Origin: Eledone cirrhosa | Taxonomy: Eukaryota | Length of the DNA stretch: 64,000 nt | Assembly (NCBI GenBank): GCA_964016885.1 | Contig: OZ024742.1 | Span: 356,748,001 to 356,812,000 of the forward strand | Reading direction: 5' to 3' | Part shown: one piece after another, positions 1 to 64,000 of the stretch | Numbering within the stretch: position 1 is the first letter of the stretch | Layout of the letters: each line of letters opens with the position of its first letter | Program-made: the position numbers and the translations under genes | The notes under the pieces: model-generated | The model's database searches: none | Seen by the model: only the letters and a program-made list of their open reading frames with translations | Told to the model about the DNA's origin: nothing

Positions 1-55
1 TGACTATAATTAAATAAACATCTCTACCTTCCATCCTCCTTCCAAATATACAGTT

Positions 56-122
56 CTGCTGGAAGGAGTACTTGAGGACTCTTTTCCCGTGACCCTCCCA
101 GATAGAGTGAGCAAAGAAGAAG
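56..122 (+). mobile_element. Very short 3' end of an RTE-like LINE with (GAA) tail, same family as 25550-25902
   Basis: ctgctggaaggagtacttgaggactct...caaagaagaag matches ccgctggaaggagtgtttgaggactct...caaagaagagg at ~25802-25872. Flanked by an imperfect direct repeat acatct(ct)accttcc at 18-43 and 123-147 (possible TSD). Confidence 0.55.
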
Positions 123-269
123 ACATCTACCTTCCCCATCTCTTCCTTACTTTCAGACAAAGGACAAAGACTCGATAGAAATTACTGACATCTATGCATA
201 TCCCCCACCCTTTTTTTAAACTTTCACTTTAAGAAAAATAACAACAGCTGCTTTTTTAGTGCTGACTGC

Positions 270-498
270 TTAACCCTTTAGCATTTACATTACTCTATAT
301 ATACTATTGTATTTTCATGGTAAAGGCTTTACCTCATATAATTATCTCACATAATATCGAATCTATGAGATTTTGATATTATTTATTTTGAGAACAATAC
401 CTTAACATCAGTATGAGCGGGTGGTTACAGCCGGTTTGAACAGAAAGAGGTGAGAGAATTCTGGCTGGATATGGCCAGTTTAAATGTTAAAGGGTTAA
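270..498. mobile_element. piggyBac-type MITE (TTAA target, CCC...GGG termini)
   Basis: Left end TTAA-CCCTTTAGCATTTA, right end TAAATGTTAAAGGG-TTAA: inverted repeat with 1 mismatch, non-coding interior. Confidence 0.75.
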
Positions 499-574
499 AT
501 GAAATAAGCACAATTGTTACCCAGTGATATATGTCCCAACAATGTAGGAAAATGCTTTCTGGTGTGCAGAACCT

Positions 575-805
575 TATGTACAATAGAATAGAGAAAGTGT
601 TACCCTGGAAGTTAGGGAGGGAGAAACATTGAAATAACCTTTCCAAAACATTGGGTTCACTTACATGGGTGCCAACTCAACCCTGATAAGAGTGAGTACA
701 GAGGTGGTATGGAAACCAAGAATTCCAGAAGTCTCCACCACTATAGGTTCAATGATAAATCCACCAGAAAGCAGCCAATCATTTGACAGCTTGCAATCCT
801 TAGAT
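575..805 (-). mobile_element. Decayed 3' fragment of a CRE-like non-LTR retrotransposon (restriction-like endonuclease C-terminus)
   Basis: Minus-strand translation GGFIIEPIVVETSGILGFHTTS...(frameshift)...LERLFQCFSLPNFQGNTFSIL resembles the CRE-clade motif F.P.A.ET.G..G...FQR.S....GN. Homologous to 10350-10572 and 12100-12290. Confidence 0.6.
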
Positions 806-1300
806 TATTGGGCAAGGAAACCCGGAACTTGATAAATGCCCCAGGATGTATTCTTATCATTAAGTGGCTTGATAGGATTTGAAAATGCAATACTTATCAT
901 GTGAGAAGGCACAAGGTGAAGATAGTGAAAACTGCTGAACTGCAAACTTATCTCTAACACTGAGAAGACATGAAAACTTGAATGCGATAACATTGTTGAT
1001 GATATTTCAGGATGTCAAAGCAACAAAATTCTCTACTTTACTGAGTGATATCAGAATTGGTTGGGAAACTATTTGTGAGATATTAATGACCTGACAAAGA
1101 TAAAATGTTTCTCTTCTAAGCCCTTATAATAGATGGAAATATAATATTTTCCATTTCCTAAGCTTTATAAATATAAGGATGCAGAAATCTGAAATGTTCA
1201 TATCTTTATAAAAGGGTGGTATCAATATCCTTAAAGAGACTTTACAACAGAGAATTCCATTAACTGAAAACTTACCATTGTTTTACCTGCCTAGAAAATA

Positions 1301-1460
1301 GGATTTGCTGAATTGTTGGAGTGTTATACGAAATGACTTGTATTTGTTGTGGCTCCTTACATTCTGAGATCAAATCCTACCTAGGTCAACTTTGCTTTTT
1401 CAGTGTTAATAAGTACCAGCCAAGTACAGGGGTTGATATAATTAACTATATTGGTCTTTC
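1301..1460 (+). mobile_element. Degenerate tRNA-derived SINE copy
   Basis: ggatttgctgaattgttgg (A-box region), ctgagatcaaatcc (B-box), ggtcaactttgctttt...taagtaccag (central domain); colinear with 11909-12099. Confidence 0.65.
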
Positions 1461-1513
1461 AAATGTGGGGTATTAAGCTTATGTGATGAAACTTTATGGT
1501 AAGATGATGGATT

Positions 1514-4500
1514 GCAGTGGATTTGCAGAATCATTAGACCATCGGACAAAAGGCTTTACAACACAGTTAGACCATCGGACAAAAGGCTTTACAACACAGT
1601 TAGACCATCGGACAAAAGGCTTTACAACACAGTTAGACCATCGGACAAAAGGCTTTACAACAAAGTTAGTCCAGTGAACAAAAGGCTTTACAACAAAGTT
1701 ACACCATTGAACAAAAGGCTTTACAACAAAGTTAGACCAGTGAACAAAAGGCTTTACAACAAAGTTAGACCAGTGAACAAAAGGCTTTACAACAAAGTTA
1801 GACCAGTGAACAAAAGGCTTTACAACAAAGTTAGACCAGTGAACAAAAGGCTTTACAACAAAGTTAGACCAGTGAACAAAAGGCTTTACAACAAAGTTAG
1901 ACCAGTGAACAAAAGGCTTTACAACAAAGTTAGACCAGTGAACAAAAGGCTTTACAACAAAGTTAGACCAGTGAACAAAAGGCTTTACAACAAAGTTAGA
2001 CCAGTGAACAAAAGGCTTTACAACAAAGTTAGACCAGTGAACAAAAGGCTTTACAACAAAGTTAGTCCAGTGAACAAAAGGCTTTACAACAAAGTTAGAC
2101 CAGTGAACAAAAGGCTTTACAACAAAGTTAGACCAGTGAACAAAAGGCTTTACAACAAAGTTAGTCCAGTGAACAAAAGGCTTTACAACAAAGTTAGACC
2201 AGTGAACAAAAGGCTTTACAACAAAGTTAGTCCAGTGAACAAAAGGCTTTACAACAAAGTTAGACCAGTGAACAAAAGGCTTTACAACAAAGTTAGACCA
2301 GTGAACAAAAGGCTTTACAACAAAGTTAGTCCAGTGAACAAAAGGCTTTACAACAAAGTTAGTCCAGTGAACAAAAGGCTTTACAACAAAGTTAGACCAG
2401 TGAACAAAAGGCTTTACAACAAAGTTAGTCCAGTGAACAAAAGGCTTTACAACAAAGTTAGTCCAGTGAACAAAAGGCTTTACAACAAAGTTAGACCATT
2501 GAAAAAAAGGCTTTACAACAAAGTTAGTCCAGTGAACAAAAGGCTTTACAACAAAGTTAGACCATTGAACAAAAGGCTTTACAACAAAGTTAGTCCAGTG
2601 AACAAAAGGCTTTACAACAAAGTTAGACCATTGGACAAAAGGCTTTACAACAAAGTTAGACCATTGGACAAAAGGTTTTACAACAAAGTTAGACCATTGA
2701 ACAAAGGCTTTACAACAAAGTTAGACCATTGGACAAAAGGCTGTACAACAAAGTTAGAGCATTGAACAAAAGGCTTTACAACAAAGTTAGACCATTGAAC
2801 AAAAGGCTTTACAACAAAGTTAGTCCAGTGAACAAAAGGCTTTACAACAAAGTTAGACCATTGAACAAAAGGCTTTACAACAAAGTTAGTCCAGTGAACA
2901 AAAGGCTTTACAACAAAGTTAGACCATTGAACAAAAGGCTTTACAACAAAGTTAGACCATTGGACAAAGGCTTTACAACAGAGTTAGACCATTGGACAAA
3001 AGGCTTTACAACAAAGTTAGACCATTGGACAAAAGGCTTTACAACAAAGTTAGACCATTGAACAAAAGGCTTTACAACAAAGTTAGTCCAGTGAACAAAA
3101 GGCTTTACAACAAAGTTAGACCATTGAACAAAAGGCTTTACAAGAAAGTTAGACCAATGAACGAAGGCTTTACAACAAAGTTAGACCATTGGACAAAAGG
3201 CTTTACAACAAAGTTAGACCATTGAACAAAGGCTTTACAACAAAGTTAAACCATTGGACAAAAGGCTTTACAACAAAGTTAGACCATTGAACAAAAGGCT
3301 TTACACCAAAGTTAGAACATTGAACAAAGGCTTTACAACAACGTTAGACCATTGGACAAAAGGCTTTACAACAAAGTTAGCCAATTGAACAAAAGGCTTT
3401 ACAAGAAAGTTAGACCATTGAACAAAGGCTTTACAACAAAGTTAGACCATTGGACAAAAGGCTTTACAACAAAGTTAGACCATTGAACAAAAAGCTTTAC
3501 AACAAAGTTAGACCATTGAACAAAAGGCTTTACAACAAAGTTAGACCATTGGACAAAAGGATTTACAACAAAGTTAGACCATTGAACAAAGGCTTTACAA
3601 CAAAGTTAGACCATTGGACAAAAGGCTTTACAACAAAGTTAGACCATTGAACAAAGGCTTTACAACAAAGTTAGACCATTGAACAAATGGCTTTACAACA
3701 AAGTTAGACCATTGAACAAAGGCTTTACAACAAAGTTAGACAATTGAACAAAAGGCTTTACAACAAAGTTAGACCATTGAACAAAGGCTTTACAACAAAG
3801 TTAGACCATTGGACAAAAGGATTTACAACAAAGTTAGACCATTGAACAAAGGCTTTACAACAAAGTTAGACCATTGAACAAAAAGTTTTACAACAAAGTT
3901 AGACCATTGAACAAAAGGCTTTACAACAAAGTTAGACCATTGAACAAAAGGCTTTACAACAAAGTTAGACCATTGAACAAAGGATTTACAACAAAGTTAG
4001 ACCATTGGACAAAAGGCTTTACAACAAAGTTAGACCATTGAACAAAGGCTTTACAACAAAGTTAGACCATTGGACAAAAGGCTTTACAACAAAGTTAGAC
4101 CAATGAACAAAAGGCTTTACAACAAAGTTACACCATTGAACAAAAGGCTTTACAACAAAGTTAGACCATTGAACAAAAGGCTTTACAACAAAGTTAGACC
4201 ATTGAACAAATGGCGTTACAACAAAGTTAGACCACTGGACAAAAGGCTTTACAACAAAGTTACACCATTGAACAAAAGGCTTTACAACAGAGTTAGACCA
4301 TTGAACAAAAGGCTTTACAACAAAGTTAGACCATTGGACAAAAGGCTTTACAACAAAGTTAGACCATTGAACAAAAGGCTTTACAACAAAGTTAGACCAT
4401 TGAACAAAAGGCTTTACAACAAAGTTAGACCATTGGACAAAAGGCTTTACAACAAAGTTAGACCATTGAACAAAAGGCTTTACAACAAAGTTAGACCATT

Positions 4501-7500
4501 GAACAAAAGGCTTTGCAACACAGTTAGACCAGTGAACAAAAGGCTTTACAACAGAGTTAGACCATTGAACAAAAGGCTTTACAACAAAGTTAGACCATTG
4601 GACAAAAGGCTTTACAACAAAGTTAGACCATTGAACAAAAGGCTTTACAACAGAGTTAGACCATTGAACAAAAGGCTTTACAACAGAGTTAGAACATTGA
4701 ACAAAAGGCTTTACAACAGATTTAGACCATTGGACAAAAGGCTTTACAACAAAGTTAGACCATTGGACAAAAGGCTTTACAACAAAGTTAGACCATTGAA
4801 CAAAAGGCTTTACAACAAAGTTAGACCATTGAACAAAAGGCTTTACAACAAAGTTAGACCATTGGACAAAAGGCTTTACAACAAAGTTAGACCATTGGAC
4901 AAAAGTCTTTACAACAGAGTTAGACCATTGAACAAAAGGCTTTACAACAGAGTTAGACCATTGAACAAAAGGCTTTACAACAAAGTTAGACCATTGGACA
5001 AAATGCTTTACAACAAAGTTAGACCATTGAACAAAAGGCTTTACAACAAAGTTAGACCATTGAACAAAAGGCTTTACAACAAAGTTAGACCTTTGAACAA
5101 AAGGCTTTACAACAAAGTTAGACCATTGGACAAGAGGCTTTACAACAAAGTTAGACCATTGGACAAAAGGCTTTACAACAAAGTTAGACCATTGGACAAA
5201 AGGCTTTACAACAGAGTTAGACCATTGAACAAAAGGCTTTACAACAGAGTTAGACCATTGAACAAAAGGCTTTACAACAGAGTTAGACCATTGGACAAAA
5301 GGCTTTACAACAAAATTAGACCATTGAACAAAAGGCTTTACAACAGCGTTAGACCATTGAACAAAAGGCTTTACAACAAAGTTAGACCATTGAACAAAAG
5401 GCTTTACAACAGAGTTAGACCATTGAACAAAAGGCTTTACAACAGAGTTAGACCATTGGACAAAAGGCTTTACAACAAAATTAGACCATTGAACAAAAGG
5501 CTTTACAACAGCGTTAGACCATTGAACAAAATGCTTTACAACAAAGTTAGATCATTGAACAAAAGGCTTTACAACAGAGTTAGACCATTGAACAAAAGGC
5601 TTTACAACAGAGTTAGACCATTGAACAAAAGGCTTTACAACAGAGTTAGACCATTGGACAAAAGGCTTTACAACAAAATTAGACCATTGAACAAAAGGCT
5701 TTACAACAGCGTTAGACCATTGGACAAAATGTTTTGCAGCAGAGTTAGACCATTGAACAAAAGGCTTTACAACAGAGTTAGACCATTGGACAAAAGGCTT
5801 TACAACAAAATTAGACCATTGAACAAAAGGCTTTACAACAGCGTTAGACCATTGAACAAAAGGCTTTACAACAAAGTTAGACCATTGAACAAAAGGCTTT
5901 ACAACAGAGTTAGACCATTGAATAAAAGGCTTTACAACAGAGTTAGACCATTGGACAAAAGGCTTTACAACAAAATTAGACCATTGAACAAAAGGCTTTA
6001 CAACAGCGTTAGACCATTGAACAAAAGGCTTTACAACAAAGTTAGACCATTGAACAAAAGGCTTTACAACAGAGTTAGACCATTGAACAAAAGGCTTTAC
6101 AACAGAGTTAGACCATTGGACAAAAGGCTTTACAACAAAATTAGACCATTGAACAAAAGGCTTTACAACAGCGTTAGACCATTGAACAAAAGGCTTTACA
6201 ACAAAGTTAGACCATTGGACAAAAGGCTTTACAACAGAGTTAGACAATTGAACAAAAGGCTTTACAACAGAGTTAGACCATTGGACAAAAGGCTTTACAA
6301 CAGAGTTAGACCATTGAACAAAAGGCTTTACAACAGAGTTAGACCATTGAACAAAAGGCTTTACAACAGAGTTAGACCATTGGACAAAAGGCTTTACAAC
6401 AGCGTTAGACCATTGAACAAAAGGCTTTACAACAAAGTTAGACCATTGGACAAAAGGCTTTACAACAGAGTTAGACCATTGAACAAAAGGCTTTACAACA
6501 AAGTTAGACCATTGGACAAAAGGCTTTACAACAGAGTTAGACCATTGAACAAAAGGCTTTACAACAGAGTTAGACCATTGGACAAAAGGCTTTACAACAG
6601 AGTTAGACCATTGGACAAAAAGCTTTACAACAGCGTTAGACCATTGAACAAAAGGCTTTACAACAAAGTTAGACCATTGAACAAAAGGCTTTACAACAAA
6701 GTTAGACCATTGAACAAATGGCGTTACAACAAAGTTAGACCACTGGACAAAAGGCTTTACAACAGCGTTAGACCATTGGACAAAATGTTTTGCAGCAGAG
6801 TTAGACCATTGAACAAAAGGCTTTACAACAAAGTTAGACCATTGGACAAAAGGCTTTACAACAGAGTTAGACCATTGAACAAAAGGCTTTACAACAGAGT
6901 TAGACCATTGGACAAAAGGCTTTACAACAGAGTTAGACCATTGGACAAAAGGCTTTACAACAAAGTTAGACCATTGAACAAAAGGCTTTACAACAAAGTT
7001 AGACCATTGAACAAAGGCTTTACAACAAAGTTAGACCATTGGACAAAAGGCTTTACAACAAAGTTAGACCATTGAACAAAGGCTTTACAACAAAGTTAGA
7101 CCATTGGACAAAAGGCTTTACAACAAAGTTAGACCAATGAACAAAAGGCTTTACAACAAAGTTACACCATTGAACAAAAGGCTTTACAACAAAGTTAGAC
7201 CATTGAACAAAAGGCTTTACAACAAAGTTAGACCATTGAACAAATGGCGTTACAACAAAGTTAGACCACTGGACAAAAGGCTTTACAACAAAGTTACACC
7301 ATTGAACAAAAGGCTTTACAACAGAGTTAGACCATTGAACAAAAGGCTTTACAACAAAGTTAGACCATTGGACAAAAGGCTTTACAACAAAGTTAGACCA
7401 TTGAACAAAATGCTTTACAACAAAGTTAGACCATTGAACAAAAGGCTTTACAACAAAGTTAGACCATTGGACAAAAGGCTTTACAACAAAGTTAGACCAT

Positions 7501-10145
7501 TGAACAAAAGGCTTTACAACAAAGTTAGACCATTGAACAAAAGGCTTTGCAACACAGTTAGACCAGTGAACAAAAGGCTTTACAACAGAGTTAGACCATT
7601 GAACAAAAGGCTTTACAACAAAGTTAGACCATTGGACAAAAGGCTTTACAACAAAGTTAGACCATTGAACAAAAGGCTTTACAACAGAGTTAGACCATTG
7701 AACAAAAGGCTTTACAACAGAGTTAGAACATTGAACAAAAGGCTTTACAACAGATTTAGACCATTGGAAAAAGGCTTTACAACAAAGTTAGACCATTGGA
7801 CAAAAGGCTTTACAACAATGTTAGACCATTGAACAAAAGGCTTTACAACAAAGTTAGACCATTGAACAAAAGGCTTTACAACAAAGTTAGACCATTGGAC
7901 AAAAGGCTTTACAACAAAGTTAGACCATTGGACAAAAGGCTTTACAACAGAGTTAGACCATTGAACAAAAGGCTTTACAACAGAGTTAGACCATTGAACA
8001 AAAGGCTTTACAACAAAGTTAGACCATTGGACAAAAGGCTTTACAACAAAGTTAGACCATTGAACAAAAGGCTTTACAACAAAGTTAGACCATTGAACAA
8101 AAGGCTTTACAACAAAGTTAGACCTTTGAACAAAAGGCTTTACAACAAAGTTAGACCATTGGACAAGAGGCTTTACAACAAAGTTAGACCATTGGACAAA
8201 AGGCTTTACAACAGAGTTAGACCATTGAACAAAAGGCTTTACAACAGAGTTAGACCATTGAACAAAAGGCTTTACAACAAAGTTAGACCATTGGACAAAA
8301 GGCTTTACAACAAAGTTAGACCATTGAACAAAAGGCTTTACAACAAAGTTAGACCATTGAACAAAAGGCTTTACAACAAAGTTAGACCTTTGAACAAAAG
8401 GCTTTACAACAAAGTTAGACCATTGGACAAGAGGCTTTACAACAAAGTTAGACCATTGGACAAAAGGCTTTACAACAAAGTTAGACCATTGGACAAAAGG
8501 CTTTACAACAGAGTTAGACCATTGAACAAAAGGCTTTACAACAGAGTTAGACCATTGAACAAAAGGCTTTACAACAGAGTTAGACCATTGGACAAAAGGC
8601 TTTACAACAAAATTAGACCATTGAACAAAAGGCTTTACAACAGCGTTAGACCATTGAACAAAAGGCTTTACAACAAAGTTAGACCATTGAACAAAAGGCT
8701 TTACAACAGAGTTAGACCATTGAACAAAAGGCTTTACAACAGAGTTAGACCATTGAACAAAAGGCTTTACAACAGAGTTAGACCATTGGACAAAAGGCTT
8801 TACAACAAAATTAGACCATTGAACAAAAGGCTTTACAACAGCGTTAGACCATTGGACAAAATGTTTTGCAGCAGAGTTAGACCATTGAACAAAAGGCTTT
8901 ACAACAGAGTTAGAGCATTGGACAAAAGGCTTTACAACAAAATTAGACCATTGAACAAAAGGCTTTACAACAGCGTTAGACCATTGAACAAAAGGCTTTA
9001 CAACAAAGTTAGGCCATTGAACAAAAGGCTTTACAACAGAGTTAGACCATTGAACAAAAGGCTTTACAACAGAGTTAGACCATTGGACAAAAGGCTTTAC
9101 AACAAAATTAGACCATTGAACAAAAGGCTTTACAACAGCGTTAGACCATTGAACAAAAGGCTTTACAACAAAGTTAGACCATTGAACAAAAGGCTTTACA
9201 ACAAAGTTAAACCATTGAACAAAAGGCTTTACAACAAAGTTAGGCCATTGAACAAAAGGCTTTACAACAAAGTTAGACCATTGAACAAAAGGCTTTACAA
9301 CAAAGTTAGACCATTGAACAAAAGGCTTTACAACAAAGTTAGACCATTGAACAAAAGGCTTTACAACAAAGTTAGACCATTGAACAAAAGGCTTTACAAC
9401 AAAGTTAGAACATTGAACAAAAGGCTTTACAACAAAGTTAGACCATTGAACAAAAGGCTTTACAACAGCGTTAGACCATTGAACAAAAGGCTTTACAACA
9501 AAGTTAGACCATTGAACAAAAGGCTTTACAACAAAGTTAGACCATTGAACAAAAGGCTTTACAACAGAGTTAGACCATTGAACAAAAGGCTTTACAACAG
9601 AGTTAGACCATTGGACAAAAGGCTTTACAACAAAGTTAGACCATTGGACAAAAGGCTTTACAACAAAGTTAGACCATTGAACAAAAGGCTTTACAACAAA
9701 GTTAGAACATTGAACAAAAGGCTTTACAACAAAGTTAGACCATTGAACAAAAGGCTTTACAACAGAGTTAGACCATTGAACAAAAGGCTTTACAACAAAA
9801 TTAGACCATTGAACAAAAGGCTTTACAACAAAGTTAGACCATTGGACAAAAGGCTTTACAACAGAGTTAGACCATTGAACAAAAGGCTTTACAACAAAAT
9901 TAGACCATTGAACAAAAGGCTTTACAACAGAGTTAGACCATTGAACAAAAGGCTTTACAACAAAATTAGACCATTGAACAAAAGGCTTTACAACAGAGTT
10001 AGACCATTGGACAAAAGGCTTTACAACAAAATTAGACCATTGAACAAAAGGCTTTACAACAGCGTTAGACCATTGGACAAAATGTTTTGCAGCAGTAGTC
10101 AAATCCTACTTTGGTCAACTTTCCCTTTTATCCTTCTGGGATAAT
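1514..10145 (+). mobile_element. SINE copy split by an internal 8.5-kb satellite expansion
   Basis: Head gcagtggatttgcagaatcattag at 1514-1537 runs into the array. After the last unit the SINE resumes as tagtcaaatcctactttggtcaactttcccttttatccttctggg (10096-10140; B-box remnant plus central domain). Confidence 0.75.
1533..10095 (+). repeat. 33-bp tandem satellite, consensus GTTAGACCATTGAACAAAAGGCTTTACAACAAA, ~260 units
   Basis: Periodicity directly visible; translates as the 11-aa repeat VRPLNKRLYNK; occasional 32-bp units shift the frame. Confidence 0.98.
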
Positions 10146-10349
10146 AATATGATGACTGTAAACCTCAGACAAGTTTCCAAAGCAATGAAATATGGAAATA
10201 AAAGGTTGATACTGATGAATTACTGTAAACCTTAGGCTAGGTTTAAACTGAGAACTTTCATTTCTGATGCAAAATCTACTGTATATAACAACTATTGTTG
10301 TCTTATAAGTGTGTGTGTTCTCTCTCTTTCACTCATTGCCTCCATCTCT

Positions 10350-10572
10350 CACTATTATTAACAAATTGGGGTCCATGGCTGCCCCATGGCTCCAGTGGAC
10401 AGAAATTAGAGGGTGTTTTCCAGGTGGATGGTGAAGGAGAGGCATTGGAAGAAGCATTCCAGCTTGCAAGGCTCACAGCTGTGAGTAGCCAACACCATGC
10501 CCATTGTGGTGGGTAGGGAGGTGGTCATAGGTCCAAGAACACCAGAGGTCTCCACTGCTACAGGCTCTACTG
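10350..10572 (-). mobile_element. 3' fragment of a CRE-like non-LTR retrotransposon
   Basis: Minus-strand translation VEPVAVETSGVLGPMTTSLPTTMGMVLATHSCEPCKLECFFQCLSFTIHLENTL*FLSTG, ending in an (AAT)-like tail next to a CT-rich tract. A ~40-bp piece is repeated at 10603-10643. Confidence 0.7.
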
Positions 10573-11202
10573 CAATAATATTTATAGTAGAATTTATAGA
10601 GAGGGGTTCCTAGGTCCAAGTACACCAGAAGTCTCCACTGCTAAAATATTGTCACTGTAAACCAATATGTCACAGTTCTTTACTAGAATTATTAGTTAAA
10701 TTCGAAAATATGTACACTACTATTATTAACTGTAGCAAAGAACATATTGATTGTGTTTTCAATTCGTTCTATATCTGCTGCTTCTTTGATTTTTTTTAAT
10801 TTCCCTGTGGTGTTAACCCTACAATGACACAATCAATGATTTCTCTTTTCACATTACCACCACCATATTTATTCTTATTTTTTCATATCACCATTGTTAA
10901 ATTATGGTATTGTTGGTAGCAAAGTTACAATGAGTGAATTATTAATTCATCATATTTCTAATGGTAAAAGTTGCAAGAGATATGACTAACTCAAACAAGA
11001 CAAATATCACATCTGACTCGATTTATAGAACACTGGTTTTAGTTTCCACATGAATATTTCCATATTTTGCAGATGTACATCAATTCATACAAACATGAAT
11101 ACATACACACACACACACTCATACATATGTAGATCTTGAGTGAAATCAGAGGTAATGACAGTTAAAAAGGTACTAAATACATTAGAAGAGTGTAAACATT
11201 AT

Positions 11203-11317
11203 TTTTTATAGAAATTGCTCCTACAGGACTAGAACTATTTCATTTGTATGAAAGCATCTAATGATTTCATATGAATGAAACAGTTCTAGTCCTGTAGAAG
11301 CCATTTATATATTAAAT
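11203..11317. repeat. Long near-perfect palindrome (~115 bp), possibly an inverted Penelope-like remnant
   Basis: gctcctacaggactagaactatttcatttgtatgaaagcat is the reverse complement of atgatttcatatgaatgaaacagttctagtcctgtagaagc with ~5 mismatches and a 3-nt spacer. Confidence 0.85.
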
Positions 11318-11364
11318 ATTGATATCTATCTATCTATGATGATAAGGAAGATAGAAGCTCGATG

Positions 11365-11655
11365 CAGGGTTGGATTTAGACCGAGTGGTAGGGGGCACTT
11401 CAGGTTTGAGGGGCTCTTCATACATGAAATATTAGAATACACAGCAAACCCTCCAGTTTTACATATCAAAGTTAACTTGGCACAAGTAATTAGAATTGAC
11501 GTTATACATACAGATATTAAATTCAAAAATTCTAACCATCCTAAAACTAAAAAGGCCATCTGGGGGCACAAATATATTGCTACGGCTGATGGGACCACTC
11601 ACTGCAGGGGTCCCAGGGATATTACCCCCTTTGCCCCCTATTATATCAGGACCTG
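11365..11655. mobile_element. Probable hAT-type MITE
   Basis: Termini CAGGGTTGGATTTA...agggggca and tgcccccta TTATATCAGGACCTG form imperfect inverted repeats with G/C-rich subterminal motifs. The 8-bp flanks (gctcgatg / ggcttatg) match only weakly. Confidence 0.45.
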
Positions 11656-11908
11656 GGCTTATGTGGTGCTGTACTAATTATTTATCATCTTTTCATTTTG
11701 TCTGATACTGCCAACAAAGAGCTTGAGTTGTTAAATATACTGATAACCTTGTGTGGTGGAAGTCTTGTTGCTTTGAAGATTGAGACAGTAAATCAGTAGT
11801 AAAGTATTTTGATAATTTGCCAAGTAAACTTCTTCAGCAATGTTGATATAGTCACCGCCTCTGTCTCTCTTGCTCTCCCCATCTCTCTCTATTATAAGCC
11901 AAATGGTT

Positions 11909-12099
11909 AGGGCGGTGGATTGGCAGTATTGGTCGAGGGTCAGACACCATGATTTGCAGCAAAGAGTTATGTCCCTTTATGGTTTGAGTTCAAATCCCGC
12001 CGAGGTTTACTTTGCCCTTTATCCTTACGGGGTCGATAACATAAAGTACCAGTAATACACTGGGATAATTGCTGGCCTTGCACCAAAAAGTAGAAACAA
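11909..12099 (+). mobile_element. Full-length tRNA-derived SINE with target-site duplication (reference copy for both satellites)
   Basis: A-box-like TGGCAGTATTGG, B-box GAGTTCAAATCC, central ctttgccctttatccttacggggtcgataacataaagtacc (resembles the Meta-domain type), 3' gctggccttgcaccaaaaagtagaaac. TSD ctattataagccaa at 11889-11902 and 12100-12113. Confidence 0.88.
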
Positions 12100-12290
12100 C
12101 TATTATAAGCCAATGGGAGCCTACACACTGGCCACACCCTGGCCCCAGTGGACAGAATAGAGAAGGCATTTCCCTGGAGGATGGGGAGGGAGATGCATTG
12201 GAAGAGCCATTGCAGCTGTGGGTAGCCAACTCTGTGCTGCTGGTGGTGAGTAGGGAGGTGGTCCTAGGGTCAAGGACACCAGAAGTCTCC
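12100..12290 (-). mobile_element. 3' fragment of a CRE-like element, interrupted at its tail by the SINE
   Basis: Minus-strand ETSGVLDPRTTSLLTTSSTELATHSC; clear nucleotide similarity to 10370-10555 (ccagtggacagaa...gcattggaaga...acaccagaagtctcc). Confidence 0.65.
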
Positions 12291-13466
12291 TTAGATATGA
12301 CAGTTGATTGTGCAGATACCACCTGAAAATCAAAGCTGAGTGATCAAAGCAAAAACTATCCAATGTCAACAAGGCCTCACATCAGATGCAGAGCCAAATT
12401 AACGTGATACTGACTGTTTGTAACTATTAAGGTGCTAATCACCATAAATACATATCAGAAGAACTAACTAAGAGTACATCATGGAGAGCCATTCCAGAAG
12501 GAGCCTTTCAGACAAGCTTCAAACTGGAAGAATTGCTGGCTAAGTCAGTAGAAGCACAAAGGAGTTTCACCAGAGTGGATTAACAATTGAACCACAACAA
12601 ACATTTTATCTATTTTCCCAGTAAAAGAGTGTATACTTTTTCAACAATCTTCTATGCGTAATTTTCATAAATTCTTTTTACGTTAGCATTGTGTATTTTT
12701 TTATTTTCATTCTCCCTTATAACATATATTCTAAGCATTATGCTGTTCTTTATGAATAATGTCCAACTTTAACATTCTCTACAGAAAGCTAGGTCCTTGA
12801 AAATCATAAAAGATTGTGATTTTCTGCATCAGCTAGACTTATATTGAGTAGCTAGATGTCACAATGAAGGAGGTTAATATTTGTTTTCTAGGAATGTTTT
12901 CTGTATACGACACATTTGTTAGTTGTAACTTACTTCAATACATCTAATTGCTCATGAACAATGATGCATATATTTAATTATGCATTTCACTACATCGGAA
13001 GCTATACAGGTGACACTAACTAGTTTAAATGCTTTTATGTGAGTATATATATATAAACATATACATAGAAAGTGAGAGATAATTGTGTGTGCGTATATGT
13101 ATACTTCATTTTACAAATGGGTGAAAAATTATATTCATTTTGTTGTTAAGCATGTTTTATGTATATCATCATCATCATCACCGTTTTACGTCCGTTCTTC
13201 CACGCTAGCATGGGTTAGACGGGTTGTCCTGTTGTGGGCAGTGTCTGGTGAGCTGACCATGCCTTGCTCATACAGGAACTGATTTGGCTTGATTTCTACA
13301 GCTGGATGCCCTTCCTAACACCAACCTCATTTACAGTGAGTGCTGGGTGCTTTTTCGTGGCGCCTACACGTCCACTTTACAGTGTGGGCTGGGTGCTTTT
13401 TTGCTGTGGCACCTCCACGACCACTTTGCGGTGGGGGGGGGGGGGGGGGCATATTGTCTATATGCT

Positions 13467-16400
13467 TCAGCTTGTACCCATGGGAGGTCGGGTACCTTGT
13501 ATTACTGCGTGACGCCAGAAGTCACGGTCGTGTGCCGTTGCCTTTGAGAGGTGTAATTGGGTAAGGTTGGCTTTTATCACCTCATCCCAGGTCATCTTGG
13601 GTCTCCCCACTCCGCGGTTTCCATCAACTTCTAGTGCTCTGCACATTTTTATGCAGCTGTCATCCTTCATACGCATCACATGTCCATACCAACGCAACCG
13701 CCTCTCCTGCACACAGCATTTGATTCCTCTTATGCTCAGTCTCTCTCTCAATTCATTTATGCTTTGTCGTTCGCGTATATTACTGTTACACATCCATCGG
13801 AGCATGCAGGCTTCGTTTCTCTCTAATCTACGTAAGACTTCCACCTTCAGCGCCCAGGTCTCACTATCATGCAACATCGCTGTTCGGATACACGCATCAT
13901 ACAGTCTGCCTTTCATTCTGAGGGGGAAGCCTTTTGCAGCTAGCAGTGGTAGTAGTTCCCTAAACTTCTTCCATCACGTTCTTACCCTAGTTATTGTACT
14001 TTCTAAACACCCACCTCCGCTGCTAATTCGGTCACCTAGGTAGCAGAAGCTGTCTACTGTTTCTACAAAGCCCTCCCAGAGATTGGTGGTACTTGTTTCC
14101 TGTGGCTGTTTGCTGCTTGCTGTCCCAGCACAGCTGCTGCATGTGAATCCTACATTCTTAATTAAGCTTCCTGAGATCCCGCTACATCTCTTGTGTACCC
14201 ATTCTTTGCATTTGGGGCAGAGAATGGAGTTCCTACCTACACCTTTCCTACATACTGAGCAAGGCCATTTCCATGAGGGGATCTGGGTTCTGTTTTCTCG
14301 TCTACTTACAAGGACCTTAGTCTTTGTCATGTTGACTTTGAGACCCTTTCTTTCTAGTCCCTGCTCCCAAGTTTGGAATTTATTCTCTAGTTCTACCATA
14401 GATTCAGCTATAAGTGCGAGGTCATCAGCATACAGGAGTTCCCATGGGCATCCGGTCTTAAATTCCTCCGTTATTGCCTGCAGGACTATGATGAACAGGA
14501 GGGGTCTAAGAACAGAGACCTGGTGGATCCCAACCTGTACGCTAAATTCCTCGCTATACTCATTGCTAATCCTAACTTTGCTGACTGCTCCCCTATACAT
14601 GGCTTGTACCGCTTTCACAAGCCATTCATCTACTAGTAGTTTTCTAAGCGCCCACCAGATTACATCACGTGGAACTTTGTCAAAGGCTTTCTCAAGGTCG
14701 ACAAATGCCAAGTAGAGTGGCTTACTTTTAGCTAGGTACTTTTCCTGTAATTGCCTCACAAGGAAGAGGGCATCAGTGGTGCCTCTTCCTGGTACAAACC
14801 CAAATTGCATCTCGTCTATTTTCACCCGGTGCCTAATCAGCTGTGCTATAACTCTTTCTGTTACTTTCATGACCTGGTCCATCAGCTTTATACCTCTATA
14901 GTTTCCTCTATCTAGTGCATCGCCTTTACCTTTGTAGCAGTTGACAATGATGCTACTGCACCAATCTTTTGGTGTGGCACCTTCTAGTATTACCTGGTTA
15001 ACGATACGTGTGGTTATAGTGTGACCTACAGACCCAGATGCCTTCAGCATCTCAGCAGCTATACCCAATGGACCGGTTGCCTTCCCCATCTTCATATCTT
15101 TGATTGCCTTACTTACTACGCTGCTGCTGACTTGTACTGCTGGTCTCTCTATAGGGTCCACTTGGTGTAGGGTCTCTTCTTCCCATGCATTCTCCTCATT
15201 TAGTAATCTATCATAATGACTCTTCCATGCATCTTTCTTCTCAGCACTTGTGATGGCAAGCTCACCTTTATCATTCCGGATACACTTCTCTCCAATGACA
15301 TCACAACTATCTCTGACACACTGCCTCGCAATCTTGAATACCTCCTGTTTCTGGTCCTCATGTTGCAAAACATGCTTGAATTTTCTATCCTCTGCTTCCC
15401 TCCTAGCTAAGTATACTTGTCGCCTAGCTTCCCTCTTGGTCTCTATGTAATGACCCTGCTCCCCCCGTTCTTCCATTCTTTCCATGCCTGTCTCTTTGCC
15501 GTAACTGCTTCATCTACCTCATTGTTCCACCACCAAGTCACTCTCCTCCTGCTTGAGGTCTTACTCCAGCCACAGACCTCATCCGTTGCCTCTAGTAAAT
15601 TATTTTTTAGGAACTCCCAGTTCTCTTCTACATTAAATGTCTCTATCTGTTCTTCTTTACTGTCGTAGGCGTTGAGTAAAATATCTTTAAATCTGTTACT
15701 GGTTGAGGGGACTTTCAGCTTCCAGATCTTTCTTCTCCAGGTTGGCCTCTGTTTCCGGGTTCGTCTAGTTCTGACCGTGAGGTCGCTGACAACTAAGCTA
15801 TGTTGGGATGTACATTCCTCACTAGGGAAGGCTTTTGTGTTTACGACCGTCCATCTGTCACGTCCTCTGATGAGGATAAAATCCAACTGACTAGAGTGCT
15901 CCCCTGATCTATAGGTGATCAGGTGGTTGTCGGGTTTTTTAAAGTTTGTGTTACATATCGACATGTCATTGGCGTCGCAGAATTCTAGAAGTCTGAATCT
16001 TTCCTCCTTTCTTGTGCCAACCCCATGGCCTCCATGTACTCTATTGAAGCCGTCGCAGTGTTTACCTACGTGTCCGTTAAATTCTCCTGCGATGATTAGT
16101 AAGTCATTGTCGTCTGTTAGAGCAGTAGTGTGCATTAGGGACTCGTAAAACCTATCCTTAAGTTCGTAAGCTGATATTATTGTTTAAGCTGATATTATTG
16201 TGGTAATTGTTTTATTCAGGACTAGTCTGAGTTAATGTTTCTTGCATTTACACTGTACACTGAGATTACTTTATCTACCCACTTGTCAGCTAATAGTATA
16301 CCTACACCACCCATCCCATCGTCATTTCCCACCCAGAAAAATTTGTAGCACTGACTTTTTCCTACGAGGACTCTGTCAGACTCTCCTCTCTATCTAGTCT

Positions 16401-16580
16401 CTTGCACACAGCATACATCAATTTCCTTTCTCTCTAGCATTTCTACGATTTCTCCTGCTCTTCCTTTCATTGAGCCTACATTGATGGTACCAACTCGGAG
16501 TTTTGGGTATTTGTCGACACTCGTAGGGAAGGGTCTCCGGTTGGCGCTTCATGTGGGTGCTTGGTAGCTCGCAGATTCAT
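13467..16580 (-). pseudogene. Frameshifted APE-RT ORF of RTE copy 1
   Basis: ORF pieces 15443-16135, 13974-15485 and 13467-13916 align to the intact 1039-aa ORF. Lesions include AGEFN for AGDFN, HQVSVLRP for HQGSVLSP, loss of the YAPQ loop and several frameshifts. Confidence 0.92.
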
Positions 16581-16726
16581 ATTTCATCTATTGATTCAGA
16601 GTTGCTCAAATTTATTCTCAGCCCATCCATCCATAACGGTGGGAAAATTGAGGGCTAGAAGAACAGTGGTGGTGGGGTAATGGCAGGGTGTGTTGGGCTG
16701 CGACAGGGGAGGAGAGAGTTAGTTAG

Positions 16727-16760
<34 letters not shown>

Positions 16761-16770
16761 CAGCAGTAGC
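16727..16770. repeat. (TAG)n/(CAG)n microsatellite in the RTE 5' UTR
   Basis: gtagtagtag...cagcagtag; a shorter version is at ~22308-22327 in copy 2. Confidence 0.85.
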
Positions 16771-17313
16771 CGTAGAAATGGCATGCTGAGGTTTGATTGG
16801 TCGAATAGGCTATGGCGGTGTGAGGGGGTGGGAGGAAGGGAAATTGTGAGGTAGGCACTGAGGGGCGCCTTCAAGACCGCATGGTAAATCCGAAATAATA
16901 CAGCAGAAAAACAGGGTAAATCCGAAATAATACAGCAGAAAACAGCAGTAATATTAATAATAATAACGTCATAAGAGCTAAGATACCTTCGTAAATTTGT
17001 ATGGATGGGTGGCTGGAACGAAACCGAATCAACTCTAGTGACACATTTTAGCAGATAAGGAGAAAGTGTCTTATCTCTTCAAAAGCTTCAAGACGAGTGA
17101 TATGGTAGCCATCATAGAGAGAGATATAGAGAGGGGGGGGGGCACTGAGGGTCGCCTTCAAGACCGCATGGTAAATCGGAAATAATGCAGCAGAAAACAG
17201 CAGTAATATTAATAATAATAACGTCATAAGATCTAAGATATATATATATATATGTGTGTGTATGTACTGTTTTTCTGTATGTTTTCTATATATATATGAA
17301 TATATATATATAT

Positions 17314-18033
17314 AGGAACGAAGCTTGCATGCTCCGTTGGATGTGTAATAGTAATATACGTGAACGGCAAAGCATAAATTAACTGAGTGAGAAATTAGGA
17401 ATAAGAGGGATCAGATGCTGTTTACTCAAGAGAAGACTACGTTGGTACGGTCACGTGAAGTGCAGGGCGATCAAAATAGACGGTAGCCACGGAGTAGGCA
17501 GACACAGAAAAACCAGTGACGACTTGATAAATTCCGAGCTCACACACTTACACCTCTCCAAGACAATGTCACTGGACCGAGATCTTTGGTGCTACGCAGT
17601 AATACAGAAGACCCGCCTTGCCTAAGTGCAAAGCGAAACCTACAGACAATAGGCACCTCTTAACCAAATATACACCCCCGTTCCACTACCCCCACCCCAT
17701 CTACATCACCCCTTTCGATGTAAAGTTATGTTGGTACCACAACATCCAGTCCTAAATAAATGAGGTCGTGTAGGTGTCACGACAAAAAAACACAGTCCAT
17801 GCTGTAATGTGGCCGTGTAGGTAACATTGTAAAAGCCTCCCAGTCCGCACTGTAAATGTGGTTGGTGTTAGGAAGGGCATCCAGCCATAGAAAAGCCGCC
17901 AGACAGCTCTATACAGGCAAGACAACCAATCTTGCCTCAAGTGGGAAAATTCCTGTCCAAACCCATGCTAGCGTGGAAGATGGACGTTAAACGATGATGA
18001 TGATGATGGTGATGATGATAATGATGATGATGA
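17314..18033 (+). mobile_element. 5'-truncated RTE LINE of a related subfamily, opposite orientation
   Basis: Translates RNEACMLRWMCNSNIRERQSIN*LSEKLGIRGIRCC; 3' UTR motif ggttggtgttaggaagggcatccagc; ends cccatgctagcgtggaagatggacgttaaac followed by (GAT)n. Confidence 0.88.
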
Positions 18034-18195
18034 TTGTGTGTGTGTGTTTGTATTTACTGTTTTTCTGTATGTTTCATATATATACATAGATATATATATA
18101 CATAGAAAGAGAGAGTTATGTGTGTGTGTGTGTGTATATGTATGCTTCATTTTACAAATGGGCGAAAAATTGTATTCATTTTGTTATTATGCATG

Positions 18196-18227
<32 letters not shown>

Positions 18228-19039
18228 CATGCTTAATAACAAAATGAATATATATATTTGATGTAAATTGATAGATAGATTGATATATATTGATGAGTCA
18301 GTAAGTAGATTGCAAATGATGAGATTATGTCTTCTTATAGATCAATATGGTGAATATTTGGTCACTGGAACTTTTAGAAAGAAAGAAACAATCAAAAATA
18401 AATAGCTAACAGAAGAATACCAAATTTTTCTAAGTAGGCCATTAGAACAAACATTATTATCACAAATCTACAGAGAAAATTTGGTGTAAATATATTAGAT
18501 TTTCAGATGCAATATTTAACTTCACATAATTAAAGAAAAGAAATCTCTTCCCCTCACCAATAAAAAAAATAAAAATAAAAAGCTAACAATAAAAGTGACC
18601 ATCTATTTCATTGATTGTTATTTTAAATTCTCCATTCTTGAAATCTATATTGATGTAAATGATGTCAAGTCGACAAATTGATTTGCAATGTAAGCAATTT
18701 TTATAAACGTACTTTGTAATCATTTAAAAAAAGATTCAATCATCATCATCATCATCATCACCGTTTTACGTCCGTTCTTCCACGCTAGCATGGGTTAGAC
18801 GGGTTGTCCTGTTGTGGGCAGTGTCTGGTCGGCTGACCATGCCTTGCTCATACAGGAACTGATCTGGCTTGATTTCTACAGCTGGATGCCCTTCCTAACA
18901 CCAACCTCATTTACAGTGAGTGCTGGGTGCTTTTTCGTGGCGCCTACACGTCCACTTTACAGTGTGGGCTGGGTGCTTTTTTGCCGTGGCACCTCCACGA
19001 CCACCTTGCGGTGGGGGGGGGGCATATTGTTTATATGCT

Positions 19040-22000
19040 TCAGCATGTACCCATGGGAGGTCGGGTACCCTGTATTACTGCGTGACGCCAGAAGTCACGG
19101 TCGTGTGTCATTGACTTTGAGAGGTGTAGTTGGGTAAGGTCGGCTTTTATCACCTCATCCCAAGTCATCTTGGGTCTCCCCACTCCGCGGTTTCCATCAA
19201 CTTCTAGTGCTCTGCACCTTTTTATGCAGCTGTCATCCTTCATACGCATCACATGTCCATACCAGCGTAACCGCCTCTCCTGCACGCAGCATTTGATTCC
19301 TCTTATGCTCAGTCTCTCTCTCAATTCATTTATGCTTTGTCGTTCACGTATATTACTGTTACACATCCATCGGAGCATGCAGGCTTCGTTTCTCTCTAAT
19401 CTACGTAAGTCTTCCACCTTCAGCGCCCAGGTCTCACTACCATGCAACATCGCTGTTCGGATACACGCATCATACAGTCTGCCTTTCATTCTGAGGGAGA
19501 AGCCTTTTGCAGCTAGCAGTGGTAGTAGTTCCCTAAACTTCTTCCATCCCGTTCTTACCCTAGTTATTGTACTTTCTGAGCACCCACCTCCGTTGCTAAT
19601 TCGGTCACCTAGGTAGCAGAAGCTGTCTACTGTTTCTACAGGGCCCTCCCAGAGATTGGTGGTACTTGTTTCCTGTGGCTGTTTGCTTGCTGTTTCAGCA
19701 CAGCTGCTGCATGTGAATCCTACATTCTTAATTAAGCTTCCTGAGATCCCGCTACATCTCTTGTGTACCCATTGTTTGCATTTGGGGCAAAGAATGGAGT
19801 TCCTACCTACACCTTTCCTACATACTGAGCAAGGCCATTTCCCTGAGGGGATCTGGGTTCTGTTTTCTCGTCTACTTATAAGGACCTTAGTCTTTGTCAT
19901 GTTGACTTTGAGGCCCTTTCTCTCTAGTCCCTGCTTCCAGGTTTGGAATTTATTCTCTAGTTCTACCATAGATTCAGCTATGAGTGCGAGGTCATCAGCA
20001 TACAGGAGTTCCCATGGGCATCCGGTCTTAAACTCCTCCGTTATTGCCTGCAGGACTATGATGAACAGGAGAGGGCTAAGAACAGAGCCCTGGTGGACCC
20101 CAACCTGTACGCTAAATTCCTCGCTATACTCATTGCCAATCCTAACTTTGCTGACTGCTCCCCTATACATGGCTTGTACCGCTTTCACAAGCCATTCATC
20201 TACTCCTAGTTTTCTAAGAGCCCACCAGATTACTGCACGTGGAACTCTGTCAAAGGCTTTCTCAAGGTCGACAAATGCCAAGTAGAGTGGCTTACTTTTA
20301 GCTAGGTACTTTTCCTGTAATTGCCTCACAAGGAAGAGCGCATCAGTGGTGCCTTTCCCTGGAACAAACCCAAATTGCATCTCGTCTATATTCACCCGGT
20401 CCCTAATCAGCTGTGCTATAACTCTTTCTGTTACTTTCATGACCTGGTCCATCAACTTTATACCTCTATAGTTTCCTCTATCTAGTGCATCGCCTTTACC
20501 TTTGTAGCAGTTGACAATGATGCTACTGCACCAATCTTTTGGTATGGCCCCCTCTAGTATTACCTGGTTAACGATATGTGTGGTTATAGTGTGACCTACA
20601 GACCCAGATGCCTTCAGCATCTCGGCAGCTATACCCGATGGACCGGTTGCCTTCCCTATCTTCATATCTCTGATTGCCTTACTTACTACGCTGCCGCTGA
20701 CTTGTACTGCTGGTCCCTCTATAGGGTCTACGTGGGGTAGGGTCTCTTCTTCCCATGCATTCTCCTCATTTAGTAATCTATCATAATGACTCTTCCATGC
20801 ATCTTTCTTCTCAGCACTTGTGAGGGCAAGCTCACCTTTATCATTCCGGATACACTTCTCTCCAATGACATCACAACTATCTCTGACACACTGCCTCGCA
20901 ATCTTGAATACCTCCTGTTTCTGGTCCTCACGTTGTAAAACATGCTTGAATTTTCTATCCTCTGCTTCCCTCCTAGCTAAGTATACTTGTCGCCTAGCTT
21001 CCCTCTTGGTCTCTATGTAATGTACCCTGCTCCCCCCGTTCTTCCATTCTTTCCATGCCTGTCTCTTAGCCTTGACTGCTTCATCTACCTTATTGTTCCA
21101 CCACCAAGTCACTCTCCTCCTGCTTGAGGTCTTACTCCAGCCACAAACCTCATCCGTCGCCTCTAGTAAGTTATTTTTTAGGAACTCCCAGTTCTCTTCT
21201 ACGTTAAATGTCTCTATCTGTTCTTCTTTACTGTCGTAGGCGTTGAGTAAAATATCTTTAAATCTGTTACTGGTTGAGGGGACTTTCAGCTTCCAGATCT
21301 TTCTTCTCCAGGTTGGCCTCTGTTTCAGGGCTCGTCTAGTTCTGACCGTGAGGTCGCTGACAACTAAGCTATGTTGGGATGTACATTCCTCACTAGGGAA
21401 GGCTTTTGTGTTTACGACCGTCCATCTGTCACGTCCTCTGATGAGGATAAAATCTAACTGACTAGAGTGCTCCCCTGATCTATAGGTGATCAGGTGGTTG
21501 TCGGGTTTTTTAAAGTTTGTGTTACATATCGACATGTCATTGGCGTCGCAGAATTCTAGAAGTCTGAATCCTTCCTCATTCCTTGTGCCAACTCCATGGC
21601 CTCCATGTACTCTATTGAAGCCGTCGCAGTGTTTACCTACGTGTCCGTTAAAATCTCCTGCAATGATTAGGAAGTCCTTGTCGTCTGTTAGAGCAGTAGT
21701 GTGTATTAGGGACTCGTAAAACCTATCCTTAAGTTCGTCTGGCAGCCCCGATTGGGGTGCGTAAGCTGATATTATTGTGGTAATTGTCTTATTCAGGACT
21801 AGTCTGAGTTTAATGATTCTTGCATTTACCCTGTACACTGAGATTACTTTATCTACCCACTTGTCAGCTAATAGTATACCTACACCACCCATCCCATCGT
21901 CATTTCCCACCCAGAAAAATTTGTAGCACTGGCTTTTTCCTACAAGGACTCTAGCAGACCCTCCTCTCCATCTAGTCTCTTGCACACAGCATACATCAAC

Positions 22001-22159
22001 TTCCTTTCGCTCTAGCATTTCTACGATTTCTCCTGCTCTTCCTTTCATTGAGCCTACATTGATGGTACCAACTCGGAGTTTTGGGCATTTGTCGACACTC
22101 GTAGGGGAGGGTCTCTGGGTTGGCGCTTCACGTGGGTGCTTGGTAGCTCGCAGATTCAT
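19040..22159 (-). CDS. RTE-type polyprotein: apurinic-like endonuclease + reverse transcriptase with inserted PHD finger (1039 aa)
   Basis: APE motifs GTINV, CCVQETRW, SAYAPQ, AGDFNGHVG, LDFIL, SQH. RT motifs NYRGIKL, QFGF, FVDLEKAFD, GVHQGSVLSP, LYADD, FCYLG. RTE C-terminus RLRWYGHVMR...GRPKMTW. C4HC3 finger at 19700-19831. Confidence 0.96.
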   Translation of the reverse strand: MNLRATKHPREAPTQRPSPTSVDKCPKLRVGTINVGSMKGRAGEIVEMLERKEVDVCCVQETRWRGGSARVLVGKSQCYKFFWVGNDDGMGGVGILLADKWVDKVISVYRVNARIIKLRLVLNKTITTIISAYAPQSGLPDELKDRFYESLIHTTALTDDKDFLIIAGDFNGHVGKHCDGFNRVHGGHGVGTRNEEGFRLLEFCDANDMSICNTNFKKPDNHLITYRSGEHSSQLDFILIRGRDRWTVVNTKAFPSEECTSQHSLVVSDLTVRTRRALKQRPTWRRKIWKLKVPSTSNRFKDILLNAYDSKEEQIETFNVEENWEFLKNNLLEATDEVCGWSKTSSRRRVTWWWNNKVDEAVKAKRQAWKEWKNGGSRVHYIETKREARRQVYLARREAEDRKFKHVLQREDQKQEVFKIARQCVRDSCDVIGEKCIRNDKGELALTSAEKKDAWKSHYDRLLNEENAWEEETLPHVDPIEGPAVQVSGSVVSKAIRDMKIGKATGPSGIAAEMLKASGSVGHTITTHIVNQVILEGAIPKDWCSSIIVNCYKGKGDALDRGNYRGIKLMDQVMKVTERVIAQLIRDRVNIDEMQFGFVPGKGTTDALFLVRQLQEKYLAKSKPLYLAFVDLEKAFDRVPRAVIWWALRKLGVDEWLVKAVQAMYRGAVSKVRIGNEYSEEFSVQVGVHQGSVLSPLLFIIVLQAITEEFKTGCPWELLYADDLALIAESMVELENKFQTWKQGLERKGLKVNMTKTKVLISRRENRTQIPSGKWPCSVCRKGVGRNSILCPKCKQWVHKRCSGISGSLIKNVGFTCSSCAETASKQPQETSTTNLWEGPVETVDSFCYLGDRISNGGGCSESTITRVRTGWKKFRELLPLLAAKGFSLRMKGRLYDACIRTAMLHGSETWALKVEDLRRLERNEACMLRWMCNSNIRERQSINELRERLSIRGIKCCVQERRLRWYGHVMRMKDDSCIKRCRALEVDGNRGVGRPKMTWDEVIKADLTQLHLSKSMTHDRDFWRHAVIQGTRPPMGTC

Positions 22160-22406
22160 ATTTCATCTATTGATTCAGAGTTGCTCGTGTATTCCCAGCT
22201 CATCCATCCCTAACGGTGGGAAAATTGAGGGCTAGAAGGACAGTGGTGGTGGGGTAATGGCAGGGTGTGTTGGGATGCGCCAGAGGAGGAGAGAGTTAGT
22301 TAGGCAGGTAGTAGCAGCAGCAGCAGTGGAAATGGCATGCTAGGTTTGATTGGTCGAATAGACTATGGTGGTGTGTGGGGGTGGGGGGGGGAGGGAAATT
22401 GTGAGG

Positions 22407-24449
22407 TAGGAACTGAGGGTCGCATGGTAAATATCCAAGTTGATACTACATCAGTAAAATTAACAATAATAACGTCATGAAAAAAGCTACTAAGAGAAAC
22501 CCTCGAAAATTTATCGCTAATACAGCAGGGAAAATTTAACGCTAATACAGCAGGGAACATCATAATATTAACGACATGAAAAAGCTACTAAGAGAAACCC
22601 TCGAAAATTTATCGCTAATACAGCAGGGAAAATTTAACGCTAATACAGCAGGGAACATCATAATATTAACGACAATATGTAGGCTAAAATACCTTCGTAG
22701 ATTAGGTGGATGGCTGGCTGGGAAAATTTGAATCAGCTCTAGTGGTACATTTTAGCAGAGAAGAATGGCAAAGTGTCTTATCTCTTCAATATTTTCAGAT
22801 TGAATGAATTAGGTTAAAGGCAGGGTAGTAAGCCTTAAAGAAGTGCATAGAGGGGGGGGGTAGGAACTGAGGGTCGCATGGTAAATAACTGAGAGAGATA
22901 CAATAGGATTAGAATACCGCATGGTAAATATCCAAGTTAATAAGTTAATACTACATCAGTAAAATTAACAATAATAACGTCATGAAAAAAGCTACTAAGA
23001 GAAACCCTCGAAAATTTATCGCTAATACAGCAGGGAAAATTTAACGCTAATACAGCAGGGAACATCATAATATTAACGACATGAAAAAGCTACTAAGAGA
23101 AACCCTCGAAAATTTATCGCTAATACAGCAGGGAAAATTTAACGCTAATACAGCAGGGAACATCATAATATTAACGACATGAAAAAGCTACTAAGAGAAA
23201 CCCTCGAAAATTTATCGCTAATACAGCAGGGAAAATTTAACGCTAATACAGCAGGGAACATCATAATATTAACGACAATATGTAGGCTAAAATACCTTCG
23301 TAGATTAGGTGGATGGCTGGCTGGGAAAATTTGAATCAGCTCTAGTGGTACATTTTAGCAGAGAAGAATGGCAAAGTGTCTTATCTCTTCAATATTTTCA
23401 GATTGAATGAATTAGGTTAAAGACAGGGTAGTAAGCCTTAAAGAAGTGCATAGAGGGGGGGGGGGGTAGGAACTGAGGGTCGCATGGTAAATAACTGAGA
23501 GAGATACAATAGGATTAGAATACCGCATGGTAAATATCCAAGTTAATAAGTTAATACTACATCAGTAAAATTAACAATAATAACGTCATGAAAAAAGCTA
23601 CTAAGAGAAACCCTCGAAAATTTATCGCTAATACAGCAGGGAAAATTTAACGCTAATACAGCAGGGAACATCATAATATTAACGACATGAAAAAGCTACT
23701 AAGAGAAACCCTCGAAAATTTATCGCTAATACAGCAGGGAAAATTTAACGCTAATACAGCAGGGAACATCATAATATTAACGACATGAAAAAGCTACTAA
23801 GAGAAACCCTCGAAAATTTATCGCTAATACAGCAGGGAAAATTTAACGCTAATACAGCAGGGAACATCATAATATTAACGACAATATGTAGGCTAAAATA
23901 CCTTCGTAGATTAGGTGGATGGCTGGCTGGGAAAATTTGAATCAGCTCTAGTGGTACATTTTAGCAGAGAAGAATGGCAAAGTGTCTTATCTCTTCAATA
24001 TTTTCAGATTGAATGAATTAGGTTAAAGACAGGGTAGTAAGCCTTAAAGAAGTGCATAGAGGGGGGGGGGGGGGGTAGGAACTGAGGGTCGCATGGTAAA
24101 TAACTGAGAGAGATACAATAGGATTAGAATACCGCATGGTAAATATCCAAGTTAATAAGTTAATACTACATCAGTAAAATTAACAATAATAACGTCATGA
24201 AAAAAGCTACTAAGAGAAACCCTCGAAAATTTATCGCTAATACAGCAGGGAAAATTTAACGCTAATACAGCAGGGAACATCATAATATTAACGACATGAA
24301 AAAGCTACTAAGAGAAACCCTCGAAAATTTATCGCTAATACAGCAGGGAAAATTTAACGCTAATACAGCAGGGAACATCATAATATTAACGACATGAAAA
24401 AGCTACTAAGAGAAACCCTCGAAAATTTATCGCTAATACAGCAGGGAAA
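22407..24449 (-). repeat. Nested tandem repeat (~600-bp monomers containing ~99-bp subunits containing 25-bp repeats) at the RTE 5' end
   Basis: taggaactgagggtcgcatggtaaat recurs at 22407, 22861, 23467 and 24076. The catgaaaaagctactaagagaaacc subunit occurs 11 times (last partial), with cgctaatacagcagggaa twice per full subunit. Confidence 0.95.
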
Positions 24450-25165
24450 TACTTTTTAAAATTGATTTTAGCTCTTATGCAGAGAAATTTAATCTGATTT
24501 TTTTTCCCAAAAGCACCAAGTGTAAAAGGAAGTACAATTAATATACCTAAGCTATTTTCATCCAAAAATTATAGATCTAAAGAGAATTTGAAACCATTAC
24601 AGAGAGCATAAAAAGAAACAAATTTCAGCAGCTGTAGATTATTAGTTACAAGTTGTAATTTTTGCTTTATGAAATAGTTTTGGTGATGTGAGTCACATTA
24701 CATTTGAATTCATTTCAGCATATTTCACTTTAGAATGTAAGCTGAGTAATATTTTGTTGTTTAGTTTTCAGTTAGCTCTGATTGAGCAAACCAAAAATCA
24801 AGAACATTTCAGCCATGGTCACCCTACCCTTTCATTAAACATTGCATATGCTCTATATTATCCAATATATATTTACATGTGCTCTATATTATCCAATATA
24901 TATTTACATTTTCAAATTAGTAGTATGAGGTTTCCAGTAGAACAAGTGACCCTTTATATGTTCCCTTATTGGCTTTAGTATGGTTTCTTTGGATGATTGT
25001 CTTGCACCAAAAGAGAGTCAATTACTAGAATGGATAAGATGAAATGTACTTCAGTATACCATGTTATCAAATAATGCTTAATTTCTCCTCTTTGAACACC
25101 CGTATAAAATTGTTTCACATTTTATGTACATAAAGATTTGAGAAAACGAATAGTTACTCTGTAAT

Positions 25166-25236
25166 GGGTTCCTGCCACGTTATAGGATTGAACCTGAGTA
25201 CTAATGATTGTGAAGCAAACATTTTAACCATAGAGC
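25166..25236 (-). mobile_element. Degenerate tRNA-like head of a second SINE family
   Basis: Minus strand tagctctatggttaa (A-box) ... caggttcaatcct (B-box) ...cgtggca with tRNA-like spacing, but no clean cloverleaf. Confidence 0.5.
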
Positions 25237-25549
25237 TATTCTCCCTCATCATATTGCAGTTTCAGTTTCAGTGAAGTTATTTGGATGTGAAGACTAGGCT
25301 TTTTTAGAGGCAGCCTTTACTTATCTCGTTGTAGCTATGTCACTGTGTTGTCAGAGTTTTCTAGGGAGCTACAGCTATCACCCATTGTTCCATCTCCCAA
25401 AGTAGTTTACCACTGTTGGTCCAGGGCTGCTTATTCATCCGGCCATTGCTCACTTATATCGCAACTATCCATCATGTCTGGTGGCCATATCGCTATCCAC
25501 CACCTGCGACCCATTCTCTAGCAGAACAGCTCTGCCAATAAAGTATGTA

Positions 25550-25902
25550 GCACAGAAATCAGAGGGCCACTCAAGATAGAGCACTACTTCTCTCAATTCA
25601 GAGATCACAGTTCTGATACTATGGGCATGTGCTTTGAATGTCTCCGGAAAGAATCACTGGACAGATTTTATGGGCAAAAACCAACTGGCAGGTGATCCAG
25701 GGGTAGACCCCAAGCAAGATGGTTGGATAACATCTATAAGCTTGGCTGGTCTCGCTTGGAGATCCAGCCAGATCACTTGGAGTGGTTGCTTCTGACATGA
25801 CCCGCTGGAAGGAGTGTTTGAGGACTCTGCCCCCACGACCTTCTCATGAATAAGTGGATGACAAAGAAGAGGAAGGGGAAGAAGTGGAGGAAGAAGAAGA
25901 AG
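25550..25902 (+). mobile_element. Old RTE 3' fragment with (GAA)n tail
   Basis: Broken translation RSQF*YYGHVL*MSPERIT...KPTGR*SRGRPQARWLDNI...RWKECLRTL, followed by a gaa/gag tract. Confidence 0.75.
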
Positions 25903-25914
25903 CTATGGGATCAT

Positions 25915-26105
25915 ATGGGTGCCATGAATTGGCAGTATTGGTAGAGGGTCAGACATGCTTTCCAGCGTAGTTACGTCCCTTTACAATCTGAGTTCAAATC
26001 CCTCCGAGGTTAACTTTGCCTTTCATCCTTACGGGGTCTATAAAATAAAGTATCAGCAATACACTGGGTATTTGCTGGCCTTGTGGCAAAAGTAGAAACA
26101 ATTAT
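25915..26105 (+). mobile_element. tRNA-derived SINE, same subfamily as 11909-12099 and 29471-29660
   Basis: attggcagtattggtagagggtcagaca, gagttcaaatcc, ctttgcctttcatccttacggggtc, gctggccttgtggcaaaagtagaaacaattatt. Confidence 0.85.
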
Positions 26106-26234
26106 TTTATATAGCATGCCTTGGTGATTTAAATCTGGCAGTTCCTATCCTGCTCTATGTTTGAACAAGTTAACTTTTCTAGAGAAAAAAGCAGAGAATG
26201 AAAGAGAGTGTGATAGAAGTAAATTAGACTCCAA

Positions 26235-26330
26235 AATATGACTTTGCATGATTTGAACTTAAAGAGTTGAGAGCAGGAACAAATACTGTAAAGCACTATA
26301 GCCAAAGTTCTAATGATTCTACTAATTCAT
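26235..26330 (-). mobile_element. Partial degenerate SINE head
   Basis: Plus strand gatttgaactt (B-box complement) and ctaatgattctactaattc (A-box region complement). Confidence 0.5.
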
Positions 26331-27212
26331 TTCATAGGAACATAAAATTAGGTATCAAGAATGTTCACTAACTTACGAGAAACAGTTACATAATTTAGTC
26401 AGGCAGAGTAACATTTGCTAAAGATAAAATCTTTTACATGATTTATTTCAAGTATTTATCAATTCTAGAGAGATTCAAAGTATTGTTACTTCTAGTCTAA
26501 TGAGTAATCTTGGATTTTAAACAGTCGCTGCTTTTAGCTTCACTGAATTTTCAGAAGAAAAAGAAACTACGGAAATATTTACATTTTTCACAACATCATG
26601 GTTATATGGATTACAAATAGTTCTCAGTTGCTTTGAAGTAAATGTAGTAGACTTTTGTGATGCAGCAGCAAAAAAAAATATGAAACAATTATAATTGCTA
26701 CTTATGAAACAACTTAGGAGACATTTATGATACAGAATTTAAATACAGCTTTAGTCACTTTTTCAATAATAGAATGGGTTTCATTGTATGGCCAGGTGAT
26801 TTATAGATATATTAGATATTTTATCTTAACTCCAAACATAAAAGTTGCATCTATTTTCAAATATAATTGTGTAATGTGCTTAATCTTTGTAATAAAATAT
26901 TAATTGAAGGAATTCGATTCCTGAATGTTTGGACTGTATTTTAAAAAATAGGGCAGATGTTCTTTAAAATATCTAATCATTTACCGTTTAAAGAGATTTT
27001 AAAAGAACCTTGAAAGTCATTCTACAAAATGAAATATGATTGTATGATAGTGTCGATGCCAATTTCAGATAACATCATAGCTAATTGTTCTGTTGTTTAA
27101 ATACCCAATATATTAACTTTGGGATTTCTTTTAAAATCTCACTTTCATCGGGGGGGGGGGGGGGGGGGGGTCTGTAATATTCACACATTTTCACGTAGGT
27201 AATAATTGTGTT

Positions 27213-27372
27213 TGAGGCAGCAAATTGGTAGAATCATTATAACGTCAGATAGAATGCTTTGTCATATTCATTTGTTCTCTGCTCTCTGAGTTCAAATCCT
27301 GTCAAGATCAATTTTGCTTTTCATCCTTTTAAAGTCAATAAAAAAATGTACCAGTCTAATACTGGGGTGGAT
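27213..27372 (+). mobile_element. Degenerate SINE copy
   Basis: attggtagaatcatta...ctgagttcaaatcc...ttttgcttttcatcctttt...gtaccagtctaatactgggg. Confidence 0.75.
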
Positions 27373-27554
27373 TCTTCCTCAATATTTCTTTCTCACTCCC
27401 ATTCTCACATTCTCTCTATCCTTCTCTGGAAGAAATCAGTTGATTTTTTTGACCTGGAGAGGGATGGGTTCTGCCAGGTTTTAAAAATGCCAAAGAAATG
27501 TTGTATGTCAGGAGTTACCTGACCTTGTATGCCTGTAGAGAATAATTATTTTTA

Positions 27555-27753
27555 AGATTGGCACGAAGACAGCAATTTAGGAGAAGGGGAAAATCAATTG
27601 CATTGATCCGAGAACATAACTGTTGCTTTAACAACCCTCGAAGGATGACAGGTAATTTTGACCTCAGCAGGATTTGTACCCAGAACATAAAAAACTATGA
27701 CAAATACCATAAATAATTTGTCCAATGCTCTAATAATTCTGCCAATGCACCAT
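27555..27753 (-). mobile_element. Degenerate SINE copy
   Basis: Minus strand attggcagaattattagagcattggacaaatt...ctgggtacaaatcctgctgaggtcaaaattacctgtcatccttcgagggttg. Its ttagagcattggacaaa is nearly the start of the 33-bp satellite unit. Confidence 0.72.
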
Positions 27754-29085
27754 ATACTTTTACATAGGTAATAACACAACTAAAGTGAAATTGTTATAAC
27801 AACACATGAAAGTTAGGTGGAAGAATCTACTTGCATAAAACTTATCCTCATTGTTATAATGCTCTTAATAAATTAACAAGAATGACTAAAAGTCAATTGA
27901 TGATGTCAAACTAACTTGCCATTTGACAAAGCAGAGCATAGCGCTATAAAACACAACCGCTTCAATAAATCCATGAATAAGTCAGGTAATTTATGGAGAA
28001 AATTTCTATGTAGATGATTGCCTGGAAAAGGCAATAAAAACAAAGAAAAGAGACACACTTGAGAAGACATGATCTAAGATATATTGATAAAGAACGAAAT
28101 AAAATGAAAGAAGAAAAGCATTAGATTTGGAAATAGAGCAAATGACTTTTTCAGCACATGACTACACTGATAATTTTAAAATGTCTTTTACAAGTGAAAG
28201 CAGAAAAAGAGAAAAATTTAATAATTAGATGAGCAAAGCAAAAATATGCTAAACATCATTTGATGCTTCAAATTTGTTCATTTCTCTAAACTGCTGCAGA
28301 ATAAATTAATATGAATTGGCAAAATATCAAGACTAGCAGGAACGTTATTAAAATAATTTTCATCTCTTGGGAAGAACTTTCCAAATACTCCTGGTAATTA
28401 CAGATGAGACTTTAATCAATATATTCTAACTTGTTATCATACAAAATATATATATAAAAGACTATAGAATAAAATAGAATGAAAAAAACATTAGTGAAAG
28501 ATGTTAAGGGTGTATATGATGCCTCATTATGAGTGTGAATATAATGACAACATTTCCTATTCACAACCTGCTTGAATATATATCACCCATTTAATATCGT
28601 GTTTACTGCCTGAGATACCTTGCTATGAAAACAGCATCTCTTAGCATATTTTATTTTTGAACCATGAGAAATTTACATTTGTGTAGCTAATTCCCTTTCT
28701 ACCCCTTTCAAACAGCGTTTGCAAAGTAAATAAAGTGAAAGCTAAATATTGGAAATTGTACTTTTTGTATCACATCTAGTCATTTTCTACTCTATGAAGG
28801 TAACCTAAAAAATAATTAACACTTTTCCTACTTACCTGCCCAAAACCACATCTGATTCTATGAAACAAAATCACTCATTTTAATTCAAATGTGTATAATT
28901 TCTATAAGAATATTTTGTTTAGTTATGTTACAAATAACAGCTTGATGATAAAAGAACTATAAGTGTTAGTAAATCATTCCGAATTCTTCATTAATTAATT
29001 CAGGTACATTATATTTCATTAGAAATATGGTAAATGTTAGGGGATTTACATGTGTTGTACATATAAAGGGGTCTAAACACAAAGA

Positions 29086-29172
29086 TTCTTCTTCTTCTTC
29101 TTCTTCTTCTTCTTCTTCTTCTTCTTCTTCTTCTTCTTCTTCTTCATCTTCTTCTTCTTCTTCTTCTTCTTC
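29086..29172. repeat. (TTC)n microsatellite
   Basis: About 29 near-perfect TTC units; possibly the tail of a minus-strand retroelement. Confidence 0.95.
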
Positions 29173-29470
29173 CATATGAGACAGCTCCAATTATGTGCTG
29201 TCCTCTGCAGGTATAGTAACCAGCTCACAATGTGGGACTAGGGTGTGTCAGGTCCTTATTCTCATGTAAGTATAGATCCAGGCATACCCTCAGTATATGT
29301 TCAGCAGTCAACTGTGGTAACCACACTGGCAGGCTACAGATAGATGTAGCCTCACAGGGTCCAATGTTGTTAATGTCTTCATGTTAAACACTGGAAATTG
29401 ATCACAATCTCAGATCTTGATTAGGAGAAAACATGCTAGCATTGAAGAATGAATGTTGAATGGTGATGAT

Positions 29471-29660
29471 AATTGTTTCTACATTTGGCACAAGGCCAGC
29501 AATTACCCAGTACATTAGTGGTACTTTATTTTATCGACCCCGTAAGGACGAAAGGCAAAGTTAAGTTCGGCGGGTTTGAACTCGGTCCATAAAGGGACCA
29601 AACTGTGCTACAAAACATGATGTCCAACCCTCTACCAATACTGCCAATCCACCGCCCATG
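29471..29660 (-). mobile_element. tRNA-derived SINE whose 5' head is the first unit of the 41-bp satellite
   Basis: Minus strand ccatgggcggtggattggcagtattggtagagggttggacatcatgttttgtagc...gagttcaaacccgccg...ctttgcctttcgtccttacggggtcgataaaataaagtacc...gctggccttgtgccaaatgtagaaacaatt, colinear with 11909-12099. Confidence 0.9.
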
Positions 29661-32600
29661 GTGTACAACCCTCTACAAATACTGCCAATCCAGCACCTAC
29701 GGGGTCCCACCCTCTACCAATACTGCCAATCCACCGCCCATGGCATCCAACCCTCCAACCCTCTACCAATACTGCCAATCCACCAGCCATGGCGTCCGAC
29801 CCTCTACCAATACAGCCAATCCACCACCCATGGCGTCTAAGCCTCTACCAATTCTGCAAATCCACCACCCATGGCATCCAACCCTCTACAAATACTGCCA
29901 ATCCACCACCCATGGCGTCTAAGCCTCTACCAATTCTGCAAATCCACCACCCGTGGCGTCCAATCCTCTACCAATACTGCCAATCCAGCACCCATGGCGT
30001 CCAACCCTCCACCAATTCTGCAAATCCACCACCCATGGCGTCCAACCCTCTACCAATACTGTCAATCCACCACCCATGGCGTCCGACCCTCTACCAATAC
30101 TGCCAATCCAGCACCCATGGCGTCCAACCCTCCACCAATTCTGCAAATCCACCACCCATGGCGTCCAACCCTCTACCAATACTGCCAATCCAGCACCCAT
30201 GGCGTCCAACCCTCCACCAATTCTGCAAATCCACCACCCATGGAATCTAACCCTCTACCAATACTGCCAATCCACCATCCATGGCATCCAACCCTCTAGC
30301 AATACTGCCAATCCACCACCCGTGGCGTCCAACCCTCTACCAATACAGCCAATCCACCACCCGTGGCGTCCAATCCTCTAGCAATACTGCCAATCAAACA
30401 CCCGTGTCATCCAACCCTCTACCAATACAGCCAATCCACCACCCGTGGCGTCCAATCCTCTACCAATAGTGCCAATCCACCACCCATGGCATTCAATCCT
30501 CTACAAATACTGCCAATCCACCACCCATGGCATCCTACCCTCTACCAATACTGCCAATCCACCCCCCAACCGTCCTCCCCTCTACCAATACTGCCAATCC
30601 ACCCCCATGGCCAGACCTTCTACCAATACTGCCAATCCACCACCCATGGCGTCCAACCCTCTACCTATACTGCCAATCCACCACCCATGGCATCCGACCC
30701 TCTACCTATACTGCCAATCCACCACACATGGCGTCCAAACCTCTACCACTACTGCCAATCCACCACCCATGGCGTCCAAACCTCTACTGCCAATCCACCA
30801 CCTATGGCGTCCAACCCTCTACCAATACTGCCAATCCACAACCCATGGCGTCCAACCTTCTACTGCCAATCCACCACCCATGTCGTACAACCCTCTAACA
30901 ATACTGCCAATCCAACACCCATGGCGTCCAATCCTCTACCAATACTGCTAATCCACCACCCATGGCATCCAACCCTCTACCAATACTGCCAATCCAGCAC
31001 CCATGGCGTCCGACCTTCTACCAATACAGCCAATCTACCACCCATGGCATCCGACCGTCTACATATACTGCCAATCCACCACCCATGGCGTTCCACCCTC
31101 TACCAATACTGCCAATCCACGACCCATGGCATCCGACCCTCTACCTATTCTGCCAATCCACCACCCATGGCTTACCACCCTCTACCAATTCTGCCAATCC
31201 ACCACCCATGGCATACAATCCTCTACAAATACTGCCAAGCCACCACCCATGGCATCCAATCTTCTACCAATACTGCCAATCCACACCCAGACCTCCGCCC
31301 CTCTACCAATACTGCCAATCCACCCCCTATGGCCGACCCTCTAACAATACTGCCAATCTACCACCATGGCATCCGCCCCTCTACCTATAATGCCAATACA
31401 CCAATCATGGCGTCCAACCCTCTACCTATACTGCCAATCAAACACCAAGTTTATCCAACCCTCTACCTATACTACAAATCCACCGACCATGGCATCCAAC
31501 CCTCTACCAATACTGCCAATTCACCACCCATGGCGTCCCACCCTCTACCTATACTGCCAATCCACCACCTATGGCATCCAACTCTCTACCTATACTACCT
31601 ATCCACCGCCCATGGCGTCGAACCCTCTACCAATACTGCCAATCCACCACCCATGGCATCCGCCCCTCTACCAATACTGCCAATCCACCCACATGGCCCG
31701 ACCCTCTACCAATACTGCCAATCCACCGCCAATGGCATCCCACCATTTACCATACTGACAACCCAGCACCCATGGCGTCCGACCCTCTACCACTACTGAC
31801 AATCCCCCACCCATGGCGTCCCATCCTCTACCAATACTGTCTATCCTCCCCCCATGGCGTCTAACCCTCTACCAATACTGACAATCCACCACCCATGGCG
31901 TCCCACCCTCTACCTATACTGCCAATCCACCACCTATGGCATCCAACTCTCTACCTATACTTCCAATCCACCGCCCATGGCGTCCGGCCCTCTACCAATA
32001 CTGCCAATCCACCGCCAATGGCATCCGCCCCTCTACCAATACTGCCAATCCACCCACATGGCCCGACACTCTACCAATACTGCCAATCCACCGCCAATGG
32101 CATCCCACCCTTTACCAATACTGACAACCCAGCACCCATGGCGTCCGACCCTCTACCAATACTGCCAATCCACCACCCATGGCGTCCCACCCTCTACCAA
32201 TACTCTCTATCCTCCCCCCATGGCGTCTAACCCTCTACCAATACTGCCAATCCACCACCCATGGCGTCCCACCCTCTACCAATACTGTCAATCCAACACC
32301 CATGGCGTCCGACCCTCTACCAATACTGCCAATCCACCACCCATGGCGTCCCACCCTCTACCAATACTCTCTATCCTCCCCCCATGGCGTCTAACCCTCT
32401 ACCAATACTGCCAATCCACCACCCATGGCGTCCCACCCTCTACCAATACTCTCTATCCTCCCCCCATGGCGTCTAACCCTCTACCAATACTGCCAATCCA
32501 CCACCCATGGCGTCCCACCCTCTACCAATACTCTCTATCCTCCCCCCATGGCGTCTAACCCTCTACCAATACTGCCAATCCACCACCCATGGCGTCCCAC

Positions 32601-35600
32601 CCTCTACCAATACTGTCAATCCAACACCCATGGCGTCCGACCCTCTACCAATACTGCCAATCCACCACCCATGGCGTCCCACCCTCTACCAATACTGCCA
32701 ATCCACCACACATGGCATTTAACCCTCTATCAATACTGCCAATAACCCACACATGGCATCTAACTCTATACCAATACAGCCTATCCATCACACATGGCAT
32801 CCAACCCTCTACCAATACTGCCAATCCAGCACCCATGCCGTTCCACCCTCTACCAATACTGCCAATCAATCACCCATGGCATCCAACCCTCTACCAATAC
32901 TGCCAATCCACCACACATGGCATCCAACCCTCTACCTATACTGCCAATCCGACACCCATGGCATTCAACCATCTACCAATACTGCCAATCCACCATCTAT
33001 GGCATCCGCCCCTCTACATATACTGCCAATTCACCACCATGGCGTCCAACCCTCTACCTATACTGCCAATCCACCACCCATGGCGTCCAACCTTCTACCA
33101 ATACTGCCAATTCACCACCCATGGCGTTCCACCCTCTACCTATACTGCCAATCCACCGCCCATGGCGTCGAACCCTCTACCAATACTGCTAATCCAGCAC
33201 CCATGGCATCCGCCCCTCTACCAATACTGCCAATCCACACCCCCCACCCTTGCCCTACTCTCTACCAATACTGCCAATCCACCACCAATGTCATCACACC
33301 CCCTACCAATACTGCCAATCCAGCACCCATGGCGTCCGACCATCTACCAATACTGCCAATCCACCAACCATGACGTCCGACACTCTACCAATACTGCCAA
33401 TCCACCACCCATGGCGTCCCACCCTCTACCTATACTGCCAATCCACCGACCATGGCATCCAACCCTCTACCAATACTGACAATTAACCACCCATGGCGTC
33501 CCACCCTCTAACTATACTGCCAATCCACCACCTATGGCAGCCAACTCACTACCTATACTACCATCCACCGCCAATGGCGTCGAACCCTCTACCAATACTG
33601 CCAATCCACCACCCATGGCATCCACCCCTCTACCAATACCGCCAATCCACCCACATGGCCCGACCCGCTACCAATACTGCCAATCCAACACCAATGGCAT
33701 CCCACCCTTTACCAATACTGCCAATCCAGCACCCATGGCGTCCGACCATCTACAAATACTGCCAATCCACCACCCATGGCGTCCGACCATCTACTAACAC
33801 TGCCAATCCACCACCCATGGCGTCCCATCCTCTACCAATAATGCGTATCCTCCACCCATGGCGTCCAACCCTCTACCAATACTGCCAATCCACCACCCAT
33901 GGCGTCCCACCCTCTACCAATACTGCCAATCCACCACCCATGGAGTCCCACCCTCTAGTAATACTACCAATCCACCACCCATGGCGTCCCACCCTCCACC
34001 TATACTTACAATGCACCGCCCATGGCGTCGAACCCTCTACCAATACTGCTAATCCACCACCCATGGCATCGGCCCCTCTACCAATACTGCCATTCCGCCC
34101 CCATGGCCCGACCCTCTACCAATACTGCCAATCCAGCACCCATGGCGTCCGACCATCTACCAATACTGCCAATCCACCACCCATGGCGTCCGACACTCTA
34201 ATAATTCTGCCAATCCACCACCCATGGCATCGCACCCTCTACCTATACTGCCAATCCACCGATCATGGCATCCAACCCTCTAACAATACTGCAAATTCAC
34301 CACCCATGGCGTCCCAGCCTCTACCTATACTGCCAATCCACCACTCATGCCGTCCGACCCTCTACCAATACTGCCAATCCACCACCCATGGCGTCCCATC
34401 CTCTACCAATAATGCGTATCCTCCACCCATGACGTCCAACCCTCTACCAATACTGTTAGTCCACCACCCATGGCGTCGCACCCTCTACCAATACTGCCAA
34501 TCCACCACACATGGCATTCAACCCTTTACCTATACTGCCAATCCACCACCCGTGGCATCCGCCCCTCTAATTATACTGCCAATCCAGCACCCATGGCGTA
34601 CCACCCTCTACAAATACTGCCAATCCACCACACATGGCATTTAACCCTCTATCAATACTGCCAATCCACAACACATGGCATCTAACTCTCTACCAATACT
34701 GCCTATCCATCACACATGGCATCCAACCCTCTACCAATACTGCCAATCCACCACCCATGGCGTCCCACCCTCTACCTATACTGCCAATCCACCGCCCAAG
34801 GCGTCGAACCCTCTACCAATACTGCTAATCCAGCAGCCATGGCATCCGCCCCTCTACCAATACTGCCAATCCACCCCCCATGGCCCGACCCTCTACCAAT
34901 ACTGCCAATCCACCACCAATGGCATCACACCCTCTACCAATACTGCCAATCCAGCACCCATGGCGTCCGACCATCTACCAATACTGCCAATCCACCACCC
35001 ATGGCGTCCGACACTCTACCAATACTGCCAATCCACCAGCCATGGCGTCAGACCCTCTACCAATACTGCTTATCCACCACACATGGCATTCAACCCTCTA
35101 CCTTTACTGCCAATCCACCACCCGTGGCATCCGCCACTCTACTTATACTGCCAATCCACGACCCATGGCGTCTCACCCTCTATCAATACTGCCAATGCAG
35201 CACCCATAGCGTCCGACCCTCTACCAATACTGCCACTCCACCACACATGGCATCCAACCCTCTACCAATACTGCCAATCAACCACCCATGGCATCCAACC
35301 CTATATCAATACTGCCAATCAACCAGCCATGGCATCCAACCCTCTACCAATACAGCCAATCCAACACCCATGGCGGCCAACTCTCTACCAATACTGCCAA
35401 TCCACCTCCCATGGCATCCGCCCCTCCACCTATACTGCCAATCTATCACCCATGGCGTCCGACCCTCTACCAATACTGCCAATCAACCACCAAAGGCATC
35501 CGCCCCTCTAACTATTCTGCCAATCCATCACCCATGGCGTACGACCCTCTACTAATACTGCCAATCAACCACCAATGGCATCCAACCCTCTACCAATATT

Positions 35601-38600
35601 GCCAATCCACCACCCATGGCGTCCAACCCTCTACATATACTGCCAATCCACCACCAATGGCATACAACCCTCTACCAAAGCTGCCATCCCACCACACATG
35701 GCATCCAAACCTCTACCAATATTGCCAATCCACCACCCATGGCGTCCGACCCTCTACCAATACTGCCAATCCAGCACCCATGGCGTCCAACACTCTACCT
35801 ATACTGCCAACCCAACACCAATGACTTCCAACCCTCTACCAATATTGCCAATCCACCACCCATGGCGTCCAACCCTCTACCAATACTGCCAATCCACCAC
35901 CCATGGCGTCCAACTCTCTACCTATACTGCCAATCCACCACCAATGGCATCCAACCCTCTACCAATATTGCCAATCCACCACCCATGGCGTCCGACCCTC
36001 TACAAATACAGCCAATCCACCACCCATGGCGTCCAACCCTCAACAAATATTACCAATCCACCGCCCATGGCGTCCGACCCTCTACCAATGCTGCCAATCC
36101 AGCACCCATGGCGTCCAACCCTCTACCAATTCTGCAATTCCACCAACCATGGCGTCAAAACCCTCTACCGATATTGCCAACCCACCACCCATGGCATCCG
36201 ACCCTCTACCTATACTACCAATCGAGCATCCATGGCGTCCAACCCTCTACCTATACTGCCAATCCAGCACCCATAGCATTCAATCCTCTACCAATACTGC
36301 AAATGCAGCACCCATGGCATTCAATCCTCTACCAATACTGCCAATCCACCACACATGGCGTCCCACCCACTACCAATACTGCCAATCCACCACCCATGGC
36401 GTCCAACTCTCTAACAATACTGCTAATCCACCACACATGGCATCCAACTCTCTAACAATACTGCCAATCCAGCACCGATGTCGTCCGCCCCTCTACCAAT
36501 ACTGCCAATACACCACCCATGGCGTCCCACCCTCTACCTATACTGCCAATCCACCACCCGTGGCATCCGCCCCTCTACTTATACTGCCAATCCACCACCT
36601 ATGGCGTCCCACCCTCTACCTATACTGCCAATCCACCACACATGGCATCCAAACCTCTACCAATACTGCCAATCCAGCACCATTGGCGTCCCACCCTCTA
36701 CCAATACAGCCAATCCAACACCCATGGCGTCCAACCCTCTACCAATACTGCCAATCAACCAACCATGCCAGCCGCCCCTCTATCTATACTGCCAATCCAT
36801 CACCCATGGCGTCCGACCCTCTACCAATACTGCCAATCAACCACCCATGGCATCCAACTCTTTACCAATATTGCCAATCCACCACCCATGACGTCCAACC
36901 CTCTACATATACTGCCAATCCACCACCAATGGCATCCAACTCTTTACCAATATTGCCAATCCACCACCCATGACGTCCAACCCTCTACATATACTGCCAA
37001 TCAACCACCCATGGCATCCAACTCTTTACCAATATTGCCAATCCACCACCCATGACGTCCAACCCTCTACATATACTGCCAATCCACCACCAATGGCATC
37101 CAACTCTTTACCAATATTGCCAATCCACCACCCATGACGTCCAACCCTCTACATATACTGCCAATCAACCACCCATGGCATCCAACTCTTTACCAATATT
37201 GCCAATCCACCACCCATGACGTCCAACCCTCTACATATACTGCCAATCCACCACCAATGGCATCCAACCCTCTACCAATGCTGCCAATCCAACAGCCATG
37301 GCGTCCAACCCTGTACCTATACTGCCAATCCACCACCCATGGCGTCCAACCCTCTACATATACTGCCAATCCACCAACAATGGCATCCAACCCTCTACAA
37401 ATGCTGCCATTCCACCACCCATGGCATTCAAACCTTTACCTATACTCCCAATCCACCACCCCTGGCATCCAACCCTCTACCAATATTGCCAATCCACCAC
37501 CCATGGCGTCTAAGCCTCTACCAATTCTGCAAATCCACCACCCATGGCGTCCGACCCTCTACCAATTCTGCAATTCCACCACCCATGCCGTCAAAACCCA
37601 CTACCAATATTGCCAACCCACCACCCATGGCGTCCAACCCTCTACCAATACTGCCAATCCAGCACACATGGCGTCCAAACCATCTGCCACTACTGCCAAT
37701 CCGCCACACGTGGCATCCAACCCTCTACAATACTGCTAATCCACCACCCATGGCGTCCAAACCTCTACCTATACTGCCAATCGAGCACCCATGGCATTCA
37801 ATCCTCTACCAATACTGCCAATCGAGCATCCATGGCATCCAAGCCTCTACCAATACTGCCAATCCAGCACCCATGGCATTCAATCCTCTACCAATACTAG
37901 CAATCCAGCACCCATGGCATTCAATCCTCTACCAATACTGCCAGTCCACCACCCATGGCATCCGCCCCACTAACAATACTGCCAATCCACCCCCCATGGC
38001 CCGACCCTCTACCAATACTACCAATCCACCACCAATGGCATCCCACCCTCTACCTATACTGCCAATCCAGCACCCATGGCGTCCGACCATCTACCAATAC
38101 TGCCAATCCACAACCCATGGCGTCCGACACACTACCACTACTGCCAATCCACCACATATGGCTTTCAATCCTCTACCTATACTGCCAATCCATCACCCGT
38201 GGCATCCGCCCCTCTACTTATACTGCCAATCCACCACCTATTGCGTCCAACCCTCTTACAATACTGCCAATCCACAACCCATGGCATCCTACCCTCTACC
38301 AATGCTGCCATTCCACCACCCATGGCATCCAAACCTCTACCAATGCTGCCATTCCACCACCCCTGGCATCCAACCCTCTACCTATATTGCCAATCCAGCA
38401 CCTATGACGTCCAACTCTCTAACTATACTGCCAATCCACCACCAATGGCTTCCAACCCTCTACCAATACTGCCAATACACCACCCATGGCGTCCCACCCT
38501 CTACCTATACTGCCAATCCAGCACCCGTGGCATCCGCCCCTCTACTTATACTGCCAATCCACCACCTATGGCGTCCCACCCTCTACCAATACTGCCAATG

Positions 38601-41600
38601 CAGCACCCATAGCGTCCGACCCTTTACCTATACTGCCAATCCAGCACACATGGCATCCAACCCTCTACCAATACTGCCAATCCAGCACCGATGGCGTCCC
38701 ACCCTCTACCAATACAACCAATCCAACACCCATGGCGTCCAACCCTCTACCAATACTGCCAATCAACCAACCATGGCATCCGCCCCTCTATCTATACTGC
38801 CAATCCATCACCCATGGCGTCCGACCCTCTACCAATACTGCCAATCAACCACCCATGGCATCCAACTGTTTACCAATATTGCCAATCCACCACCCATGAC
38901 GTCCAACCCTATACATATACTGCCAATCCACCACCAATGGCATCCAACCCTCTACCAATGCTGCCAATCCAACAGCCATGGCGTCCAACCCTGTACCTAT
39001 ACTGCCAATCCACCACCCATGGCGTCCAACCTTCTACATATACTGCCAATCCACCACCAATGGCATCCAACCTTCTACCAATGCTGCCATTCCACCACCC
39101 ATGGCATTCAAACCTCTACCTATACTGCCAATCCACCACCCCTGGCGTCCAACCCTCTTCCAATACTGCCAATCCACACCCCACGACCCGACCCTCTACC
39201 AATACTGCCAATCCACCACCAATGGCATCCCACCCTCTACCAATACTGCCAATCCACCACCCATGGCGTCCGACCATCTACCAATACTGCCAATCCACCA
39301 CCCATGGCGTCCGACACTCTACCACTACTGCCAATCCACCACACATGGCATTCAACCCTCTACCGATACTGCCAATCCACCACCCCTTGCATCCAACCCT
39401 CTACCTATACTGCCAATCCACCACCAATGGCTTCCAACCCTCTACCAATACTGCCAATCCACCATCCATGGAATCCGACCCTCTACCTATAACGCCAATG
39501 CACCACCCATGGCATCCAACCCTCTACCAATACTGCCAATCAACCACCCATGGCGTCCGACCCTCTACCAATACTGCCAATCCACTACCCATGGCGTCCA
39601 ACTCTCTATCTATACTGCCAATCCACCACCAATGGCATCCAACCCTCTAGCAATACAGTCAATCCAACACCCATGGCGTCTAAGCCTCTAATAATTCTGC
39701 AAATCCACCACCCATGGCGTCCAACCCACTACCAATACTGCCAATCGAGCACCCATGGCGTCCGACCCTCTACCTATACTGCCAATCGAGCATCCATGGC
39801 GTCCAACCCTCTACCAATAATGCCAATCCACCACCGATGGCATCCGACCCTCTACCAATACTGCCAATCCAGCACCCATGGCGTCCAACTCTCTACCTAT
39901 ACTGCCAATCCACCACCAATGACATCCAACCCTTTACCTATACTGCCAATCAACCATCCATGGCGTCCCACCCTCTACCAATACTGCCAATCCACCACCC
40001 ATGGCGTCCAACTCTCTACCTATACTGCCAATCCACCACAAATGGCATCCAACACTCTAGCAATACAGTCAATCCACCACCCATGGCGTCCGATCCTCTA
40101 CCAATACAGCCAATCCACCAGCCATGGCGTCTAAGCCTCTACCAATTCTGCAAATCCACCACCCATGGCGTCCAACCCACTACCAATACTGCCAATCCAG
40201 CACCCATGGCGTCCGACCCTCTACCTATACTGCCAATCGAGCATCCATGGCGTCCAACCCTCTACCAATAAAGCCAATCCACCACCGATGGCATACAACC
40301 TTCTACCAATACTGCCAATCCAGCACCCATAGCGTCCGACCCTCTACCAATACTGCCAATCCACCACCCATGCCATTCAATCCTCTACCAATACTGCCAA
40401 TCCACCATACAGTGCATCCAACCCACTAACAATACTGCCAATCCACCACACATGGCATCTAACCGTCTACCAATACTGCCAAGCTACCACCCATGGAGTC
40501 CAACCCTCGACCAATACTGCCAATCCACCACCAATGGCATCCAATCCTCTACCAATACTGCCAATCCACCACCCATGGTGACCAACCCTCTACCAATACT
40601 GCCAATCCAGCACCCATGGCGTCCAAACCCTCTACCAATACTGCCAATCCACCACACGTGGCATCCGACCCTCTACAATATTGCCAATCCAGCACCCATA
40701 ACATCCAACCTCTACCTATACTGCAATCCAGCATCCATGGCGTCCAACCCTCTACCAATACTGCCAATCCAGGACTCATAGCATTCAATCCACTACCAAT
40801 ACTGCCAATCGAGCACCCATGGCATTTCAATCCTCTACCAATACTGCCAATCCAGCACCCTTGCCATTCAATCATCTACCAATACTGCCAATCCAGCACC
40901 CATGGCGTCCAACCCATTACTGCCAATCCACCACCCATGGCGTCCAACCCTCTACCAATACTGCCAATCCCCCTCCCCTGGCATCCAATCCTCTACCTAT
41001 ACTGCCAATCCACCGCCAAGTGCATCTAACCCTCTACTTATACTGCCAATCCACCACCCATGGCATCCAACCCTCCACCAATACTGCCAATCCCCCTCCC
41101 ATGGCATCCAACCCTCTACCTATACTGCAAATCCACCGCCAAGTGCATCTAACCCTCTACTTATACTGCCAATCCACCACCCATGGCGTCCCACCCTCTA
41201 CCAATACTGCCAATGCAGCACCCATAGCGTCCGGCCCTCTACCAATACTGCCAATCCACCACCCCTGTCATCCAACCCTCCACTAATATTGCCAATCCAC
41301 CACCCATTGCGTCCAATCCTCTACCAATACTACCAATCCAGCACCTATGACGTCCAACTCTCTACCTATACTGCCAATCCACCACCAATGGCTTCCAACC
41401 CGCTACCAATACTGCCAATCCACCACCCATGGCGTCTGACCCTCTACCAATACAGCCAATCCACCACCCATGGCGTCTAAGCCCCTACCAATTCTACCAT
41501 TCCACCACCCATGGCGTCCAACCCTCTACCAATACTGCCAATCCACCACCCCTCGCATCCAACCCTCTACCAATACTGCCAATCCACCACCCATGGCGCC

Positions 41601-44600
41601 CGACCCTCTACCAATACTGCCAATCCACCACCCATGGCGTTCAACTCTCTACCTATACTGCCAATCCACCACCAATGGCATCCAACTCTCTACGAATACA
41701 GTCAATCCACCACCCATGGCGTCCGACCCTCTACCAATACAGCCAATCCACCACCCATGGCGTCTAAGCCTCTACCAATTCTGCAAATCCACCACCCATG
41801 GCGTCCAACCCACTACCAATATTGCCAATCCACCACCCATGGCGTCCGACCCTCTACCTATACTTCCAATCGAGCATCCATGGCGTCAAACCCTCTACCA
41901 GTACTGCCAATCCAACACCCATGGCATCCAACCCTCTACAAATACTGCCAATCCACCACTCATGGCATCCAACCCTCTACCAATACTGCCAATCCACCAC
42001 CAATGGCATCCGACCCTCTACCAATACTGCCAATCCAGCACTCATGGCGTCTGACTCTCTACCTATACTGCCAATCCACCATCAATGACATCCACCAGCC
42101 ATGGCGTCCAACCCTCTATCCAGCACCCATAGCGTCCAACTCTGTATCTATACTGCCAATCCACCACCAATGACATCCAACCCTCTACCAATACTGCCAA
42201 TCCAGCACCCGTGGCATCCGCCCCTATACTTATACTGCCAATCCGACACCCATGGCGTCCGACCCTCTACCAATACTGGCAATCCACCACACATGGCGTC
42301 CAACCCTCTACCAATACTGCCAATCCACCACCCATGGCATCCAACCCTCTACCAATACTGCCAATCCAGCACCCATGGCGTCCGACCCTCTACCGATACT
42401 GCCAATCCACCACCCATGGCGTACAACCCTCTACCAATCCTGCCAATCCACCACCCATGGCGTCCAACCCTCTACCAATACTGCCAATCCACCACCTATG
42501 GTATCCGACCCTCTACCTATACTGCCAATCCACCACCAAGTGCATCTAACCCTCTACATATACTGCCAATTCACCACCATGGCGTCCAACACTCTATCAA
42601 TACTGGCAATCCACCAAACATGGCATCCAACCCTCTACCAATACTGCCAATCCAGCACGCATGGCGTCCAACCCTCTACCAATACTGGCAATCCACCACA
42701 CATGGCATCCAACCCTCTACCAATACTGCCAATCCAACATCCATGGCGTCCAACCCTCTACCAATACTGCCAATCCACCACCCATGGCATTCAATCCTCT
42801 ACCAATACTGCCAATCCACCACACAGTGCATCCAACCCACTAACAATACTGCCAATCCACCACACATGGCATCTAACCCTCTACCAATACTGCCAATCTA
42901 CCACCAATGGAGTCCAACCCTCGACCAATACTGCCAATCCACCACCAATGGCATCCAACCCTCTACCAATACTGCCAATCCACCACCCATGGCGTCCAAC
43001 CCTCTACCAATACTGCCAATCCAGCACACATGGCGTCCAAAGCCTCTACCAAAACTGCCAATCCACCACACGTGGCATCCGACCCTCTACCAATACTGCC
43101 AATCCAGCACTCATAGCATTCAATCCTCTGCCAATACTGGCAATCGAGCACCCATGGCATCCAACCCTCTACCAATACTACCAATCCACCACACATGGCA
43201 TTCAACCCTCTACCTATACTGCCAATCCACCACCCGTGGCAACCGCCCCTCTATTTATACTGCCAATCCACCACCCATGGCGTCCCACCCTCTACAATAC
43301 TGCCAATGCAGTACCCATAGCGTCCGGCCCTCTACCAATACTGCCATTCCACCACACATGGCATCCAACCCTCTACCAATACTGCCAATCAACCACCCAT
43401 GGCATCCAAACCTCTACCAATACTGCCAATCAACTACCCATGGCATCAACCCTCTACCAATACAGCCAATCCACCACCCATGGCGTCCAACCCTCTAAAT
43501 ATACTGCCAATCCAGAACCAATGGCATCCAACCATCTACTTATACTGCCAATCCACCACCCATGGCATCCAACCCTCAACCAATGCTGCTATGCCACCAC
43601 CCATGGCATCCAACCCTCTACCAATATTGCCAATCCACCACCCATGGCATCCAACCCTCTACCAATGCTGCCATTCCACCACCCATGGCATCCAAACCTC
43701 TACCAATACAGCCAATCCAGCACCCATGGCGTCCGACCCTCTACCAATACTGCCAATCCACCACCCATGGCATACAACCCTCTACCAATCCTGCCAATCC
43801 ACCACCCATGGCGTCCAACCCTCTACCAATACTGCCAATCCACCACCCATGGCATCCAACCCTCTACCTATACTGCTAATCCAACACCAAGTGCATCTAA
43901 CCCTCTACATATACTGCCAATTCACCACCATGGCGTCCAACCCTCTACCAATACTGCCAATCCACCACCCAAGGTATCTAAATCTCTACCAATACTGCCA
44001 ATTCACCACCTATGGCATCCAACCCTCTACCAATACTGCCAATCGAGCACCCGTGGCATCCGCCCCTATACTTATACTGCCAATCCGACACCCATGGCGT
44101 CCGACCCTCTACCAATACTGGCAATCCACCACACATGGCATCCAACCCTCTACCAATACTGCCAATCCAGCACCTATAGCGTCCGACCCTCTACCAATAC
44201 TGCCAATCCACCACCCATGGCGTTCAACCCTATACCAATACTCCCAATCCACCACCCATGGCATTCAATCCTCTACCAATACTGCCAATCCACCACACAT
44301 GGAATCCAACCCACTAACAATACTGCCAATCCACCACACATGGCATCTAACCGTCTACCAATACTGCCAATCCACAACACATGGCATCTAACCCTCTACC
44401 AATACTGCTAATCTACCACCCATGGAGTCCAACCCTCGACCAATACTGCCAATCCACCACAAATGGCATCCAACCCTCTACCAATACTGCCAATCCACCA
44501 CCCATGGCGTCCAACCCTCTACCAATACTGCCAATCCAGCACGCATGGCGTCCAAACTCTCTACCAATACTGACAATCCAGCACTCATAGCATTCAATCC

Positions 44601-47600
44601 TCTACCAATACTGCCAATCCAGCACCCATGGCGTCCAACCCTCTACCAATACTGCCAATCCACCACCCATAGCATCCAACCCTCGACCTATACTGCCAAT
44701 CCACCACCCATGGCATCCAACCCTCCACCAATACTGCCAATCCACCACCAATGGCATCCGACCCTCTATATATACTGCAAATCCACCACCAAGTGCATCT
44801 ATCACTCTACATATACTTCCAATACACCACCTGGCGTCCCACCCTCTACCAATACTAACAATCCACCACCAAGGCATCTAAATCTCTACCAATAATACCA
44901 ATCCACCACCTATGGCATCCAACCCTCTACCAATACTGCCAATCGAGCACCCGTGGCATCCGCCCCTATACTTATACTGCCAAACCACCACCCATGGCGT
45001 CCGACCCTCTACCAAAACTGCCAATCCACCACACATGGCATCCAACCCTCTACCAATACTGCCAATCCAGCACCCATGGCGTCCGACCCTCTACCAATAC
45101 TGCCAATCCACCACCAAGTGCATCTAACCCTCGACCAATACTGCCAAACCACCACCCATGGCGTCCAACATCTACTGCCAATCCAGAATCCATGGCGTCC
45201 AACCCTCTACCAAACTGCCAATCCACCACACATGGCATCTAACCGTCTAGCAATACAGCCAATCCACCACACATGGCATCTAACCCTCTACCAATACTGT
45301 CAATCTACCACCCATGGCATCCAACCCTCTACCTATACTGCCAATCCACCACCAATGGCGTCCAACCTTCTACCAATACTGCCAACCCAGCACCCATGAC
45401 GTCCAAACCCTCTACCAATACTGCCAATCCACCACACGTGGCCACCGACCCTCTACAATACTGCCAATCCAGCACCCATAATATCCAACCCTCTACCTAT
45501 AATGTTAATGCACCACCCATGACATCCGGCACTCTACCTATACTGCCACTCCACCACCCATGGCGTTCAACCCTGTACCTTTACTGCACTTCAGCATCCA
45601 TGGCGTCCAACCCTCTACCAATACTGCCAATCCAGCACTCATAGCATTCAATCCTCTACCAATACTGCCAATCGAGCACCCTTGGCATTCAATCCTCTAC
45701 CAATACTGCCAATCCAGCACCCATGGCATTCAATCCTCTACCAATACTGCTAATCCAGCACCCATGGCGTCCAACCCTCTACTGCCAATCCACCACCCAT
45801 GGCGTCCAACCCTCTACCAATACTGCCAATCCATCACCCATGGCATCCAACCCTCTACCTATACTGCCAATCCACCACCCATGGCAACCAACCCTCTACC
45901 TATACTGCAAATCCACCACCAAGTGCATCTAACCCTCTGTATATACTGCCAATCCACCACCCAAGGCATCTAAATCTCTACCAATAATGCCAATCTACCA
46001 CCTATGGCATCCAACCCTCTACCAATACTGGCAATCCAGCACCCGTGGCATCCGCCCCTATACTTATACTGCCAATCCACCACCCATGGCGTCCGACCCT
46101 CTACCAATACTGGCAATCCAGCACACATGGCATCCAACCCTCTACATATACTGCCAATCCACCAGCCATGGCATTCAATCCTCTACCAATATTGCCAATC
46201 CACCACCCATGGCATTCAACGCACTAACAATACTGCCAATCCACCACACATGGCATCCAACCCTCTAACAATACTGCCAGTACAGCACCCATGTCGTCCG
46301 ACCCTCTACCAATACTGCCAATGCACCACCAAGTGCATCTAACCCTCTACCAATACTGCCAATCCACCACCCATGGTATCTAAATATCTACCAATAGTGC
46401 CGATCCACCACCTATGGCATCCAACCCTCTACCAATATTGCCAATCCACCACCCATGGCATCCGACCCTCTACCAATACTGCCAATCCAGCACCTATGAC
46501 GTCCAACTCTCTACCTATACTGCCAATCCAGCCCCCGTGGCATCCGACCCTCTACCAATACTGTCAATCCACCACACATGGCAACCAAACTTCTACCAAT
46601 ACTGCCAGCCACCACCCATAGCATTCAATCCTCTACCAATACTGACAATCCACCACCCATGGCATCCAACCCACTAACAATACTGCCAATCCACCACACA
46701 TGGCATCTAACCGTCTACCAATACTGCCAATCCACCACACATGGTATCTAACACTCTACCAATACTGCCAATATACGACCCATGTCGTCCAACCCTCTAC
46801 CAATACAGCCAATCCACCACCCATGGCATCCAACCCTCTACCAATACTGTCAATCCACCACCCATGGCGTCCAACCCTCTACCAATACTGCCAATCCAGC
46901 ACCCATGGCGTCCAAACCCTCTACCAATACTGCCAATCCACCACACGTGGCATCCGACCCTCTACCTCTACTGCCAATCCACCACCCATGGCGTTCAACC
47001 CTCTACCTATACTGTAATCCAGCATCCATGGCGTCCAACCCTCTACCAATACTGCCAATCCAGCACTCATAGCATTCAATCCTCTACCTATACTGCAATC
47101 CAGCATCCATGGCGTCCAACCCTCTACCAATACTGCCAATCGAGCACCCATGGCATTCAATCCTCTACCAATATTGCCAAACCAGCACCCATGGCATTCA
47201 ATCCTCTACCAATACTGCCAATCCACCACCCATGGCGTCCAACCCTCTACAATACTGCCAATCCAGCACCCATAACATTCAACCCTCTACCTATACTGCC
47301 AATCCACCACCCATGGCATCCAACCCTCTACCAATACTGCCAATCCAGCACTCATAGCATTCAATCCTCTACCTATACTGCCAATGCAGCACCCATGGCG
47401 TCCAACCATCTACTGCCAATCCACCACCCATGGCGTCCAACCCACGACCAATACTGCCAATCCACCACACATGGCATCCAACCCTCTACCTATACTGCCA
47501 ATCCTCCACCCATGGCATCCAACCCTCTACCTATACTGCAAATCCTCCACCCATGGCATCCTACCCTCTACCTATACTGCAAATCCACCACCCATGGCGT

Positions 47601-50600
47601 TCCACCCTCTTCCTATACAGCAATCCAGCATACATGGCGTCCAACCCTCTACCAATACTGCCAATCCAGCACCCATAGCATTCAATCCTCTACCAATACT
47701 GCTAATCGAGCACCCATGGCATTGAATCCTCTACCAATACAGCCAATCCAGCACCCATAGCATTCAATCCTCTACCAATACTGCCAATCCAGCAGCCATG
47801 GCGTCGAACCCTCTACTGCCAATCCACCACCCATGGCGTCCAACCCTCTACCAATACTGCCAATCTACCACCCATGGCATCCAACCCTCTACCAATACTG
47901 CATTCCACCACCCATGGCATCCAACCCTCTACCAATACTGCCAATCCACCACCAATGACATCCGACCCTCTACCTATACTGCCAATCCATCACCCATGGC
48001 GTCCAACCCTCTACCAATACTGCCAATCCACCACCAATGGCATCCACTCTCTACCAATACTGCCAATCCACCACCAATGGCATCCACCCTCTACCAATGC
48101 TGCCAATCCACCACCAATGGCATCCACCCTCTACCAATGCTGCCAATCCACCACCCATGGCTTCCAAACATCTACCAATACTGTCAATCCAACACCAATG
48201 GCATCCAACCATCTAACACTCCTGCCAATCCACCACCCATGGCTCCCGACCCTCTACCAATACTGCCAATCCAGCACCCACGGCGTCCAACTCTCTACCT
48301 ATACTGCCAATCCACCACCAATGGCATGCAACCCTCTACCATAACTGCCAATCCACCACCCATGGCGTCTGACCCTCTACCAATACATACTATCCACCAC
48401 CCATGGCATCCGACCCTCTAACAATACTGCCAATCCAGCACCCATGGCATCCAACCCTCTAGCAATACTGCCAATCCAGCACCCATGGCGTCCGACCCTC
48501 TACCAATACTGACAATCAACCACCCAATGCGTACAACCCTCTACCAATACTGCCAATCCACCAGCCATGGCGTCCAACCCTCTACCAATACTGCCAATCC
48601 ACCACACATGGCATCCAACCCTCTAACAATACTGCCAATCCAGCACCCATGGCCTTCAATCCTCTACCAATACTGCCAATCCTCCACCCATGGCGTACAA
48701 CCCTCTACAAATCCTGCCAATCCACCACCCATGGCCTCCAACCCTCTAACAATACTGCCAATCCACCACCAAGTGCATCTAACCCTCTACATATACTGCC
48801 AATTCACCACCATGGCGTCCCGCCCTCTACAAATACTGCCAATCCACCACCCAAGGCATCTAAATATCTACCAATACTGCCAATCCACCACCTATGGCAT
48901 CCAACCCTCTACCAATACTGCCAATCCACCACACGTGGCATCCGACCCTCTACAATACTGCCAATCCAGCACCCATAACATCCAACCCTCTACCTATACT
49001 GCTAATCCACCACCCATGGCATACGCCTCTATACTTATACTGCCAATCCAGCACCCATAGCATTCAATACTCTACCAATACTGCCAATCAAGCACCCATG
49101 GCATTCAATCCTCTACCAATACTGCCAATCCAACACCCATGGCAGTCAATCCTCTACCAATACTGCCAATCCACAACCCATGGCATCCAACCCTCTAACA
49201 ATACAGCCAATCCATCACACATGGCATCTAACCGTCTACCAATACTGCCAATTCACCACACATGGCATCTAACCCTCTACCACTACTGCTAATCCACCAC
49301 ACATGGCATCTAACCCTCTACCAATACTGCCAATCCACCACCTTGGCGTCCAACCCTCTACAATACTGTCAATCCAGCACCCATAGCATCCAACCCTCTA
49401 CCTATACTGCTAATCCACCACCCATGACTTCCGACCCTCTAACTATACTGCAATCCAGCATCGATGGCGTCCAGCCCTCTACCAATACTGCCAATCCAGC
49501 ACCCATAGCATTCAATCCTCTACCAATACTGCCAATCCAGCACCCATAGCATTCAATCCTCTACCAATACTGCCAATCGAGCACCCATGGCATTCAACCC
49601 TCTACCAATACTGCCATTCCAGCACCCATGGCATTCAATCCTTTACCATTACTGCCAATCCAGCACCCATGGCGTCCAACCCTCTACTGCCAATTCACCA
49701 CCCATGGCGTCCAACCCTCTACCAATACTGCCAATCCACCACCCATGGCATCCAACCCTCTACCAGTACTGTCAATCCACCACCCATGGAAAACAACCCT
49801 CTACTAATACTGCCAATCCACCACCAATGGCATCCGACCCTCTACCTATACTGCAATCCAGCATCCATGGCGTCCAACCCTCTACCAATACTGCCAATCC
49901 ACCACACAGTGCATTCAATCCTCTACCAATACTGCCAATCGAGCACCCATGGCATTCAATCCTCTACCAATACTGCCAATCCATCACCCATGGCATCCAA
50001 CCCACAAACAATGCTGCAAATCCACCACACATGGCATCTAACCTTCTACCAATACTGCCAATCCACCACACATGGCATTTAACCCTCTACCAATACTGCC
50101 AATCTACCAACCATGGCGTCCAACCCTCTACCAATACTGCCAATCCAGCACCCATAGCATCCAACCCTCTACCTATACTGCTAATCCACCACCCATGGCA
50201 TCCGACCCTCTACCTATACTGCCAATCCACCATGCATGGCGTTCAACCCTCTACCTATACTGCAATCTAGCATCCATGGCGTCCAACCATATACCAATAC
50301 TGCCAATCCAGCACCCATAGCATTCAATCCTCTACCAATACTGCCAAACCAGCACCCATGGCGTCCAACCTTCTACCAATACTGCCAATCCACCACACGT
50401 GGCATCCGATCCTCTACAATACTGCCAATCCAGCACTCATAGCATTCAGTGCTCTACCAACACTGCCAATCGAGCACCCATGGCATTCAATCCTCTACCA
50501 ATACTGCCAATTGAGCACCCATGGCATTCAATCCTCTACCAATACTGCCAATCCAGCACCCATGGCGTCCAATCCTCTACTGCAAATCCACCACCCATGG

Positions 50601-53600
50601 CGTCCAACCCTCTATAAATACTACCAATCCACCACCCATGGCATCCAACCCTCTACCTATACTGCCAATCCACCACCCATAGCATCCAACCCTCTACCAA
50701 TACTGCCAATCCACCACCAATGGCATCCGACCCTCTACCTATACTGCCAATCCCCCACCAAGTGCATCTAACCCTCTACATATACTGCCAATTCACAACC
50801 TGGCGTCCCACCCTCTACCAATTCTGCCAATCGACCACCCATGGCATCTAACCCTCTACCAATACTGCCAATCTACCACCCATGGCGTCCAACCCTCTAC
50901 CAATACTGCCAATCCACCACCCATGGCATCCAACCCTCTACAAATACTGCCAATCCACCACCCATGGCATCCAAACACTCTAGCACTACTGCCAATCCAC
51001 CACACGTGGCTTCCAACCCTCTACAATACTGCCAATCCAGCACCCATAGCATCCAACCCTCTACCTATACTGCTAATCCACCACCCATGGCATCCGAACC
51101 TCTACCTATACTGCCAATCCACCACCCATGGCGTTCAACCCTCTACCTATACAGCAATCCAGCATCCATGGCGTCCAACCCTCTACCAATACTGCCAATC
51201 CAGCACCCATAGCATTCAATCCTCTACCAATACTGCTAATCGAGCACCCATGGCATTCAATCCTCTACCAATACTGCCAATCCAGCACCCATGGCGTCCA
51301 ACCCTCTACTGCCAATCCACCACCCATGGCGTCCAACCCTCTACCAATACTGCCTATCTACCACCCATGGCATCCAACCCTCTGCCAATACTGCCATTCC
51401 ACCACCCATGGCATCCAACCCTCTACCAATACTGCCAATCCACCACCAATGGCATCCGACCCTCTACCTATACTGCCAATCCATCACCCATGGCGTCCAA
51501 CCCTCTACCGATACTGTCAATCCACCACCCATGGCATCCAACCCTCTACAAATACTGCCAATCAACCACGCATGCCATCCAACCCTCTACCAATAGTGCC
51601 AATACGCCACCCATGGTGTCCAACCCTCTACCAATACTGCCAATCAACCACCCATGGCATCCAACTCTCTACCAATACAGCCAATGAACTACCCATGGCG
51701 TCCAACCCTCTACCAATATTGCCAATCCAACCCCATGCCGTCCGACTCTCTACCAATACTGACAAACCACAACCCAAGACATCCGCCCCTCTACCTGTAC
51801 TGCCAATCACCACCCATGGCGTCCAACCCTCTACCAATACTGCGAATCCACCACCCATGGCGCCCAACCCTCTACCAATACTGTCAATCCACCACCAATG
51901 GCATCCAACCCTCTACCAATGCTGCCATTCCACTACCCATGCCATCCAAACGTCTACCTATACTGCCAATCCACCACCCATGGCATCCAACCCTCTACCA
52001 ATATTGCCAATCCACCACCCATGGTTTCCAACCCTCTACCAATACTGTCAATCCAACCATCTAACACTCCTGCCAATCCACCACCCATGGCGTCCGACCC
52101 TCTACCAATACTGCCAATCCAGCACCCACGGCGTCCAACTCTCTACCTATACTGCCAATCCACCACCAATGGCATCCAACCTCTACCATTACTCTCAATC
52201 CACCACAAATGGCTTCCAACCCTCTACCAATACTGCCAATCCAGCACCCATGGCCTTCAATCCTCTACCAATACTGCAAATCCTCCACCCATGGCGTACA
52301 ACCCTCTACAAATCCTGCCAATCCACCAGCCATGGCGTCCAACCCTCTAACACTACTGCCAATCCACCACCAAGTGCATCTAACCCACTACATATACTGC
52401 CATTCACCACCATGGCGTCCCACCCTCTACCAATACTGCCAATCCACCACCCAAGGCATCTAAATATCTACCAATACTGCCAATCCACCACCTATGGCAT
52501 CCAACCCTCTACCAATACTGCCAATCCACAACCCATGGCATCCAACCCTCTAACAATACTGCCAATCCAACACGCATGGCATCTAACCGTCTACCAATAC
52601 TGCCAATTCACCACACATGGCATCTAACCCTCTACCAATACTGCTAATCCACCACACATAGCATCTAACCCTCTACCAATACTGCCAATTCACCACCTTG
52701 GCGTCCAACCCTCTACAATACTGTCAATCCAGCACCCATAGCATCCAACACTCTACCTATACTGCTAATCCACCACCCATGACTTCCGACCCTCTAACTA
52801 TACTGCAATCCAGCATCGATGGCGTCCAACCCTCTACCAATACTGCCAATCGAGCACCCATGGCATTCAACCCTCTACCAATACAGCCAATCCAGCACCC
52901 ATGGCATTCAATCCTCTACCAATACTGCCAATCCAGCACCCATGGCGTCCAACCCTCTACTGCCAATTCACCACCCATGGCGTCCAACCCTCTACCAATA
53001 CTGCCAATCCACCACCCATGGCATCCAATCCTCTACCAATACTGCCAATCCACCACCCATGGAAACCAACCCTCTAACAATACTGCCAATCCACCACCAA
53101 GTGCATCTAACCCTCTACATATACTGCCATTCACCACCATGGCGTCCCACCCTCTACCAATACTGCCAATCCACCACCCAAGGCATTTAAATATCTACCA
53201 ATACTGCCAATCCACCACCTATGGCATCCAACCCTCTACCAATACTGCCAATCCAGCACCCATGGCGTACGACCCTCTACCAATACTGCCAATCCACCAC
53301 CCATGGCGTCCAATCCTCTACCAATACTGCCAATCCACCACAGATGGCATCCAACCCTCTACCAATACTGCCAATCCAGCACCCATGGCCTTCAATCCTC
53401 TACCAATACTGCCAATCCTCCACCGATGGCGTACAACCCTCTACAAATCCTGCCAATCCACCAGCCATGGCGTCCAACCCTCTAACAATACTGTCAATCC
53501 ACCACCAAGTGCATCTAACCCTCTACATATACTGCCATTCACCACCATGGCGTCCCACCCTCTACCAATACTGACAATCCACCACCCAAGGCATCTAAAT

Positions 53601-56600
53601 ATCTACCAATACTGCCAATCCACCACCTATGGCATCCAACCCTCTACCAATACTGCCAATCCAGCACCCGTGGCATCCGCCCCTATGCTTATACTGCCAA
53701 TCCAGCACCCATGGCATCCAACCCTCTACCAATACTGCCAATCCACCACACGTGGCATCCGACCCTCTACAATACTGCCAATCCAGCACCCATAGAATTC
53801 AATCCTCTACCAATACTGCCAATCAAGAACCCATGGCATTCAATGCTCTACCAATACTGCCAATCCAGCACCCGTGGCATCCGCCCCTATGCTTATACTG
53901 CCAATCCAGCACCCATGGCATCCAACCCTCTACCAATACTGCCAATCCACCACACGTGGCATCCGACCCTCTACAATACTGCCAATCCAGCACCCATAGA
54001 ATTCAATCCTCTACCAATACTGCCAATCAAGAACCCATGGCATTCTATCCTCTACCAATACTGCCAATCCACAACCCATGGCATCCAACCCTCTAACAAT
54101 ACTGCCAATCCATCACGCATGGCATCTAACCGTCTACCAATACTGCCAATTCACCACACATGGCATCTAACCCTCTACCAATACTGCTAATCCACCACAC
54201 ATGGCATCTAACCCTCTACCTATACTGCCAATCCACCACCTTGGCGTCCAACCCTCTACAATACTGTCAATCCAGCACCCATAGCATCCAACACTCTACC
54301 TATACTGCTAATCCACCACCCATGACTTCTGACCCTCTAACTATACTGCAATCCAGCATCGATGGCGTCCAACCCTCTACCAATACTGCCAATCCAGCAC
54401 CCATAGCATTCAATCCTCTACCAATACTGCCAATCGAGCACCCATGGCATTCAACCCTCTACCAATACTGCCAATCCAGCACCCATGGCATTCAATCCTC
54501 TACCAATACTGCCAATCCAGCACCCATGGCGTCCAACCCTCTACTGCCAATTCACCACCCATGGCCTCCAACCCTCTACCAATACTGCCAATCCACCACC
54601 CATGGCATCCAACCCTCTACCAATACTGCCAATCGACCACACAGTGCATTCAATCCTCTACCAATACTGCCAAGGAGCACCCATGGCATTCAATCCTCTA
54701 CCAATACTGCCAATCCATCACCCATGGCATCCAACCCACAAACAATGCTGCAAATCCACCACACATGGCATCTAACCGTCTACCAATACTGCCAATCCAC
54801 CACACATGGCATCTAACCCTCTACCAATACTGCCAATCTACCACCCATGGCGTCCAACCCTCTACCAATACTGCCAATCCAGCACCCATAGCATCCAACC
54901 CTCTACCTATACTGCTAATCCACCACCCATGGCATCCGACCCTCTACCTATACTGCCAATCCACCATGCATGGCGTTCAACCCTCTACCTATACTGCAAT
55001 CTAGCATCCATGGCGTCCAACCATATACCAATACTGCCAATCCAGCACCCATAGCATTCAATCCTCTACCAATTCTGCCAATCCAGCACCCATGGCGTCC
55101 AACCTTCTACCAATACTGCCAATCCACCACACGTGGCCTCCGACCCTCTACAATACTGCCAATCCAGCACTCATTGCATTCAATCCTCTACCAATACTGC
55201 CAATCGAGCACCCATGGCATTCAATCCTCTACCAATACTGCCAATCCAGCACCCATGGCGTCCAATCCTCTACTGCCAATCCACCACCCATGGCGTCCAA
55301 CCCTCTATCAATACTGCGAATCCACCACCCATGGCATCTAACCCTCTACCAATACTGCCAATCTACCACCCATGGCGTCCAACCCTCTACAAATACTGCC
55401 AATCCACCACCCATGGCATCCAACCCTCTACAATACTGCCAATCCACCACCCATGGCGTCCAAACACTCTACCACTACTGCCAATCCACCACACCTGGCT
55501 TCCAACCCTCTACAATACGGCCAATCCAGCACCCATAGCATCCAACCCTCTACCTATACTGCTAATCCACCACCCATGGCATCCGACCCTCTACCTATAC
55601 TGCCAATCCACCACCCATGGCGTTCAACCCTCTACCTATACAGCAATCCAGCATCCATGGCGTCCAACCCTCTACCATTACTGCCAATCCAGCACCCATA
55701 GCATTCAATCCTCTACCAATACTGCTAATCGAGCACCCATGGCATTCAATCCTCTACCAATACTGCCAATCCAGCACCCATGGCGTCCAACCCTCTACTG
55801 CCAATCCACCACCCATGACGTCCAACCCTCTACCAATACTGCCAATCTACCACCCATGGCATCCAACCCTCTACCAAACTGCCATTCCACCACCCATGGC
55901 ATCCAACCCTCTACCAATACTGCCAATCCACCACCAATGGCATCCGACCCTCTACCTATACTGCCAATCCTTCACCCATGGCGTCCAACACACTACCGAT
56001 ACTGCCAATCCACCACCCATGGCATCCAACCCTCTACAAATACTGCCAATCAACCACGCATGCCATCCAACCCTCTACCAATACTGCCAATCAACCACCC
56101 ATGGCATCCAACTCTCTACCAATACAGCCAATCAACTACCCATGGCGTCCAACCCTCTACCAATATTGCCAATCCAACCCCATGGCGTCCCACTCTCTAC
56201 CAATACTGACAATCCACAACCCAAGACATCCGCCCATCTACCTATACTGCCAATCACCACCCATGGCGCCCAACCCTCTACCAATACTGCCAATACACCA
56301 CCCATGGCGCCCAACCCTCTACCAATACTGCCAATCCACCACCAATGCCATCCAACCATCTAACACTCCTGCCAATCCACCACCCATGGCATCCGACCCT
56401 CTACCAATACTGCCAATCCAGCACCCACGGCGTCCAACTCTCAACCTATACTGCCAATCCAACACCAATGGCATCCAACCCTCTACCATTACTGCCAATC
56501 AACCACCCATGGCGTCTGACCCTCTACCAATACATAGTATCCACCACCCATGGCATCCGACCCTCTACCAATACTGCCAATCCAGCACCCATGGCATCCA

Positions 56601-59600
56601 ACCCTCTACCAATACTGCCAATCCAGCACCCATGGCGTACGACCCTCTACCAATACTGCCAATCCAACACCCATGGCATCCAACCCTCTACCAATACTGC
56701 CAATCCAGCACCCATGGCCTTCAATCCTCTACCAATACTGCCAATCCTCCACCCATGGCGTACAACCCTCTACAAATCCTGCCAATCCACCAGCCATGGC
56801 GTCCAACCCTCTAACAATACTGTCAATCCACCACCAAGTGCATCTAACCCTCTACATATACTGCCAATTCACCACCATGGCGTCTCACCCTCTACCAATA
56901 CTGCCAATCCACCACCCAAGGCATCTAAATATCTACCAATACTGCCAATCCACCACCTATGGCATCCAACCCTCTACCAATACTGCCAATCCAGCACCCG
57001 TGGCATCCGCCCCTATGCTTATACTGCCAATCCACCACCCATGGCATCCAACCCTCTACCAATACTGCCAATCCACAACCCATGGCATCCAACCCTCTAA
57101 CAATACTGCCAATTCATCACGCATGGCACCTAACCGTCTACCAATACTGCCAATCCACCACACATGGCATCTAACGCTCTACCAATACTGCTAATGCACC
57201 ACACATGGCATCTAACGCTCTACCAATACTGTCAATCCAGCACTCATAGCATCCAACCCTCTACCTATACTGCTAATCCACCACCCATGACTTACGACCC
57301 TCTAACTATACTGCAATCCAGCATCCATGGCGTCAAACCCTCTACCAATACTGCCAATCCAGCACCCATGCCATTCAATCCTCTACCAATACTGCCAATC
57401 CAGCACCCATGGCGTCCAGCCCTCTACTGCCAATGCACCACCCATTGCGTCCAACCCTCTACCAATACTGCCAATCCACCACCCATGGCATCCAACCCTC
57501 TACCAATACTGCCAATCCACACCCATGGCATCCAACCCTCTACCAATACTGCCAATCCAGCACCCATGGCATTCATTCCTCTACCAATACTGCCAATCCA
57601 GCACCCATGGCGTCCAACCCTCTACTGCCAATTCACCACACATGGCGTCCAACCCTCTACCAATACTGCCAATCCACCACCCATGGCATCCAACCCTCTA
57701 CCAATACTGCCAATCCACCACCCATGGAAACCAACCCTCTAACAATACTGCCAATCCACCACCAATGGCATCCGTCCCTCTACCTATACTGCAATCCAGC
57801 ATCCATGGCGTCCAACCCTCTACCAATACTGCCAATCCACCACACAGTGCATTCAATCTTCTACCAATACTGCCAATCTACCACCCATGGCATTCAATCC
57901 TCTACCAATACTGCCAATCCACCACCCATGGCATCCAACCCACAAACAATACTGCAAATCCACCACACATGGCATCTAACCGTCTACCAATACTGCCAAT
58001 CAACCACACATGGCATCTAACCCTCTACCAATACTGCCAATCTACCACCCATGGCGTCCAACCCTCTACCAATACTGCCAATCCAACACCCATGGCATTC
58101 AATCAATCCTCTACCAATAGTGCCAATCCACAACCCATGGCATCCAACCCTCTACAATACTGCCAATCCAGCACACATAGCATCCAACCCTCTACCTATA
58201 CTGCTAATCCACCAGCCATGACTTCTGACCCTCTAACTATACTGCAATCCAGCATCCATGGCGTCGAACCCTCAACCAATACTGCCAATCCAGCACCCAT
58301 AGCATTCAATCCTCTACCAATACTGCCAATCCAGCACCCATGGCGTCCAACTATCTACTGCCAGTCCAGCACCCATGGCGTCCAACCCTCTACCAATACT
58401 GCCAATCCACCACCCATGGCATCCAACACTCTACCAACACTGCCAATCCACCATCCATAGCATCCAACCCTCTACCAATACTGCCAATCCAGCACCCGTG
58501 GCCTTCAATCCTCTACCAATACTGCCAATCCAGCACCCATGGCCTCCAACCCTCTACTGCCAATTCACCATCCATGGCGTCCAACCCTCTACCAATACTG
58601 CCAATCCACCACCCATGGCATCCAACCCTCTACCAATACTGCCAATCCACCACCCATGGAAACCAACCCTCTACCAATACTGCCAATCCACCACCAATGG
58701 CATCCGACCCTCTACCTATACTGCAATCCAGCATCCATGGCGTCCAACCCTCTACCGATACTGCCAATCCACCACACAGTGCATTCAATCGTCTACTAAT
58801 ACTGCCAATCGAGCACCCATGGCATTCAATCCTCTACCAATACTGCCAATCCACCACCCATGGCATCCAACCCACAAACAATACTGCAAATCTACCACAA
58901 ATGGCATCTAACCATCTACCAATACTGCCAATCTACCACCCATGGCGTCCAACCCTCTACCAATACTGCCAATCCAGCACCCATAGCATCCAACCCTCTA
59001 CCTATACTGCTAATCCACCACCCATGGCATCCGATCCTCTACCTATACTGCCAATCCACCATGCATGGCGTTCAACCCTCTACCTATACTGCAATGGAGC
59101 ATCCATGGCGTCCAAACATATACCAATACTGTCAATCCAGCAACCATAGCATTCAATCCTCTACCAATACTGCCAATCGAGCACCCATGGCATTCAATCC
59201 TCTACCAATACTGCCAATCCAGCACCCATGACATTCAATCCTCTACCAATACTGCCAATCCAGCACCCATGGCGTCCAACCCTCTACTGCCAATCCACCA
59301 CCCATGGCCTCCAACCCTCTACCAATACTGCCAATCCACCACCCATGGCATCCAACCCACTAACAATACTGCCAATCCACCACACATGGCATCTAACCGT
59401 CTACCAATACTGCCAATCCACCACACATGGCATCTAACCCTCTAACAATACTGCCAATCCACCACCCATGGCGTCCAACCCTCTACCAATACTGCCAATC
59501 CACCACCCATGGCATCCAACCCTCTACCAATACTGCCAATCCAGCACTCATGGCGTCTGACACTCTACCAATACATACAATCCACCACCCATGGCATCCG

Positions 59601-62600
59601 ACCCTCTACCAATACTGCCAATCCAGCACCCATGGCGTCCGACCATCTACCAATACTGCCAATCAACCACCCATGGCGTACAACCCTCTACCAATACTGC
59701 CAATCCACCACCCATGGCGTACAACCCTCTACCAATACTGCCAATCCACCACCCATGGCGTACAACCCTCTACAAATCCTGCCAATCCACATCCCATGGC
59801 GTCCAACCCTCTACCAATACTGCCAATCCACCACCCAAGGCATCTAAATCTCTACCAATACTGCCAATACACCACCTATGGCATCCAACCCTCTACCATA
59901 ACTGCCAATCCAGCACCCGTGGCATCCGCCCCTACACTTATACTGCCAATCCACCACCCATGGCATCCAACCCTCTACCAATACTGCCAATCCTGCACCC
60001 ATGGCGTCCAACCCTCTACCAATACTGCCAATCCAGCACCCATGGCGTCCAAACCCTCTACCAATACTGCCAATCCACCACACGTGGCATGCGACCCCCT
60101 ACAATACTGCCAATCCAGCACCCATAACATCCAACCCTCTACCTATACTGCTAATCCACCACCCATGGCATCCGCCCCTATACTTATACTGCCAATCCAG
60201 CACCCATAGCATTCAATCCTCTACCAATACTGCCAATCGAGCACCCATGGCATTCAATCTTCTACCAATACTGCCAATCCAGCACCCATGGCATTCAATC
60301 ATCTACCAATACTGCCAATCCAGCACCCATGACGTCCAACCCTCTACTGCCAATCCACCACCCATGGCGTCCAACCCTCTACCAATACTGACAATCCACT
60401 CCCATGGCATCCAGCCCTCTACCAATACTGCCAATCCATCACCCATGGCATCCGACCCTCTACAATTACTGCCAATTCACCTCCCATGGAATTCAATCCT
60501 CTAGTAATACTGCCAATCCATCACACATGGTACCTAACCATCTACCAATACTGCCAATCCACCACACATGGCATCTAACCCTCTACCAATACTGCCAATC
60601 CACCACCATGGCGTCCAACGCTCTACCAATACAGCCAATCCAGCACCCATGGCGTCCAAACCCTCTACCAATACTGCCAATCCACCACACATGGCGTCCG
60701 ACCCTCTACCAATAGTGCCAATCCACCACACATGGCATCCAACCCTCTACCAATAATGCCAATCCACCACCCATGGCGTCCAACCCTCTACCAATACTGA
60801 CAATCCAGCACCCATAGCATTCAATCCTCTACCAATACTGCCGATCGAGCACGCATGGCATTCAATCCTCTACCAATACTGCCAATCCAGCACCCATGGC
60901 ATTCAAACCTCTACCAACACTGACAATCCAGCACCCATGGCGTCCAACCCTCTACTGCCAATCCACCACCCATGGCGTCCAACCCTCTACCAATACTGCC
61001 AATCCACCACCCATGGCATCCAACCCTCTACCAATACTGCCAATCCACCACCCATGGCATCCAACGCTCTACCAACACAGCCAATCAACTACCCATGGCG
61101 TCCAACCCTCTACCAATATTGCCAATCCAACCCCATGGCGTCCGACCCTCTACCAATACTGCCAATCCACCACCCATGGCATCCAACCCACTAACAATAC
61201 TGCCAATCCACCACACATCGCATCTAACCGTCTACCAATACTGCCAATCAACCACACATGGAATCTAACCCTCTACCAATACTGACAATCCACCACCAAT
61301 GGCGTCCAACCCTCTACCGATATTGCCAATCCATCACCCATGGCATCCAGCACTCTACCAATACTGGCAATCCAGCACTCATGGCGTCCGAACCTCTACC
61401 AATACTGCCAATCCACCACCCATGACGTCTAACCCTCTACCAATACTGCCAATCCACCACCCATGGCGTCTGACCCTCTACCAATACATACATTCCACCA
61501 CACATGGCATCCGACCCTCTACCAATACTGCCGATCCAGCACCGATGGCATCCAACCCTCTACCAATACTGCCAATCCAGCACCCATGGCATCCAACCCT
61601 CTACCAATACTGCCAATCCAGCACCCATGGCGTCCGACCATCTACCAATACTGCGAATCAACCACCCATGGCGTACAACCCTCTACCAATACTGCCAATC
61701 CACGACCCATGGCGTCCAAACCTCTACCAACTCTGCCAATCCACCACCCATGGCATTCAATCCTCTACCATTACTGCAATCCACCACCCATGGCATCCAA
61801 CCCACTAACAATACTGCCAATCCACCTCACATGGCATCTAACCGTCTACCAATACTGCGAATCCACCACACATGGCATCTAACCCCCTTCCAAAACTGCC
61901 AATCCACCACACGTGGCGTCCAAACCCTCTACCAATAGTGCCAATCCAGCACCCGTGGCATCCGCCCCTATACTTATACTGCCAATCCAACACCCATGGC
62001 ATCCAACCCTCTACCAATACTGCCAATCCACCACCAATGGCGTCCAATCCTCTACCAATACTGCCAATCCAGCACCCATGGAGTCCAAACCCTCTACCAA
62101 TACTGCCAATCCACCACACGTGGCATGCGACCCTCTACAATACTGCCAATCCAGCACCCATAATATCCAACCCTCTACCATTACTGCTAATCCACCACCC
62201 ATGGCATCCGCCCCTATACTTATACTGCCAATGCAGCACCCATAGCATTCAATCCTCTACATATACTGCCAATCACCACCATGGCATCTGACCCTCTACC
62301 TATACTGCCAATCCACCACACATGGCGTCCAACCCTCTACCACTACTGCCAATCGACACACATGGCGTCCAACCCTCTACTGCCAATCCACCACCCATGG
62401 CGTCCAAGCCTCTACCAATACTGCCAATCCATCATCCATGGCATCCAACCCTCTAACAATACTGCCAATCCACCACACATAGCATCTAACCGTCTACCAA
62501 CACTGCCAATCCACCACACATGGCATCTAACCCTCTACCAATACTGCCAATCCAAGACACATGGCATCTAACCCTCTACCAATACTGCCAATCCACCACC

Positions 62601-64000
62601 CATGGCGTCCAAACCTCTACCAATACTGCCATTCAACCACCATGGCGTCCAACTCTCTACCAATACTGCCACTCCAGCACCCATGGCGTCCAAACCATCT
62701 ACCAATACTGCCAATCAACCACACGTGGCATACGCCCCTCTACTTATACTGCCAATCCACCACACATGGCGTCCAAACCCTCTACCAATACTGCCAATCC
62801 AGCACACGTGGCATCCAACTTTCTACAATACTGCCAATCCACCACACATGGCATCTAACCCTCTACCAAAACTGCCAATCCACGACCCATGGCGTCTAAC
62901 CCTCTAACAATACTGCCAATCCAGCACCCATGGCGTCCAAACCCTCTACCAATACTGCCAATCCACCACACATGGCATCCAACCTTCTACAATACTGCCA
63001 ATCCACCACACATGGCATCTAACCCTCTACATATACTGCTAATCCACCACCCATGGCATCCAACCCTCTACCAATACTGCCAATCCACCACCCATGGCAT
63101 CCGACCCTCTACCTATACTTCCAATCCACCACCCATGGCGTTCAACCCTCAACCAATACTGCCAATCCAGCACCCATAGCATTCAATCCTCTACAAATAC
63201 TGCCAATCGAGCACCCATGGTATTCAATCCTCTACCAATACTGCCAATCCAGCACCCATGGCATTCAATCCTCTACCAATACTGCCAATCAACCACCGAT
63301 TGCATCCAACCCTCTAAGAATACTGCCAATCAACCACCCATGGCCTCCAACCCTCAACTAATACTGCCAATCAACCACCCATGGCATCCAACCCTCAACC
63401 AATACTGCCAATCCACCACCCATGGCATCCAACCCTCTACCAATACTGCCAATCCAGAACCCATGGCATTCAGTCCTCTACCAATACTGCCAATCGAGCA
63501 CCCATGGCATTCAATCCTCTACCAATACTGCCAATCCAGCACCCATGGCATCCAACCCTCTACCAATACTGCCTATCAACCACCTATGGCATCCAACCCT
63601 CAACCAATTTTGCCAATCCACCACACATGGCATTCAGTCCTCTACCAATACTGCCAATCCACCACCCATGACATCCAACCCTCTACCAATACTGCCAATC
63701 CACAACCCGTGGCATTCAATGCTCTACCAATACTGCCAATCCACCACCCATGGCGTCCAACCCTCTACCAATACTGCCAATCCACCACCCATGGCATCCA
63801 ACCCTCTAGCAATTCTGCAAATCCACCAACCATGGCGTCCACCCTTCTACCTATACTGCCAATCCACCACCAATGGCATCCAACCCTCTACCAATACTGC
63901 CAATCCACCACCAATGGCATCCAACCCTCTACTAATAATGCCAATCCACCACCCATGGCATCCGATCCCCTACCTATACTGCCAATCCACCACACATATC
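29616..64000 (-). repeat. 41-bp tandem satellite, plus-strand consensus CCATGGCGTCCAACCCTCTACCAATACTGCCAATCCACCAC, ~840 units, runs off the window
   Basis: Periodicity directly visible with many variant units. Because 41 is not a multiple of 3, the three plus frames chain into one 41-aa pseudo-repeat. Confidence 0.98.

Follow-up and report, generated by a model that had tools for sequence, protein, structure and literature searches.

What could place some 8.5 kb of short tandem repeats inside one copy of an abundant SINE of Eledone cirrhosa? The locus lies in a 64,000-nt stretch of contig OZ024742.1 (forward strand, positions 356,748,001 to 356,812,000; hereafter the window, with coordinates counted from its first letter); the contig measures 379 Mb, and its end is 22 Mb away. 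A preliminary description of the window had proposed that the segment between the two promoter-like boxes of a single SINE was amplified in place about 260-fold. Our analysis supports this proposal through the colinearity of the locus with the SINE once the array is collapsed, and through the privacy of the repeat unit. We put at roughly 85% the probability that a private 33-bp minisatellite of 260 units separates the A-box-like head of one SINE copy from its B-box remnant, and that this array arose in place after the element had inserted.

The array occupies positions 1534-10097 of the forward strand. TRF reports it as a single array (1534-10082) of period 33, with 259.5 copies, 94% matches and 0% indels, and in-register parsing resolves 260 head-to-tail units of 58 distinct sequences, spaced 33 bp apart in 243 cases and 32 bp in 16, in agreement with the amplification first estimated. 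The first 259 units (1534..10064, including the 16 of 32 bp) are each homologous to positions ~23-55 of the SINE model, and the terminal unit (10065..10095, its start falling at 10064/10065) is the nearest to the SINE family sequence and continuous with the remaining SINE. One common state at four diagnostic sites is shared by 228 of 244 33-bp units. Left-edge units retain the family sequence CATCGGAC, and core units have the derived CATTGAAC or CAGTGAAC; differences to the SINE family segment number 7, 7, 7 and 7 in the first four units, 5 in the last, and 8.6-10 in the core blocks. A zone of large internal segmental duplications spans 3965..9000 on the same strand, with offsets of 3034, 3132 and 3297 bp, at which identity reaches 99.8%, 99.2% and 99.4%, respectively, in the best 660-bp windows. 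The order of unit variants in this zone occurs twice, and their autocorrelation peaks at lags of 92 and 100 units, and also at lag 5 (165 bp).

The elements on either side of the array, both on the forward strand, belong to one SINE model. To the left, the 5' head (1513..1533, model positions 3-22) includes the A-box-like motif TTGCAGAATCA at 1523-1533, and the head string gcagtggatttgcagaatcattag, beginning at 1514, runs into the array as originally reported. To the right, the remainder of the element (10096..10150, nhmmer model ~81-128/133) consists of the B-box remnant AGTCAAATCC (10097-10106) and the conserved core CAACTTTCCCTTTTATCCTTCTGGG. The two boxes, both degenerate and recognized by motif resemblance, stand ~8.56 kb apart, close to the separation of ~8.5 kb noted before. 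The terminal unit agrees at 24 of 31 positions with a minus-strand SINE segment at 29606-29636, and ttagagcattggacaaa recurs in another minus-strand SINE copy at 27717-27733, both as previously claimed.

Colinearity was assessed by searching the locus with nhmmer and a SINE profile built from 31 copies located elsewhere in the genome. Collapsed in silico to one unit, the locus yields a single hit of 79.2 bits (E 1.7e-25) covering model positions 3-126, which is the outcome that the preliminary description had expected of a SINE expanded from within. In the uncollapsed sequence the left-junction hit covers model positions 3-52, the right-junction hit 22-128 and the units 23-51/53; the two junction hits overlap by exactly one unit, and the right-junction hit passes the end of the terminal unit unbroken (model 22 to 128). 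The collapsed locus also aligns end to end with single-unit copies, for example with L046 (82% identity over 95 nt) and L052 (over 111 nt), with further pairwise matches to L062, L108 and L109. Single-unit SINE copies elsewhere match window positions 1508-1566, and outside copies match 10063-10150. A stretch of ~24 nt that would separate unit from B box is missing from the host SINE; the homology extends to model position 3 on the 5' side and to ~128-133 on the 3' side, short of the 3' terminus, and the sequence past ~10150 gives no alignment to the profile and is not recognizably SINE. A search for a target-site duplication (TSD) of at least 8 nt around the host copy returned only chance-level 7-mers. 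With no TSD at the host and an unaligned 3' half, the argument for a single insertion as the origin of both flanks is thus one of colinearity.

The non-array parts of the host SINE are identical to the family consensus at 81 of 97 positions (83.5%); the median of 30 other copies is 83.7%. The array units are 93.5% identical in mean pairwise comparison and the duplicated blocks 99.2-99.8%, and because both figures exceed that of the host parts, the array is, judged by divergence, younger than the insertion that it occupies. A separate, older-looking SINE copy (1301..1450, forward strand; model 9-175, 77.8 bits) precedes the host copy head-to-tail at a distance of ~60 bp.

The SINE family is a high-copy interspersed element, with 94 hits making up 3.8% of the bases in a 400-kb genome sample, and family members are bounded by TSDs, among them a perfect 14-bp duplication at C3:376.9 Mb and one of 10-13 bp around another SINE of the window. 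Its consensus contains an A-box-like TGGCAGAATCA and a B-box-like GAGTTCAAATCC, and the head presumably resembles the D/anticodon arm of tRNA-Lys. ARAGORN detected no tRNA in the 64-kb window, Rfam gave no tRNA hit there at the gathering score, and an Rfam tRNA search of 12 SINE-bearing loci with E up to 1 returned no hit. Since neither program recognizes a tRNA, a tRNA origin of the SINE head is not demonstrated, and the boxes are to be read as motif resemblances. The window also contains, at 19040-22162 (minus strand), a LINE whose 1040-aa endonuclease/RT/PHD frame is intact; BLAST with SINE queries produced no hit there.

The alternative that survives best accepts the array as real and takes its size and internal 3-kb duplications for assembly artefacts, so that the true allele might be much shorter or longer. 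Array length and duplications are known from one assembly and the whole-genome reads come from one sample, probably the assembly's own; the 99.8%-identical blocks at a 3-kb offset are a structure that assemblers can produce. From public reads an 834-nt contig was built that spans positions 1000-1563 and shows no difference in three runs of that sample, confirming the left junction, the side to which the read check applies. Summed word depth for the first units was ~315-410 times that of the unique flank in the three runs, which implies hundreds of array units in the reads and is of the same order as the 260 assembled, and the variant order is complex, unlike a simple collapse. We regard an artefact of this kind as improbable. 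The RAD-seq run of another individual (X4), with a single partly fitting read, leaves the locus uncovered and is uninformative on alleles.

A second alternative holds that a master copy of the SINE already bore the 33-bp repeats and was retrotransposed to this site, where only the array length changed later. Such element-borne repeats exist: hominid SVA is a non-autonomous retroelement with a minisatellite of 30-50-bp units, a VNTR that is part of the mobile unit and present in all copies. The 33-bp array is likewise a minisatellite inside a retroelement, but it is private to one locus. The unit-variant pattern TTAGWCCANYGRACAAAAGGCTTTACAACA has 194 matches in the 3.0-Gb assembly, and 194 of 194 fall inside this array, which also answers an earlier concern that the same unit might recur with unrelated flanks. 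A 132-nt array probe gave two first-look candidates genome-wide, and the only one outside the locus, matching at 76% identity, belongs to another array, with a 34-bp unit. A probe for the dimer junction of the 33-bp phase had 0 matches genome-wide with up to two mismatches, which gives no hint that seeding at this phase is frequent or that two-unit copies are common; none of the 59 SINE copies that cover the segment in the 400-kb sample is overlapped by a tandem repeat of period 20-70. Confinement of all 194 matches to one array in effect excludes both a repeat-carrying master element and a pre-existing dispersed satellite.

What could favor transmission with a master copy is the behavior of a sister subfamily, whose 41-bp arrays occur at four or more loci, each starting at SINE nt 1, and two of which are nearly equal in length (23.9 and 25.0 units), as would fit short arrays passed on by retrotransposition. 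One of these loci lies in the window. There a SINE copy of the other subfamily (29460..29657, minus strand; model 2-231, 129 bits) has as its first 41 nt the unit of an adjoining satellite detected by TRF (29623..64000, minus strand; unit SINE nt 1-41), which continues beyond the window to coordinate ~80463, over ~50.8 kb; its end falls exactly at the 5' end of the SINE, adjoining unique DNA, with the TSD of 10-13 bp mentioned above. Two 41-bp arrays, both on C3, are ~51 kb long, and each of the two lies within one SINE insertion bounded by TSDs; one 41-bp locus is ~1.9-2 Mb from a contig end. The 51.7-kb array is enclosed by the perfect 14-bp TSD and, given that duplication, must have grown after the SINE inserted. 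A 34-bp array of the same SINE family is found on contig C6, and the four 41-bp arrays and the 34-bp array are each inside one SINE copy, which provides in-place growth with a precedent in the same genome. Set against the absence of the 33-bp repeat from every other copy searched, the 41-bp arrays leave a master-copy origin very unlikely.

Slightly more doubtful still is a third alternative, which has two SINE fragments enclosing a 33-bp satellite that was already there, or a SINE landing inside such a satellite, with the likeness of unit to SINE due to chance or a junction scar. SINEs are dense and often adjacent here, with 15 same-strand pairs among the 94 sampled hits, and two fragments could flank anything. 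Yet every unit matches the same SINE profile positions, the junction hits share precisely one unit, the collapsed locus forms one continuous hit, and the array lies within the element, not to either side of it, with no such satellite elsewhere in the assembly; this alternative is already largely refuted. A coding repeat of a repetitive protein, with 11 codons per unit and open frames of up to 1013 codons on both strands, can be rejected, as the reading frame changes at each of the sixteen 32-bp units, where the open frames stop, the Pfam matches are summed weak repeated hits to unrelated families with no stretch significant on its own, and the array sequence is SINE-derived.

We return to growth in place. 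Edge units nearest to the family sequence, a derived core and nearly identical 3-kb blocks together fit replication slippage and unequal exchange within the locus. The first step would have been a duplication of the ~33-nt SINE segment, possibly aided by an imperfect direct repeat whose two copies, GCAGaATcaTTAG ... GCAGtAT-TTAG, lie at a distance of 33 nt in the SINE. The repeat is retained in the host copy; that only 17 of 80 family copies have it intact, and 8 of 49 in a random sample, counts against such a role. Later growth may have proceeded by replication slippage together with unequal exchange between sister chromatids or homologues, during which derived variants would have swept the core while the edges escaped, by CpG decay of CATCGGAC to CATTGGAC and then CATTGAAC, and by a change from AAAATGYTTTGCAG to AAAAGGCTTTACAA. 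Four linked sites distinguish the main from the terminal unit type, intermediates are few (TCAA in 3 units, GTAA in 1 and GCGA in 2), and main-type letters also occur in other SINE copies, namely L110 and the C6 array, which makes conversion of array units from another copy conceivable. Expansion driven by hairpins was considered and rejected, for a three-unit fold is no more stable than shuffled sequence (z 0.95; in 169 of 200 shuffles the fold is as good or better).

With its boxes 8.56 kb apart and both degenerate, the host copy would no longer be a working Pol III unit. Nothing indicates a function for the 33-bp array or a visible bearing on gene function, and it is probably a neutral by-product.

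Classical minisatellites, or VNTRs, have units of 10-100 bp in kilobase arrays of interspersed variants, differ in length from one individual to another and grow by unequal exchange and slippage. The 33-bp array falls within these limits of unit and array size and resembles them in its mix of variants; at this locus the progenitor sequence can be identified as well. Closer counterparts are the SINE-derived satellites (sSats) of squamates, as presented by Vassetzky, Kosushkin and Ryskov (2023, Mob DNA, PMC10702118), which are tandem repeats derived from a portion of a tRNA-related SINE and whose terminal unit continues into the rest of the element. In the 33-bp array the unit is homologous to part of a SINE found in the same genome (model 23-51/53 of the 31-copy profile), and the terminal unit extends into adjoining SINE that ends at model ~128-133. 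According to the same study, squamate sSats likewise have independent origins within one SINE family that differ in where the unit begins and ends, reach up to ~1000 units, alternate between unit subvariants and are more homogeneous within arrays than SINE copies are among themselves. Unlike them, the arrays described here have a mollusc host and units of 33, 34 and 41 nt (67-215 nt in squamates), and the 33-bp array is one private locus rather than a subtelomerically placed multi-locus family. The 33-bp locus keeps both SINE ends, a minor variant in that account (PMC10702118).

Among molluscs, PcH-sat of the limpet Patella caerulea is a pericentromeric satellite with a 179-bp monomer that accounts for as much as 10% of the limpet's genome; monomer and SINE have a long segment in common, and an origin from Nin-SINE is proposed from similarity only (PMC11121367); at the 33-bp locus, by contrast with that molluscan satellite, the birth site is preserved with SINE head and tail attached. 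Bivalve genomes contain tandem-like arrays of whole SINEs, described as multimers of 2-15 units (PMC11481361). The adjacent head-to-tail pairs in our sample are similar, whereas the 33-bp array is a 260-fold amplification of a 33-nt internal piece. Titles and opening lines of abstracts of the papers surveyed on cephalopod and octopus SINEs, tandem repeats and satellites name no SINE-derived satellite in cephalopods, and the word 'satellite' is absent from the passages seen of the Octopus vulgaris repeat annotation (PMC13282606). SINE-derived satellites are already known from squamates and proposed for a limpet, and the 33-bp array is a clear example that has precedents.

In the Discussion of the squamate study the authors left open whether SINE-derived satellites occur beyond squamates (PMC10702118); the present arrays extend them to a mollusc. 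Besides the 33-bp array, at least two further arrays that differ in unit phase stem from this SINE family; units from its head span nt 1-41, ~nt 14-47 and ~nt 23-55, in arrays of 0.8 kb to ~51 kb. It is a speculative suggestion that the SINE head is a recurrent satellite seed, with at least three independent phases, and that the first duplications of the 41-bp arrays arise during retrotransposition, through template jumping of the reverse transcriptase at the 5' end of the RNA; the latter is suggested by the exact start of the 41-bp units at SINE nt 1 at all four loci examined. If true, cephalopod-type genomes would gain new satellite DNA directly, through the mechanism of SINE insertion itself. 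The birth of a satellite is usually inferred long afterwards, and here the progenitor SINE, the amplified piece, both junctions and the history of internal growth are still readable. Because one SINE family displays several stages of array growth in the same genome, at 25, 260 and ~1240 units, this genome offers a good natural series for the birth of satellites from mobile elements.

TRF reports window positions 1534-10082 as a single array of period 33 (259.5 copies, 94% matches, no indels), and an in-register parse resolves 260 units spaced by 33 bp in 243 cases and by 32 bp in 16. These comprise 58 distinct sequences, the most frequent being TTAGACCATTGAACAAAAGGCTTTACAACAAAG (n = 54), and share a mean identity of 93.5%, far above that of SINE copies compared with each other; predicted secondary structure in three units was no greater than in shuffled sequence. 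The strings and numbers quoted in a preliminary description of the array proved right: the SINE head begins at 1514, 24 of 31 positions of the terminal unit agree with minus-strand 29606-29636, and the third string lies at 27717-27733. The box-like motifs, described there as pushed apart by the array, stand at 1523-1533 and 10097-10106, a separation of about 8.56 kb. Public reads from three runs of a single sample, probably the one used for the assembly, yield contigs that match 1000-1563 without difference, and in those reads the first units reach a summed word depth of about 315-410x that of the flank. No join pointing to a short allele appeared in them, though reads of this kind would hardly reveal one.

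The array flanks are parts of a very common interspersed element, which BLAST and nhmmer find in the window also at 1301-1450, 11909-12112, 25925-26113 and 27216-27373 (plus strand) and at 26232-26329, 27519-27752 and 29460-29657 (minus strand). Its profile gives 94 matches, or 3.8% of bases, in a 400-kb sample drawn from 40 round-number genome positions. The family consensus carries B-box-like GAGTTCAAATCC and A-box-like TGGCAGAATCA motifs, and target-site duplications (TSDs) flank members of the family; the element is called a SINE on the strength of its size, its copy number, the box motifs and the TSDs. Because neither ARAGORN nor Rfam detects a tRNA, whether in the window or in 12 copy-bearing loci, we leave "tRNA-derived" as a reading suggested by the motifs. 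Whole copies frequently follow one another head to tail, 0-20 bp apart, in runs of up to six, as in stretches from elsewhere in the assembly (L134 4005-4610, L142 5262-6209, L167 1890-2926, L139, L160 and L162) and in the window, where the copy at 1301-1450 lies next to 1513; the 400-kb sample holds 15 adjacent same-strand pairs among its 94 matches.

The preliminary description held that the inter-box segment of one SINE copy had been amplified about 260-fold in place, and named colinearity beforehand as a test. Reduced to one unit by script before alignment to SINE copies, the locus matches the profile built from 31 other copies in one continuous stretch (model positions 3-126, 79.2 bits, E 1.7e-25), bearing that expectation out. 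The collapsed locus aligns end to end with the SINE-bearing stretch L046 (82% over 95 nt), and also with L052, L062, L108 and L109. Uncollapsed, the junctions match model positions 3-52 and 22-128, and every unit matches 23-51/53. With the junctions used as separate genome-search queries, single-unit copies elsewhere cover 1508-1566 (head and first unit) on the left and 10063-10150 (last unit, B box and core) on the right. The junction and unit profile matches place the array unit at SINE positions about 23-55, in the interval bounded by the box-like motifs. Some 24 nt that should separate unit and B box are absent from the host copy, and its alignment to the SINE stops past about 10150; its non-array parts agree with the consensus at 81 of 97 positions (83.5%), a value typical of the family (30 other copies: median 83.7%, range 66-92%).

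The unit is also private to this locus, a second point on which the preliminary description had staked its reading: the pattern TTAGWCCANYGRACAAAAGGCTTTACAACA occurs 194 times on the forward strand of the 2.996-Gb assembly and never on the reverse, and 194 occurrences are counted in the window by itself. A 132-nt array probe returned only two first-look candidates, the array itself and a stretch on contig C6 at 76% identity. With all pattern matches in the window and the sole outside candidate so divergent, derivation from a pre-existing dispersed satellite, or from a master element already bearing the repeat, is very unlikely.

For the array, most likely amplified in place, differences among units record its growth. 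The first four units retain CATCGGAC of the family, CpG included, and their distance to the family segment is 7 differences, against 5 for the last unit and 8.6-10 for core blocks. A derived state at four diagnostic sites is common to 228 of 244 33-bp units, the state nearest the family occurs in four (three internal and the terminal one), and single-step intermediates are few. Unit identity is correlated at lags of 5 (165 bp), 92 and 100 units, and 660-bp blocks reach 99.8% identity at an offset of 3034 bp, 99.4% at 3297 bp and 99.2% at 3132 bp. This pattern of edges, core and blocks is the signature of slippage and unequal exchange with concerted evolution, during which the array edges would escape homogenisation. 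Variants recur every five units (165 bp) at 4900-6000 and 8200-9000, for example in the order B-B-I-G-A, and this higher-order structure is near nucleosome length. Speculatively, the seed may have been a direct repeat with imperfect copies, GCAGAATCATTAG and GCAGTAT-TTAG, which lie 33 nt apart in the consensus and are retained in the host copy; only 17 of 80 SINE copies have this repeat intact, and a probe for the corresponding dimer junction found no match genome-wide.

A SINE origin also holds for the 41-bp satellite that takes up the window from position 29623 onward, whose unit is nt 1-41 of a sister subfamily. The array extends for about 50.8 kb, to 356,828,463 on C3, the contig bearing the window (window position about 80463); one end falls exactly at the SINE 5' end, adjoining unique DNA, the other side leads into SINE body and tail, and a 10-13-bp duplication brackets the whole. 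This satellite occupies at least four loci (the window and stretches L122, L123 and L126/L127), each inside a single SINE insertion that has flanks and TSDs of its own. Beyond the window, three loci with arrays of the same build are C3:376,915,951-376,967,694 (about 51.7 kb, perfect 14-bp TSD), C3:11.82 Mb (24 units) and C5:24.82 Mb (25 units); sizes are nearly equal within the large pair on C3 (50.8 and 51.7 kb) and within the small pair. At C6:92.25 Mb (L041 1005-1855, minus strand), an independent array of 25 34-bp units, judged by eye to be about nt 14-47 of another SINE copy, sits between SINE head and B-box part. By the differing SINE limits of the 33-, 41- and 34-bp units, one family gave rise to arrays in three unit phases. 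Relative to the number of copies, these arrays are nevertheless rare: no repeat of period 20-70 overlaps any of the 59 sampled copies covering the segment.

Several unrelated arrays occur within 90 kb in this region, including a 46/92-bp tandem repeat of about 0.7 kb some 340 bp upstream of its start (L128 8940-9664). Outside the array, the window has 39% GC and a CpG observed/expected ratio of 0.44. It holds a minus-strand LINE (19040-22162) whose 1040-aa endonuclease/RT/PHD frame is uninterrupted. Directly 5' of this LINE, 3.3 copies of a 606-bp unit (22465-24449), 99% identical, look like a monomer-type 5' region, and a second, broken minus-strand LINE copy lies nearby (13467-16183). Across the genome, the molluscan haemocyanin beta-sandwich domain has 39 matches, seven per gene cluster, with seven functional units per gene and several tandem or inverted gene copies at C1:173.74-173.91 Mb and C26:21.93-22.02 Mb. 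These matches place the genome among molluscs and loosely suggest an octopod type.

SINE-derived satellites (sSats) were defined in squamates in 2023, in an account that describes units of 67-215 nt, mostly at many loci and with subtelomeric preference, gives one extended terminal unit as the norm, and leaves open their occurrence outside squamates (PMC10702118). Among molluscs, a limpet satellite has been proposed to originate from a Nin-SINE (PMC11121367), and tandems of whole SINEs are described in bivalves (PMC11481361). The 33-bp array resembles squamate sSats (PMC10702118) in SINE origin and terminal-unit structure; unlike them, it is neither multi-locus nor subtelomeric, belongs to another host phylum, has a short unit and keeps both SINE ends. 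Nothing indicates a function for it. The 33-bp array is an sSat by origin, a class already known as such, and an unusually legible case of it.

What the first reader, a model, noticed from the sequence alone, without database searches (positions are those of the whole stretch)
1514..64000. Two independent satellites from overlapping parts of the same SINE head within 20 kb: a SINE as recurrent satellite seed
Seen in sequence: the arrays differ in period (33 vs 41) and orientation (convergent) but derive from overlapping windows of one tRNA-like head, sharing tagaNNNttggac. At least six unexpanded copies lie in the same window. Inference: the head may be an intrinsic hotspot for tandem amplification, for example through replication pausing at TFIIIC/Pol III sites, template jumping during RTE-mediated reverse transcription, or rolling-circle events. 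Alternatively this chromosomal region favours amplification. This is the best candidate here for an undescribed system; I cannot verify novelty without a literature search.
Basis: inference. Interest (0 to 1): 0.8.

Follow-up and report, generated by a model that had tools for sequence, protein, structure and literature searches.

The report
SINE-head minisatellite spreading between SINE copies
The first 41-45 bases of a common jumping element form tandem arrays inside more than a hundred separate copies across this animal genome and likely pass from copy to neighbouring copy during DNA repair; the 51-kb array here is one of them, while the nearby 33-base array is a one-off.

Summary
Observation confirmed: two convergent arrays 19.5 kb apart, both from overlapping parts of homologous SINE heads, plus six unexpanded copies. 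They are not two draws from one hotspot. The 33-bp array (nt 24-56 of an old copy) is single-locus. The 41-bp array (nt 3-43; about 1,240 units, 50.8 kb) lies inside one insertion bounded by a 13-bp target-site duplication, and belongs to a genome-wide family of head arrays with a few fixed junctions (45 bp: 658 anchor matches; 41 bp: 14 arrays among 45 matches). These sit on several body subfamilies with their own TSDs. Half of the TSD-verified first units lack bases found in the junctions. On C1, 33 of 35 loci lie within 50 Mb of an end, against 5 of 33 controls. Neighbouring loci share rare variants, and the rare 41-bp junction clusters on C15. Best reading (0.6, inferred): the junction is copied between existing SINE insertions by interlocus gene conversion, then expands in amplification-prone distal regions. 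Rivals are multi-headed source RNAs and reverse-transcriptase jumping. SINE-derived satellites are known from squamates, and junction-led spread from Drosophila Rsp-like; their combination, with insertion-level evidence, was not found in print.

The parts
1514..1551 (+). 5' head of an old-subfamily SINE copy that hosts the 33-bp array
1534..10082 (+). 33-bp minisatellite, 259.5 units, SINE nt ~24-56, single locus; unit ends share a 3-4 nt microhomology
10083..10140 (+). body of the same SINE copy resumes (short internal deletion before a degenerate B-box motif; no tail)
29461..29473 (-). 3' copy of the 13-bp target-site duplication; the 5' copy lies beyond the window at 80466-80478
29474..29622 (-). 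body and tail of the family-A SINE insertion that hosts the 41-bp array
29623..64000 (-). 41-bp head array (SINE nt 3-43), continues to 80463; 653 distinct among 1,004 regular units, 9.5% mean divergence
1300..1445 (+). unexpanded old SINE copy
11905..12110 (+). unexpanded family-A SINE copy
25915..26110 (+). unexpanded family-A SINE copy
26232..26329 (-). unexpanded old SINE fragment
27205..27380 (+). unexpanded old SINE copy
27545..27755 (-). unexpanded old SINE copy, closest in-window relative of the 33-bp host head (85% over 34 nt)

Best explanation
The 41-bp array is a SINE-head minisatellite inside one TSD-bounded insertion, one of more than a hundred such arrays whose fixed head-to-tail junction was likely copied from array-bearing SINE copies into ordinary neighbouring copies by interlocus gene conversion and then likely expanded in place. 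Shown: many independent insertions, the same few junctions, several body subfamilies, truncated first units, distal position, local sharing of variants and of junction type. Inferred: a break or stalled fork in a SINE head is repaired from a nearby array, importing at least one junction; unequal exchange then lengthens the array, mostly in distal arms and small chromosomes (presumed high recombination). The G-rich first 25 nt may aid breakage (predicted only). The 33-bp array is likely a separate microhomology-seeded duplication that grew in the same amplification-prone region.
For: TSD around the whole 50.8-kb array. Of 113 array loci examined, 103 had both ends readable and 52 had a strict TSD of at least 10 nt abutting the first unit, against about 1 in shuffled pairings; 26 of these 52 first units lack nt 2-4 and 13 lack at least 7 head bases that junction units carry, so the first duplication cannot have been templated by the resident copy alone. 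Bodies fall in 4 classes plus 'other', with long and short tails. Position: 33 of 35 C1 loci within 50 Mb of an end vs 5 of 33 control monomers, p=1e-11; 17 of 119 matches on the four giant chromosomes (54% of the genome) vs at least 100 of 203 controls. Bystander monomers are no denser distally (47 in 643 kb vs 46 in 265 kb) and have the same subfamily mix (12 of 47 vs 14 of 46). Local sharing: pairs under 5 Mb apart share a rare variant in 28 of 126 cases, permutation p=0.004; variant 33G in four consecutive C2 loci with different bodies, 9A in four C1 loci at 429-434 Mb, with an ancestral first unit at L253. Five of 14 true 41-bp arrays lie in 5.9 Mb of C15 on different bodies (0 of 20,000 uniform draws; p=0.016 against a clustered null). 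The nt45-to-nt1 joint is in raw reads of three other samples, 13-20 read starts each.
Against: No conversion event was seen directly: no monomer-versus-array allele pair of one insertion was available. In 16 of 47 informative loci the first and last units share a non-CpG variant, which is simpler if one RNA was copied twice and needs extra turnover or a short junction patch under conversion. A young class (TT junction on one body type) has 119 matches and many dimers, as a double-headed source element would give. The under-1-Mb bin alone is not significant (10 of 53, p=0.11) and long arrays carry more variants, which confounds the sharing test. Some arrays lie in the interior of C3 and C4. No 41-bp array is known near this window; the only other one found on C3 is at the opposite end. 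No recombination map. Counts rest on exact-match patterns and only the first 100 places are listed.
Confidence: 0.6

Rival explanations
1. Multi-headed source elements: array-bearing copies are transcribed from an upstream head and retrotranspose as dimers or oligomers, which then expand and exchange variants locally.
For: Explains TSDs, truncated first units and variants shared by both ends. The TT-junction class on one young body type is large and dimer-rich (119 matches).
Against: Both 45-bp junction types and the 41-bp type occur on several body subfamilies. On C1 all 7 dimers and trimers are within 55 Mb of an end and the interior holds one array, although monomers of the same subfamilies are at least as dense there.
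Confidence: 0.17
2. Reiterative reverse transcription: at insertion the LINE enzyme reaches the RNA 5' end and jumps back to nt 43-45, adding head copies.
For: The unit starts exactly at SINE nt 1; first-unit truncation resembles that of monomers (intact nt 2-4 in 20 of 52 vs 8 of 30); both-end variant sharing in 16 of 47. The 45-to-1 joint is the best of 1,152 possible joints in matching a motif near the LINE 3' end (12 of 14, post hoc).
Against: Predicts dimers wherever SINEs insert; none in 330 Mb of C1 interior. Does not explain local clustering of junction type or variants. The 13 sporadic C1 head duplications, all interior, have varied junctions and 2-3 units.
Confidence: 0.1
3. Independent local origin at an intrinsic hotspot: each array arose by slippage or unequal exchange within its own head in regions that favour amplification. 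Likely right for the 33-bp array.
For: 33-bp array is unique with microhomology at the unit ends. One-off B-box arrays exist (4 and 11 units among 30 loci fetched; longer ones listed on C12). G4Hunter score peaks at SINE nt 1-25 (0.92). The window's TSD end resembles the 41-bp junction in 12 of 14 positions.
Against: For the 45/41 family the junction bases are missing from the resident first unit in 26 of 52 TSD-verified loci, and other 41-bp loci have no flank microhomology.
Confidence: 0.1

Closest known systems
SINE-derived satellites (sSat1-3) of squamates, PMC10702118, especially snake sSat3SRP
   Same: Tandem units from part of a SINE, one dominant unit at many loci, terminal unit running into the SINE end, few to about 1,000 units, subtelomeric tendency.
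   Different: Units here are 33-50 nt (70-290 nt there) and start at the SINE 5' end without the B box; whole arrays are TSD-bounded. That paper's main text has no occurrence of 'TSD', 'target site' or 'junction' and invokes unequal recombination for the first duplication. Supplements not seen.
Spread of Drosophila Rsp-like into 1.688 clusters, PMC7403614
   Same: One rare junction shared among loci, proposed to seed new clusters at pre-existing homologous repeats by interlocus conversion or eccDNA.
   Different: There one satellite invades another on one chromosome; here the recipients are dispersed SINE insertions on at least 24 chromosomes and the invader is the SINE's own head. No synteny or eccDNA data here.
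TE-derived minisatellites in human, PMC3389668
   Same: At least 23% of minisatellites derive from TEs; some TE regions are hotspots; microhomology-flanked origins fit the 33-bp array.
   Different: Shared hotspots there are put down to in situ duplication or to transposition of a repeat-bearing element (LTR12), not to transfer between existing copies.
Octopus tRNA-derived SINEs (Ohshima and Okada 1994, cited in PMC4758252)
   Same: Recalled resemblance of the element only.
   Different: Not tested: no reference sequence available; a 15-nt body motif found 0 papers.

Membership tests
SINE | short, high-copy, interspersed | tested here: met
   about 190-230 nt; 72,956 head and 135,628 B-box motif matches
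SINE | target-site duplications and simple-repeat tail | tested here: met
SINE | tRNA-derived head with Pol III A and B boxes | tested here: inconclusive
   motifs fit recalled consensus; no ARAGORN or Rfam hit
SINE | 3' end shared with a partner LINE | tested here: inconclusive
   only a 10-nt local match to the last 150 nt of the window's LINE; other LINEs not tested
SINE-derived satellite (sSat) | tandem unit derived from part of a SINE, terminal unit continuing to the SINE end | tested here: met
SINE-derived satellite (sSat) | at least four middle monomers | tested here: met
   both window arrays; 68 of 113 loci have 5 or more units
SINE-derived satellite (sSat) | shared unit across loci | tested here: met
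   45- and 41-bp types; not met for the 33-bp array
SINE-derived satellite (sSat) | subtelomeric preference | tested here: inconclusive
   distal at the 50-Mb scale; window is 22 Mb from the end of C3; not strictly subtelomeric
Rsp-like/1.688-type spread | same junction at different loci with different recipient variants | tested here: met
Rsp-like/1.688-type spread | recipient repeat predates the array (synteny) | not testable with these tools
   no related genome held
Rsp-like/1.688-type spread | eccDNA or 3D contact between loci | not testable with these tools
   no such data
Octopus OK/OR1/OR2 SINEs | sequence identity to the published consensus | not tested
   names recalled, OR2 seen in PMC4758252; no sequence available

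The most novel reading that the evidence does not exclude
A 'homing' minisatellite: a head-to-tail junction of a SINE head that behaves as a selfish element of its own, converting already-inserted SINE copies into arrays one neighbourhood at a time, with about 100,000 copies as potential targets and each new array raising the donor supply. The founding 45-bp junction may have been bridged by a LINE 3'-end motif.
Probability: 0.5. Interest if true: 0.75.

Novelty: new variant of a known kind. Interest (0 to 1): 0.58.

Why it matters
How one satellite unit comes to occupy many loci is an open question, because origins are usually erased. Here each array keeps its host's TSD, 5' truncation point and body subfamily, so donor and recipient can be told apart at hundreds of loci ranging from 2 to over 1,200 units. 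That makes satellite birth and spread directly testable. It also offers a mechanism for the uniform snake sSat3 loci, and warns that SINE heads can be exchanged after insertion, which affects subfamily dating.

Tried and rejected
Assembly artefact: rejected; 653 distinct of 1,004 units, 1,137 of 50,880 positions in repeated exact 300-mers, and the 45-bp joint is in raw reads of other samples; the window's own arrays were not checked against reads. Telomerase addition (the TT junction contains a telomere-like hexamer, recalled): rejected as general cause because junction units restore non-telomeric head bases missing from the first unit. Strong hairpin defining the unit: folding gave no head-limited stem, only predicted two-tier G-quadruplexes. 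41-bp pattern hits: 31 of 45 are not 41-bp arrays, mostly monomers with a matching flank. The 20-bp array at +137 kb matches SINE nt 133-146 but has non-SINE flanks, probably chance. One search used a wrong spacing and found 5 variants only. Reads laid on an old copy gave 597-946 records and no back-joint, too few to test older heads. No RNA holder listed. The 33-bp unit count failed through a script error and is not used. Earlier scan findings: none. The protein atlas gave no taxon for the LINE. Literature searches searches found no report of this family or of conversion-driven spread of SINE-head arrays; subscription journals are mostly not covered.

Full report
Setting. The window is G000:C3:356,748,001-356,812,000 in a 3.0-Gb assembly; C3 is 378.9 Mb long, so the window is about 22 Mb from its end. 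The SINE resembles octopus SINEs by my recall only; no call names the organism.

Observation. Tandem Repeats Finder gives a 33-bp array at 1534-10082 (259.5 copies) and a 41-bp array from 29623. With 120 kb of neighbouring assembly, the second ends at 80463, about 1,240 units. Six unexpanded SINE copies lie between or beside them. On a monomer reference the 41-bp unit is nt 3-43 of the young family A and the 33-bp unit about nt 24-56 of an older subfamily.

Each array lies inside one SINE copy. The 33-bp array interrupts a copy whose head begins at 1514 and whose body resumes at 10083; its unit ends share 3-4 nt of microhomology. All 141 genome matches to its junction pattern are in the window. 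The 41-bp array sits 5' of an intact body, and a 13-bp TSD flanks the whole 51 kb. It is heterogeneous, 653 distinct of 1,004 regular units, so not a collapse artefact.

Genome-wide test of the hotspot idea. A head motif has 72,956 matches and its tandem form 515; a B-box motif has 135,628 and its tandem form 115. On C1, the only chromosome fully listed in both, that is 34 against 5 loci, 12.6-fold per motif if both motifs have the same C1 share. Of the 34, 13 are sporadic 2-3-unit duplications with varied junctions, all interior; the other 21 have 41-45-bp units. A pattern anchored on the 45-bp junction next to the body has 658 matches, some repeated within mixed arrays, and 35 loci on C1. 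The 41-bp junction has 45 matches, of which 14 are true arrays. Raw reads of three other samples from one separate study show the nt45-to-nt1 joint with 20, 17 and 13 read starts; among the 15 joints shown (473 not shown), the other internal back-joints had 1-2 starts.

Anatomy of the family. I examined 113 array loci (2 to over 207 units, median 7, 18 dimers). Of 103 with both ends readable, 52 have a strict TSD abutting the first unit (about 1 in shuffled pairings). In 26 of these 52 the first unit lacks nt 2-4, and in 13 it lacks at least 7 head bases, yet junction units carry the full start. The resident copy therefore cannot have supplied the first junction. Bodies belong to several subfamilies: 18, 14, 10, 2 and 7 'other' of 51, with 4 long tails.

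Position. 33 of 35 C1 loci are within 50 Mb of an end against 5 of 33 control monomers (p=1e-11); one junction-body subclass has 17 of 119 matches on C1-C4, which hold 54% of the genome, against at least 100 of 203 controls. Bystander monomers in fetched flanks are not denser distally and have the same subfamily mix. Distal flanks are also rich in unrelated long minisatellites: 105 of 185 arrays in 1.07 Mb of fetched, non-random loci did not match the SINE, and a 33-kb 57-bp array lies 30 kb beyond the window. The closeness of the two window arrays is thus best put down to the region.

Exchange between loci. Among C1 and C2 loci, pairs under 5 Mb apart share a rare variant in 28 of 126 cases (p=0.004); the under-1-Mb bin alone gives p=0.11. 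Variant 33G is in four consecutive C2 loci within 1.4 Mb that have different bodies; 9A is in four C1 loci at 429-434 Mb, and at L253 the first unit is ancestral while inner units carry the neighbours' junction-side haplotype. Five of the 14 41-bp arrays lie in 5.9 Mb of C15 on different bodies.

Mechanism. These facts fit transfer of the junction between existing insertions by interlocus conversion or template switching, then expansion by unequal exchange (inferred, 0.6). Against it: 16 of 47 informative loci share a non-CpG variant at both ends; a young dimer-rich class fits a double-headed source; some arrays are interior on C3 and C4; no 41-bp neighbour of this window is known; no allele pair or recombination map was available. 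Multi-headed source RNA (0.17), reverse-transcriptase jumping (0.10) and independent local origin (0.10) remain. The 41-bp junction equals the 45-bp junction less four bases, but no 45-bp junction remains in the window's array, so its origin is open.

Comparison with print. PMC10702118 (parts 1, 3 and 4 of 5 read, plus passages) describes SINE-derived satellites in squamates with uniform units and subtelomeric bias, without TSD or junction analysis in the main text. PMC7403614 (passages) proposes junction-led spread of Rsp-like into 1.688 clusters. PMC3389668 (passages) reports TE-derived minisatellites and hotspots. PMC4758252 (passages) names octopus SINEs. Other papers were seen as listings only, and no supplements were opened; those of PMC10702118 may bear on novelty. 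Nine searches found no report of this family.

Verdict. A real feature: a new variant of SINE-derived satellite with unusually good evidence on how it spreads. Interest 0.58.

Noticed in passing
window 19040-22162 (-) and 13467-16183 (-): Two copies of an endonuclease-reverse transcriptase LINE with a PHD-like finger; the second has a 1,040-aa open frame, the first is broken; 93% protein identity. RTE clade not tested.
   Followed up: partly
window ~13200-13213 and ~18780-18793; L302 nt 39-45 and 1-7: The 45-bp junction matches a motif near the LINE 3' end in 12 of 14 positions (13 with the common nt-5 variant), the best of 1,152 possible joints; post hoc and driven by a shared 7-mer.
   Followed up: partly
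window 22465-24449: Nested tandem repeats (98-bp units inside ~600-bp blocks) upstream of the LINE frame.
   Followed up: no
G000:C3, window coordinates 94498-127333 and 137286-138503: A 33-kb 57-bp TGG-rich array grown from a microsatellite-like tract, and a 20-bp, 61-unit array inside a non-SINE sequence.
   Followed up: partly
G000:C2:21.85-21.96 Mb (L081, L082) and C2:18.44 Mb (L272): Large mixed 45/50-bp head arrays, at least 30 kb, with a shared 50-bp junction type on the same distal arm.
   Followed up: partly
G000:C12:32.16 Mb and C12:49.64 Mb; L193, L180: One-off arrays derived from the B-box region (37, 72, 34 and 59 bp units).
   Followed up: partly
45-bp arrays on C1 and C2: Array-enriched variants fall at CpG sites as transversions (22A, 33G, 34T) and at nt 5 and nt 44; nt 5 is C in the first unit but T in later units at 10 loci, the reverse at 1.
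   Followed up: partly
L002, L005, L012, L018 and reads: Full-length SINE copies often lie head-to-tail, inserted in each other's tails.
   Followed up: no
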